Origin: Chiloscyllium plagiosum
Lineage: Eukaryota
NCBI RefSeq assembly: GCF_004010195.1
Contig: NC_057718.1
Location: forward strand, 50,377,380 to 50,441,379
Reading direction: 5' to 3'
Length of the DNA: 64,000 bases
Position numbers and translations under genes: made by a program. The notes under the pieces were generated by a model, which ran no database searches, was not told where the DNA came from, and worked only from the letters and a program-made list of their open reading frames with translations. Of the stretch, positions 1-64,000 are shown piece after piece (positions within the stretch are counted from its first letter, which is position 1; every line of letters starts with the position of its first letter).

Positions 1-150
1 TCCCCACTCCCACCCTCCTCTAGCTTATCTCTCCATGCTTCAGGCTCTCTGCCTTTATTCCTGATGAAGGGCTTTTGCCCGAAACGTCGATTTTGCCTGT
101 CCTCGGATGCTGCCTGAATTGCTGTGCTCTTCCAGCACCACTGATCCAGA
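1..150 (+). mobile_element. 3' terminal repeat (pLTR) of a Penelope-like element, family A, truncated by the window start
   Basis: Same sequence type as the 3' end of the RT/GIY-YIG element at 4798-6969 (…ttcctgatgaagggc…ggatgctgcctga…gctgtgct.ttccagcacca) and the - strand copy at 63726-63854. Confidence 0.8.
57..92 (+). ncRNA. Minimal type-I hammerhead ribozyme motif (PLE family A)
   Basis: CTGATGA(61-67)-A-GGGC/TTTT/GCCC stem II-GAA-ACGT palindromic stem III-C88 (GUC triplet); weak stem I. Confidence 0.75.
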
Positions 151-159
151 ATTGAAGTA

Positions 160-905
160 AATGCAGTTTAATTTATTAGTCCTACCTTGTTCTCTGCTTT
201 GTCCCTGCCTGCCCTGACTGTTTGGCTCGCTTCTTTTCTCAACTGTATCAGTCTCAGATTGATCTCTTTCCTCACTATCTCCCTGGTACCAGGGAAGCAA
301 CACACCATTCTGATTTTTCACTGCTTGCCACAGAAATGTCAGTTCATGCCTCGGACTAGAGAGCCCCCTTACACAATGGAAGGGAATGTACTCCTCACTG
401 CATCTAAGCCAGTCTCAATACCATAAACTTGGCTATTCCTGCTATATTCCCCTGATAATCCATTACCCTCTACATTTTCCAAAACAGCATACTTATTTGA
501 AATGGGGATAGCCACAGATGACTTCTGCACTACCTGCCTACCTCTCGTAGCTTTTGGAGAGTTAACCCGTTTATGGGACTGTATCTGTGACTTTTCTCCC
601 TTCCTATAACTGCCATTCATCACACCTCCTTGCTCTTATAAATTGCCTCTAACTGTTGCTCCAACTGTCCCATTTGATCTGATAGAATTGGCAACAAACG
701 GTGTTTATTGCAGATATAATGCTCAGTTACACGTAAACTCTCCCTAAACCCCTACATCCGACAAGAAGAGCATATCGTTCTACTAACAGCTATTTTTGCT
801 TCTTCCAATGTGCAGACCCAGAAAATAACGCTGTTTTATTCCTCTACAAAACACTGCTCCAGGTTAACTTAATACTTATGGCATATATTTTTAAGTTTAA
901 TCAAA
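160..905 (-). mobile_element. Degraded 5' region/ORF1 fragment of a CR1-type LINE
   Basis: ORF 369..623(-) contains VAIPISNKYAVLENVEG, resembling the 'VAIPLSNRY' motif of CR1 ORF1; frame broken. Confidence 0.55.
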
Positions 906-1354
906 AGACAGTAATTTGGATGATGAAGAAGAAAAAAATGCTAAACCTGGATTAATATCAACAGTAACCAGCAAAATACAACAAATATTGGAAACCGGAA
1001 AGATAACTAAAACAAGTGACGAGGGCACTTCATAACGTTCATGACTCAGCCCTGCAGTAATACTGCAATGTTATTACAATCAAGCAGCTTTTCCTCGAGG
1101 TTATTCCCTGTTTGGTTGATGCTCTGTAAATGCAAATCTGAAGGAGACCATTTTGTTTAGAGTTCCCATTTCATTGAGGAGGCTTCAGGCCTACCTATAT
1201 CCAATAACCTGCCCTGAAAGCTCTGCTCACATTTTGACAGCTTCGAGACAAATTTTACCACAGCCGCTCAGACAATCCATAATGTTCTAAAGAAAACACA
1301 CAACGTAATTAAAGATTTCGCCTTGACTCCCAAAATTAATGGACCATCTAAAAA

Positions 1355-1620
1355 CCATCAGTTGTACATTGATGGAATGAAAGCGATTCTTGTTGATGAA
1401 AGCCACTGAAGAGAGAGCCATGATGATCCTGTGGACCACTGGTACTGGATGTTCCCCAAACCATTGGGTCTGACCTCACTCTGAAGTATGACATGTAAGT
1501 CAATGATATCCTCCCTGAAGAGCTTCAATCTGATACTGCCATTTGGGCATCTGCAAATACAGACAGATTGTGTTCTGTGGATAGGACCTTGTTCCTGCAG
1601 GAAAATGACAGCACACCCCT
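1355..1620 (-). mobile_element. Internally deleted PIF/Harbinger (HARBI1-like) transposase remnant
   Basis: Minus frames give LYLQMPKWQY, RLKLFREDIIDLHVILQSEVRPNG and, after a deletion, FINKNRFHSINVQL (Harbinger motif NRKGFHSxNVQ). Confidence 0.7.
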
Positions 1621-2569
1621 CTCTGCCCAACTCTAGCATGCTTACCTGAATGCTAGCTGTTTTACTGCTTCTACTATCCCTTCCGTGTCCTTCCTTATAT
1701 CTGCTTACCCCTCTTCTGAGCTGTTCATTCTCCTCAATGGGGATGGTAGGTTTGAGGGCTGGGGTGGAGTTAAGTTCTTGATAGTAGATGAGTTTTCCCT
1801 CTTCCCTATGTGTTCTTTGCAGCCCACTATCCCAAACCTTTTCATGAGTAGGCCATTGGGAGTAAGTGTCACTCCTCTTCTTCATCCAGGCAGTGCTCTG
1901 AAATCTGACAGTACCCATATCACATTTGGCAACTAAAATTCAAGTTAATTGGCATCAAAACTACCTTAACATTGATGTCTTTGTAGTGTAAAACTCCATC
2001 CCAATATTCTGTACCACATTTTAAAATTTGGAAATGATAGGACCAGAAGACTAGGGTAGTCTTAGCTCATAGATCAGATGCACAATTTAGAGAGAGAAAT
2101 CTTTTGTCTTTTAAGTCTGTCCCACACTTTTGCAAACGTCTTCCTAGTGTCAGAGAGTAAAGAATAAAACTGTGTAAGATATAACTTTAAGTTCAGCTCC
2201 TGAAAAGTCCTAATAAATATTAACAGAACGAGTGAAGAGTAGCATTAACAGTTCTGCAGTGATTAAGCTTACTTAAGTTTTTCTATAACAAGGAGGATGT
2301 AAGCAATTTGTAAATTCCATGCTAAATTATACAATTGTTAATTTTATGGGGCAGGTTGTCTTCATCTTTATTTGGATCCTCCTGCCTCTGAACCCTCTAC
2401 ATAGGTTTAAGAGGTTCCATTCAGAACAACATGTTGTCACATATCTATAAAACAATAATAAGGACCAAATGGAATTCACAAGTTGACACAACTTAGTTAA
2501 ATTCAAAAGATTTGACAATTGAATACCTTTCAAAAATTATAAGAAGTCTATAGATATTTTTAATCAACC

Positions 2570-2670
2570 CATTCAAATATATTATAATACATATCAAGAG
2601 CAGGTGGAATTTGAACACAGGCCTTCCAGCCCAAAGTTAGGGACATTACCATTGCACCACAAAAACCCTT
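2570..2670 (-). mobile_element. tRNA-derived SINE head fragment
   Basis: Minus strand gtggtgcaatggtaatg…gtgttcaaattcc gives A-box and B-box-like motifs. Confidence 0.5.
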
Positions 2671-2784
2671 TTAATAAGAACTTTGCATTTGAATTGAATC
2701 TTTTGGCCACAAACTCACAAATTTACTTTCAAATAAACTGAAGTATCATTGCCATTTTCACTACACAGTCACTAGCAGTTCAAA

Positions 2785-2985
2785 GTTAAAAATCACACAA
2801 CACCAGGTTATAGCCCAACAGCTTTAATTGGAAGCATACTAACTTTCGGAGCATCTGTCACCTGATGAAGGAGTGTTGCTCCGAAAGCTAGTGTGCTTCC
2901 AATTAAACCTGTTGGACTATAACCTGGTGTTGTGTGATTTTTAACTTTGTACACCCCAGTCCAACACCGGCATCTCCAAATCATG
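2785..2985. mobile_element. ORF-less fold-back element made of inverted PLE terminal repeats (family B) with hammerhead motif
   Basis: Arms aaagttaaaaatcacacaacaccaggttatag… / …ctataacctggtgttgtgtgatttttaacttt; motif cacCTGATGAaggagtgttgctccGAAagctAgtg at 2859-2893; 14-bp TSD acta(g/a)cagttcaaa at 2771-2784 and 2986-2999. Confidence 0.85.
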
Positions 2986-5405
2986 ACTAACAGTTCAAAT
3001 TAACACATTATTATGTTCTCAGCAAAGCTCACATACTAAAAATTAATTATTTATGTAACCAAATAATTTGGAGTATATCTTATGAATGAAATTAATTTTC
3101 AATGTGCTTTAACCAGATCAGATAAGCTGATAGCAATATTCCTTCTGGATAAAAACACTTTTCATAAAGTCAATATAACAGATAAACTATAGCCTGTCAA
3201 AGATCTACCATAAAGTAGTTTTGCTTTTTCCTTTTGTGGTAAAGCACTGAATATATGAGAAACACATCCACCTGCAATTGGGTATTATTTGTGTAATAAT
3301 TCTCAACTAACTGTCTGTGTGCCACTTGCCTAGTGCTTGAACTAGGGGTGAATTATGCCCCTGACATAAGAATGAATTCATTTGATTCTCACCTCAGGCA
3401 AATCATTTTTTATTCAAATGGTTGCCTGTTTATACCTGTACTTATGCTGTGAAATAGATTAATCTTATTGAGTAAGATTTGCAAGCTAAAATCTTAAGTG
3501 TTGTGTGTGAATATTATTAGTTGTGTGCTTGCGTCCCTGTCTTCACCTCAAATTAAAAAAAGAACTTTACTTAGAAATTTTGCAGTCTAACTCTTTTAAG
3601 GAAAAAAATAATAATATACTGGTGCACTTTTATCCACCAACTTGAAAATTCTTCTTATTTTTGGCCTGAGAAGGAAATAATCCTCTTGGAACACTGTGAT
3701 AGTGCCCACATCAGCCATCCTACCAGCCTCATTGAAGTAAATTGTTTAATTAATGTCAATCTAGAGGAAGTTTATGTTGGAACTATCTGAATCAGCTTCA
3801 CTCAGAAGCTTCAATGTCTTTCAGAATAACATTTGCATCATTTTAGTCTGGGCTCACATCCAGACATTGAAGAACTGTTTGTAACTCAATGCAATCTAAT
3901 CTCTCATTAATCTGCCATTAATTGAAATATATACAAAACAAACGCCCCAGAGTATCATTTATTTGTAGATGTACTATGGAAATCTTGGGTTTAAGTCAAT
4001 AAAATTGAAGCACCAACTTGGCCATGTTGGACAAAAGTAGGACAGATTTTTCTCTCGATTCTCAATTGGGAAAAGGATAATGGAAAGTGGTGTATGGAGC
4101 TACTTTTTCAGCAGCTGGGACTTTGGACAGGACTTGTGTGTACATCAGAACCTGCTGTCAGGCTCAAATCTCCAATGCCTCCCTCCACCATTTCTGGTTC
4201 TACATTGACTGATTTACTGGATAATAAGTCCACCCTCTGGCCATTAAGGATGGCTGGTCAGCTTTTGAAGCTGGAAGACTAATAGAGCCCCTCAAACCTA
4301 GAAGTACGGAAAAGTGAAATTCATGTACATTGTAATTATATAATGGATGATATGAATCTGACCTCAGTAAGAAAGAAATAGCAAATGAATTGAGCATGGG
4401 AAGAGCATCTTAGACACTAAACTAGAGATTTGCATTTGATAATTTATGTACAAGTAAGTATAATGGTACAGAAGGAGCTGCAGATCCCTGTGTACACTGA
4501 GCTGCTGCATTACTGCTTGGTTTGGGAATTGCACCATCTCAGATCGTAAGACCCTACAACAGATAATGAGGACAGCTGAGAAGATCATCGGGGTCTCTCT
4601 TCCCTCCATTACAGACGTTTACACCACACACTGCATTCAAAAGGCTAAGAGCATTGTGGAAGATCTCACACATCCCTCACTCAAATTCTTCTCCCTCCTG
4701 CCATCTGACAGAAGATACCGGAACATTCAGTCTCTCATGGTCAGACTGTGCAACAGTTTCTTCCCGTGGGCCATCAGGGTTCTTAACACTGTATGCTTTC
4801 TCCTTTGCATCCTCCCACTTCCTCCAGATGAAAGGGGTAGCCATGGGCATCAGCATGAGGCCCAGCTATTCCTGTCACATCATTGGCTACGTGGAACAGT
4901 CCATCTTCCGGAGTTACACCGGCACCATTCCTCACCTTTTCCTCTGCGACATTGATGACTGCATCAGTACCACCTCATGCTTCCATGATGAGGTTGAACA
5001 GTATATCAACTTCACCAACACATTCACCCCCGATCTTAAATTCACCTAGACCATCTCAGACATCTCCTTTCCCTTCCTGGACTTCTCCATATCTATCAAT
5101 GGTGATCATCTTCTCTAAATCCACCGACTCCTACAGCCACTTTGCCTCCTGTAAAAATTCTATCCCTTATTCCCAATTCCTCCACCAGTTCTACCACAGA
5201 GCATACCAGATGGCCTCCTTCTTTAAAGACCGCAATTTCCCCTCCCATGTGCTTGATGATGCCCTCCAGTGCATCTCATCCACTTCCTGCGCCTCAAACC
5301 CCACCCCTCCAACCGCAACAAGGACAGCACCTCCCTGGTCCTCACTTTCTACTCCACCAACCTCCGTATGCATCACATCATTCTCTGCCATTTCTGATAC
5401 CTACA

Positions 5406-6225
5406 AACAGACCCCACCACCAGAGATATATTTCCCTCCCCACCCCTATCCGTTTTCTGTAAAGACCATTTCCTCCACGACAACCTGGTCAGGTCCACCC
5501 TCTGCTCCTGCACCTTCCCCTGCCACCACAGGAATTGCAAAACCTGCACCCACACCTCCCCCTCACCTCCATCCAAAGCTCCTCAGGAGCCTTCCACATC
5601 CATCAGAGTTTCACCTGCACTTCGACATATGTCATTTATTGTATCTGTGGCTCCCGATGCGGTCTCTTCTACAGTGGGGAGACAGGACGCCTACTCGCAG
5701 AGCACTTCAGAGAACATCTCTGGGACACCAGCACCAATCAACCTCACCGCCCTGTGGCCAAACACTTCAACGTCCCCTTCCACTCTGCCAAGGACATGCA
5801 GATCCTGGGCCACCTAACAGACCCCACCACCAGAGATATATTTCCCTCCCCACCCCTATCCGTTTTCTGTAAAGACCATTTCCTCCGCGACTACCTGGTT
5901 AGGTCCACCCTCTGCTCCTGCACCTTCCCCTGCCACCACAGGAATTGCAAAACCTGCACCCACACCTCCCCCTCACCTCCGTCCAAAGCTCCTCAGGAGC
6001 CTTCCATATCCATCAGAGTTTCACCTGCACTTCGACATATGTCATTTATTGTATATGTGGCTCCCGATGTGGTCTCTTCTACTGTGGGGAGACAGGACGC
6101 CTACTCGCAGAGCACTTCAGAGAACATCTCTGGGACACCAGCACTAATCAACCTCACCGCCCTGTGGCCGAACACTTCAACGCCCCCTTCCACTCTGCCA
6201 AGGACATGCAGATCCTGGGCCACCT
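5406..6225 (+). repeat. 410-bp tandem duplication covering the GIY-YIG region
   Basis: Copies 5406-5815 and 5816-6225; about 11 substitutions counted by eye. Confidence 0.95.
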
Positions 6226-6590
6226 CCATTGCCACTCCCTAACCACCCGACGCCTGGAGGAAGAAGGCCTTATCTTCTGTCTCGGAACCCTTCAACCCCA
6301 GAGCATCAATGTGGATTTCACCAGCTTCCTCACTTCCTTTCCTTCCACCTTATCCCAGATCCTACCTTCCAGCTCAGCACCGCCTTCATGACCTGTTCCA
6401 TCTGTCCATCTTCCTTCCCACCTATCTACTCCACCTTCCTCTCTGACCTATCACCATTACCCCCAACTCCATCTATCTTATCACATTCTCAGCTACCTTC
6501 ACCCCCAGCTCCAGCCGCACCCCCTCTCATTTATCTCTTCACCCCTTAAGCTCCCAGACTTGTTCCTGATGAAGGGCTGTTGGCTGAAAT

Positions 6591-6901
6591 TACATTACAT
6601 TACATTACATTATAGTGTGGAAACAGGCCCTTCGGCCCAACAAGTCCACACCGACCCACCGAAGCGCAACCCACCCATACCCCTACATTTACCCCTTACC
6701 TAACACTACGGGCAATTTAGCATGGCCAATTCACCTGACCTGCACGTCTTTGGACTGTGGGAGGAAACCGGAGCACCCGGAGTAAACCCACGCAGACACA
6801 GGGAGAACGTGCAAACTCCACACAGTCAGTCGCCTGAGGCGGGAATTGAACCCGGGTCTCTGGCGCTGTGAGGCAGCAGTGCTATGCCACCGTGCCGCCC
6901 A
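6591..6901 (-). mobile_element. HE1/V-SINE-type tRNA-derived SINE
   Basis: Minus strand gggcggcacggtggc…gggttcaattccc, central gtgtggagtttgcacgttctcc domain, CR1-like tail gggccgaagggcctgtttccacact, (taatg)n end. Confidence 0.9.
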
Positions 6902-8364
6902 CTAATGTCGGTTCTCCTGCTCCTTGGATGCTGCCTGACCTGCTGTGCTTTTCCAGCACCACACTCTCTACTGTATGCTCAGACTCTATTCCACCTGAAA
7001 TTCTTTGCACGACTTCGACTTGCTGCTAAACAATGTTTCATTAATTATCATTCTTTTATTACACTGTAATTTGTACAACACTGTGCCTATTGTCTTGACA
7101 TGTCAGGAATCACTGCGCTGTCTTGCATGTTTTGCACTTCTAATGCACTTTATGCCACCCTGTGTATGATCGTGTAGTTTGTATTGTCCATGTAGCACCT
7201 TGGTCCTGGAGGAACATTGTCTCGTTTTTACTGTATCAGTTGTATATAGAGGAATGACAAATGTAGCTACTTGACTCTTGAGATCTTTACTTGGAGATAA
7301 GTGGCCTCAGGGACACTGTATATACAGACACATATAGCCCAATATACTGCAGCCAGGTATCATTTGGATGAATATATGGCCATGTGGTGAAATGTCTGTT
7401 TACAGCCATGGGATCTCTATCATACCTCGACATTGTAGATATCTTAAGCTATACTTCAATAAACCCCTCATGTTGAACACACTGCTGTGTTGTACACTCA
7501 AGAATGGTGTCATGGGTGGTAAACATCCAGAGCTGAAATTTAGTAAAAGCACAGTTGTAGAGCAGTGAGCTCTCACAGAAAGAGGAAAAAATAATCAGTG
7601 AAAAATTCTGATCTGGAGAAAATGGCTGTAGCCTTTCCCCTCCTAGCTCCTGTCCAAATGACTGGGAATATGAGACAAAGCTGGGAAACTATGGCAGAAA
7701 TGTACAAAAGCCTCACATCCGGTAACCCAACCAGAACAAGTAGAAGTTGTTACAGTTTATCATCTTTGGGAAGGGACTGTCTCACATTCCATCTTGCTTT
7801 AAATTTCTCTGAAGAGCAGAAATTCTAAACTTTGAAGCCATCCTTTGAGCCGCAAGTAAACATTCCAGCATCTGCAGTCATTGTTTTTACCCAACATTAC
7901 AAATGAGCAAAGGGAACAGAGTTAAAAAAAATCATTGATCAATACGCAAAATCATTAACTCAATTTGCAGAAACCTCAATTTGCAATTAAGGGACAAGTT
8001 AATTTGAGATAGAATTGTATTTGGAATTACGGATCCAAAAGTTAGAAACAAGGTAAACAGCTAGATCATTCTGTTGCACAGTTTCAACAACCTTATATGA
8101 GGGAGATGTTAAATATCAACATGGAAGGAAACTGTGCACACAGGCAGGACAAGAATCACAAACGTGGACACTAAACCACAGCATTAATTCTTTAGTAAAT
8201 AGATGTCATGTACATTGATACAACAATTAAGTAAAATGAATTCAAAACACACATTGTGAGCCAATGTCTGATAAAATGAGAAAAAACACATATTTACGCA
8301 CATTAATTGTATGAAAATAATTCCCAAGTACACACACTGACCCCAAGACACATTATAACATTGA

Positions 8365-9028
8365 TCGACGTCCATTGGTCCCTCAAAGTTGCCACTCAAG
8401 TTGATAGAGTTGTTGATAAGGCATATGGTGTGTTGGCTTTCATGAGCAGGGGACTGAATTTAAGAGGTGCAAGGTTATGCTGCAGCTTTATGGACCCCTG
8501 GTTAGATCACACTTGGACTATTGTGTTCAGTTCTGCCTCATTATAGGAAAGATATGGAAGTTTTAAAGATAGTGCAGAAGAGATTGACCAGGATGCTGCC
8601 TGGATTAGAGAGCATGTCTTATGAAGAAAGGTTGAGGGAGCTAGGGCTTTTCTCATTGGAGCAAAGAAGATGAGGGGTGACTTGATAGAGTTGTACAAGA
8701 TGTTAAGAGGCATAGATAGAGTGGATAGCCAGAGACGTTTTCCCAATGCAGATATGTTTATCATGAGGAAGAATAATTTTAAGATGATTGGAGGAAGGTT
8801 TTGGGAAGATGTGAGAAGTACGTTCTTTACACAGAGAGTAGTGGGTGTATGGATTACACTACCAGCAGTAGTAGTAGGGTCAGGTACATTAGGGACATTT
8901 AAGCGACTCTTGGATAGATACATGGAAGATAGTATAATGAAGGATATGTAGGTTAGTCTGATCTTAGAGTAGGATAAACATCGAAGGGCCAAAGGGTCTG
9001 TACTTTGCTGTATTGTTCTATGTTCTAT
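8365..9028 (+). mobile_element. CR1 LINE 3' fragment
   Basis: SLKVATQVDRVV…MRGDLIELYKMLRGIDRVD…FFTQRVVGVW; tail tgttctatgttctatg. Confidence 0.9.
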
Positions 9029-9430
9029 GAAATACTCCAACTGAGAAAACACAAACTCAGGAAAGATGCCAAAGTTGTGAATCAATAGATAGAGCATATT
9101 CATATCAACACAGGCCGGGTCTTACCATTTGCTCACAGATACCGAACACAGGCTAGAAGTATTACAGAGAAAGGGTAGGATGCAAATATAGCAGAAGACA
9201 TCATACAAAACAGAAGAAGGCATGTCCAGCACGGGCAAGCCAGTGTTCCCACTACAATACAGAATACTTTGCATACAAGTGTATAGTTAATTAGAAGCCC
9301 AATAGTCGGTACAGATGGTCACTGGAGCAATAGGCTGAAGATTCTGACAAAGCTTTATATGCCATACATCAGGTTGGTTCAGTCAAGGTGATGGATGAGG
9401 TTGCAAGACAAATTCAGTGTCTATCAAGTG

Positions 9431-9725
9431 AACATAGAACATAGAACATAGAAAAATACAGCGCAGTACAGGCCCTTTGGCCCTCGATGTTGCGCCGATC
9501 CAAGCCCACCTAACCTACAACAGCCCACTATCCTCCATATACCTATCCAATGCCCGTTTAAATGCCCATAAAGAGGGAGAGTCCACCACTGCTACTGGCA
9601 GGGCATTCCATGAACTCACGACTCGCTGAGTAAAGAATCGACCCCTAACATCTGTCCTATACCTACCACCCCTTAACTTAAAGCTATGACCCCTCGTAAT
9701 AGCTGACTCCATACGTGGAAAAAAG
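9431..9725 (-). mobile_element. CR1 LINE 3' end, same subfamily as 56801-57348
   Basis: TRGHSFKLRGGRYRTDVRGRFFTQRVVSSWNALP; (aacatag)n tail. Confidence 0.9.
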
Positions 9726-11509
9726 TTGTAGCTGCCTTCAAAGCTAGCTTGAAAGGTTAGGCAGAAGATTTGGAAAAGGAGGGAATAAATGAAGAAGTGA
9801 GAACTCCTACAAATAGATTAATAGCAGGTTATAGGTGAAACAACCTGGTAAGCTAAGAGTATGCATTAACTCAAGAACCTAAATTAAGTCCTGAGGAGAC
9901 TCTACTACCCTATGTTAGCTGTTGAAGGAATTTTACCATAACTTGCAAAGGGAAAATCTTTACCGCTTTAGATGTGAAAAGTGGTTTCTGGCAAGTGAAG
10001 CTAGAAGAAAGCTTTTACTTTTAAACTCTATTCTTGACACCTTTCAGCTGATGCAGATAGTTTCACATGCCATTTGATATTTCCCCAGCGCCAGACGAAT
10101 ATCACTGCAGACAACATGAGAAAATGAATGATCTTCTTGAAGTAAAAAATACAGCCTATGGATGTCGAAACACAATTATAGAAACCATTGTTTACCTCGA
10201 TCAAAATTTTGATCAAGGCTTGTTTGAATCACGCAATCTATTCAAACAAGATACAAATCTCCAACTTTGCAAAATGTTGTGATTAAAGAATGACCATAGA
10301 GCATTAAGGGCATACAAGTTGTTATAAGAGTATATAGAGATGAATTGATAATCTATACTGCAGAAAGGAAATAGAATAATTGTCCTGAAGGAGTTGAGAG
10401 GGATGGTGCTAAAGCTCATCCATGCAAACCACTAAGGAATTGAGTAAAGTCTGAGGAAGACACGAATTATGCTCTACTGGCTGAAGATGAGCAACCAAAT
10501 CAAGGACCATATAATCCAGTGCAGTGCTTGTAATGAATACCAAACGAAACAAGGTGGAGGGCTACTGATAGTACATGGCATCCCAGGCAGATCATGGTTG
10601 AAGCTGGTGGTAGATCTCTTCACACTCTTAAGAACTGGTCATCTTATCTTATCATTCAGACTACTGGGTGGATCAATTGACATCAATGACCACTGCTGAG
10701 ATTTCTTCAGCTAATATGGCACTCATGACATTGTCATAACCAACAAAGGCCCTCAGTTCCTGAGTGAAGAATTCAGTCTCTTCATGAAAAACTTGAAAAT
10801 CCAACACCTATTTAGAACACATATCAACCATCAGTCACAAAGGTCCATAGTAACCAAATAGAAACAGAACAACAATCATTAATGTTACTACAAATGACAG
10901 AGAACAACACTCCAGGCGAAATAACATCACCCAAATGAACAGCCAACAGCAACATGCTGCATATCATTAAGAGACCAGCATGATTTAAGTGTACAGACTA
11001 TATCACAACACGTAGGCAGAGACTGATGGAAATAATGAACTGCTAAGACATGAGAGCAGAAGTGTTTATAGTTAGTAACATGGGTAAATAAAAATATATA
11101 TGATGCTGCATGCCATTTTTTATTTTTGCACAAAAGGAAGAATTTTGTATTCAAATGCAATCATGTACAAATGTCTCTGCCATAGTCATGTGATCTCCAT
11201 AATAAGGTACACACCCTGCAGGCAGACATCTTAAGCTTCAATTAAATCCCTGTGTTGAACACACTGCTGTGTTGTACGTTCGAAACAGGTACCTCAATGT
11301 GGCTCAAACAATAAGATAAAACAAAATGTAGCAGCAGAATGCATTGACAATTTAATGAGAGAGTGGGAACCCCAGAATAATCAATGTGCCCTTTCTCTAA
11401 TGTTTTCAAATTTAAAATACAAATAAAAAACCTTTGTAGCCGAGCTGTGAACCTTCGGGATGGATTTTTACAGGGCAGCCTGTCAGATTGAGGGAAAGGG
11501 TGTGGGTGG

Positions 11510-13033
11510 AAACTGACTGAAATGTACGGAATACTGAATGGTCTGGACAGAGTGGATGTTCAGAAGATGTTTCAGTTGGGAGAATAGATTAGGACCTGAG
11601 GGCACAGCCTTAGAGTAAAGGGTAGACCCTTTAGCATGGAGATAAGGAGAAATTTCTTCAGCCAGCGAGTGGTGAATCTATGGAATTTATTGCCACAGAA
11701 GGCTTGGAGGTCAAGTCACTGGGTATATGTAAAACAGAGATGGATAAATTGCCAGGGGGATCAAAGGTTACTTCAGCAAGACATTTGATAAGGTTCCCCA
11801 TGCTAGGCTCATTCATTAAGTCAGGAGGTATGGGATACTGGGAGGTTTGGCTATCTGGATTCAGAATTGTTTGGCTGACAGAAAGCAGAGAGTGGTAGAT
11901 AGACGGTATTCTGCCTGGAGGTCAGTGTTGAGTGGTGTCCCCAGGGCTCTGTTCTTGGGCCTCTGCTCTTTGTAGTTTTTATAAATGACTTGGATGAGGA
12001 CATTGAGGGGTGGGTTAGTAAATTTGCAGACAACACAAAGGTTGGAGATGACATTGATAATATTGAGGGCTATTGCAGGCTGCAGCATGACATAGACAGG
12101 ATGCAGAGCTGGGCTGAGAAATGGCAGATGGAGTTCAACCTGATTACATGCGAAGTGATGCATTTTGGAAGGTCGAGCTTGAATGCTGAATATAGGATTA
12201 AAGATAGGATTCTTGGCAATGCGGAGGAAGAGAGGGATCTTGGTGTTCAAGTACATAGATCCCTCAAAGTTGCCACCCAAGTGGATAGGGTTGTTAAGAA
12301 AGCATATGGTGTTTTGGCTTTCATTAACAGGGGGATCAAATTTAAGAGCTGCAAAGTTTTGCTATGGCTCTACAAGACTCTGGTGAATCCACAATTGGAA
12401 TATTGTGTCCAGTTCTGGTCGCCCTACAATAGGAAAGATACAGAGGCTTTGGAGAGGGTGCAAAGGAGGTTTACCAAGATGCTGCCTGGATTGTAGGGCT
12501 TGTCATATGAAGAGAGGTTGACTAAGCTTGGACTTCTCTCTCCGGAGGGAAGGAGGAAGAGAGTTGACCTGATCAAGGTACACAAGGTAATGAGAGGCAT
12601 GGATAGAGTCAATAGCCATAGACGTTTCCCCAGGGCAGGATTGACTGGCATGAGGGGTCATAGTTTTAAGATATTAGGAGGAAGGTATAGAGGAGATGTC
12701 AGAAGTAGGTTTTTTACGCAGAGAGTTGTGAATGCATAGAATGTGTTGCCAGTGGTGGTAGAAGCAGAGTCATTAGGGACATTTAAGTGCCTGCTGGACA
12801 TGCACATGGACTGCAGTGAATTGAGAGGTGCATAGGTAAGGTTATTTTATTTTACATTAGGATTAATCTTTGGCACAACATCGTAGGCCGAAGGACCTGT
12901 TCTGTGCTGTACTTTTCTATGTTCTATGTTACAGGGAGAAAACGGAAAAAATCTATTAACTGTGATTGAATGGTGGAGCAGCTTCAATGGGCCAAGTGGC
13001 CTAATTTATGCTCCTATGTCCTATGTCTTATGC
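11510..13033 (+). mobile_element. Older CR1 3' fragment (11510-11770, 12930-13033) interrupted by a younger CR1 3' half (11773-12930)
   Basis: Inner copy: [43 protein letters not shown], ttctatgttctatg tail. Outer copy ends gctcctatgtcctatgtctta. Confidence 0.85.
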
Positions 13034-14439
13034 TAATGGAGTAGCTGGACCCAAAAGGCAGGGATGGACTCAAAACCAAAATGCTTCCAGTTTGCCATCA
13101 ATGGGCACCGGGAGCTCAACTGGAAAATCCCAGTTGGCCTCTGAATGGAAAATCCTACCTGGGAAATAGGCTATCTACTGCTTTCTGTCATCTAACAGGT
13201 CTGGTGGCATTTACAGCAAGAGACAGTGAGTGAGTGTGTGTGTGAGAGAGAGAGAGAAAGCAGAGATTGGAATCCTGTGCTACACCCCAAGTGGGAAACC
13301 ACAAATCAAATATGGCATTGAATTCTCTGCATTTTAAAGACAGGTTGATCTTCCTAATGGAAGACCTTTCGCATGTGATGTGTGCTCAATCAAATGCTAT
13401 CACACCAGAATTAAAATTTCCCTCCCAATTGTTATGCCTGAGTAACTCATACATGCCTAGAGATTCCCACTGTATCAGTGGCATGCAGCAGAGGAGGTGG
13501 TGGACCTGCTGCAGCCGGTGTGAGGTTCTGCTGCTGTGGCTTCTTTGGGGATCAGCTGGGAATTGAACTAGCATGGGTAGAGGCAGTGTGGGGCATGGCA
13601 GGACGTTTGTCATGGGAAGTGTATCCTGGGAAAGCATGGAGACAGGAATTAGGGCATCTGCTGTAAAGAAAGGCAGGGCATTGTGGTTATTGCAGGATAA
13701 CTCCATAGGGTTGGCAGGAGAGAGGATTTAAAAGGAAAGATGGTGACAGATGGATAGTACACTAGGGTATTATCAATAGTGTCTATGTTGGAGCCCTAAA
13801 GGTTAAACTGAGGGTACAGGGAAGCAGGGGGGAACAATGAGAGTGAGAGGGGGGAAATGGGATGCAATAGCCAAGGAGTTGCAGGGTATGGTTTGGTAAT
13901 GGATGGCTTAATGGAGTATTACAATATTAAAGAACAGGTGGATTGGATAATGGGAGCCCTCAGGATACAAATGGAGCTAAGTATGGGTGTATGCTTCAGG
14001 GAAGAGAAGATGCTAACTGTTATAAGATTGTAGCTGGAGGCTCAAGGGTAGCTGAGGAATGGGGGTCAGAAACAACAGATATGGGGTGTTAATGGAGGAT
14101 CTGTAAAAGATCTTGCACACCATTTTATCACTATGGTACAGAGAGCCCCATCTCAATGAATGCATTAATTACAATTACACAAGGTGGGAGGATGGTCTTT
14201 TTAGTTGGAAAAGTTACCCACATGCTCAATGGTTCAACTAAAGAGATGCCACAAGTGACCATAATTCATCTTTATATGTATTCTCCTGTCTATGATGATC
14301 CCCTAAAACCAACTTCCTGATCATAGATCTCATACCAATGAGATCCCAACAAAGGTTACAAACTAGGGCAAAGTTTATAATGAAGGTAGGTTTAGTTGTC
14401 TGAGGCAAGGGGTGTTGGCTCCATGAGCTTTGGTGTAGG

Positions 14440-14615
14440 AGAGATGGGGTGTGTGGACAGTACTGGCAGTACTGAAGACTTGTGCTCCAGAACTTGTTGC
14501 ATCCCCAGCCAAGCAATTCCAGTCCTGCTTCAACACAGGATTCAATCCAACAATGTGGAAAATTGTCCACGTATGTCCTGTACACAAAAGGCAGGACAAA
14601 TCCAACTCAGCCAAT
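14440..14615 (+). mobile_element. RT fragment of the second CR1/L2-group LINE family
   Basis: AVLKTCAPEL…MWKIVHVCPVHKRQDKSN; same family as 46282-47350. Confidence 0.75.
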
Positions 14616-16404
14616 GAAAGTGAAATCATTGACCAAAAATATTTTCATTAATCAAGAGTGAAAGGTTTGTAACCTTCCTCTGACATAGAAAGCCATTCAG
14701 TTCAAAATGAGTTAGGATTAGCAACAAATGCTGGCATTGCCTGTAAAGCCTTCTTTCTATTATTTTTAAATGTTAACGGATGATCACAAGTGTATACATA
14801 ATGCTAGGCCAAGTCATCCCTGCATGTCTATTGACTACAGTGTAGAGAGACAGTAGAGGATGACCCAGAACCATTCTCAACGAAGACTAGAGCCACAATA
14901 GGGAATAGTAGCACAGGATCAAGCAGTACAGAATGTTGACAACCAAGGGGCCAGTATGATGGTAATCTACTGCAGTCTGTGCAGCTGTCTGCTGTTATCT
15001 GATAGTCAAAGCTGGATATCTTGGGGTTCCATTATTCACATATTCCCAATCTTAGAGGAGGATGTGAATCCATAAGGGTTGGAAGACTATCCGTGTCAGT
15101 GTGGCATAGAAACAAGTAAGCCATTTAGCCCTTTGATCCTGTTCCCCTATTCATTGAGAATCTGGTTGATCTGGCTGTGGCGGCAGCTCTACAGTCTATC
15201 TGAACCCTATCTGAGATACATTTAGATACACAGCTTTATTTTTGTTTATCTTTTTATAATATCTGGTCTTATTTGCCAATGCATGTATGTATGCTCTGCC
15301 TCTTTTTCTCATGCTGTAGTAATTATTATCCAACTTCCAGTCCTGCTCTATTACTTTGTTCTCCTTTTGCACAGCACCTCACACTTGATAACTTTGCACC
15401 ACTATTTAGCCTAAAGCTTTCTCCACTACCCAAATTATATAATTGAACAGGACACTGGTTCTAGCAAAGTTCAGGTGTGGGGCCTTCCAATGGTATAGAT
15501 ACTCTTTGCCTAGTACTATTGCTGGTATCCCAGAAAACAAAACCCATTCCCCACACCAAATGTTTGACCCACACTGTTGAATCTCTAATCTTATTTACCT
15601 ATGCAAATTTGAAAATGACTCAGGCAATAATCCAAGAATTAGAAACCATTCATAAACCCCTTTGCCTGTGAAGCTCTTCAAGGTTCCACTGGAGTCATAG
15701 AATCATACAGTACAGAAGCAGAATCTTCGATTCAACCAACCCATGCCGAGCGTAATTCCAAACTAAACTAGTCCCACTTGCCTGCTCCTGGCCCATATCC
15801 CTCCAAATCTATCCAAATGTCTTCTGAAAAATATTAAAATAAATCTTTAAATAAGCTTGCAACCCCAGGATTAGCTGCAAGATCCACGGTGCTGCAGTTA
15901 TGAACTGCAATAAACAAAAATGCATCAGGGTGGTGACAAATGTCCTATTCAGAAAGTCAAAAAATTTACAACAGATCCTAAGAGTCAGGCTGCCAGAGAT
16001 GTGGGATTTGTTGCCATGGTAGGTTTTCCACAAGTACAAATGGCAATTAATTGCTCAATGTGGCTCCAAGAACTCTCTGGATCAGCCAGCATCTTTAATT
16101 ATGAGAAAGAGGTTTTATTCTCTGAATGTGCAGCTGGTCTGTGATTACGGGAGATAAATCTTTCAGGGGTGAGTGCACTGACCAGAAATCTTTAACAATG
16201 TGTATATCCTCACCCACCTGCAGATGCCACAAGAATTCGTTGTAGTGGGGCTCATGGTGAAAGGAGATACCCACAATAATACTGGCCAAAGACACCAGTA
16301 TGGAACTCACCAAGAACAGACACCAATGCAGCCGATGCCTCAGCGAAGGAACCATGGAGCAAACTATTGGACTTCGAGGGATGAGTATCTGCTGACTGGA
16401 CCAT

Positions 16405-17122
16405 TTCTTTATTGGTCAGAGCATTGAGTATAGGAGTTGGGAGTTCATGTTGCAGTGGTACTGGCCATTGGCTAGGCCACTTTTGGAATATTGTGTGCAA
16501 TTCTGGTCTACCTCCGAAAGGAAGGATGTTGTGAAGTTTGAAAGGGTTCAGAAAAGATTTACAAGGATGTTACCAGGGTTGGAGAGTTTGAGCTACAGAG
16601 AGAGCTGAATAGGCTGAGGCTGTTTTCCCTGGAGTGTCGGAGGCTGAGGGGATGTTACCAGGGTTGGAGAGTTTGAGCTATAGAGAGAGGCTGAATAGGC
16701 TGAGGCTGTTTTCCCTGGAGTGTCGGAGGCTGAGGGTGAACTCATCAAGGTTTATAAAATCACGAGGGGCATAGATAGGATAATTAGACAAGGTATTTTC
16801 CCTGGGTTGGGGGAGTCCAGAACTACAGCATATAGGATTAGAGTGAGAGGGGAAAGATTTCAAAGGGACCTAAAGGACAACTTTATCTTGCAAAGGGTTG
16901 TTCTTGTATGAAATAAACAGCCAGAGAAGTGGTGGAGGCTGGTACAATTATAACATTTTAAAGGTATCTGGGTGGGTACAAGAATAGGAAGGGTTTAGAG
17001 GGATATGGGCCAAGTGCTGGCAAATGGGACTACATTAATTAAGGATATCTGGCCAGCATGGAAGGGTTGGACTGAAGGGTGTGTTTCCATGCTCTACATC
17101 TCTAGGACTATGTGACTCTATG
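16405..17122 (+). mobile_element. CR1 3' fragment with internal 85-bp tandem duplication (16565-16735)
   Basis: [23 protein letters not shown]; ggatgttaccagggttggagagtttgagct starts at both 16565 and 16650. Confidence 0.85.
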
Positions 17123-17239
17123 ACAAATTAATTGAAACACCTCAATAAGCTCCAGAATGAGTATCCAGGATTATTATGCTCTGCTACACCCTACATTAAC
17201 TCGTTCAGTGCAGTTTGGAAGAATTTGCAGAGGGTGACA

Positions 17240-18400
17240 TCCCATTAGTAGGAAAGAATACAAGGAGGATATAAGTACTATTACCATCTTGAGAAAAAAT
17301 GAATAAGGCTAAAAGGTAAATCCTTAGCCCTGATGGCATGCATCCCAGGAATCTAAGAGAGGTCACTACAATGATCATGAATATATTGGTTGTAACTTTC
17401 CAAAACTCCTTGGATTCTGAAGAAGTACCAGCAGATTTAAAAACCAAAGTGACACCCTTATTCAAAAAGGAGGAAGGCAACAAGGAGGTAACTCTGGAGT
17501 GGGTAGTCTAACATGTATTGTTGAAAAGTATTGGAGTCAACTTTTAAGGAAGTAATAGCAGACTTTTGGAAAATCATAATCTAATCAAGCAGGGTTAACA
17601 TAGCTTCATGAAAGGGGAATTGTGTCTGACTAATTTATTAGTTATTGAGGAGGTAACAACCAGAGTGGATAGGGAGGGAGGTGGGGGGTGGAGCGAAATC
17701 CAATGCTGCATTTGGACTTCCATTCGGTGTTCAACAAAGTACCTCACAAAAGGTTAAATAATGAGGTAAGAGTCATAATTGTGTCATGGGCAGGAAACAA
17801 CATGTGTGGGATAAAAGATTCTTTTTCAGTTTGGTGACCTGTAACCAGTGGGGTTCCACAGGGATCAGTGATAGCCCTGCAACTGTTTACAATTTACATT
17901 ATTGACTTGGAGGAAGGAGGCAGTTCAGAGAATGTTCACTAGGATATTCCAAGTTTAGAAAGGTTAAATAGGTTGGGGCTCAACTGTCTGGAGTTTAGGA
18001 GAAAGAGAGGTGATTTCATTGAAGCATGTAGGAGACTTGAGGGGCTTGGCAGGGTAAATGCTGAGAGGATGTTTCCCTTCATGGGAGAACCTAGGACCAG
18101 AGGGTAAAGTCTCAGAATTGAGAACTGTCAATTTAATAGCTAAATGAAGATGAATTTCTTGCCTCAGAGGGATGTAAACTTTTGGAACTCTTTGCCATAG
18201 AGAGCTGTGGAGACAGAGTCCTTATGTATATTTAGGCTGAGATAGATAAATTCTTGATTATTAGAGGAATCAAGGGTTATAAAGAAGAGACAAAAAAATG
18301 TGAATGTGAGGAATGTCAGATCAACATGATCCTATTGAAGAACAGAGCAGGCTTGATGAGCCAAACAGCCTACTCCTGTTCCTTTCTCTTATGGTCTTAT
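17240..18400 (+). mobile_element. Older, internally deleted CR1 ORF2/3' fragment
   Basis: SPDGMHPRNL; gtgggttccacagggatcag (GVPQGS-like); tail cctactcctgttcctttctcttatggtcttat. Confidence 0.75.
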
Positions 18401-18609
18401 AGGAAGATAGGAGAACCAAATTCTCCTCTGATGAGGATGAATGGGAAGGTAATGCTGTTAACGAAGAAGGAGTAGTGCAGCTGCAGTTACCTGTATCAGG
18501 ACAATGGTACAAAGTTGCAGACAGACCCATGAGATCCTCGTCACTACCAGATTCCAAGCCAAATGAAGTGCAGCAACATTTCTGCTCTATAATTAGTTAT
18601 TATCTTTTA

Positions 18610-18797
18610 CGTGGAGATGCTAGTGTTGGACTATAGTGGACAAAGTAAGAACTCACATGATACCATGTTATAGTCCAACAGGTTTATTTAAAATCACAAA
18701 CTTTCAGAGCGCTGATGAAGGAGCAACACTCTGAAAGCTTGTGATTTTAAATAAACCTGTTGGACTATAACCTGGTGTTGTCTATTTCTAACTTTAT
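18610..18797. mobile_element. Second fold-back PLE family-B mini-element with degenerate hammerhead
   Basis: Arms gttatagtccaacaggtttatttaaaatcacaa / ttgtgattttaaataaacctgttggactataac; CTGATGAaggagcaacactctGAAagctTgtg starts at 18712. Confidence 0.8.
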
Positions 18798-20569
18798 TAA
18801 ACTTTGTGTCCAGCTGTGTTTGTGGGTCTGGATATTTATATTTCATTATTCTTTTGTTCTGGTCACTGCATTAAATATGTCATGTTTACCTACACACCGC
18901 TGGAATTATGATCCTGTGTATGAGTAAATCTGAAATAATGTTGATCCCACTTGAACCAAATAGGCTGGACAGACAATGCTTCATTGTCTATGTCAACCAC
19001 AACCTGCGCAATACTGATTTCTAAACATTGATTAGATAGCACATGTACTTATAATTTGGCAAAATATTTTACTGACACATTCTCCAACTGGGGTCAATGG
19101 CTGACAAAAGAACCCTGTCATGTGGACACTAACATGACAGGGCAGTGACTCAGCTGTAGCCACTGCTCAGTCACTGGCCAAAGAGATGACAGTTGGGTGA
19201 ACATTACCTGTTGGGTTACCACATGACTTACAAAGCCCTTGACTTCACTCGTGCTGCTCAAGGTTAAAACCTACATATGGCTTGATAATCAGAGGTGGCA
19301 TTACTGATGATGGGACATCATAAATGTTACATTCATAGAACCACATCATCCAAAAGCAATTGGGAATGAGACACAATGTCCTGGAGTTCTACAAACATTA
19401 CAGCAAATAGCAATAAAAAAGAAAATGCAACAAACTTGCTTTAAATTGAATTAAACATATATTTATGTTTCTTCTAGACATTACTAAACACCTGTACTAC
19501 TTTTGTGCCAAAAGAACTTCTTCATATTCTTTTCCTACTACGATGCCAAGGAACAGCCTGGTGTTTACTATTAAAGTGGAGCTGATGACAGCTGGTTGAC
19601 AATGGATGACCTGGTCACTATCCTCTGGTGATCTCAGACAGAAACGCCTCCAGCCTGCTGCACATCTCCTCCACTGATGTAGGTCTGACCTTTTGGATGT
19701 GATAGGGTCACAGACAGAGAGGATATGGAGCAGCAGGGCACCCTTGGAATTCCCTGGGTTGAACACTCCACTGTGTCTGGCTGGTACTGTCTCACCTCCA
19801 TGTTTGTTTGTGATGACAATGCCCTAGCATCTTGAAGATATGACATACCCAGAGAGGGATCCATGGTGCCTGGTCACCCTCTTTTCCAGCTTTTAATGGA
19901 CTGTACCTGTAGCACCACCGATGGAGTTCAGTTACAGTTACATTTATTAGCTATTCTTTCTATAAAGGCAACTAAAGTTTCACAATCAAGAGCCACAACA
20001 TCAGCCAGAAGTTGGCTGGAGTATTCCACCTTCCACTCCAGTCTGTGCACGACTAGGTGCATCTCTGTATGGATGTTCCCCTGCCTGTCTCTGCATCTCC
20101 AACAGGACGCCAATGGCTGATTTCCAGAAACTCATTAGCTGCATGGACCTCAGCAGGGTCCTGGACTCCAGGGACCCTGGCACTCATATCTTCTATCAGC
20201 CACAGGGAAGTGTCTTTGATGTGCCCACCAGATTAGAAACATGACCCTAATCTTGAACAAAAGAATGTCTCAGTGCTGGTGGAGAGTTCAGGTGAATGCA
20301 GTGATTGTGCAGTGATTGTGAGGATTATGAGATTAATGTCAGAGGTGGAGTTCAAGGTGGAGATGGAGATGGAGTTAGAGGGTCAGCCTTTCCTCTTCCT
20401 AGTTTTAGACTTGCTACAAGAACCTTTAATGAAGAACAAAAATATTTATCTGATGGTTATACACATTCCCTTCTCTAAATAGTGTTTCAGGCATTAGTTG
20501 TATTCCTTGCCAACATCTGATAAAAGAAATCCTCATTTAATTGTTGAACTCATTCTATCTTCGTAGCTT

Positions 20570-20822
20570 GATGGTTCAGTGGTGAGCACTGCTGCCTAAC
20601 AGCAGCAGGGACCTGGGTTTGATTATATGTTTTCCCTGTGTCTGTGTGGGCTTCCTCCCACAGTCCAAAGATGTGCAGGTTAGGTGGATTGGCTATGCTA
20701 AATTGTCCCATAGTGTCCAGGGATGTCGGATAGCCATTGGAATTGGGTCTGGGTGGGATGCTCTTTGAATAGTTGGTGTGGACTGAATGGTCTGCTTCCA
20801 CACTAGAGGGATTCTATGATTC
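20570..20822 (+). mobile_element. HE1/V-SINE-type SINE, diverged
   Basis: cagtggtgagcactgctgcct…cccacagtccaaagatgtgcaggttaggtggattggc…ttccacact. Confidence 0.85.
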
Positions 20823-21952
20823 TCATTTACACACTCAGTTCTTTCTGGTAAATTTGGTCACCTCCTGCTCAAAGGTGAATGGATTATTACATCAGGTGGC
20901 CCTGCACCATTCTTATGTTCTCCCACCTATTGTGAACAGCTTTCTCCTGCAGAGGAGCAGGAGGACTAATGTGTAGTCACAATTAGACTACAGTATGTGT
21001 AGTCACAATACTGGTATGATATGGAATGCTAATTTCCAAACTCCATTATTTGATTTTAATTCTTGGATTTCATGGTCTGAAATGGTTTTAAAAATGGACA
21101 AAATGTTGACTTAAAATGGTCACAGCAATACTTGGCCATGTGTGAGCTAATCCAAATGAAACCATATGAAACAATGTCAAATAAAAATGGTCAGAGCAGA
21201 AATTAATATTTAATCAAAGGCCCCAAAAGCAGTCAACCCAATCAGGCTTATTAAAGTCACTCAGGCTTATTAAAGTCACTCATCTCCTATTTTGATTTGT
21301 GTGATTTGTATTAAAGATGGGATGTCTTCTGCAAATAGAAAACAAAAAAAAAATCTGCAGACAAAATACACAAAACAAAGCTATATTTTAAGGAGTCTCT
21401 TGTGGTAGAAGAAGGGAAATGGATTTGTGATTGCTGAACTAAAGCTGGAGATTTCTCTCACTGTCTTTCTCTCTCTGTTTCTCAAGAAAGATAATTTCCC
21501 GCTGACAGTACTGATTTTGGATCCATGTCAGAACACTGAGAAGATTCATGACTGATGATGATTCAAAATGCCAAATAACAATTGTTGCTTCACATTAGAA
21601 CTTTATGCCTCAAGGACATGTTAAGAATTTTACACTACATATTCCTTTCAACTTCTTTTTTGTGCTGGGCACTATTCAGTTTTAACTTATACTCAATAAC
21701 ATTATTTTTATTCCCTTCAGACTTGGAGATGATGAAATGGATCTTTCTTTCACTTAAAGGTAACCTTGAAATTGACCCCTTATTGCTCCAATAGAGATAG
21801 GTTAGCTAAAGCTTCAATGCGGAGAGACATAGCCTTGTGCAAGAAGCGAATGCATGTTGTTGTTCAAGATCGAAGTGCTGATAGACTCCTAGTCACCTGG
21901 CTGTATTTTATGATTACATAGGCCTATGACTGCTCCTTAGCCCTCCCCAATC

Positions 21953-23200
21953 TGTTATGGACCAGGCCAGACCATTCAAAACATTCTTAACCAGGCAACC
22001 CTCGATCTAACTTTGCAATTTGTTTCAGTAAGTGTACAGTGAAAATTACCTGGACTAAGATAGCTAGGTTGACTACTAGATTTTAAAACAGACCAAAAGT
22101 TTATTCACAAAATTACACAATGAAATACAAAGAACAGAATAAAGAGCCCCTACAGGACTCAGCCTATCGAACTACACTTAATTATGATTTGGAGATGCCG
22201 GTATTGGACTGGGGTGTACAAAGTTAAAAATCACACAACACCAGGTTATAGTCCAACAGGTTTAATTGGAAGCACACTAGCTTTCGGAGTGACGCTCCTT
22301 CTCAGGTGATTTGTCGAGGGCTCAATTGTAACACAGCAAAAATTTTTGCTATAAATTCTGTGTGTTGGACTGGGGTATACAAAGTTAAAAATCACACAAC
22401 ACCAGGTTATAGTCCAACAGGTTTAATTGGAAGCACACTAGCTTTCGGAGTGACGCTCCTTCATCAGGTGATTGTGGAGGGCTCGATCGTAACCCAGAAT
22501 TTATAGCAAAAATTTGCAGTGTGATGTAACTGAAATTATACATTGAAAAATTGATTGTCTGTTAAGCCTTTCATCTGTTAGAATACAGAGATTGTTTCAC
22601 TTCTTTCATGTGTCAATCACAAAACCTTTTTTTTTAAGTTGCATCTTTAAAAAATGCAACTTTAAAAAAAGGGTTTGTGATTTACACATGAAAGAAGTGA
22701 AACTATCACTGTATTCTAACAGATGAAAGGCTTAACAGACAATCAATTTTTCAATGTTTAATTTCAGTTACATCACACTGCAAATTTTTGCTATACATTC
22801 TGGGTTACGATCAAGCCCTCCACTATCACCTGATGAAGGAGTGTCACTCCGAAAACTAGTGTGCTTCCAATTAAACCTGTTGGACTATAACCTGGTGTTG
22901 TGTGATCTTTCACTTTGTACACTTAATTACGCTGTTCTGAATACACACTTCAGTCCCAATAAGCAAACTCCCATCAAAAACCAGTACAAATGGAACACAT
23001 GCTTACAGGCTGATGTTGAAGGGCAGAAAAAAGAGAGTTTCCACACAGCTCCCTGTTGAACTTCCCAGCTCAAGATCGAACTAAAAACTGCTTAGCTTGG
23101 CTTCTCTTTATACAGGTCACTTTGAAAACATGACCATTTTGGCGTGAAGTCTCATCTGTTTACATATAAACAAAGGCCTCTCAAAGTCCTTTTCATCTCA
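21953..23200 (-). repeat. Left (nominal 3') LTR of the Gmr1-type element, truncated and interrupted by a PLE fold-back
   Basis: Begins tgttatggaccaggccagacc; aligns by eye with 27358-27860. Confidence 0.85.
22185..22917. mobile_element. Composite PLE family-B insertion: two tandem - strand pLTRs plus one + strand pLTR forming a ~545-bp hairpin; three hammerhead motifs
   Basis: Arms about 22376-22644 / 22654-22920; motifs at ~22275-22308(-, 1-nt deletion), 22436-22470(-, intact) and 22827-22861(+); 12-bp TSD tacacttaatta at 22173-22184 and 22918-22929. Confidence 0.85.
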
Positions 23201-25733
23201 TTCGAGCCTCGATAATGCAGCGGCAAGAACATATTCACCTTTTGACAGTCTGCTGTCCAATGAAACGTCTTTCCCTTTTTTAACAATTCGGTGAGTGGAG
23301 CAGCCACATTGCTAAAGTTGGCACAAGCTTTCAGTAAAATCCATTCAATCTCAGGAACCGTAATACTGCTTTTTTTGTCGATGGTGTGTGAAATTCCCCA
23401 AATACTGTTTTCACATCCCATTGGGTCATTTGCCCATGTCCAAAAACATGGCCCAATGAAGGTGACTTCAGCTTTGGCAAATTAACTTTTAGCTAGGTTT
23501 ACCACCGAGCCTACCTTCCGAAGTCGATTGAATGAGTCTGATAAATGCTGTAAATGTTCCTTCCATGAGTGACTAAAAATCACCAGGTCATCAATATACA
23601 CCATACAGTTGGGTCATCCCACAATGATCTTATTAGTCAGTCTCTGAAATGTGGCTGGATCGTTTTTCAAATGACATGACTTTGAACTGATATAGTCCAT
23701 TTGGTGTTACGAAAGCTGAAATTGCCTTTCCTCTCTCTGACAGAGGTAACTTGCCAGTAGCCTCTGAGCAATTCCAACTTAGAAATGTAAGTTGCTTGTC
23801 CCACTTTTTCAACGTTGTCCGCCAACTGTGAAATTGGTTATGCATCAGTCTTTGTAATGGCCTTGACTTTGCAGTAGTCCGCACATAACCGTTGGGTACC
23901 ATCTGGCTTTGGCACCATGACTATGGGTGAGCTCCAGTCACTGTAACTCACTTTGATTATGCCATCTTGGAGCATGCACTCTATTCTCCTTCTGAACCTG
24001 TGCCAATTTTAGAGGGTTATGCCTATAAGGATGTTGCTTAATCAGAACACCATCTCCTATATCTACATCATGCATAATTAGCTTAGTACTTCCCAGTTTA
24101 TTTCCGCATATCTCGCCATGTGATAGTAATAACTCTTTCAGGTTATTTTGATTTTCTTGTGGAATGTAAGTCAATAATTTATTCCAATTTTTGACAACTT
24201 CTTCATTGTCCAATTTGATTTGAGGAATGTCCAATTCAGAATCCTCTAAACTTGGTTCTTCCTTCTGTGTTGAAATCATTAACACCTCCTATTGCTTTCC
24301 TTCCCTATCAAAATAACTTTTGAGCATATTCACGTGACACACTCTGTGAAATTGCTTCCTGTTTGGAGTCTTTATCAAGTAGTTCACCTCACTCAATTTC
24401 TTCTCAATTTGATAAGGTCAACTAAACCTGGATTTTAAGGGCTCGATGTTACTGGAAGTAACACCAAGAACTTATCCCCAACAGCAAAATTGTGAATTTG
24501 TGATTTCTTATCCGCTTCCTGTTTCATTGTATGCTGTGATATTTTTAAATGCTGTCTCGTCAACTCTCCAGCTCTATTTAATCATTCTCTAAAATTTGAC
24601 ACATAGTCCAGATGGGTGGTCTCTGAATTCTGACTTATTAATTTCTCCTTAATCAATTTTAATGGCCCCCTTACTTCATACCCAAAAGTTAACTCAAATG
24701 GACTGAATTTGGTCAATTCACTCAGTGCATCTCTGATCGCAAAAAGTATAAATGGAATTCTCTTATCCCAATCATCTGGATAATCCTGCCCATAAGCCCT
24801 CAACATGGTCTTCAGTGTTTGATGCCATCTGTCTAGTGCTCCCTGTGATTCTGGATGGTACGCAGTAGATTCTCAAGTTATCCATAACCTCCTTGAATAG
24901 TTTGGATGTGAAGTTTGATCGTTGATCTGACTGGATCTCTATTGGCAGTCTGTATCTCATTAAAAAAATTAAGTAGTTCCTCTCCAACACTTTTAGCTGT
25001 GATGTTGCATAATGGGATTGCTTCTGGAAATCTAGTCAACACATCCATTATTGTTAATAAATACTTATTCCCAATTTTTGTTTGTGGTAGAGGACCTACA
25101 CAATTAATCAAGACTCTTGAGAAAGGTTTCTCATATGTTGGAATAGGTATTAAAGGTGCAGGTTTTATTACTGCCTGCGGTTTTCCAATTAGCTGACATA
25201 TATGACATGTCTGGCAAAATTCAAATACAATTTTGTGTAGTCCAGTGTCTTTGTATTTTAGTCTGTGTTTTCCTCACCCCTAAATGATCCCCAAAGTGAT
25301 AGATCATGCACCACTCATGGCAAAATAATTTGATGAATCTCTGCCAATTTCTCATCTGCTTGAATGTGTGATGGTCTCCATTTCCTCATTAAGATCTCAT
25401 TTGTTAAGTCATAACACACAGGAATGCATTCACTTTCTTTCTCAGTAAATGCCTTTTTTTATAACTGTTATAACTTTTCAATCTTTCTGCTGCAATTCCA
25501 TCAGCTTAGCAGAGGTAAAGATAACTGCATGTTTACCTATTTGCTTCCTCTCTGTTCCACTTATCTGATCAAAGAAAGTTTTGGGTAACACTACATCAGC
25601 TTCCTTATCTCTGCCTTTTAACCTCTCACTCTTCAATTTGTGTCTCTGTGATCTTGTGATCATACAACCAGGGAAAATTTCTGGATAAAGGCCCTTAATT
25701 TCTTCAGTTGCCTGTTTGTCCACTGGCGTTTCA

Positions 25734-25841
25734 TCAAGAATAACAAAAAGATGGGGTGTGGGTTAGTGTAGTTTAGGTGGGCTTGGATCGGCGCAACATC
25801 GAGGGCCCAAGGGCCTGTACTGCGCTGTATTCTTCTATGTT
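25734..25841 (+). mobile_element. Very short CR1 3'-tail insertion in Gypsy pol
   Basis: ggtgggcttggatcggcgcaacatcgagggc…ttctatgtt flanked by 13-bp TSD cactggcgtttca (25721-25733, 25842-25854). Confidence 0.9.
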
Positions 25842-26330
25842 CACTGGCGTTTCAACTAGAGTAGGCAGCACACCTACAGGTGAATCAGCTATATCATTTG
25901 CCAGGACAAATTGTACTTCTGAAGCTGAGAGGTTGTCCTGTACTCCTACCACAAATTCTCCACTCTTCTCTGGACTCTCTTGCCTCACTTTACATAACTG
26001 AGCACTTTTTGTCTCACCATGAATTCCTTTTACCAGTACCTTCTCTGCCAATAATCTCTCAGGAGCACATATCTCCTCATCCTTCAGCATTACAGACTGA
26101 GAGGATCCTGTGTCCCTTAATACTGTAACCTCCTTACCTATTACTCCTAGACTATGTGAATAAACTTTACCCTTACATGCACATTTTTAAAGTAGATCTG
26201 GCACTTCCTCCTTAATCAACCTCTGAACATCTTGTACATTCTGAGGCAGTTGTTTAACCTCATTTGTGCTTTTTGTTACTAGTCCAACAAAACCTTCAGG
26301 CTTGTCTGGTTTCCAACATCTGGCTTTCTC

Positions 26331-26708
26331 TGAGCCCACCAACACTGTGTTTTGTGTGGCCCATTTTATTATAATGAAAACACTGGAGCTTTTTAACTTC
26401 TTTGTCCCCTTCAAGGGTTTTTTTTTTTACTCTGTGGTAAGTTCTCCATATGATCTTCACTGAGTTCTGCCTTTCCAAGTAAGGATTTCTCTTTGCCCCA
26501 GTTTCTATCTCTTCTGGACTGAGCCCACCAACACTGTGTTTTGTGTGGCCCATTTTATTATAATGAAAACACTGGAGCTTTTTAACTTCTTTGTCCCCTT
26601 CAAGGGTTTTTTTTTTACCCTGTGGTAAGTTCTCCATATGATCATCACTGAGTTCTGCCTTTCCAAGTGAGGATTTCTCTTTGCCCCAGTTTCTATCTCT
26701 TCTGGGCT
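26331..26708 (-). repeat. 189-bp in-frame tandem duplication of the gag zinc-knuckle region
   Basis: tgagcccaccaacactgtg starts at 26331 and 26520; ORF 26296..26820 contains KLQCFHYNKMGHTKHSVGG twice. Confidence 0.95.
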
Positions 26709-27357
26709 GAAATTTATTCTGGTAGCCAAACCATGTTTTATGGACCCGCTCATAATCATCAGCCACTTTAGCTGCTACTCTTGCTGTTTTAACTCTCTGC
26801 TCTTCCACCTGAGTTTGCATTGCTTCCTCACTGAGCCATCCTCAACCTTTATCTCCAACCTTTTCCACTGACTTTCCTTTTTAAGTGTCAGTTTTTGAAG
26901 TTCAAAAGCACTCTCTTTTTCTCTCTCTTCTGCTGCTCTCTCTTTTTCCCTCTTCTGCTTTTAATTGTAACTCAAACTGTTTCTTTTTTTGCTGCCCTTT
27001 CCATATCTCTCACCTTCAACTCAAGCTGCTTCATTTGCAATTGAATTCCTGCCATCCCTATAGATTCTGATGGTTTCCCCAGCAAGTTTAAATGCTGAGC
27101 TACTTGCTGTAATTATCTCTCCTTTCCTCACAGAAGCAAGCAGTTCCAACTCCAGTGTCTTTGCTAATTCTTGCAATGTGATCTTATTCACTTTTTGCAA
27201 AACTTCCAAAGTCACCACATCCACATCCGGAAAACTTTTGGTGACTGAAAGAGCCATTACTATCCCAAGCTTTGTCTACCCAATCAAACCAAAACCCAAA
27301 ACAAAGACACTAGCACCTACCGCTCATTGTTTAAAATCCCACAAAGAGTCCCTAATC

Positions 27358-27986
27358 TGTTATGGACTAGGCCAGACCATCAAAACATTCTTAAGCAGGC
27401 AACCCAAACCTAACTTTGCAATTTGCTTCAGTAAATGTACAGTGAAAATTACTTGGAGTAAGGTGACTGTGTTGACTACTATATTTTAAAACAGAGAAAA
27501 AAATTTATTCATAAAATTACACAATGAAACACAAAGAACCGAATAAATCAGCCAATCCAACTAGACTTAATTGTGCAGTTCTGACTGCATACAACAGGCC
27601 CAATAAACAAACTCCCTTTAAAATCCAGTATAAATGGAACACATGCTTACAGGTTGAAGTTGAAGGCAGAAAAGAGAGAGTTTCCACAATCTCCCTGTTG
27701 AACTTCCCAGTTCAAGACCGAACTAAAAGCTGCTCAGCTCAGCTAGCTAGAGAGCTGACCGCTCCCCTCTCTTTGTACATGTCACTTCTAAAGCATGACC
27801 ACTTTGGCTTGAAGTCTCATCTGTTTACATATCAGCAAAAGGCCTCTCACAATCCTTTTCAACTGTGTACCAAACCAGACAGATCGGAATCCAGCCCGGT
27901 TTACTGCCCCTCTCAAAAAAATTAAGGATAGAGACTCCTTGAGCCAAGGAACAGCTTTCAGAAAAGAAGGGACGAGCTTTGTGACA
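27358..27986 (-). repeat. 5' LTR of the Gmr1-type element, followed on - by a degenerate tRNA-Pro-like PBS
   Basis: TGTTA…TGACA termini; adjacent - strand gattagggactctttgtgggat resembles tgggggctcgtccgggat. Confidence 0.8.
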
Positions 27987-28499
27987 CTGGTAAGAGAATT
28001 GATAGAACATTCAAAGCATGAAGTGCTTGTCACATGCCCAATCCATATGTTCCATCTGCTGTTGAGGCCATTGTGTGATTCTGCTATCTGATAGTCCTCG
28101 CACACATACACTGTGTGATGCTTTTCAGAATGTCACTCAGAGACTGGTTGGTGCCATTAACCCTTGAGTGTAGCTTTGTTCATCCTCTTTTTACACTTAC
28201 CACAAGTACATGTGTGGGCCCTATGGCCACTAACCTGCGCTGAACTCTGACCATGCTACCTTGATCAGACTGGATGGCTTCCTGCTTCCATGTCCAGGAA
28301 ATGAGACCTCTTGCCTTTTCTACATGACTTGGAGAAGAAATTCCAGTGAGGCGTCACTGAACAATACGGCGACTCTTTTTCTTTTCTGAGTCATCCTGAG
28401 CAGCAAGTTAGCAAGAGGAGGAGGGGAGGGGTAAGTAAATGAATTAACTGCAGTGTAAGACCTAGAGTTTCCAGGGAATTAGTCCAGCAACCGTTGTAT

Positions 28500-28720
28500 A
28501 TATAGCAGAGATCTTTCAATCTAAGAGAGGTTATTTCCCCTTATGGGAGAGCCGAGGATCATAAGGAATAACATATAGAGGGAGATATTTCTTCTCTCAG
28601 AACATGGTTAATTTGTAGAATTCTTTATCGCAGAGGTCTGTAGAGGCTGGGCCATTAAGTATGCTCAAAGCTGAAAAAAGACAGACTTTCAATCTGTAAG
28701 AGAATCAAGGGTTATAGGGT
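28500..28720 (+). mobile_element. Old CR1 3' fragment
   Basis: ttcttctctcagaacatggttaatttgtagaattctttatcgcagagg…aatcaagggttat. Confidence 0.65.
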
Positions 28721-29009
28721 AACCTGCCCCTGCCTCACAGTTTGCTCTGTGCATACATGGTTAATTGGCTGACCACAACTGACTGTGTAAGATCAGCCAT
28801 CCAACCTCTTAGCCAAAATGTTGCTGACTTCTGATCCTACTATCAACAACCTCGCCACTAATGCAAAATCCATTCAGAGTTTACATTTCAGATCAATAAT
28901 CTTGCGGAAAGTCAGATATTTCCAACACTTTTATTTCAGATATCCAACTTTTTTTTTAAGACCTCATTGATAAACTTATAAGAATTTTTGGGGGGTCTGT
29001 GAAGAGGAA

Positions 29010-29650
29010 AGATCAGGATCCTTTGCCACAATGACGTTCTTGAAAAAATGAAATTGTGTGTAAGATTGTTGATTGCCACAGAATATGGCCAGTATAATAG
29101 CTACCAGTAATACTCACACAGTCTTGCACTATTCTTCTTTATTGATTGAATATCAACTGAATAAAGATGAAAGAAGAATCCTTCCTATGGACTTAAGCCT
29201 TGGTTTGCTGTCAGGTGCCTTGATTATAACATGAATGCTGAGCATAAAAGAAATTGACCACTTTTGTAAATTCCAGAGTTCTCCCATTTTGCTTGTTGAT
29301 GTCGATTGGAAATGTGATATATTGGGTTGCTGTGTTAAACAGAGCATTAATGCACTGTTTGATGCAGATGCGTACTGCAGATATAAGCAATTTCACCATT
29401 ACAAGCTTGGAAATAACCTCTGATGAAGAAATTAAAAACAATAGTGACTGAAATAGCCAATGGCAAAACATGGCTCTCCACATCCTGCCTGGTGGAACAC
29501 TGTCTTCTCTTGCACTGCTCCTCAGAAATATCCAGGAAATAACTCTTGGCATATACACCCAGTGTGAAGGTAAATCCTACAAACAGGGCTCTCCCCAGCT
29601 GTCTTTGAACAGGCCCTTGCTGCTTCTTCATTTGCTGGTTCTATCATTTG
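29010..29650 (-). mobile_element. Another PIF/Harbinger transposase remnant (N-terminal part)
   Basis: GVYAKSYFLDISEEQCKRR, HVLPLAISVTIVFNFFIRGYFQ, RICIKQCINALFNTATQYITFP, HVIIKAPDSKP, HRKDSSFIFIQL. Confidence 0.75.
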
Positions 29651-30079
29651 CTACTTCAATTGTTCATTTGTCCAAAACAATAAAGTAAAAGTAGTGTCCA
29701 TCTTATCAATGAGTGCCTAATGAGGATAAGTAAGGAAAAAGTGATCAGAAGAAACAAACTGGAATCTTAGAACTGGTTGAAATAAAATACACGATTCATT
29801 GTGGCACATGGAAAATAATTTACTGAGCACTTCCAGGTGAGCGTCACTTTAAATTCAGTTTCCAATCACGTCAGTCAGATTGTGAAGCTTGAGTCATTTA
29901 ATTTCACTTATGAGTTCGCTGCTGGGTGGATTTCTGAATTGTTTCGTTAGAAGTGTGAGGAATTCCAAATGATGCAATTGGACAACTTAGTATTATTTAT
30001 AAGACATTCACTTATTTCTAGTGGATGTTTCTGATCCAAGGCAGCTCTGGAGTTAAGAAGCTGGTCAGTAGGTCTCCAG

Positions 30080-30440
30080 AGGGAGTAGAGTGGAAAGTAT
30101 TCAAAATCATGGAAGGGTCTGGCAGAAACGAAAAGGAGAAATTGTAACAAGCTCAAAAACCAGAGGACATGGATTCCAAGTCATTTGTAACGGAAGCAAA
30201 AGCAATGTGAAGGAAATCTTTTTCATCCAGCTAATGGGAATGCAAACTTTGAAACTGTGGTGGAGGCAGGTTCCATTTTAGCAGTGAGATAAGAATTAGA
30301 CTGTGCTTTCTGCAAAGGAGGAACATGCAGGGTTACTGGGAGGAGACAGAAGAATGGCACTAAGTGAATTGTTCATTCAGAGAGCGAGAGTAGATACAAC
30401 GGATCAAATGGTTTTCTGTGTTGTATCAGTAATTCTGTGA
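30080..30440 (+). mobile_element. Old CR1 3' fragment
   Basis: KTRGHGFQVI…KEIFFIQ. Confidence 0.65.
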
Positions 30441-31084
30441 AGTTGTGTTTTTTTTCTATTTTAGCTGCTGTAACTGCCCTATTCCTGCTGAATAGTTTGG
30501 ATTAAAATCAAGGTCTGACTTGTGATGAAAAGCTAACCTGCATTTGTACATGACAGATGCTGACTGGCCTGTAATGTACCTCTAACATTTTCTGTCTTGG
30601 TTTGAGGTATTTTCCTAGTTCTGCCAACAATAAAATATCCTTTGCAACAGTTATTCCAATGTTTCACTTTTTGACAGATACTTCCACTTATCTCAATCCT
30701 CCCAGCAGGGTGCAGCAACCATTGTCAGTATTAATCTGTGCTGGTTTGAAACAAGCTGATTCAGATTAATTTTTAAGAATACAGATTTAGAACAGTTCAG
30801 ACTAGATTCACAACAGACAATTAGTGCCATTAAATCAAATTGGAGAGCCATCACTCTATGTTGATGTTAGATTATTTCCTGTTGTTGTAAAGGTTTATGT
30901 TAATTTTAAAGAATGTAGGAGCATGAGTAAGGCGTTCAGTTCCTGATGCCTATTCTGTCATTCAGTTAGAAGATGGGTGATTGGTATCTGAGCTCCATAA
31001 TTTGGTTTTGGCTTCTTAACCCTTAATAACCATTAAGACTAGCAAAAATCTATCTGTAAAAGTTTTGGAATTTTTGATTTAAAA

Positions 31085-32090
31085 AGAAATCATGGGATGC
31101 GAACATCACTGGCTCGGGCAACATTTCTGGTCCATCTCTAGTTGCCCTTGAGAAGGTTGTGTTGCACTGCATCCTTCAATTGCTGCATCAGGTGGAGGTA
31201 GACCAATGGGGGTTGGTTTAGCTCAGTTGGCTGGATGGTTGGTTTGCAAAGCAGTGTGATACCAGCAGCATGTTTTCCATTCCTGTACCAGTTGAGACTA
31301 CCATGAGGGACTCTCATTTGCGACCTCACCCTTTGCCTGAGGTGTAACAGCCCTCAGGTTAAATAACCACCAGTCATCCCGCTCTAGTGAGAGAACAGTT
31401 CTGTGATCTGGTAAGATTATGATGACTTGGCTAGTTGGACCAACAGTGCTTTTAGAAGGGATGGCCCAGGAGTTTAACCCAGCAATATCGATGGAATGGC
31501 AATATAGTTCCAACTCAAGATGGCATGTGCCTTGGAGGGAAATTGGAGATTGTCATATTCCCATGCATCTGCTCCTTTTGTCTTTCTCGGTCATAGAGAT
31601 TCTGGATTTGGAAGGTTTGTCAAAAGAGGTTTGGCAGATTGCCTCATTTTGTAGAAGGTTGATATTGTTGCTAGTTGCAACAATAATGGAATCAATCACA
31701 TTTTAAGTGAAGCATTGACTATTTAAGATGTCAAGCTAGCTGCTTAGTCACATCTGGTATTGAGCTTCATGTCTGTTATTGGGGCTGCACACACCCAGGC
31801 AATTGCAGAGTATTCCATTAAACTCTTGATTTGTGGTTCATAGATGATGGATAATCTCTAGCGATCCAGGAGTTGAATTACTTTCCATCAAGTTCCCAGT
31901 CTCTGACTACTTGTAGCTTGTAGCCATAGTAATTAATTGACTAATCCAGTTAAGTTTCTGATCAATGTCCTGGTAAACCCAGGAGTTTGAGAGAGGGACT
32001 TGGTGATGATAATACCATTGAACATCAAAAGGAGATGATTTTGTTTTCTCCCATTGCTGATAGTCAGCATGTCACTTGTGTAACACAAAG
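31085..32090 (-). mobile_element. 3' part of the second CR1/L2-group LINE family, with nested SINE
   Basis: End motif catgggatg…gttgcccttgagaagg shared with 37560-37740 and 51430-51545. Confidence 0.6.
31208..31428 (+). mobile_element. tRNA-derived SINE, second family
   Basis: ggtttagctcagttggctgg head; tail gatctggtaagattatgatgactt. Confidence 0.6.
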
Positions 32091-32094
32091 GTTC

Positions 32095-32570
32095 CAGAGA
32101 AAGTACAAAGGAGACTTATAATATTGTTATCAGAAATGGAAAATGCTGCAATGAGGAAAAATTAGATAGTTTGGGATTGTTCTCCTTGAAAGAAAGGAAC
32201 CTGGTGGGAGACTTGACTGAGATGATCAAAATTCTGAGAGGCCAGGACAAAGTGTATTAGAAGATCTTATTTTCCTTAGCATAGATATCAGTGGTTAAGA
32301 CGCATAAGTTTAAAGTGGTTGGTAGAAAAATTTGAGATGAGATAAGGAGAATGTTTTATTCATCCAGAGGGTGGTCATCCCTTGCAACCCACTACCTGAT
32401 AGACTAGGAGAGGCAAGGAACTTCATCTCATTTCAATTGTGCCTCTACGTGAACCTCAACTGCAGGACTATGGACCAAATAGTGGAAAGTGGTATGAGGC
32501 TGGTTGGCATGATTTCTTGCTGGGGTAGACACAGAGGGCCAGCCGATATTTATCTGTACTGTAAGCTTTG
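32095..32570 (+). mobile_element. Old CR1 3' fragment
   Basis: tttgggattgttctccttg…ggagacttgactgagatg…tttattcatccagagggtggt. Confidence 0.65.
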
Positions 32571-32666
32571 TATGTTTCCCCAGAAAATGTTTCAACATTA
32601 GTCACCCCACTCATTCATTGGTGTAGTGAGCTCCAAATTCTCACCACTACTGTGGTATGATTTTTT

Positions 32667-33033
32667 AAAAATTGCATTCACGGGATGTGGATATCATGAG
32701 TCAGGCTAGTATTTAATGCCTGTCCTTAATTGCCGAGAGGGCAGTTGAGAGTCAAACACATTAATGTGAGTCTGGAGTTGTATGTAGGCCAGATCGTAAA
32801 CGATGGAAGGTTTTCTTTTCTAACAGCTATCACTGAGCCAGATGGGTATTCCCCAACAATCATCATCAACAGCTTCATAGTCATAATCTAGGTTATTAAC
32901 CCAAATTATTTTTTATTTCAAGTTGAATTTAAATTCCACCACATGCCTTGCAAGATTTGAACTGGAGTCTGAAATATTACCAAATTCTTTGTATTAACAA
33001 TCTAACTATAATACCACAGGGCCATCACCTCCT
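32667..33033 (-). mobile_element. tRNA-derived SINE (third family) sharing the 3' end of the CR1/L2-group LINE
   Basis: Minus head ggaggtgatggccctgtggtattatag…gttcaaatc; same family as 61757-62088. Confidence 0.7.
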
Positions 33034-34012
33034 CTTGCCAGGCAACCAGCTGCAACTCAGGATGACTCTCTCCTCCTGCAGGCTGCAGCTCTGCTGATTT
33101 GGCATTTCCCCAGCAGGTGCAGCAGATGTATGTCCCAGAGAGATTCATGACCAAAGCACCTTCATCCTGCTCTCAAACCACTTCCAGAATTTCTACCAAT
33201 CTGGCACCATTCATGACAATGTCCGTCTGCAGGGTGGTGTGTGTATTAATATATTTGGGTGTGTATCTTTGTAAGTATGTATGTGTATATGTGCATAAAC
33301 ATGAATATGCATCTGTGTGAAGTCCATGTGTATGTGAATCATTATTCCTTCTGTGTATGTATGAATATATGTCTCTAGTCATGTACGTACCTATCTTTCT
33401 TCACATTTTCCCACACAGATCCTTTCTCTCTGTCTGTCTCACTCAGTCTGTTTGCAAATGATTACAACTGCACTGCATCCCCATCTCAATGGCATTTCTC
33501 TTTCTCTGAACCAGTTGCTCTCACTTTTCTTTGCTATTGCCACATTTTGTCCATTGATTTCCTTTCACATCTCGTTCATGATTATCTACATCACTTTATT
33601 CTCGCACATATCTCTTTCTGTTTTGTCTGGCACTGCCCTCCATTTTAAGCCTGGAATATGAATTGTTAATCAACTCAAGGTCCTCCACAATTGGACTAAT
33701 TCCTGGGATAGCAACAACATTCTATGAGGAGTAATTGAGGAGGGGGATCTGAATTCTCTCCAGTGGAGAGGAATGAAAGGTAATCTCAGATGGAAAGAGA
33801 ATATCTCGCCTGGCTGGGAGTATTAGAACCAGGGTGCAGAGTTTCAGAAAAAGGAGCTTAGGACTGAGATGAGGGTGAATCTCTTCACTCAAAGATTCAT
33901 GAGGCTAGAATTCACTAACACAGAGGACTATGGAAGCTCATAGCATCTTTTGATCCAATAAATCAATAGTTTTCTAGATACTGATGTTGCTTTGTTCTGA
34001 ACTTGCCATCAG

Positions 34013-35457
34013 AGAGTCATAGAGATGTACAGCATGGAAACAGACCATTCGGTCTAACACATCCATGCCGACCAGATATCCCAACTCAATCTAGTCCCAC
34101 CTGCCAACACACGGCCCATAGCCCTCCAAATCCTTCCTATTCATATACCCATCTAAATGCCTCTTAAATGTTGCAATTGTACCAGGCTCCACCACTTCCT
34201 CTGGCAGCTCATTCCATACACGTACCACCCTCTGCATGAAAATGTTGCCCCTTAGGTCTCTTTTATATCTTTCCCCTCTCACCCTAAACCTATGCCCTCT
34301 AGTCCTGGACTCCCCAACCCCAGGGAAAAGACTTTGCCATTTACCCTATTCATGCCCCTCATAATTTTGTAAACCTCTATAAGGTCACCCTTCATCCTCT
34401 GACACTCCAGGGAAAACAGCCCCAGCCTAGTCAGTCTTTCTTCCAACAGTGGCCTAACCAATGTCCTGTACAGCTGCAACATGACCTCCCAACTCCTGTA
34501 CTCAATACTCTGACCAATAAGGGAAAGCATACCAAACGCCTTCTTCACTATCCTATCTACCTGCGACTCCACTTTCAAGGAGCTATGAACCTGCACTCCA
34601 AAGTTTATTTGTTCAGCAACACTCCCTAGGACATTACCATTAAGTGTATAAGTCCTGCTAAGATTTGCTTTCCCAAAATGCGGCACCTTGCATATATCTG
34701 AATTAAACTCTGTCTGCCACTTCTCAGCCCATTGGCCCATCTAGTCAAGATCCTGTTGTAATCTGAGGTAACCTTCTTTCCCTGTCCACTACACCTCTAA
34801 TTTTGGTGTCATCTACAAACTTACTAACTGTACCTCTTACACTCGCATCCAAATCATTTATGTAAATGACAAAAAGTAGAGGGCCCAGTATCGATCCTTG
34901 TGGCACTCCACTGGTCACGGGCCTCCAGTCTGAAAAACTACCCTCTAGTTCTGGACTCCCCAACCCCAGGGAAAAGACTTTGCCTATTTATCCTATCCAT
35001 GCCCCTCATAATTTTGTAAACCTCTATAAGGTCACCCCTTTGAGCCAGTTCTGTATCCAAATGGCTAGTTCTCCCTGTATTCCATGAGATCTAACCTTGC
35101 TAATCAGTCTCTCATGGGGAATCTTGTCGAAAGCCTTACTGAAGTCTATATAGATCACATCTACTGCTCTGCCTCCATCAATCTTCTTTGTTACTTCTTC
35201 AAAAAACTCAATCAAGTTTGTGAGACATGATTTCCCATGCACAAAGCCATGTTGACTATCCCCAATCAGTCCTTGTCTTTCCAAATGCATGTACATCCTA
35301 TCCCTCAGGTTCCCTCCAACAACTTGCCCACCACCGAGGTCAGGTCCACTGGTCTATAGTTCCCTGGGCTTATCCTTACCACCCTTATTAAACAATGGCA
35401 CCACGTTTGACAACCTCCAGTCTTCTGGCACCTCACCTGTGACTATCAATGATACAA
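34013..35457 (-). mobile_element. CR1 ORF2/3' portion with internal deletions and a displaced ~98-bp duplicated segment
   Basis: SQHGFVHGKSCLTNLIEFFEEVT…[25 protein letters not shown]…SKFVDDTK; 34941-35040 repeats 34295-34392. Confidence 0.9.
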
Positions 35458-35459
35458 AC

Positions 35460-37260
35460 CAGAGGGAATAGTTTCCTTCTGTTCACTCTATCAAAGTTTT
35501 CTATCATTTTACATACCTTAAATAGATCACTCCTTAACTTTCTATAGTCAAGGGAATATAGGTTAATTCAACCTCAGAATAGAGCTTTTTATCTGTCCTC
35601 TGGTATTATTCTGGAGAACCAGCACCGCAGCCTTTCTAAGACAAATATCTCCTTCTAGAGCTGCAGCATCTTCAACTAAGCACATTACTCCTGATGGCAT
35701 CATTGCAGAGCTCTGAACAATGTAATATAACTTCAACCCATCTGTATTCCAGTCCTCTTAAGATATAGCCCAAAGTTCCATTAGTTTGTTTAATTATTTA
35801 TTGCATCTCTCTACCAGCTTGCATTTCTGTGCTTAAATGTTTAAATCTCTCTTCTCATCCACAGTTTCTAACTTCTCAACATTCAGAAGATAGTCTAATT
35901 TATCTTTTTTAGTTTTGAAATAGATTACTTCACAATTTCTCACATTCTATTCCATCTGTAACTGTTTCATCTACTCACTAATGGCTCTTTGCAACTTTTT
36001 GTTGCCATTTACATTATTTATAATGCCATCTAACTTGGTTTAATCATTAACCTTAGATAATCAGTTAACCGTTCCTACAACCAAATCATTTCAGATGCAA
36101 TGAAAAGCTGGGGTCCCAGTATTCATGATTGATGACGGACACCAATGCTCCCATTCTGTTAACTGGCATTTATAAGCAATGGGCCAAAATTTGTCTTTTA
36201 CAATCTAACCAATTCATCACCCAGGCTAACAGGTTGCCTTCAATTCTATACTTTCGTTTTTGTTAATTTATTTTGCGTAGAACCTCAAACTCTTTCTGCA
36301 AGATTGCATAAATAACATTTATTGATACTACCATCCTCTGGGTGAAGAAAAATGTCTTTAGATTTCCTCTATACCACTAACTCATCACCTTACACTTGTG
36401 TCCTCTGGTTATGGACATGTCAGCCATGGGGAAAGATTCTCAAGATGTACCCCATTTATGCCCCTCAAACATTTAGATTTAGATTTAGATTAGATTACAG
36501 TGTGGAAACAGGCCCTTCGGCCCAACAAGTCCACACCGACCCGCCGAAGCGAAACCCACCCATACCCCTACATTTACCCCTTACCTAACACTACAGGCAA
36601 TTTAGTATGGCCAATTCACCTGACCCTGCACATCTTTGGATGGTGGGAGGAAACCGGAGCACCCGGAGGAAACCCACACAGACACGGGGAGAACGTGCAA
36701 ACTCCACACAGTTAGTCGCCTGAGGCGGGAATTGAACCCGGGTCTCTGGCGCTGTGAGGCAGCAGTGCTAACCACTGTGCCACCGTGCCGCCCATTTGTA
36801 TATGTCAATCAGATCACCCCCCTACCCCTCCATCCACCCTATCCCAACCCCACCCCAGAGCCTCCTCTGCTCCAAGGTAAACAAACCCAGCCTATTCAGA
36901 CTCTCCTCATAACTGAGACTTTTCATCCCAAGCAATATCCTGGTGCATCTCCTCTGCACCCTTTCCAGTGCAATCACATCCTTTCGATAGTGTAGTGACC
37001 AGAGCTACACACGGTATGGCATCCGTGACCTAGCCAAAGTTTTATAAAGTTATAACAAGACTTCCTTGCCCCTGTATTCTGTGTCCCAGCTAAAGAAGGC
37101 AAATAGCCTTCATACCTTCCTCACCACCCTGTCTGACACATTTAGGGATCTATGGACATGTACGTCAAAGTCCTTTTGTTCTTCAATACTCTTTGAGGGA
37201 CCTACTATTCATTGTGTATATCCTTTCCCTATTAGCCCTCTCAAAATGCATAATTTGTAA
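35460..37260 (-). mobile_element. Two older CR1 fragments (about 35460-36330 and 36330-37260)
   Basis: Reverse-strand CR1 signatures such as tcctggtgcatctcctctgcaccctttccagtgc and ggggtcccagtatt. Confidence 0.65.
36471..36793 (-). mobile_element. Full-length young HE1/V-SINE-type SINE
   Basis: Near-identical to 6591-6901; head gggcggcacggtggcacagtggttagcactgc; (tctaaa)n tail. Confidence 0.92.
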
Positions 37261-37559
37261 GATAGGACCTGTACTTCACAAGTCCTTGCAAATATTCTCC
37301 CTGATGAGCTCATAATTGTGACGTTAGTAATTTTCTAGTCTACTGAAAAAACTTCTGAAAAGTGTTTTGAGAAATCCTGATAAACACACTAACAGTTTCG
37401 TCAGATATTTCTTTTAATACCCTGAGGTGGAAACCATTGGGCCCTAGAGATCTATCTCTAATTATGTTATATTTCCAACACCATGATTTTACTGGGATCT
37501 AGATAGTTCCTTCCCTTGATAATGTTTAGTCTTTGCTGTATCGATTGTACTTATCCCCT

Positions 37560-39820
37560 TTTTTTTTATTCTCTGGTGGAATGTGGGCATTACTGACTGG
37601 TCAGCATTTATTACCAGTCTGTAGTTGCCCTTGAGAAGGTAGTGATAAACTTCTTTCTTAAACAGCTGCAGTCCACCTGCTGTGGGTTGGCCCAAAATGC
37701 CCTTAAGGATTTTGACCCAATGAAACAGAAGAAATGGCAATGCTTGGGGTGGCATGGTGTCTCAGTGGTTAGCACTGCTGCCCCCACAGCACCAAGAACG
37801 TAGGTTCGATTCCTGTCTTGGGTGACTGCCTGTGTAGAGTTTGCATGTTCTCTCCATGTATTTCCACTGGCTGCTTCGGTTTCCACTCACAGTCCAAAGA
37901 TGTGCAGGTTAAGTGGATTGGCGATGCTAATTCGCTTTGTAGTAGTGTGTGGGTGGATGAGCCATGGCAAATGTAGGTTATGGTGATAGGGTGAGGGACT
38001 GGGTTTGTGTCAAACACTCTTCAGAGGGTTGGCGCAGACTTGAAGGGCTGAATGGTCTCATTCTTGTTTGGCACAACATCATGGCTGAAGAGCCTATCCC
38101 TGTGCTGTACTGTTCTATGTGTTATTTTGAAGCCAGGATGATGAGTGGCTTAGATGGGAGCTTGCAGGTGGTGGTGTTCCCATGTATCTACTGCCCTTGC
38201 ACTGCTAGATCATAGTGGTCATGGGCTTGGAAGGTGCTGTCTTATGTTCTTTGGTGAATGCCTGTAGTGCACCTTGTAAGTGGCATATACAGCTGTTACT
38301 GATCATTAGTAGTGGAGGGAGTGGATGTTTATGGATGTGGTACCAATCAAACAACCTATTTTGTCTGGGAAGGTGTAAAACTTCTTGAATGTTGTTGGAG
38401 CTGCACCAATCCAGGCAAGTGGAGAGCATTCCATCACACTCTTGACTTGTGCCTTCAAGATGGTGGGCAGGTTTTAGAGAGTCAGGAAGAGAGTTACCTA
38501 CTATAAGATTCCTAGGCTGTGATGTTATATCGCTAGTTCAGTGCAGTTTCTGGTCAAAGGTAATCTGCAGGATACGGATAATGGGGACCTTCACAATGGT
38601 AATGCCATTGCTTGCTAAAAGGTGATGATTAACTTTTTACTTGCTGGATATGGCAACTGTCTGGTGTTTGTGTAGCATGAATGTTACTTGCCACTTGTTT
38701 GCCCAAACCTGGATATTGTCCATGTATTGCTGCATTTGAACAATGGACTGTTCGATTATCTGTGGAGTCGTGAATGATGCTGAACATTGTGCAATCACCA
38801 GCGAATATCTCCACTTCTGACCTTACAATGGAGGGACGGATACTGAAGGAACAGCTCAAAATTGTTCGGACGAAGACACTATCTTGAGGACTTCGTGCAA
38901 CGATGTATTGAAATTGAAATAACAGACCTCCTGCAATTGTAGCCATCTTCTTATGTGTCAGGCATGACTCCAAGCAACTGAGAGCTTTCCCTATGATTCC
39001 CTGTAATTCTATAATATAGAGTTCCTTCCTGCCACAATCTGTGAAATACAGCCCGTTGTCAAGGGCAGTCATTCTCACCTCTGGAATTCAGCTCTTTGGA
39101 GTATGTTGAAGATAAGGCTGTTATTAGGTCAGGAGATGAGTAGACCTGATGGAATTCAAACTATGCTTCAGTGAGTAGGTTATTGCTGAGTAGGTGCTGC
39201 TTGATAACACTGGTGATAACACTTTCTATCACTTTGCTGATGATCAAGAGTAGGTTGATAGTGTGGTTGTTGGTTGGGTTGGATTAGCCTTTCTTTCTTT
39301 GTACAATACATATATGGGCAATTTTCCACATAGTTAGATATATACCAATGTTGCAGCTGTACTGACACACTTTGCTAGGGTTGGCAAGTCTTCAGGACTG
39401 TGGCTGGAGTTTTGTCAGAGCCCATAGCCTTTGCAGTATTCAGTGCCTCCATGGTATTACATGGAGTGAATTGTATTGGCTGAAGGCTGGAATCCGTAAT
39501 GCTGGGGACCACTGCAGGAAGCTGAAATGGATCATCCAGATAACACTTCTGGCTGAAGATTGTTGCAAATGCTTCAGTCTTGTCTTTTGCATTCATGTTC
39601 TGAGCTGCATGGGAATATCCATCGAGCTTCCTCTCCAGAAAGTTGTTTAATTGTCCAACACTATATATCTTGGATGTAACAGAACTACAGATTTTAGATT
39701 TGGTCTGTTGGTGACATGCTTTAGCTCTGTCTATCACTTGCTCCATATGCGGTTTGGCACTCAAATAGTCCTGTTTTGTGGCTTCATCAAGTTGACAACT
39801 CATTTTGTGTGCATATTTTT
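37560..39820 (-). mobile_element. Second CR1/L2-group LINE, ORF2 and 3' end, with nested SINE and CR1 tail at 37748-38125
   Basis: DKTEAFATIFSQKC, KAMGSDKTPATVLKTC, PQDSVFVRTI…IVRSEVEIFAGDCT (degenerate PQG and FADD motifs). Confidence 0.8.
37748..38060 (+). mobile_element. HE1/V-SINE-type SINE, diverged
   Basis: ggtggcatggtgtctcagtggttagcactgctgcc…ggttcgattcc…cagtccaaagatgtgcagg. Confidence 0.85.
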
Positions 39821-40749
39821 CCAATAACAGCTCTTCCTTGAAAAAAAAGTTTGGAATTCAATAAAAATGTCCACAGCATTTCAGGGTTATGGTGCACGGT
39901 CACGACTAAGAGCTGCAGTTCAGTGAAAATGTCATTCACTACCTCATCCATATTCAAATGCTTGCCTTCCTTTTTTGGTTTCATGGTTGTAGATGTTGTT
40001 TTATTAGAGTAAAATGATTTTTGCTCCTTTCTTTTTGTTTGGTTCTTTGCTCTGACTTTTTATTTTCCTACTTCTATTTTACTCATTTTTTACAGCTGTG
40101 GCCATCTTAAAAAATGTTGTTGGGTGTGGCTTGAGCCTTTAATTCCTTAGTTTCCCCAACTTATTGATACAAATGATTATTTAAATTCACATTGAAAAGT
40201 ATATATAATAACATATGTCAGAGTCTCAATGTATATGAGAAAAATGTTTAATAGTATATTTTGTATTAGATGCAGTAATACCAGCCATAATCAAAAACAT
40301 GTTTTCACCAGTTATGGAAATTTAACAGGGAAGAGCTGTTTGCAATTATATCATTTTATGACAGCTTGAATTAAAAATATACTTAAAGTTAAAACATTTT
40401 ATTAAACTGAATGTGCAATCAGGAAAATGCATTACCTTTAATATTGGATGTTATTGTATTCAACTTATGGTAAATCATTATTTAGTTTTGAAGTAATTCA
40501 TACTGACATCCTGAGATTTTCAAACTGAATTGACAGCCCACTGGCATTAAAAGGCAATTGGGTTGCACAGATTTCATCTAATAGGTTTAATTAGTGTTTG
40601 AAAGGCTCAGAAGTTGTGTCACAACACAGTCCATAACTCATTAATCAAGACAACATTTTTGTGCCAACACAATATATAATTAATGTGACTACTAATAATC
40701 AGAAACAAAATTGTTTGCCTGTTTAAGCTTTATTAAAGACTTGAATTAT

Positions 40750-40870
40750 CACCTAGTTTTTCCTACATCACAACTGTGACTACAAATTTAAAGTTTGATG
40801 TCAAGAACTTTACAGCTCCCTGAGGTCATGAAAGAGGCTTTTTTTATCCAAGTCTTTCCTTTATCTTTCT
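40750..40870 (+). mobile_element. DeuSINE/AmnSINE-like 3' tail remnant (reverse copy near 59305-59420)
   Basis: tttcctacatcacaactgtgactaca…cctgaggtcatgaaagaggc…aagtctttc resembles that tail as I recall it. Confidence 0.45.
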
Positions 40871-42229
40871 TCCTGTTCTTTATTCAACTACATTTGTATG
40901 CTGGCAATTCCAATTGTTCAACTTTTATACATGTGCAGTTGATCGGATAACAATGTAACCAATGTTCAGCTATTTGAAAATTAAAGTTAATGACTTAAAT
41001 GTTCTTAACCTGAAAAATACAAACATATAGAATAAGATTTTTTTTTCTGGTCCATTAGGCCTCTTTTCAGCAATGATGTGAAATGTACTTCACTGTGGAT
41101 TCTTTTTAAAATATTTAGTATTCAGAGTGTGATAATCTGCTATAAATATAGTTTCTAAGAAGATCGCTCTCTGTAATATATCCTCCTAGCTATGAATATG
41201 GTCCACATGACTATTAATTTCCTATAACTAATGCAACCGTAACCAGTTGTATTCCACAAATAGAACCTTTTTTCAAACAGTACTTTGTGTTTGATAGTAT
41301 GTCAGATTTGATGTCTACACTTACTCTTATATCAGTAAATACTGTCCTTTACCACATGACAATCCCAATTATTTTTAAATGAACTAATCAACATAGACTT
41401 CCTTCAAAACTGCTCAACACACCAGCTAATATTGGGAATAAAATCTTTCTAATTCATGTGCCATTGCTGGGCTTGTTAAGTTTACATTCAAGTCTTGTTC
41501 TGTTCTCACAACCGCTTGTTTAAATTTATATTTTGTCTAGACCTCTCAGCATTTACTTCTCTCCTTACTTTTTTTCAACCAGAAGTAAGTTTCATTCTTT
41601 CACTAGCTCCTTACAAAGATAGATGCATTTACCACATGTCACGCCACTTATCCCTTGTCCACTTTATCCTGAAGAATCCTGTATAACATTGCAGAAATTG
41701 ATATTGTGATAGTACTTGCTGAGACAGAATTGATCTTATTGTTTTTTTTTCTTAAATGTAAGGCATACTCTTTATTTTCAGTTCATTTTGATCTTTGCAT
41801 TTTATTGTGAATACAATACATCTTAGAGGCTTTGAGGATGGCTGCGACCAAATATGCTGGGTAGAGAATTTATCCAAGCAAAATATAAACATTCCAGCAA
41901 AGCATGTGTGCACCAAAACTGAGGTTGATGAAATCCTGAAAGGGATTTCTGCCAGAATTTGGATTTTGGCAAACTGACAAATACAAGGATTGATATTTTG
42001 TGAATTTGTGGGGATTAATTCTTGTTGAAGCTTCACAGATGGATACTTCATTATATTCTGCCCATAGCTTTCTTGTCAAAAAATAAATAAATGCTAGTGC
42101 ATATTATAGACAATCATCCATTTAGCCAGGCACTGTTTGTACCTCAGTTTGCTAAGTACTGGAGACTGTAGGAAATGAAGACTTGACAGCATCGTGGAAT
42201 GATTTTCATATTGATTCATGTTTAATGGT

Positions 42230-42460
42230 ATGAAAGAAGTAAAACTGCCATGGCCATTCTAACAGATGAGAGACCTAACAAACAATCAAGGTATTTTCCA
42301 ATGTATAATTTCAGTTACATCACTCTGTAAACTTTTGCTATAAATTCTGTGTGTTACAATTGAGCCCTCCACAACCACCTGATGAAGGAGCAGCGCTCCG
42401 AAAGCTAGTGTTTCCAATTAAACCTATTGGACTATAATCTGGTGTTGTGTGATTTTTAAC
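42230..42460 (+). mobile_element. Solo PLE family-B terminal repeat
   Basis: Matches 22690-22915. Confidence 0.85.
42376..42410 (+). ncRNA. Best-preserved family-B hammerhead motif
   Basis: CAC-CTGATGA-A-GGAGC/AGC/GCTCC-GAA-AGCT-A-GTG; stem I CAC/GTG. Confidence 0.8.
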
Positions 42461-42772
42461 TAGGTTTCTATAGACATTGAAATGGCATAATTGCCATTTT
42501 TGACTAAAATTGTGCAAAATAGGGCGAAGATGGAACAATGGAATTACAGCTCCAGTGCTACTATAAAGTGAAAGGTAATCCTTGGCATGAATAAACATCC
42601 ACTCTAAGAACTGTTCTCTCTCATTAATTGGAATGAACTTTGATTTAAAAGTGGCACAGTAAAGAACATTTATATTTTCTTTGAAGGATATTTGAACTCA
42701 TAATTGTTCTTAAGAACCTTCAAAACAATTTGTAAGAGTTGACATCAATTATAAAGGGATCAGGTGTAATTT

Positions 42773-43045
42773 CATAGAGTCATATAATCCCTATAGTGTG
42801 AAATAGACCCAACAGGTCCACACCGACCTTTTGAAGAGTAACTCACCCATTCCCCTACCCTATTACTCTCCATTTACCCCTGACTAATGCACCTAGCTTA
42901 CATATCCCTGAACACTATGGGAAATTTAGCATGGCTAATCCACCTAACCTGCACATCTTTGGATTGTGTGAGGAAACCGGAGCACCTGGAGGAAACCCAC
43001 ACAGACACGAGGAGCATGTACAAACTCCACACAGACAGTCATCTG
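42773..43045 (-). mobile_element. HE1/V-SINE-type SINE, 5'-truncated
   Basis: cacctaacctgcacatctttgga…gaaaccggagcacc…aactccacacagacag. Confidence 0.85.
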
Positions 43046-43364
43046 AGTGACCTGGCAATAAATATCTTTGATGGGAGAGAAGCACCAGAAAGAAAGAAGT
43101 TAAGAAAGAAGTTCGGTGGTTAAAAGACACAAAGGAAAGCTGCAGATTTGCAGAAGAGTAGAGGAAATTGAGCATGAAAGTGAACACCACATGGTTGTAA
43201 ATACAAAATGGAAGCAAATGTACCTTAAATGATATTCAATTAAATTACTGCACTCAGTCTAATCTCATCACAGATCCCCACCACTGGCAGCAATAGTAAG
43301 TAGACCCGTATTTGTTCGTAATTCTTCCTCCCAGGGGCCACCAAACCGAAAGACACAGTCCTCA

Positions 43365-44040
43365 CAGCTAAACAAAGGCCCTGAATAATATAGCCAATAT
43401 GTCTACATCAACATAATTCAAAAGGGACCACCATGATCTACAAAACAATTCCATCTTTTGGTGCACCATATTCGTGAGGAAGTCCACGGGTATGTGTTCC
43501 ATGGCTATCCTATACCAACTCAAGTATCCTGGGGGATTCTTTGACACCCAGCTCATTAGAATGTTCTTCCTCGTGCAACAAGAAAGAATATTAAACAATT
43601 TCTTCCCATGTGCATTCAGGGAGGGAAGATTTGGGAGACCCAAAAGGAGGGATACTGGATCCAAGCTAACATCAGTTCCCAAAACCTTTACCAAAACACT
43701 CGCTATGTCATCCCAATATTTGCAGAACTTGTGGCATGACCACAAGCAGGGAGTAAGAGTACCGACCTCCATTTTGCACTTGGAGCACACTGGAGACACT
43801 CCTGTCTTGAATTTCACAAGCTGTTCTGGTGCCAGGTTGGCCTTATGAAGTCCCTTCAGTTGAATAGTTTGGGTCCTATTACAAGTCAAGATCTTCCTAA
43901 TATTTTCCCAGATATCCTCCCAAATCTCTGAGGACATTTACACCCCTTATTCTTAAATCCAGGTTTTATATAGTCATTCAATGTCCTTTGAAATATTACT
44001 ACCTAATAAGTGATAGAGAGTGCTAACCGAGAGGGCGCCA
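43365..44040 (-). mobile_element. L1-clade LINE ORF2 C-terminal (Cys-rich) fragment
   Basis: ORF 43368..43937: WEDIWENIRKILTCNRTQTIQLKGLHK…PVCSKCKMEVGTLTPCLWSCHKFCKYW. Confidence 0.75.
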
Positions 44041-44852
44041 TGGTCATTTCTTAATGTTGGGAGAGGATCATTCCGTACAACTGGTGACAATGGTTTACCA
44101 TTTCCCCATGCAAAGCATAACAGGAAAAATCACAATATTTTTATGCATTGGTAAGAGTCTCCAAACCATTAATTCTCTGGAAAATAGTGCTAAAAAATTT
44201 TACTAAAGGTGAAATCAAGATTATGAGAAACAAATGTTTGAAAGAGAGCAAATATTCATTTTCAAAGAAAATTAAGATTACAATTTAGTATCAACAGATG
44301 TAAAATTTGGTGTAATTTTTAAATATCATTCTAAAAGCAGGATGCCTTATGATAAAAGGAAAGCAACCAAGGGATCATAAAAGCTCTATTAGAATTTGAA
44401 TTCAAAGCAAATTTTAAAAAAGTCTGAAGGAAAGCAACATCAAAGGAGAGCAACATCATTTCACAAATGTTTCCCATTCCACGTTATAAGGTTTGTTACT
44501 GTAGATTCTATGGGAAATCATGGTGGTATCCCCTACCACATATACAAAAGTACCAAGTGACAAAAACCTGGAACAGTATGAAAATTCAGATTTGTAATAA
44601 GGAGGGTCCAAAAATAGAATGCTGGGTACAGAAAATGAACTGAAATTCGTAGAAGTGACAGAAATCACATTTCCAGAGCTAAAAGCAGGATGCAACCACA
44701 CTTCAGCAGTAGAACTCTAGGATTATCAGTGATGTTATGCACCAGACCAAAGCCTCTTCAAATATATCAAGGAGATAGCCTGGCCACTATCTCTTGTCTT
44801 ATTTAAAGGCAAGTGTAAGGTGTTGTTTTCCAGATGTAATTCGATTTAATCA

Positions 44853-46024
44853 ACACAGGAATTCTTGGACATCATCAGAAATATACACATAGACAAGGAA
44901 GAAACCATGGTCTCATTCGACGTAACGGCACTGTTCACGCCTATTGACAAAGCCCTAGCCAGAGAAACAATAGCCAACCTGCTGAACAGACACAACAGAC
45001 AACAGGACGTTGAACCCATCAACAAAGACGGCATACTTAAACTACTGGACTTGTGCCTCACAACACACTTCACATTCAACAACCAGATATACAAACAAAT
45101 CAACGGAACACCCATGGGCTCATCGATCTCGGGACTCATAGCAGAAGCAGTAATGCAAAGGTTAGAACAAACAGTCTTACCACAAATTCAACCCAAACTC
45201 TGGGCCAGATACGTGGATGACACCTTTGTAATCATTAAAAACATGGAAATAGAGAATACACACCGGGTCATCAACTCCACACTCACAGGAATCCAATTCA
45301 CGAGAGAGGAAGAAAAGGACAACCAACTCCCATTCCTAGACATGAGGGTACAGAGAGCAGCTCTATAAAACTTTGGTTAGACCGCACTTGGAATACTGCG
45401 TCCAGTTCTGGTCGCCCTGTTATAAGAAAGATGTTCAAAGTTTGGGTGAAGATTTGTAGCTCGGGTGCTCGTTGCTGTGTTTCTGTTTGCCGAGCTGGAA
45501 GTTTTTGTTGCAAACTTTTCGTCCCCTGTCTAGGTGACATCCTCAGTGCCTGGGTGCCTCCTGTGAGGCGCTTCTGTGGTGTTTCCTCCGGCATTTATAG
45601 TCGCATGTCCCTGCCGCTTCCGTTTCAGCTGTCCACTGTAGTGGCCGGTATATTGGGTCTAGGTCTATGTGTTTGTTGATGGAGTTTGTGGATGAGTGCC
45701 GTGCTTCTAGGAATTCCCTGGCTGTTCTTTGTTTGGCTTGCCCTATAATGGTAGTGTTGTCCCAGTCGAATTCATGTTGCTTGTCGTCTGCGTGTGTGGC
45801 TACTAGGGATAGCTGGTCGTGTCGTTTCGTGGCTAGTTGATGTTCGTGGCAGCGGACAGCTGAAACTGACAACCGGAAGCGGCAGGGACAGGCCCCTATA
45901 AATGCCAGAGGAAACACCACAGAAGTGCTTCACAGGAGGCTCCCAAGCACTGAGGATGTCACCTAGACAGGGGACGAAACGTTTGCAACAAAAACTTCCA
46001 GCTCGGCGAACAGAACCACAGCAG
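44853..46024. mobile_element. Rearranged Penelope-like element, family C: RT (+, to ~45355), ~80-bp CR1 piece, inverted endonuclease C-terminus/pLTR (-), partial pLTR (+)
   Basis: ETMVSFDVTALFT…GTPMGSSISGLIAEAVM…WARYVDDTFVI…LPFLD; - strand HEHQLATKRHD…AREFLEARHS…SINKH. Confidence 0.9.
45947..45986 (+). ncRNA. Hammerhead motif, PLE family C (mutated mirror copy at 45510-45549, -)
   Basis: GCA-CTGAGGA-T-gtcacc/tagaca/ggggac-GAA-ACGT-T-TGC. Confidence 0.7.
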
Positions 46025-46281
46025 AATAGTAGATTATTTAACTGGTAGACAGCAACTGTTCCAGTGACATCCCGTAAACACACTCTTTGTTAAGTCAAAT
46101 TACATAAAACAGATTATCTCACATGAGATTGTGGCAACAGAGACAGAACTCAAGCTTTTAAATGTAGCAGAGAGAGGTGTAGTTGCATTAAAAACCCAAC
46201 AACTACTGAAAGCTAAACTAAAACATTGGTTCTGTGGAAGCCTGACTCCACCCATTCATGCTGCTTCTATTATTCCAAAAA

Positions 46282-47350
46282 TGAATGGATATGGTGCCAA
46301 TCAAACGGGCTGCTTTATCCTGGATGGTGACAATCTTCTTGCTGATGTAGTGAGTACAGTTGAGTTTCTGGTCAATGGTAACCCCCCAGGATATTGACTC
46401 CAGGTGCTAACTCACTGATGGTATCACCATTGAATGTCAAGGGTCTGTGGTTAGACTGTCTCTTATTGGTGATGGTCATAGCTTGGCATTTGTGTGGTGC
46501 AAAAATTACTTGCCACTTGTCAGTCCAAACCTGGATATTGTCCAGATATATTTATATTTGAACATGGGCTACTTCAGTATCTGAGGAGTTGTGAATGGTG
46601 CTGAACATGGTACACTCATCAGCGAACATCCCCACTCGACTTTATGAAAGAAGGACCATCATTGATTTAGCAACTGAAGTTAATTGAGCTTGAACACTAC
46701 CCTGACGAACCCCTGCAAAGATGTACTGGAGCTGAAATGATTGACCTCCAATGACTATGAACCATCTTCAAATGCCTCAGATATGACAACAACCTACGAA
46801 GAGTTTGCCTGCAATTCTCACTGATTCCACTTTTGCTAGGGCTCCTTGATATCACACTTGATTGAATGCCCCTTTAATGGCAAGGGGCAACACTCCCACC
46901 TCACAACCATGTTTGAACCAAGGCTGTGAAGAAGTCAGGCGCTGACTGGCCTAGTTGAAACCCAAACTGGATGCCACTGAGCAGGTTATTGCTGCACAGG
47001 TCCTGCTTCATGGCACTACTGATGATACCTTCCATCACTTTACTAAAGGTTGAGAGTATGATGATGCGGTAATCGGCTGGGTTGGATTTGTCTTGCTTTT
47101 TATGTACAGGACATATCTGGGCAATTTTCCACGTTGCTGGTAGATGCCAGTATTGTGACTGCACTGGAAGAGCTTGGCTAGGACAGCAGCAGTTTCTGGA
47201 GCACACGTCTTCAGTTCTACTGTCGAAATGTTGTCAGGGTCGATAGCCTTTGCAGTATCAACTGTTTCCAACCATTTCTTGATATCACATGGAGTGAATC
47301 GAATTGGCTAAAGACTGGCATCTGTGATGCTGGGGAGCACTGGAAGAGGC
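46282..47350 (-). mobile_element. Second CR1/L2-group LINE ORF2 fragment
   Basis: DTAKAIDPDNISTVELKTCAPE; WKIAQICPVHKKQDKSNPADYR…QFGFQLGQSAPD. Confidence 0.8.
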
Positions 47351-50300
47351 TGGTTAGCCAATCTACCAATCTTCCTGTCACTGGTAAAATGGTAAATTGA
47401 TAAGCCAATATCAGGAGTCTGTCTGGCACTTCTCTGTCCTATGACGCCAGCTTTCTTGCTTCCCACCCTGCTTCTACATGGCCTGGAAAATTCCCGCCTA
47501 TGGTAGAAAACCACACTTTTCAAAGTCCTTGAAACATTGTCAGAATTAGTGTGAACTCTCCTTCTGGTCTTACTGAAATATCTACAAAACTAGAGGAAAG
47601 AGACGACATGTGCTCAAAAGGAGGACATCTTATCATTCTCCATTTAATAAATACTGCAACTTTCAAACAAATTAATGACTTTTTTTGGAAAAGAATATGA
47701 TTAATCTTCAATCTCTTTAGGGAATTTTCTGTTCTGAGGCCTGAGTGAAACAACTGTTGAGTTCGATGGTGAACAGGTCATATTACCCATTGAATCAGAA
47801 ACCAAGTGAAAAGAATATGTGGGATTTTGTCCTTGTACATTTTAGGAGTAATGTACCATGTCATTTTCTGTTCTGGAGGCAGGGTAGTTGATGTGTTATC
47901 AGGACTGAAATGATAAAAAGTTCTTTTCTGTCCACCTTCCACCAGAGTGAGATATCTACTGTATTAGAGAAGAGCATGGTAATTTACAGCTATGTACTGT
48001 TTATCAGCTGTTCCTGTTAATTTTGGAAAATTGACCAGGAAAATCAGGTCAGGTGAATAACAGGGCTCCAGGTTGAAACTGATTTTCCTGTACATTCTCT
48101 AAGGTTGAATTCCATCTTCAATACCTAATTATAGTTTATTACCTGCAATGTAATCAGTCTTATTTAGGAACCAGTTTCCTTCATGCTATGCTCTTCTGTT
48201 TACTTTCCCATCTCATATGTTATTTTAAATTGCTTCATCAATCTTCCTTGCAGCTTCCTCCTTTTCCACTTGGTTTACTTCCATCCTATCTTTCTTGCAT
48301 ATTACTTGACCTTCTGAAAGTGTTTTCCAATCTTCTTGAAACCAATTTCACAGGATTTGAATTCAGAACCTTTAGATTATTAGAGTAGCAGAATAACCAT
48401 TAGATTTCATTGTTATATCCAACTTCAATACCTAATTATTCACCTTCATTGTGCAGTATTAACTCCAGATTTATGATTTATTATTGCCTGCACTTTCTCA
48501 ATTATCCATTCTCTTTTACTTACGGGGAAGGTTTACATGTAATCTTCCCTCAAGTCTTAACCATTTCCATAAGATTATTATCATCAGTGAATTTCCATAT
48601 CTTTTCACCCATTTATTATAGTTAGCTTTCTCAGTGTGTAAACATCCCACAGCCTGTATTTTAATAAGACTACTCTCGGCTTAATTCTTTTCAATCCCCT
48701 CTCATTTGATCCATTTTACTTTTAAATCTCTTGGGTATCTTTTAAAATTCTGACTTTGTTTGGGTTCTGTTACTTATTTTTAGATCCCCCTCAATTGGTT
48801 TATTCACACTTGGAAGCATATGTTTTAAGTTTTACTACTATAGCCCATTCATTATAATTCCAAACTCCAAAAGGTCTTCCTTTTTAATTTTGTCTTATCT
48901 TAGCTGCTTTGCTTCATTCCTATATTTCACATCTTTTTATTCAGCTTCTCCCCTTTTAACTCTGCTGTGGAGATAGATCATAGATCAGGTATGGGGCTGG
49001 ATGATCACCAGGAGGAAGAGAGGGGCCAAAGAGGTGAGTCCTCTTTTAAGATTACGTGGACAGGCCAGCTGATGATACTGTTGGAGCTGTTGACACCATC
49101 ATCTTTAATTGTAAAGAATAGTGTCTGCTTGGTCTAGAATGCTGGAAAAAACCTGTTTCTGGCTTAACTAGAAGATGCGCTTCCATTGTACAACAAGTAG
49201 GTCGTTGCATGCTAGCAACTAGTTATAGATTACGTTGATATGATAGGCACTGTTGCAGAGACTAAGAAGAGGATCTCATTGTTCAGCCTCACTCCATTGA
49301 GATCAGAAGTTGTTCTGCCCAGAATTCCATTTGAACTTATCATGTGCATGATGCTTCTGGTGCTCCTTAGTATTAACACTTTTAGACACACTTACAGCAA
49401 TAGAGAAAAGTGGGTTTGCAGTCGGCACCTTCAAACGTAACGGCAGGTCCTGAATAACAAATGTTATCTACTTTTCCTGGTTTCTGAGCACAGCCAGTGA
49501 ATGGGTGAATGGACAGGAGACAGGGAACATCAAGGAGGTTGGAGCAAGGATATTTGGTGCATGGACACAGAAAATATTGGTGAGGCCAGTCTGATGGGGA
49601 GATTGTGCATGACAGGAATGATAGATCAGAAAGCAGGATTGAAAGGGATCAGACAGCCAGTGATGGGGAGGTAACAGTATTGTGGAGGGACTTGGCAAGA
49701 CTGGAAATGTGAGCAATTACAGCAATCAGGGAAGCAGGTAAATTGGATCTGATAGTAAACAAACACATACATACATACAGCCCCAGCAGTCCATACCTCT
49801 TGTTTAGCTGTTGGCCTAACTGAAGGCTGGAAAACTTTACCAGCTGGCATTAACTTAAAAATGGGAGTTAAACTTTACATTCCCTCTTCGGTGCAATGGC
49901 AGGAGATTGAACGGTGTAAAATTGGGTTCCACGACCATTACACAATGCTCGTTGCCTTCTGGTCTCTATCTGCCCCTGTGACATTTCAACCACAACGGAA
50001 GGAAACAATAACCAGTTAACTGGCCACTTGAGGGCCCCTCTCACTACCGCTGGGATTTTACTGCAGTAGGGTGAGGGCAGTGTCAGTGTTCTTATTGTTT
50101 CACTTGATGACATCATCAGTTGGTTTGGGTTATCCCTCTTGGTCAGGCATCCATTACTCATCAGATGCCACCAGAAGGTATTTGCTCCCTTGGTCCCCAT
50201 GCCTGTGAAGCCCCTTATACAGCCTTCCAACCTTGCATCAGCAAGAACTGAAATTCTAAGCTCCATTAACATCTCGTCTTGGTGTTCCCTGCAGCTCCAA

Positions 50301-51099
50301 CAGGGAGCTGCCTGTATTGCCACTGCACCAATACTATTGGACAAACCTGTGGTATTTTATTGCATGACTGGCTGTAAGAGTTTAACTGTTTTACAATGAT
50401 AGAGAGTCATACATTAATGAATTTTAGCAAGAAGGGACTTAAACAAGATGAAAGTTTTGCACAACTGTGATCAGATATGAGCTATATTAGCTTGTTGGAT
50501 TGTCTTACTAAGTCTATGAGAAGACCCGTAGATAGATGTCTGCACTCCATAAGATGCCACGACTTTATGCCTTAGTACAATTGGAGTTCAATACAGTCTC
50601 CAACATTAACCCTTTCAGAAACACTACATTATACAATAAGTATTTGCAGCTCTCAGAATTTGCACTTCTTCTCTGCTTGGGTCTGGAGGTCTGCCTTAAA
50701 CCTATTAAAACCTCAATGACTATACAGTACCTGCAGAGTGAGCCAACCACGTGGCGGTGACCTTTGACTATTATACAGGGTGGTGGAGAGTGGAAACTTT
50801 AGATGGTTAACATTTTCAATTCCTACTAAACCCAAACTCACTTATCTCTGTGAGTTAGAATTCTTCCCATGCATTATAAACCAAGTTCAAGGATCTCATT
50901 CCCCTTCCTGTGATTTTTGCTTACAATTGTGCATCCTCTTCTTTAGTTTTGTTTTCTTCCTTTTTAAAATTTCTTTAGCATGTTGGATATTACTCTCTCA
51001 TTAATTAGTAAATAGAATTATCAAGCAATGAATTATTGCATGATTTGAATCAAATGATAATTGCTTGAATACATAAAAATCCTTCAGAAAAAAATGTAT

Positions 51100-53900
51100 T
51101 CTGACCATAGCTAAAAGGCGTTAATGACAATGGCAAAATGGTCTGATCGGAACAGAATCATTCAGCAGTGTGTGGACTGGAGGTTTACATTAGGACCATG
51201 CAAATGTTTCAATGCAGCTAACTGCAGAGACTGCTCAGGAAGTGCAATCGTCTGATGGGTAAATATCCAGCATCTGAAAACCTCCAAAAAAGTCCCAAAC
51301 TTTGTGTTTTTAGGGGACAACAAAAAAAAACATGACTACCTTGAAGGTACAGAACAATGATGAATTTTGGTATGCAGAAGTGAAAGTAAAAAGCAGGGAA
51401 ACTACTTTTAAATTAAGTACAGGAATTACTTTTCTCTTATTCACTTGTGGATGGCTGGCCGGCAATTATTGCCTGGCCCTATCTGCCCTGGAGAAGGTGG
51501 TAGAAGCTGCCTTGTTGAACTGCTGCAGTCCATGTGCTTTATGAATCCTTTTGGATACTTTGCCCTGGTTGAGGACTATAATCCTTTGACTTGTCTTGAT
51601 TAAACTTTGGGCTTGGGAAATGTAACAATCAGAGTAAGGACCCAATTGCATATCACACTTTGCAAGTCTTTACATCAAACCTAATTCTTAATCATTATGA
51701 TTCTGCATTAACTGCTTGTATTGCTATGGTTATCCTTCAGTCAGTGGTTTCTGAAGATAGTTTGAAGCCAGCAGTATAAGAGGGTTTTATCTTAAAATAG
51801 AAATGACAGGTAAAAAAGGAGCCAAACAAGACAATAATCACAATGGCATTACAGGCATTGGTTTGCTCTTTCAGAATATAGTTACAGAGTGGAAATCCAC
51901 CATTCAAATTGTTTATTTGCTCAAACCTAAAACTTTAGATCTTCCTATACTTTTGAATTTAGTTGAGAGAGTTGGTTTAAGTACACCTATCTCTTTTAAG
52001 GAGCATCAACATCTTCTTGAAGAAGATATAAAAGAGTGGAGCTATCAGCTTGTTATCAGAACCTGCTAGAGAGATGCAGTGAAAGCAACTGCAGTTAGAT
52101 TTGGATTTTAAAAAAAACACCTGTAATGGAAAGTCAGCCTACCTTATGATCATAGAATCACAGAATCCCCATAGTGTGGAAGTAGGCTACTCAGTCCACT
52201 GACTCGAAAACTGACATTCTGAAGAGCTTCCAACCCAGACCGAACCTCCCCACACTCTATCCCTGCATCTTTGCATTTCCCATGACTAATCCATCTAGCC
52301 TACACATCCCCCAACACGATGGGTGGTTTAGCATGGCCAATTCACCTAACCTGCACATCTTTGGACTGTAGGAGGAAACCAAGGCACCCAGAGGAAACCT
52401 ACACTGACATAGAGGGAATGGATAAACACTACACAGACAGATGCCCGAGGGTCCCTGATGCTGTGAGGCAGCAAACCTTTTATTAGATTAATCACTACCA
52501 AAAGCAAGTGAAGATTTTAAAAAGAAATACTGCCAGTAAAATGGCTACAGAATCTGACACATTAAGAATTGGTAAAAAGGTATTTAACATAATAGGACAA
52601 GGTCTCAGAACTTCAAAACAAGGGAAGAGTCAAGACCTTTGAAGCAGTGAGAATGGATGGGGCCATACCCGCAAAGACAGAAACCAATTGTATGCACCAA
52701 ATGTTTTTAATCATGCACAAAGGGCATTGACATGAGCTTGACATGTTTAGAAAAAAACTTCAATTCTCAGTAAGGCTCCAAATGCCCACTGAGAAATGCA
52801 ACAATCTCTTCAAGTGGATAACAAGGATCTCTTGTGCTCTGGATGTCTTAAATCCAAAGTGGATTATGTTAATATTTGACATTCAGAAACTGTTGCTTTA
52901 TGTAAATAGCAATTGGAAACTGCAAGGTAAATCCATCTAAAAAGATGGAAAAACTAAAGAGCTTTTTCAGGCAAAGCCTCCAGGACCAGATTATTGAGCT
53001 CATGGAGACACAAGTTGCTTGCAAATCATATTGCAACAGCTGTGCAATTCATATCATTACCTACAGAACTAGTAATTCCTGGAAGTATCAGAAAAACCTT
53101 TGTCTCTTTGTCTTGAGCATCATCTTCTGAATGTTATTTGTTTTTCTTCTGGTGTCCTGCATTCATTCATAGATCAAACAGGCAAAACAAAGAAATTACT
53201 AGAAAGTTTTTATGTTCCACACATCCTTTAAGAGAATAAGGATTGTTCTTAGAGATTAGTTCCACAAACATTAGAAACATAGGTGATGAATATAATATGT
53301 TATGGGTGAGATGTCAATGGTAAGAAGACTTGCACTGTAAAACAGCTTGCAAGGAGATGGAAAAAGAATTATACCTTTACTCATTACTGGTCATGGCAAA
53401 AGGATATCATAGTGATGCTAGATGTTATGGGACTGAACTCTGTATCATTCAAGCTCAAAATAAGTTGCTCTCTCTTCCTATCCTCTCAATATAATTATGC
53501 ACAACAAAACTTATTGCTATGCTTTCACAAAAGAATAGCTCTCACTTGGCTACTGTATGGGGCCTGCTTATGTTCTTGCTGGTTTTCCTGACAAGTGCAC
53601 TTTTTTTGTCTTGTTGCCACCTTTTGAAGATTACTCCTGACTGCACAGTGTTGATGTCTCCATTCTTGTCAAAAATCAATAATGTTAAGTGCAAATCTAT
53701 ACCAGGAAAGTGTTAAACATAATTGGATTGAACCAGGTCATGTGAAATATTTGCCTCCAGCATTATTTGTTCACATCTTGATTCTGATTCTTGACAATGA
53801 AATAAAAATGATTTAACCTTCTCTGATACATCAAAAATATTACCTTAAATAATTACAGTGTTTCAATCTTCTCAGTAAGGACCATTGGTGAGCTGGGTGT
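51100..53900 (+). mobile_element. Highly decayed Ty3/Gypsy pol remnants
   Basis: WYAEVKVKSRETTFKLSTG (protease FKLDTG-like), LLNLVERV, weak RT-like stretches; many stops; boundaries uncertain. Confidence 0.45.
52150..52473 (-). mobile_element. HE1/V-SINE-type SINE, diverged
   Basis: catggccaattcacctaacctgcacatctttggactgt…gctgtgaggcagca. Confidence 0.85.
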
Positions 53901-54523
53901 TCAAATGGTTGTCAGGTCAAATCTTTGAAAGGCCATCAACATGCTCTGGTCTCTGCAATTTCACTAAGCAACAAAATGATTGAAGAGAAGACACATTTTT
54001 AAATCCCGAAAATATACACCCACTTTCCACTTGGAGCATTTACGAATGGATGAATTGACATTGTCTCTACTATTGGTGACAGAAAAAAGGCCTTGAAATA
54101 TGCTAAGCTTCCTTACTGTAGAACATTACAGCTCAGTACAGGCCCTTCAGCCCTGATGTTGCAGAAGACCATCAGAATAATTTTGTACCTCGCTCTGAAA
54201 AGCTTGTTTCTACTTGTGAAATAAAACATTAAGTCAGAATTTGCTGGAGGTTAATTTCTGATGTATTTGGGACCTTGAACAACAATGGAACCATCAATGT
54301 ACTTCTTGACATTTAAGATTCAAGAAACAATAGAGAGAAGGCAGAGAAGCAACAAACATTAGAGTTCTTGAATTCATTGTTAAATCACGGAAAGAAAAAT
54401 AAATTAAGAGCTGGAAACAAAGATTGGATTGAGAGGAAAAAAGAAATAAATGGATTAAAAAAGTAAAATCTTGAAACTTCCAAATTCTTTAACAACATAT
54501 TACTAACCACAGTAATAAGAGAA

Positions 54524-54922
54524 GGCACAGTGGCTTAGTGGCTAGCCCTGTTACCTCACAGTACCAGGTGAATTGGCTATCCTAAATTGCTCATAGTGTT
54601 AGGTGCATTAGTCAGAGGGAAATGGGTCTGGGTGGATTACTCTTCGGAGGGTCAGTGTGGACTTGTTGGGCTGAAGGGCCTGATTCCACACGGTAAGGAA
54701 TCTAATCTAATCTAATATACCAGGGACTGGGTTCAATTGTCACCTCAAGTGGCTGTCTGTGTGGAGTTTGCACGTTCTCCCCATGTCTGCGTGGGTTTCC
54801 TCCCACAATCCAAAAATGTGCAGATTAAATGAATTAGCCATGCTCAATTGTACATAGTTTTAGATGTATTAGTCAGGGGTAAAGATAGGGTAGGGAAATG
54901 GGTCATACTGTAGGGAATCTAA
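54524..54922 (+). mobile_element. HE1-type SINE with a 5'-truncated HE1 3' half inserted in its head
   Basis: Inner copy 54569-54717 with (tctaa)n tail, flanked by taccagg at 54562-54568 and 54718-54724. Confidence 0.85.
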
Positions 54923-55054
54923 TTTTAATTATTCATTTTTTGAGCCAGAGATCTTTATAATTAGTCAATATTACTTAGCACAGAATAAATTACCACACAG
55001 CATTTTGTGACCTCTTTTTTAAAATGAGCAATTAATGTACAAATAAAGTAATGT

Positions 55055-55600
55055 CATAGAGTCACAGAGTCATACAGCATTGAAACAGATCTTTGGTCCA
55101 ACCAGTCCATGCCAACCATAGTCCCAAACTAAACTCATCCCACCTCCTATGCTTGGCCCATATCCCTTCAAACATTTCTTATTCATGCACTTATCTAAAT
55201 GTCTTTTAAACATTGAAACTAGAGGTTCATTCAAACACAAATTACTCTCTGTGTAAACAAATTGCCCCTTATGTCTTTTTCAAGCCCTTTTTCCTCTCAC
55301 CTTAAAAATATACCCTCAGTCTTGAAATTGCACCATCTTAGGGAAAAGATGTTTGCCATTCACCTTATCTATACCCGTTATGATTCTATAAACCTCAAAA
55401 GGTCACCCCTCAACCTATTATGATCCAATGGAAAAAGTTCAAGCTTCTCCTAATAACTCAAATCCTCCATTCCCAGCTACATCTTGGTAAATCTGTTCTG
55501 AACCCTCTCTAGGTTAATAATATCCTTTGCATAACAGGGTGACCAGAATTGGACATAGTACGCTAGAAGAGGCCTCACCAAAATTTTTTACAACCTCAAC
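55055..55600 (-). mobile_element. CR1 3' fragment
   Basis: catagagtcacagagtcatacagc tail; aggtcacccctcaacc; gaccagaattggacatagtac. Confidence 0.8.
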
Positions 55601-55609
55601 ATAATATAA

Positions 55610-56010
55610 TGACATTAATAATTCTTGGTCTCTTGGCAGTGGTGGTGCCTGGAGTGCAGACTCCTGGCTACAGTAGGCCCAAGCTTGGACTCCTGGCAGT
55701 GGCAGTACCCAGAGCAGGGAATCCTGGCTACTGTAGGCCTGGAGCCTGGACTCTTTGTGGCAGCAGAGGAGTTGGGTCTCCTGGGTCATTGGTGTCGTCG
55801 ATGCTGTACCTGTATCTGGGACTCCTTGAGGACAAAAACACCTTGCAGAAGCTCTGCAGCCCATGCTTGAGATCTAATTGGAACAGAGGATGAACTCTAT
55901 TTAGGTAATTTCTTTATGTTCATTTTGTAACTCAAAATGGTACCAGAATGTGGTGACAAAAGAGAGTTTTCACTGTATCTTCCGAGATATATGTGACAAT
56001 AAAATCATTC
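55610..56010 (+). repeat. Probable non-autonomous retroelement with ~54-bp GC-rich internal repeats and a Rex1-like tail
   Basis: About 2.5 copies of ggactcctggcagtgg…ctcctggctac.gtaggcc; ends ttttcactgtatc…atgtgacaataaaatcattc. Confidence 0.45.
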
Positions 56011-56094
56011 CCTCATTAAAATTCCAAAATAGTTAAGAGCAAGATATGGTTTCCAGGAAGTTAATAGCTGAACAATCCAAATTGTCTAGCAAAT

Positions 56095-56342
56095 TGTTCA
56101 ATTCCCGCCTCGGGCAACTGTCTGTGTGGAGTGTGCACATTCTCCCTGAGTCTGGTTTCCTCTGGGTGCTCCGGTTTCCTCCCACAGTCCAAAGATGTGC
56201 AGGTTCGGTGAATTGGCCATGTTAGGTGTATTAGTCAAGGGTAAATGATGGGGAATGAGTCTGGGTGGGTTGCTCTTTGGAGGGTTGGTGTGGATTTGTT
56301 GGGCTGAAGAGCCTGTTTCCACACTGTAGGGAATCTAATCTA
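56095..56342 (+). mobile_element. HE1/V-SINE-type SINE, 5'-truncated
   Basis: gttcaattcccgcctcgggcaactgtctgtgtggag…gcctgtttccacactgtagggaatctaatc. Confidence 0.88.
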
Positions 56343-56800
56343 CATAATCTCTGGGGTGCTCATGTTAATAAAGGTGTGCATCATTCGTACATTGAGTAGA
56401 ACGTAGTGGTGAGGACCTAAGATCCAAAGCAAAAATCGGTAGCATTTCCAATGAGCTGATTTTTGGGAGTCCTGACAGAATAAAATGTAAGAACCCTGCC
56501 ACCAAAACAGCTGTGTCCAATAGAGACATTAAATTGCCATACTCTTTATTATAGAATATATCATACCACTGCAGCTCTCCTGCACCAATATTGGACATTA
56601 TTGGTACTACATTGCTATGTATCATCACTAAAGCACTAGCAGAGAGGTAATTGGAGTAAGCCGGCCTCCCAGGGTGGAAGGTGCTGACTGTTGTACAAGG
56701 TAATGAATATGAATGGACTAATCTGAGCTAAACTGAAGCTCTGCCCAGTTTTGTATATAACAAGACCATTGGGTAGAGGATTGGGCAGCTGGAGTCAGTT

Positions 56801-57348
56801 CATAGAACATAGAACATAGAACATAGAACATAGAACAATACAGCGCAGTACAGGCCCTTCGGCCCTCGATGTTGCGCCGATCCAAGCCCACCTAACCTAC
56901 ACTAGCCCACTATCCTCCATATGCCTATCCAAAGCCCGCTTAAATGCCCATAATGAGGGAGAGTCCACCACTGCTACTGGCAGGGCATTCCATGAACTCA
57001 CGACTCGCTGAGTAAAGAACCTACCCCTAACATCTGTCCTATACCTACCCCCCCTTAATTTAAAGCTATGCCTCCTTGTAATAGCTGCCTCCATATGTGG
57101 AAAAAGATTCTCACTGTCGACCCTATCTAAACCCCTAATCATCTTATACACCTCTATCAAGTCACCCCTAAACCTTCTTTTCTCCAATGAAAACAACCCA
57201 AGTGCCTCAGCCTTTCCTCATACGACCTTTCTACCTTACCAGGCAACATCCTGGTAAACCTCCTCTGCACCCGTTCCAGTGCCTCCACATCCTTCCTATA
57301 GTATGGCGACCAAAACTGCACACAATACTCCAGATGTGGCCGCACCAG
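56801..57348 (-). mobile_element. Young CR1 3' end
   Basis: [35 protein letters not shown]…FFTQRVVSSWNALP; (catagaa)n tail; possible TSD agttca. Confidence 0.92.
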
Positions 57349-57575
57349 AGTTCAAGCTGATAGAAGTAGGATTTTGACCCAATCTCTTGATGGAGTCATG
57401 TGTCTTATCTGCCTTTTGTTATTAATAGGACATATGCCTAAGATTTAATGTAACCTGTATATGGTTTCTCAAATGGAATACAATGCTTCTTGTTATCTAA
57501 GACAAAAGGTGTTTCTGCAGAGATGAATTTGTGGGTTATCCTTCACTACAAGTTATGAAAAAGGCTACAAGACTA

Positions 57576-58260
57576 CCTTTGGATGTAGGTTTGCTCGCTG
57601 AGCTAGAAGGTTCATTTCCAGACGTTTCGTCACCCTACTTGTTAACATCGTCAGTGGGCCTTCAGACGAAGCACTGTTGATAATTCCTGCTTTATATTCA
57701 CATGTTTCAATTTCCTTGGATTGGTGATGTCATTTCCTGTGGTGATGTCATTTCCTGTTCTTTTCCTCAGGGGGTGATAGACGGGGTCTAACTTGATTTG
57801 TTTATTACATGAACATCAACTAGCCACAAAACGACATGACCCTCTCTCACTAGTATCCCTACATACAGATGAGGAAGGACACCACTTTGACTGGGCCAAC
57901 ACATCCACTCTCGGACAAGCCAAACAGAGACACACACGAGAATTCCTAGAAGCATGGCATTCCAACTGGAACTCTATCAACAAACACATCAAGTTAGACC
58001 CCATCCACCAATCCCTGAGAAAAAGAACAGAGAATGACATCACAATAGGAAATAATGTCACCACAGGAAATGACATCACCAACCTAAAGAAACCCAAACA
58101 CAAATAGAAAGCAGGAAACATCAGCAGTGCTTTGCCCGGAGGTTCACTGAAGATGTTACCTAGTAGGGTGACGAAATGTCTGGAAATGAACCTTCCAGCT
58201 CAGTGTGCAAACCTACATCCAGAACTTCAACCTGAGCTACAAATCTTCTCAAAACTCACC
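57576..58260. mobile_element. PLE 3' end (related to family C) with 5' inverted pLTR and two hammerhead motifs
   Basis: HEHQLATKRHDPLSLVS…REFLEAWHS…SINKH; motifs at 57618-57657(-, CCA-CTGACGA…GAA-ACGT-C-TGG) and 58143-58185(+); 9-bp TSD acaagacta at 57567-57575 and 58261-58269. Confidence 0.85.
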
Positions 58261-59449
58261 ACAAGACTAGCATTGGAAGAACAATGGTGATAGTACTCTA
58301 CTCAATAACAGGTGCCTGGTATCTAGGCCTTCGTGGCACTGTTATCACATTGGCAAAGAGGGTGCTGGGGTGGATGTTAGTCAATAGAAAGGATGGAGAG
58401 ATGGCTTCCCATGAGTACCTGCGCACACCTTCACAACTTTCTTTATTTCAAACTCCCCAATTGGCAGAGAAATGCCTGAGAACAAATTTTGTCCTACCAT
58501 GCTGCAAGCAAACCTAACCTTTGTCATGTAGTTGGCCCGTGGGAGAGCGAAGCCCTTAACTAGCCCCTAGTTTTTCTCCATTCTGTACTGTTCCTTCCTT
58601 AGACATAATTTCATCGAATCAGGAAGGCAATGGGAGCACCAACACCCACCTTCCCACCAAATTAAATGCGCCCACCCACTCCCAACTCCATGTTGTGAAT
58701 AAATCCCACTCATCATTATCCTGTCAGCAAACTCCTGAGTATTGTCTTTGATTTTTCACTTTTACTTCATCTACTCTTGATCAATTCTCTGAAAGCTTGT
58801 TTAACCAATATTCATGAATTTCACATTAGTGGGCATTTTGGCTTACATGTGGACAGGATAAAAGTTGTTGGTCCAAGCCTCTTCTACCAGTTATCCTGCC
58901 TAATGTACTACATCATGAGATCTTTTCACCTTTAGATACCAAGTAATCTGCAGAGACCAGTGAAAAATCAAACTAAAAGTATCTGAGCAACTAGAGGAAT
59001 ATAATCCTGTGCTCTCTGAGGTCAAAGTGAATAAAGCTGATTTTGGAGGTTATGTTTACTGCCAGTTATATTACACAAAGCCTATCTCATGCATAATGTG
59101 ACATCTGCCTCAGTGTTTCGATAAAGACAAAACGTGTTTTTTTTGTTTTGTTTTGCTTTTAAATCATTACTTAATTAAAGTTTGGATTGATCTTCACTTC
59201 TTCACTGTTTTCACTCCTGCAATCAGGGCCCAGCAATCTTAGCAAATCTTACTCTCAGCTCCATTAATATTTAATCCAGTTAGGTTCAATTCCTACCTCT
59301 TCTAATGAGAAAGGAATACTTGATTTATATTGCTCCTTTCAGAACAACCTTATATTCCAAAGTATTTTCAGCTAATTATGTATATGTAAATTGTACTGTC
59401 TTTTATACTGTAAGAAGCAGGAAGATTATAAGTGTCCATGATCCTTCTG

Positions 59450-61350
59450 TAGCACTCGCACCATTCTGTTTTCACCAACAGTCATTCCCTGTTGGTTGTG
59501 ACCCATTTGTTTAAATCTGCACAGTGCATTTTGATGGATGTTATAAATCTGGATCTGCCACAGGTCCAGTGGTGCCAGTCATTTCCTCAAGCAAAATGAC
59601 TGGTTACATTTTAAAGAAGTTGTTTCCCATTGTCTCCACCTCCTAGTGTATCAGCAGGATCGGGGAGGTTAACAATGAATCTCTTTTATGGTCTGCATCA
59701 GAAATTTGTATCAGAAGCAGGTATGCTCCTTCTAATATCCTCAAAGACAAATTGAACTAACACTGTATAAAGCAACATTTTGTTTAACTCAGTAGATGTT
59801 GTGTTCCAAAGCCAGTACACTGTTTATGATGAAAGTCATTTGGTTAGGCAAAACCTACATTTTTGTTAGTTAATCCTTTGCATAAAAATCATCAGTGCAT
59901 CCATCCACGAATAATTTTGTTACCTTTTCATTTACACATACACCAACTCGTTATGCCATTTTTGCTGAGGCATGAAGTAATTCTCATCTGTATTATTTTC
60001 ACACATTGTAATGGCTTCTTACACTTTTCACAAAGGGTTTTTCCAGTCACAGTACAAGAGTTGTAATTGGTTCACAAATTAAATTCATATCAGTAATTAG
60101 ACTGCTGTATAGTTAAAATGGGTAGACCTTTTGTGAAATGTTGTCTCCTGATAATTATTGCTTCCTTCGAGGTCTATTGGGGTCTAAAAAATGTTTTCCC
60201 ATATAGAAAAGAAATGTTAATGTATTTTCACCAATCCAAGAATGTAGTTTTGCTGAATTAGTCATAATTACACAACCATTAGTAGTATTAGTATCAGGAT
60301 GAGAGACGACAAGAAAATTGTGTTTAATGGCCTCTTATTACATTCTACAGATCACATCTCAACCCTCAAAATGACACAGTAACCTTTATTAGAAGCAGCT
60401 TTTATTAATGTGCATATTCAGTAAATCTTCTGAATGCTTCCAACATTTAACTTTTGAACCCTGAAATTGGTAATCTAGCCACAGCTTTATTTAATTGGAC
60501 TTTTAGTTTTCCAATTAGAACATATACTCGCATGTCACCAATAAACCCATGAATTTGATTTTGATCTTAAAGTCCAGTCCAAAAAAAGACACTTCCTTAG
60601 AATAGAGTGATGTGACATTGTGTAATCCTTTCAAAAAATGCCAAAATAAAATCAGTTTTCCAAATGACTTCGATAAAACTACAGTTTGAAAAATGTTAAA
60701 CAGTATTCCTTGCATCCAAAAGTCTCTGGAATTATAATGGCCAAATATTTTCAATAATTTTGCTGGCGATATTAGGATAGATTTTATGAATTGGTACTCC
60801 TGACACAGAACACCCAGTGCTGTGTATGCAAATTTGTAAAATTTACCTTATGAATGAAAGAGGAACACCTCAAATACTTCAAGTACATTTCCTGTTACTT
60901 GCATATGGAATAAAGCTGCAATTCCAAATTTAAAATTCTATTTTATAATGATAGAACCAAAAAATCTCCTTGGAACTGGTTGAAGAAATAAAGCATGAGT
61001 TTTGGTGCGTAGATATCAATAGGAAAAAAGCAAACAATGTGGCTGAATTGACTGCAAGTCCCACAAGAGGTCCAAATAACCAAGGTTTATCACTTAATCA
61101 CAAAGTGAGCAGTAGCAAATAATTAACAATGCAAATAGTGTCAAATTGTCTTGTTACTCACTTGCTCCATGGCGTTATGAAAGAATCAGATGCTGGATTG
61201 TACATCTGACTGTTGCCTCAGTTCTTTCCACTGACCTTTGAAAAGTGCAATTCCTCTGTTTTATCCAAGTGGCCAGTCTCCATGTGTTCGGCTAGACACT
61301 GTGTCTTCAAGCTTTTGTCTGCTCGGGCATAGGACAGAGCTTTTCACATC
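59450..61350 (-). mobile_element. Possible highly decayed Gypsy gag-pol remnant
   Basis: Only weak RT/RNase H-like fragments on the - strand; no intact motif. Confidence 0.3.
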
Positions 61351-61756
61351 CATAAAGATCACAATGACCCCAGAGATGAAATATCTCTCACAACAAATAC
61401 AAAAGCAAAACTTTTGAATGTTTGAAATAAAAAAAAAGTAGTGGATTTACTCAATAGTTCTGCCAGTGACTGAAAAGGCAGAAACCAAGTTAACAACATT
61501 TCAAGTTGATCATATTTTCTCTGATGTTTCACCCAAAACATTAACTCTCTTCTCGCCACAGACAAAATACCTTGTTGATTTTAGTGAAATTCATTCAAAA
61601 CACAAAACTGGAAATTCCATTTTGTATCATTGCTGACTTTTTCATTAAGGTTCTAGGTGGGTTTGGAATTCAACCTGAGGTAAACACTGCTAAAGCAATG
61701 ACAACTATTTCTGACTTCTCAAGTGGTATATAATTAGCTAGGTAGTTTGTTTTTCA

Positions 61757-62088
61757 TTATTCAGTGGCAGGATGAGGACATGACTGGCATTTATTGCCCA
61801 GAGAGTAATTAAGAGTCAACCACATTACTGTGGGTGTGGAGTCACATGTAGACCAGACCAGGCAAGGATGGCAGTTTCCTTCCCTGAAGGACATTAGGGA
61901 ACCAGATGGGTGCTTCTCTAACAATCAACAATGGATTTATAGTTATCATTAGACTATTCATTCCAGACATTTATTGAATTTAAATTCCACAATCTGCTAT
62001 TGAAGGATTTGAACCCTGTTCCCTAGAACATTATCTGGATCTCTGGATTAACAGTCCAGTGATAATACCACTAGTCTATCACCTCCCC
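61757..62088 (-). mobile_element. tRNA-derived SINE (third family)
   Basis: Aligns by eye with 32667-33033; - strand head ggaggtgatagactagtggtattatc…gggttcaaatcc. Confidence 0.7.
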
Positions 62089-62515
62089 CTGCTTCTGCTT
62101 ATTTTCTTGTAGGAGAATGGGCATGAATGATGAATGAGGACAAAATTGTATTCAGTCATGATATTCCTGTCATCAAATTCCTTAGAAACTCTCATTATTT
62201 AGAATGAATAGAGATTATGCTACTTGCATAAATTAGCAGTGGCTTGAGTCCTTAGAATTATACTCCAGAATAAATCATCAAAGTAAAGAGGAATAAGGAA
62301 GAAAATTAGGGATATATGCAAACTTGAAAAAGTACTTTACACTGACCTGGAACTGGTTTTAAGAAGATATGTGGCCTGACACAGGTTGCAGTGTTTCTTT
62401 CATATGGAAATTACATCACCTGAGCATCTCAGTTAGATATGGTGCCTAACGCTGAGATGTCACTGGATTGGGAAATATGGGCTCTGAGTTTTTTTTTGTT
62501 CACCACTTCATAGTA

Positions 62516-62731
62516 CAATCGGTTCTGCTATAACGTATTTCTTCAATGTGAATTAGCCTTAACGTGATTTCAGAATTTAAACTGTTATTTGTAGAATTTG
62601 AACTTTCTTTGCCTGTATTGGCTGTAACGTGATTCTGGCCCATTAATTTAAATGATGTGGCTACTGCTTTATTTTCTTATTATGTGAGATTGCATGAGAA
62701 CAGAACTATCACATTATATCAGAACCAACTG
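62516..62731. mobile_element. Tc1/mariner (pogo/Tigger-like) MITE
   Basis: TIRs caatcggttctgctataacg / cattatatcagaaccaactg (16/20 match) flanked by TA on both sides. Confidence 0.75.
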
Positions 62732-62785
62732 TATATGATTTTGGAAAATCAATATAGTGCGCTACAAAATCACTGCCTCAGCGAG

Positions 62786-63412
62786 TGTTATAGGCCTGAC
62801 CAGCTGCTCAAAATATATTAAGAAGGTAGAATTGACCCTAACTTTTTCTTATTTTAAATGTAAATGTGAAATGCTGTGTTCCAGATGCAATTTGATTTGT
62901 CAAACTACTCAATGTTAAGCAAAACACAATTTATTCAAACACTACAGTTAAAATACAGCACAAGAAAGAGGAACTTGGAATATCTTAACTCTATTGAAAA
63001 ACTTGACAGAATCATAGCTTATTTTACTACTAAACAGTAACTATTCCAATATTGTAACATCCCATAAACACACCCTTGGCAAAAGGCAAAGTCAGAAAAC
63101 AGAGTTGTCTCACATGCAACTACAACAGTTCAGGAGGAAAAACATCTACAGAAAAATCACCCAGAGAGAGATTCACTGCCTTTCAATCCTGCTGAGACCC
63201 CAGCAACAACTGCTGAAAGCTAACTAAAAATTCTGCATCTGTGAGAGCTTGACCACACCCACTCTATTGCTTCTATCGTCCCAAATGTTTTAAAAAGTCC
63301 AAGGCATTGAAAGTTGTTTATCTTCTTATAGACTACTTGGAACCTGTCCTCCAATCTGTCTCTCAAAGAAACCAAGAGAAAACATACCTCTTAAAACCAC
63401 AGCATCATCATA
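62786..63412. repeat. Solo Gypsy-type LTR
   Basis: tgtta…catcatcata termini; flanks cgag/caag fit a 4-bp TSD with one CpG-type change; related to 44733-46281. Confidence 0.65.
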
Positions 63413-63725
63413 CAAGATAATATATGTTTCCTTGTTCTTATTTGCAGCCATCAGAGAAATGTTGCTTCTAGGAATGGAACTATCTTCTCCTTTGCACAAA
63501 TAATGTCTACATGAAACATTCTGTAGGTTAGCTAGTACATTGTAGATTTGGAATCATGTTAATTCATGCCAAAAATGCCAACTCACCACACATCAGAACA
63601 GTATCAATCTAGTTTCTATATTTTTTCTTATATTTACTTCATTCTAATTCTTAGGACATTGTCAATCATGCTGTGATTCTTTTTGCCACATGTATAGGAA
63701 GGAGAGCAGACATTGGATACCAGAC

Positions 63726-63854
63726 CGGTTAAAAACAACGACTGCAGATGCTGGAAACCAGAGTCTAGATTAGAGTGGTGCTGGAAAAGCACAGCATTTC
63801 AGGCAGCATCCATGGAACAGTAAAATCGATGTTTCGGGCAAAAGCCCTTCAGGA
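63726..63854 (-). mobile_element. Solo 129-bp PLE family-A terminal fragment with 3-nt-deleted hammerhead
   Basis: Reverse complement resembles 55-150; 9-bp TSD ataccagac at 63717-63725 and 63855-63863. Confidence 0.85.
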
Positions 63855-63879
63855 ATACCAGACTGTCAAAACTGAAAAC

Positions 63880-64000
63880 ATTCCTGGGGTCGGGGAGTCC
63901 AGAACTAGAGAGCATAGGTTGAGGTTGAGAGGTGAAAGATATAAAAGAGACCTAAGGGGCAACGTTTTTACACAGAGGGTGGTACATGTATGGAATGAGC
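63880..64000 (+). mobile_element. CR1 3' fragment running off the window
   Basis: RGERYKRDLRGNVFTQRVVHVWNE. Confidence 0.85.

What the first reader, a model, noticed from the sequence alone, without database searches (positions are those of the whole stretch)
57..63854. About 12 minimal hammerhead-ribozyme motifs carried by three or four Penelope-like families
Seen: the pattern stem I-CTGANGA-N-stem II-GAA-4-mer-H-stem I recurs at 57-92(+), 2859-2893(+), 6566(+, disrupted), 18712(+), ~22275(-), 22436(-), 22827(+), 42376(+), 45510(-), 45947(+), 57618(-), 58143(+) and ~63830(-, 3-nt deletion). Stem II differs between families (GGGC/GCCC, GGAGC/GCTCC, GTCACC/GGGGAC, GTTACC/GGTGAC) while the core is kept, which is structural covariation. 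The best copies have a self-complementary 4-mer (ACGT or AGCT). Established: PLE terminal repeats carry minimal type-I hammerheads thought to cleave as dimers through a palindromic stem III. Inference: at roughly one motif per 5 kb, this genome may hold a very large, largely unannotated set of self-cleaving RNA motifs that could act on any transcript crossing them.
Basis: partly seen in the sequence, partly recalled or inferred. Interest (0 to 1): 0.75.

Follow-up and report, generated by a model that had tools for sequence, protein, structure and literature searches.

The report
Shark Penelope ends carrying decayed hammerheads
The motifs are real minimal hammerhead (self-cutting RNA) motifs at the ends of four families of Penelope-like jumping genes in a shark-type genome, a pairing described in 2014; the scattered copies decay like the DNA around them and are likely mostly inert, although one family carries a poly(A) signal just behind the motif that is used in RNA.

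Summary
All 13 listed sites exist and exceed chance (8 strict matches vs 0 in 100 shuffles). They sit in the terminal repeats of four Penelope-like element (PLE) families: two Neptune-type (A, B) and two Poseidon-type (C, D). Each family is tied to a GIY-YIG-type endonuclease sequence; A, B and C also show the PLE 35-bp tail. Only 5 of 13 keep core, palindrome and 3-bp stem I together.

The density extrapolates: 186 remnants in 1 Mb sampled elsewhere, about 0.6-0.7 million genome-wide, with 53,677 exact matches to three patterns. Core bases decay as fast as flanks across copies, and partners mostly lie on the opposite strand. Polyadenylated RNA crosses the cut site with no drop in depth. So 'acts on any transcript' is unsupported; the constraint lies in the lineages that produced the copies.

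Family A has an ATTAAA/AATAAA signal 10 nt after the cut, and reads carry poly(A) 27-32 nt after the cut. The PLE-hammerhead pairing is published (Cervera and De la Peña 2014). This scan has noted it before on other DNA (702 notes, at least 36 genomes), including the poly(A) signal. Verdict: new members of a known kind.

The parts
1..152 (+). Family B (Neptune-type) pLTR end; hammerhead C3 at 61, predicted cut after 88; core and ACGT intact, stem I only 2 bp (a family trait)
2778..2990 (+). Family A fold-back stub: inverted partial arm 2778-2851, sense arm from about 2858 with intact hammerhead (C3 2862, cut after 2890) and 35-bp tail; 9-bp direct repeat at 2776 and 2991
4790..6962 (+). Degenerate family B PLE: RT-like fragment, CX4CxxC linker, GIY-YIG-type endonuclease frame (5463-6391, internally duplicated), 3' UTR, hammerhead at 6566 split by a repeat insertion (about 6590-6905), remainder 6904-6962
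   Evidence: motifs read by eye, Pfam gave no hit
18612..18795 (+). Family A fold-back stub; sense arm starts at C3 18712, stem I lost
22181..22922 (.). Complex family A insertion: two minus-strand copies (C3 22305 with 1-nt core deletion; C3 22467 intact) and an inverted plus-strand copy (C3 22830, AACT), inversion centre about 22648; 12-bp target duplication at 22173 and 22918
42230..42461 (+). Family A stub: TATAAA-like box upstream, intact hammerhead (C3 42379, cut after 42407), ATTAAA at 42417-42422, poly(A) added after 42434/42437 in reads of this family, GU-rich stretch behind
44850..45368 (+). Family C (Poseidon-type) RT fragment
   Evidence: Pfam RVT_1 E=1.1e-8; 84-88% identical to Chiloscyllium punctatum proteins
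45434..46023 (.). Family C inverted pair: minus arm 45434-45849 with endonuclease C-terminus, hammerhead C3 45546 (AAGT) and tail; plus arm 45850-46023 with intact hammerhead C3 45950 (cut after 45983)
57578..58258 (.). Family D (Poseidon-type) inverted pair: hammerheads C3 57654 (minus, ACGT) and C3 58147 (plus, ATGT), endonuclease C-terminus 57781-58107; 9-bp direct repeat at 57567 and 58261
63730..63857 (-). Family B stub starting about 5 nt before the motif; 3-nt core deletion, ACAT; with tail

Best explanation
The 13 motifs are minimal type-I hammerheads in the terminal repeats (pLTRs) of four Penelope-like retrotransposon families, left as 5'-truncated, often inverted stubs; the ribozyme likely works only in the transcript of an intact tandem element, as a slow, protein-assisted dimer, while the dispersed copies decay neutrally and are likely mostly inert. 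Shown here: PLE origin, copy number, neutral decay, inverted or solo arrangement, and poly(A) addition behind the family A motif. Inferred from published PLE work: two motifs pair through the palindromic AGCU/ACGU to form stem III and cut after H17, trimming multimeric element RNA. Inferred here: selection on the fold acts only in the lineages that produce new copies. In family A the pLTR would read TATA box, then hammerhead, then poly(A) signal, so the likelier effect of a stub on a passing transcript is 3'-end formation, not cleavage.
For: PLE origin: A is linked upstream to CHGGRCKTC ... IVYLIRCRQGCPEAWYIG; B to CHHRNCKTC ... YVIYCICGSRCGLFYCG; C to an RT and to VVYKITCKDCTKHYIG with no zinc linker; D's fragment is 68% identical to C's over 72 aa. 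Two 3' ends about 35 bp apart, the PLE tail, occur in 6 of 30 A, 14 of 30 B and 14 of 25 C loci. An inverted upstream copy occurs in 17, 7 and 17 of 30 loci, as described for PLEs (PMC8557442, passages). In C the ORF's ATG lies at A9-U-G10.1 and the upstream ORF's stop in loop II in 12 of 14 readable copies; PAc of Anolis also starts its ORF at stem II (PMC11167929). Neutral decay. Lineage-level structure: stem II pairs differ between families; in 17 C/D copies 93.5% of cells pair and one stem I pair swaps U-A/C-G/G-C. Published: monomers inactive and dimers weak (PMC4209133); PAc cuts only with its protein, and no RNA reads began or ended at the cut (PMC11167929); 8 of 9 Xenopus retrozyme dimers did not cut (bioRxiv 10.64898/2026.07.22.740005, passage). 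Poly(A): 770 reads with A tails after 42434/42437 and 746 at the same two places on a second copy; 37 of 47 sampled A copies keep AATAAA or ATTAAA.
Against: No cleavage was measured here. A poly(A)-selected library is biased towards uncut RNA: the 5' product has no tail and the 3' product is about 30 nt, so partial cleavage is not excluded. About 0.19 million copies are estimated to keep core plus palindrome (53 in 1 Mb), so dimers in trans or between distant copies are possible. In C/D the motif overlaps coding sequence on both sides, so part of its conservation may be protein constraint. No full-length tandem element was recovered (three candidate long frames, L257, L269 and L270, were assembly gaps). 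The RNA is one sample whose reads come mostly from other copies (22 of 3,574 and 185 of 5,280 reads were 99% alike or more).
Confidence: 0.85

Rival explanations
1. One reading: the dispersed motifs form a genome-wide set of active ribozymes that cut host transcripts crossing them, through dimers formed between distant copies or in trans.
For: Very large numbers: 22,803, 21,656 and 9,218 exact matches; about 0.19 million estimated to keep core plus palindrome. B, C and D share ACGU, so mixed dimers are conceivable. The elements are present in RNA.
Against: No excess conservation of the core over the flank. Partners are mostly inverted or absent; a transcript through a fold-back stub would pair the motif with its own complement (inference). 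Read depth is flat across the cut (1,085 then 1,119 in adjacent bins) and no pile-up of ends is listed. Published activity is low even for dimers (PMC4209133).
Confidence: 0.07
2. The short stubs are separate non-autonomous elements (retrozymes or MITE-like hairpins) that spread through their own small or circular RNA.
For: Many copies are short and begin at -14..+3 of C3 (20 of 31 truncated A, 61 of 120 truncated B); several are fold-backs with target duplications. Retrozymes are reported in one chondrichthyan (bioRxiv 10.64898/2026.07.22.740005, parts 1-2).
Against: Upstream lengths are continuous, from 0 to over 800 bp, and run into the endonuclease gene. Inversion points differ from copy to copy. 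Head-to-tail arrays, which define retrozymes, are rare.
Confidence: 0.06
3. The motif is kept in active lineages for reasons other than cleavage (promoter/initiator, start and stop codons, protein-binding fold) and no longer cuts at all.
For: In C the ATG and the stop codon lie inside the motif. Copy 5' ends gather at the start of the motif rather than at the cut (1 and 4 near the cut vs 1.7 and 6.5 expected). Core mutants of PAc did not affect insertion in vitro (PMC11167929).
Against: In A and B the motif lies in non-coding UTR yet has the same core, a palindromic 4-mer (AGCU vs ACGU) and paired stems; PAc's motif does cut with protein, and a C3G/G8C double mutant partly rescues it (PMC11167929).
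Confidence: 0.1

Closest known systems
Minimal hammerheads (min-HHR) of metazoan PLE pLTRs, Cervera and De la Peña 2014 (PMC4209133; parts 1-2 of 4 read)
   Same: Type I; no stem III; palindromic 15.2-16.2; extra base between 9 and 10.1; G10.1-C11.1; several families per genome; mostly solo copies or close pairs on opposite strands; reported in Neptune, Poseidon and Xena PLEs of fishes.
   Different: No cartilaginous fish is named in the parts read. Counts there are about 4,000 (coelacanth) and 9,000 (Xenopus), against at least 53,677 exact matches here (different descriptors, so not strictly comparable). Stem I here is only 2-4 bp.
PAc, Poseidon of Anolis carolinensis, Frangieh et al. 2024 (PMC11167929; parts 1-2 of 4 read)
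   Same: Families C/D: ATG at the start of stem II, cut about 27 nt downstream, two 3' ends defining a tail, AT-rich targets, no RNA ends seen at the cut site.
   Different: No biochemistry here; in family C the upstream ORF's stop codon also lies in loop II; copies are fragmentary.
Neptune-type PLEs as defined in Craig et al. 2021 (PMC8557442; passages read)
   Same: Families A/B: C-terminal GIY-YIG with internal cysteines, CX2-5CxxC linker, 5' truncation, inverted upstream copy, 30-40 bp tail.
   Different: No RT tree was built, so Neptune vs Nematis is not resolved. Family A has a TATA-like box and a used poly(A) signal around the motif; D. virilis Penelope has a TATA-less promoter (PMC2377424, passages).
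Non-LTR retrozymes (bioRxiv 10.64898/2026.07.22.740005; parts 1-2 of 5 and passages read)
   Same: Type I hammerhead, PLE-derived, non-coding short units.
   Different: These stubs are not tandem arrays of fixed units and grade into PLE coding sequence.

Membership tests
Minimal type-I hammerhead (min-HHR) | CUGANGA and GAAA-UH core around stem II | tested here: met
   10 of 13 window sites; 79 descriptor hits vs 0 in reversed control in 1 Mb
Minimal type-I hammerhead (min-HHR) | Palindromic 4-mer replacing stem III | tested here: met
   7 of 13 window sites; 53 of 79 sampled hits (ACGT 39, AGCT 13, ATAT 1), and 22 of the other 26 are the CpG-decay forms ACAT/ATGT
Minimal type-I hammerhead (min-HHR) | Extra base between 9 and 10.1 and a G10.1-C11.1 pair | tested here: met
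   All four families; G-C or G-U in 16 of 17 C/D copies
Minimal type-I hammerhead (min-HHR) | Compensatory change in stems | tested here: met
   Between families by inspection; one stem I pair with double changes in 8 of 17 C/D copies, 0 of 500 shuffles as high. Few independent events; related copies inflate the count.
Minimal type-I hammerhead (min-HHR) | Self-cleavage as a dimer | not testable with these tools
   RNA reads show no ends at the cut, but the library is biased to uncut RNA
EN+ Penelope-like elements | RT followed by a C-terminal GIY-YIG endonuclease with internal cysteines | tested here: met
   RT thumb contiguous with endonuclease in L261; RVT_1 hit; endonuclease motifs in A and B, read by eye without a Pfam hit
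EN+ Penelope-like elements | 5' truncation, inverted upstream copy, optional 30-40 bp tail | tested here: met
EN+ Penelope-like elements | Full ORF flanked by two direct pLTRs | tested here: inconclusive
   Three candidate long frames were assembly gaps
Neptune clade (families A, B) | CX2-5CxxC linker before the endonuclease | tested here: met
   CHGGRCKTC, CHHRNCKTC
Neptune clade (families A, B) | RT phylogeny with Neptune rather than Nematis | not tested
   No named reference sequences were fetched
Penelope/Poseidon clade (families C, D) | No zinc linker between RT and endonuclease | tested here: met
   L261 and L265 for C; D by similarity only
Non-LTR retrozyme | Tandem arrays of units each with a complete hammerhead | tested here: not met
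   One same-strand pair in the window (22305/22467), with one motif broken; same-strand whole partner in 2, 8 and 1 of 30 loci

The most novel reading that the evidence does not exclude
The family A stub is a mobile TATA-hammerhead-poly(A) cassette. About 100,000 copies seed working poly(A) sites through the shark genome and truncate host transcripts, and the hammerhead 27-32 nt upstream of the tail can remove that tail when two such RNAs pair through AGCU, making tail loss depend on the concentration of cassette-ended RNAs.
Probability: 0.08. Interest if true: 0.65.

Novelty: new member of a known kind. Interest (0 to 1): 0.25.

Why it matters
As a class this is known. Two things add modest value. 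First, the scale: an estimated 0.6-0.7 million remnants, about 0.19 million with core and palindrome intact, and none recognised by Rfam in this window. That makes this genome a large data set for asking whether PLEs need their ribozyme. Second, family A places a working poly(A) signal 10 nt behind the cut, with 32,181 exact copies of that stretch, which could shape host 3' ends. The copy ends also gather at the start of the motif rather than at the cut, which bears on the unsettled PLE replication mechanism.

Tried and rejected
Rfam scan: no hammerhead family matched; only weak miRNA-hairpin hits on the fold-backs, all below gathering score.

Pfam did not recognise the endonuclease fragments or 8 other window ORFs; those labels rest on motifs read by eye.

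Monomer folding of 10 motifs: z-scores from -2.6 to +0.15, only one below -2, uninformative as expected for a motif without stem III.

A first pattern for C/D was one base too long and found 24 matches; it was corrected.

A first 5'-end analysis was contaminated by inverted references and redone.

Three long 'open frames' were assembly gaps.

No RNA holder was listed for the stretch; run X14 laid 0 reads, so it was no test. The step in RNA depth at the start of the family A motif (about 400 to 1,000) is not taken as a transcription start, because genomic copies are truncated there in a similar ratio.

Lünse et al. (PMC5785218) is not held; I know it only through the review PMC6765202 (passages).

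Rejected: a chance pattern (shuffle and reversed controls are zero); independent MITEs (variable inversion points, continuity with the ORF).
Full report
Observation. A strict descriptor finds 8 matches against 0 in each of 100 dinucleotide shuffles; a looser one finds 12 against a mean of 1.4. Self-comparison sorts the sites into four families: A (stem II GGAG/CTCC, AGCT; 6 sites), B (GGGC/GCCC, ACGT; 3 sites), C (GTCACC/GGGGAC; 2 sites) and D (GTTACC/GGTGAC; 2 sites). Ten keep the core letters, seven of those the palindrome, and five also a 3-bp stem I. 22305 and 63852 have core deletions, and 6566 is split by an inserted repeat. Rfam has no match.

What carries them. The window is G000:C9:50377380-50441379 in a 3.56-Gb assembly. 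The RT fragment at 44850-45368 hits RVT_1, and its highest-identity listed relatives are Chiloscyllium punctatum proteins at 84-88%, so the genome is bamboo-shark-like. B at 6566 lies behind a frame with a CX4CxxC linker and a GIY-YIG-type motif. A shows no ORF in the window, but 30 loci fetched with an upstream A pattern extend by variable lengths; of 10 translated, most run into a second linker-bearing endonuclease. C is contiguous with RT thumb and endonuclease without a linker, and D's fragment is 68% identical to C's. By the features in Craig et al. (PMC8557442, passages), A and B are Neptune-type and C and D Poseidon-type; no tree was built. Copies of A, B and C end at two positions about 35 bp apart and often have an inverted copy upstream (17, 7 and 17 of 30); both are PLE hallmarks. 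In C the ATG of the next ORF is A9-U-G10.1, and the previous ORF stops in loop II in 12 of the 14 loci (of 25) where the frame could be anchored; PAc also starts its ORF at stem II (PMC11167929).

How many. Exact patterns give 22,803 (A), 21,656 (B) and 9,218 (C/D) matches, with reversed controls at 0. I fetched 100 stretches of 10 kb at round coordinates on contigs C1-C32 (957,643 non-N bases). Profiles built only from sequence downstream of the cut found 47 A, 179 B and 7 C hits, of which 34, 132 and 7 span the whole motif, plus 14 D hits, 13 with the motif in view. That is 186 per Mb, one per 5.4 kb, or roughly 0.6-0.7 million genome-wide; small contigs were not sampled. The 2014 paper counted about 4,000 and 9,000 motifs in coelacanth and Xenopus with a different descriptor.

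Are the copies under selection? Non-CpG core positions differ from the column majority at 4.5% (A) and 7.1% (B), against 6.1% and 6.3% in non-CpG, non-diagnostic flank columns (Fisher p=0.36 and 0.37). With all non-CpG flank columns the flank rates are 7.2% and 10.0%, inflated by subfamily differences. G12 sits in a CpG and is A in 7 of 34 and 27 of 132 copies. Intact cores: 15 of 34, 64 of 132 and 5 of 7; with palindrome 12, 37 and 5. The flank was used for detection and the core for alignment, so both rates are biased low. An independent descriptor gives 79 hits, 53 palindromic, 0 in the reversed control. Structure is kept between lineages: in 17 C/D copies 93.5% of cells pair and one stem I pair changes on both sides in 8 copies, which reflects few events. 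So the fold was maintained in the source elements and decays once a copy is inserted.

Can the copies dimerise? In the window the only close same-strand pair is 22305/22467, and one is broken. The pairs 22467/22830, 45546/45950 and 57654/58147 are on opposite strands. Elsewhere a whole same-strand partner within 1.5 kb was found in 2, 8 and 1 of 30 loci. Published min-HHRs are inactive as monomers and weak as dimers, and PAc's needs its protein.

RNA. One single-cell poly(A) run (X13, about 2 in 100 of it read, carrying the species label of a DNA run that holds the stretch) was laid on 42200-46100 and on a second family A/B locus. Reads come mostly from other copies, and the unique DNA between the repeats has almost no depth. 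Family A reads favour the sense strand (760 vs 168) and carry A tails after 42434 (355 reads) and 42437 (415 reads), and at the same two places on L229 (334 and 412). The A tails begin 12-15 nt after ATTAAA and before a GU-rich stretch; the genomic sequence there is not A-rich, which argues against internal priming. 37 of 47 sampled A copies keep AATAAA or ATTAAA, and the 33-nt stretch around the signal has 32,181 exact copies. Depth does not fall across the cut (1,085 then 1,119) and no pile-up of ends is listed, but this library cannot see cut products well. Whether these reads are element or host transcripts is open.

Copy starts. Prompted by earlier scan notes, I mapped 5' ends. Among copies truncated between -79 and +30, 20 of 31 A and 61 of 120 B start at -14..+3 of C3 (5.1 and 19.6 expected if uniform), while 1 and 4 start near the cut. 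A TATAWA box lies at -36..-40 in 14 of 21 long A references and in 0 of 37 B references; C has CTAYAAA at -54 in 18 of 25. Caveats: both arms of a fold-back are counted (non-inverted only: B 31 of 60, A 2 of 7), and a B subfamily lacking a long reference would falsely appear to start at the motif. This is a lead for templates that begin at an uncut 5' end, not proof.

Novelty. The pairing is established (PMC4209133). Searches for Penelope + shark + hammerhead ribozyme (1 review, listing only), Penelope-like + pLTR + polyadenylation (2 papers; in the one whose passages I read the term concerns Clec2) and bamboo shark + Penelope + genome (2 papers, listing only) showed no description of these shark families or of the poly(A) arrangement. 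The library lacks most subscription papers, and I did not see the supplements of the 2014 paper or of the 2026 preprint, which samples one chondrichthyan. This scan has recorded the same finding many times, including the poly(A) signal in this genome; those notes are not independent evidence, and I saw the poly(A) tails before reading them. Verdict: real, ordinary in kind, unusual in number; interest 0.25.

Noticed in passing
window 21944-27864: Two similar stretches (21944-23198 and 27349-27864, about 80% identical) flank minus-strand frames that look by eye like a decayed LTR retrotransposon (label recalled; Pfam found nothing). The triple family A insertion sits in the left repeat with a 12-bp AT-rich target duplication, and the right repeat shows the empty site.
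   Followed up: partly
window 6590-6905: An abundant repeat of about 315 bp with a (CATTA)n end, SINE-like (label recalled), inserted into the hammerhead's GAAA-ACGT segment; related copies at 20627-20816, 36479-36794, 37747-37943, 42845-43051, 52274-52450, 54565-54903 and 56096-56345.
   Followed up: no
window 45950-45970 and family C loci L086-L114: The Poseidon-type hammerhead holds both the start codon of the next ORF (A9-U-G10.1) and the stop codon of the previous one (TAG in loop II).
   Followed up: yes
L143, L147 (sampled 10-kb stretches): A further hammerhead variant with a 14-nt stem-loop II (GGGT/ACCT type) and TT/AA stem I, not present in the window.
   Followed up: no
window 44850-45368: After sharks, the family C RT's best-scoring relatives are tapeworm and fluke PLE-like proteins (about 50-58% identity); no tree was built.
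   Followed up: no
window 44850-46023: Family C reads are also sense-biased (54 vs 6 in the RT fragment); this may reflect element transcription or priming on A-rich sense sequence.
   Followed up: no
window 5406-6225: Tandem 410-bp duplication (97% identical) inside the family B endonuclease region.
   Followed up: no
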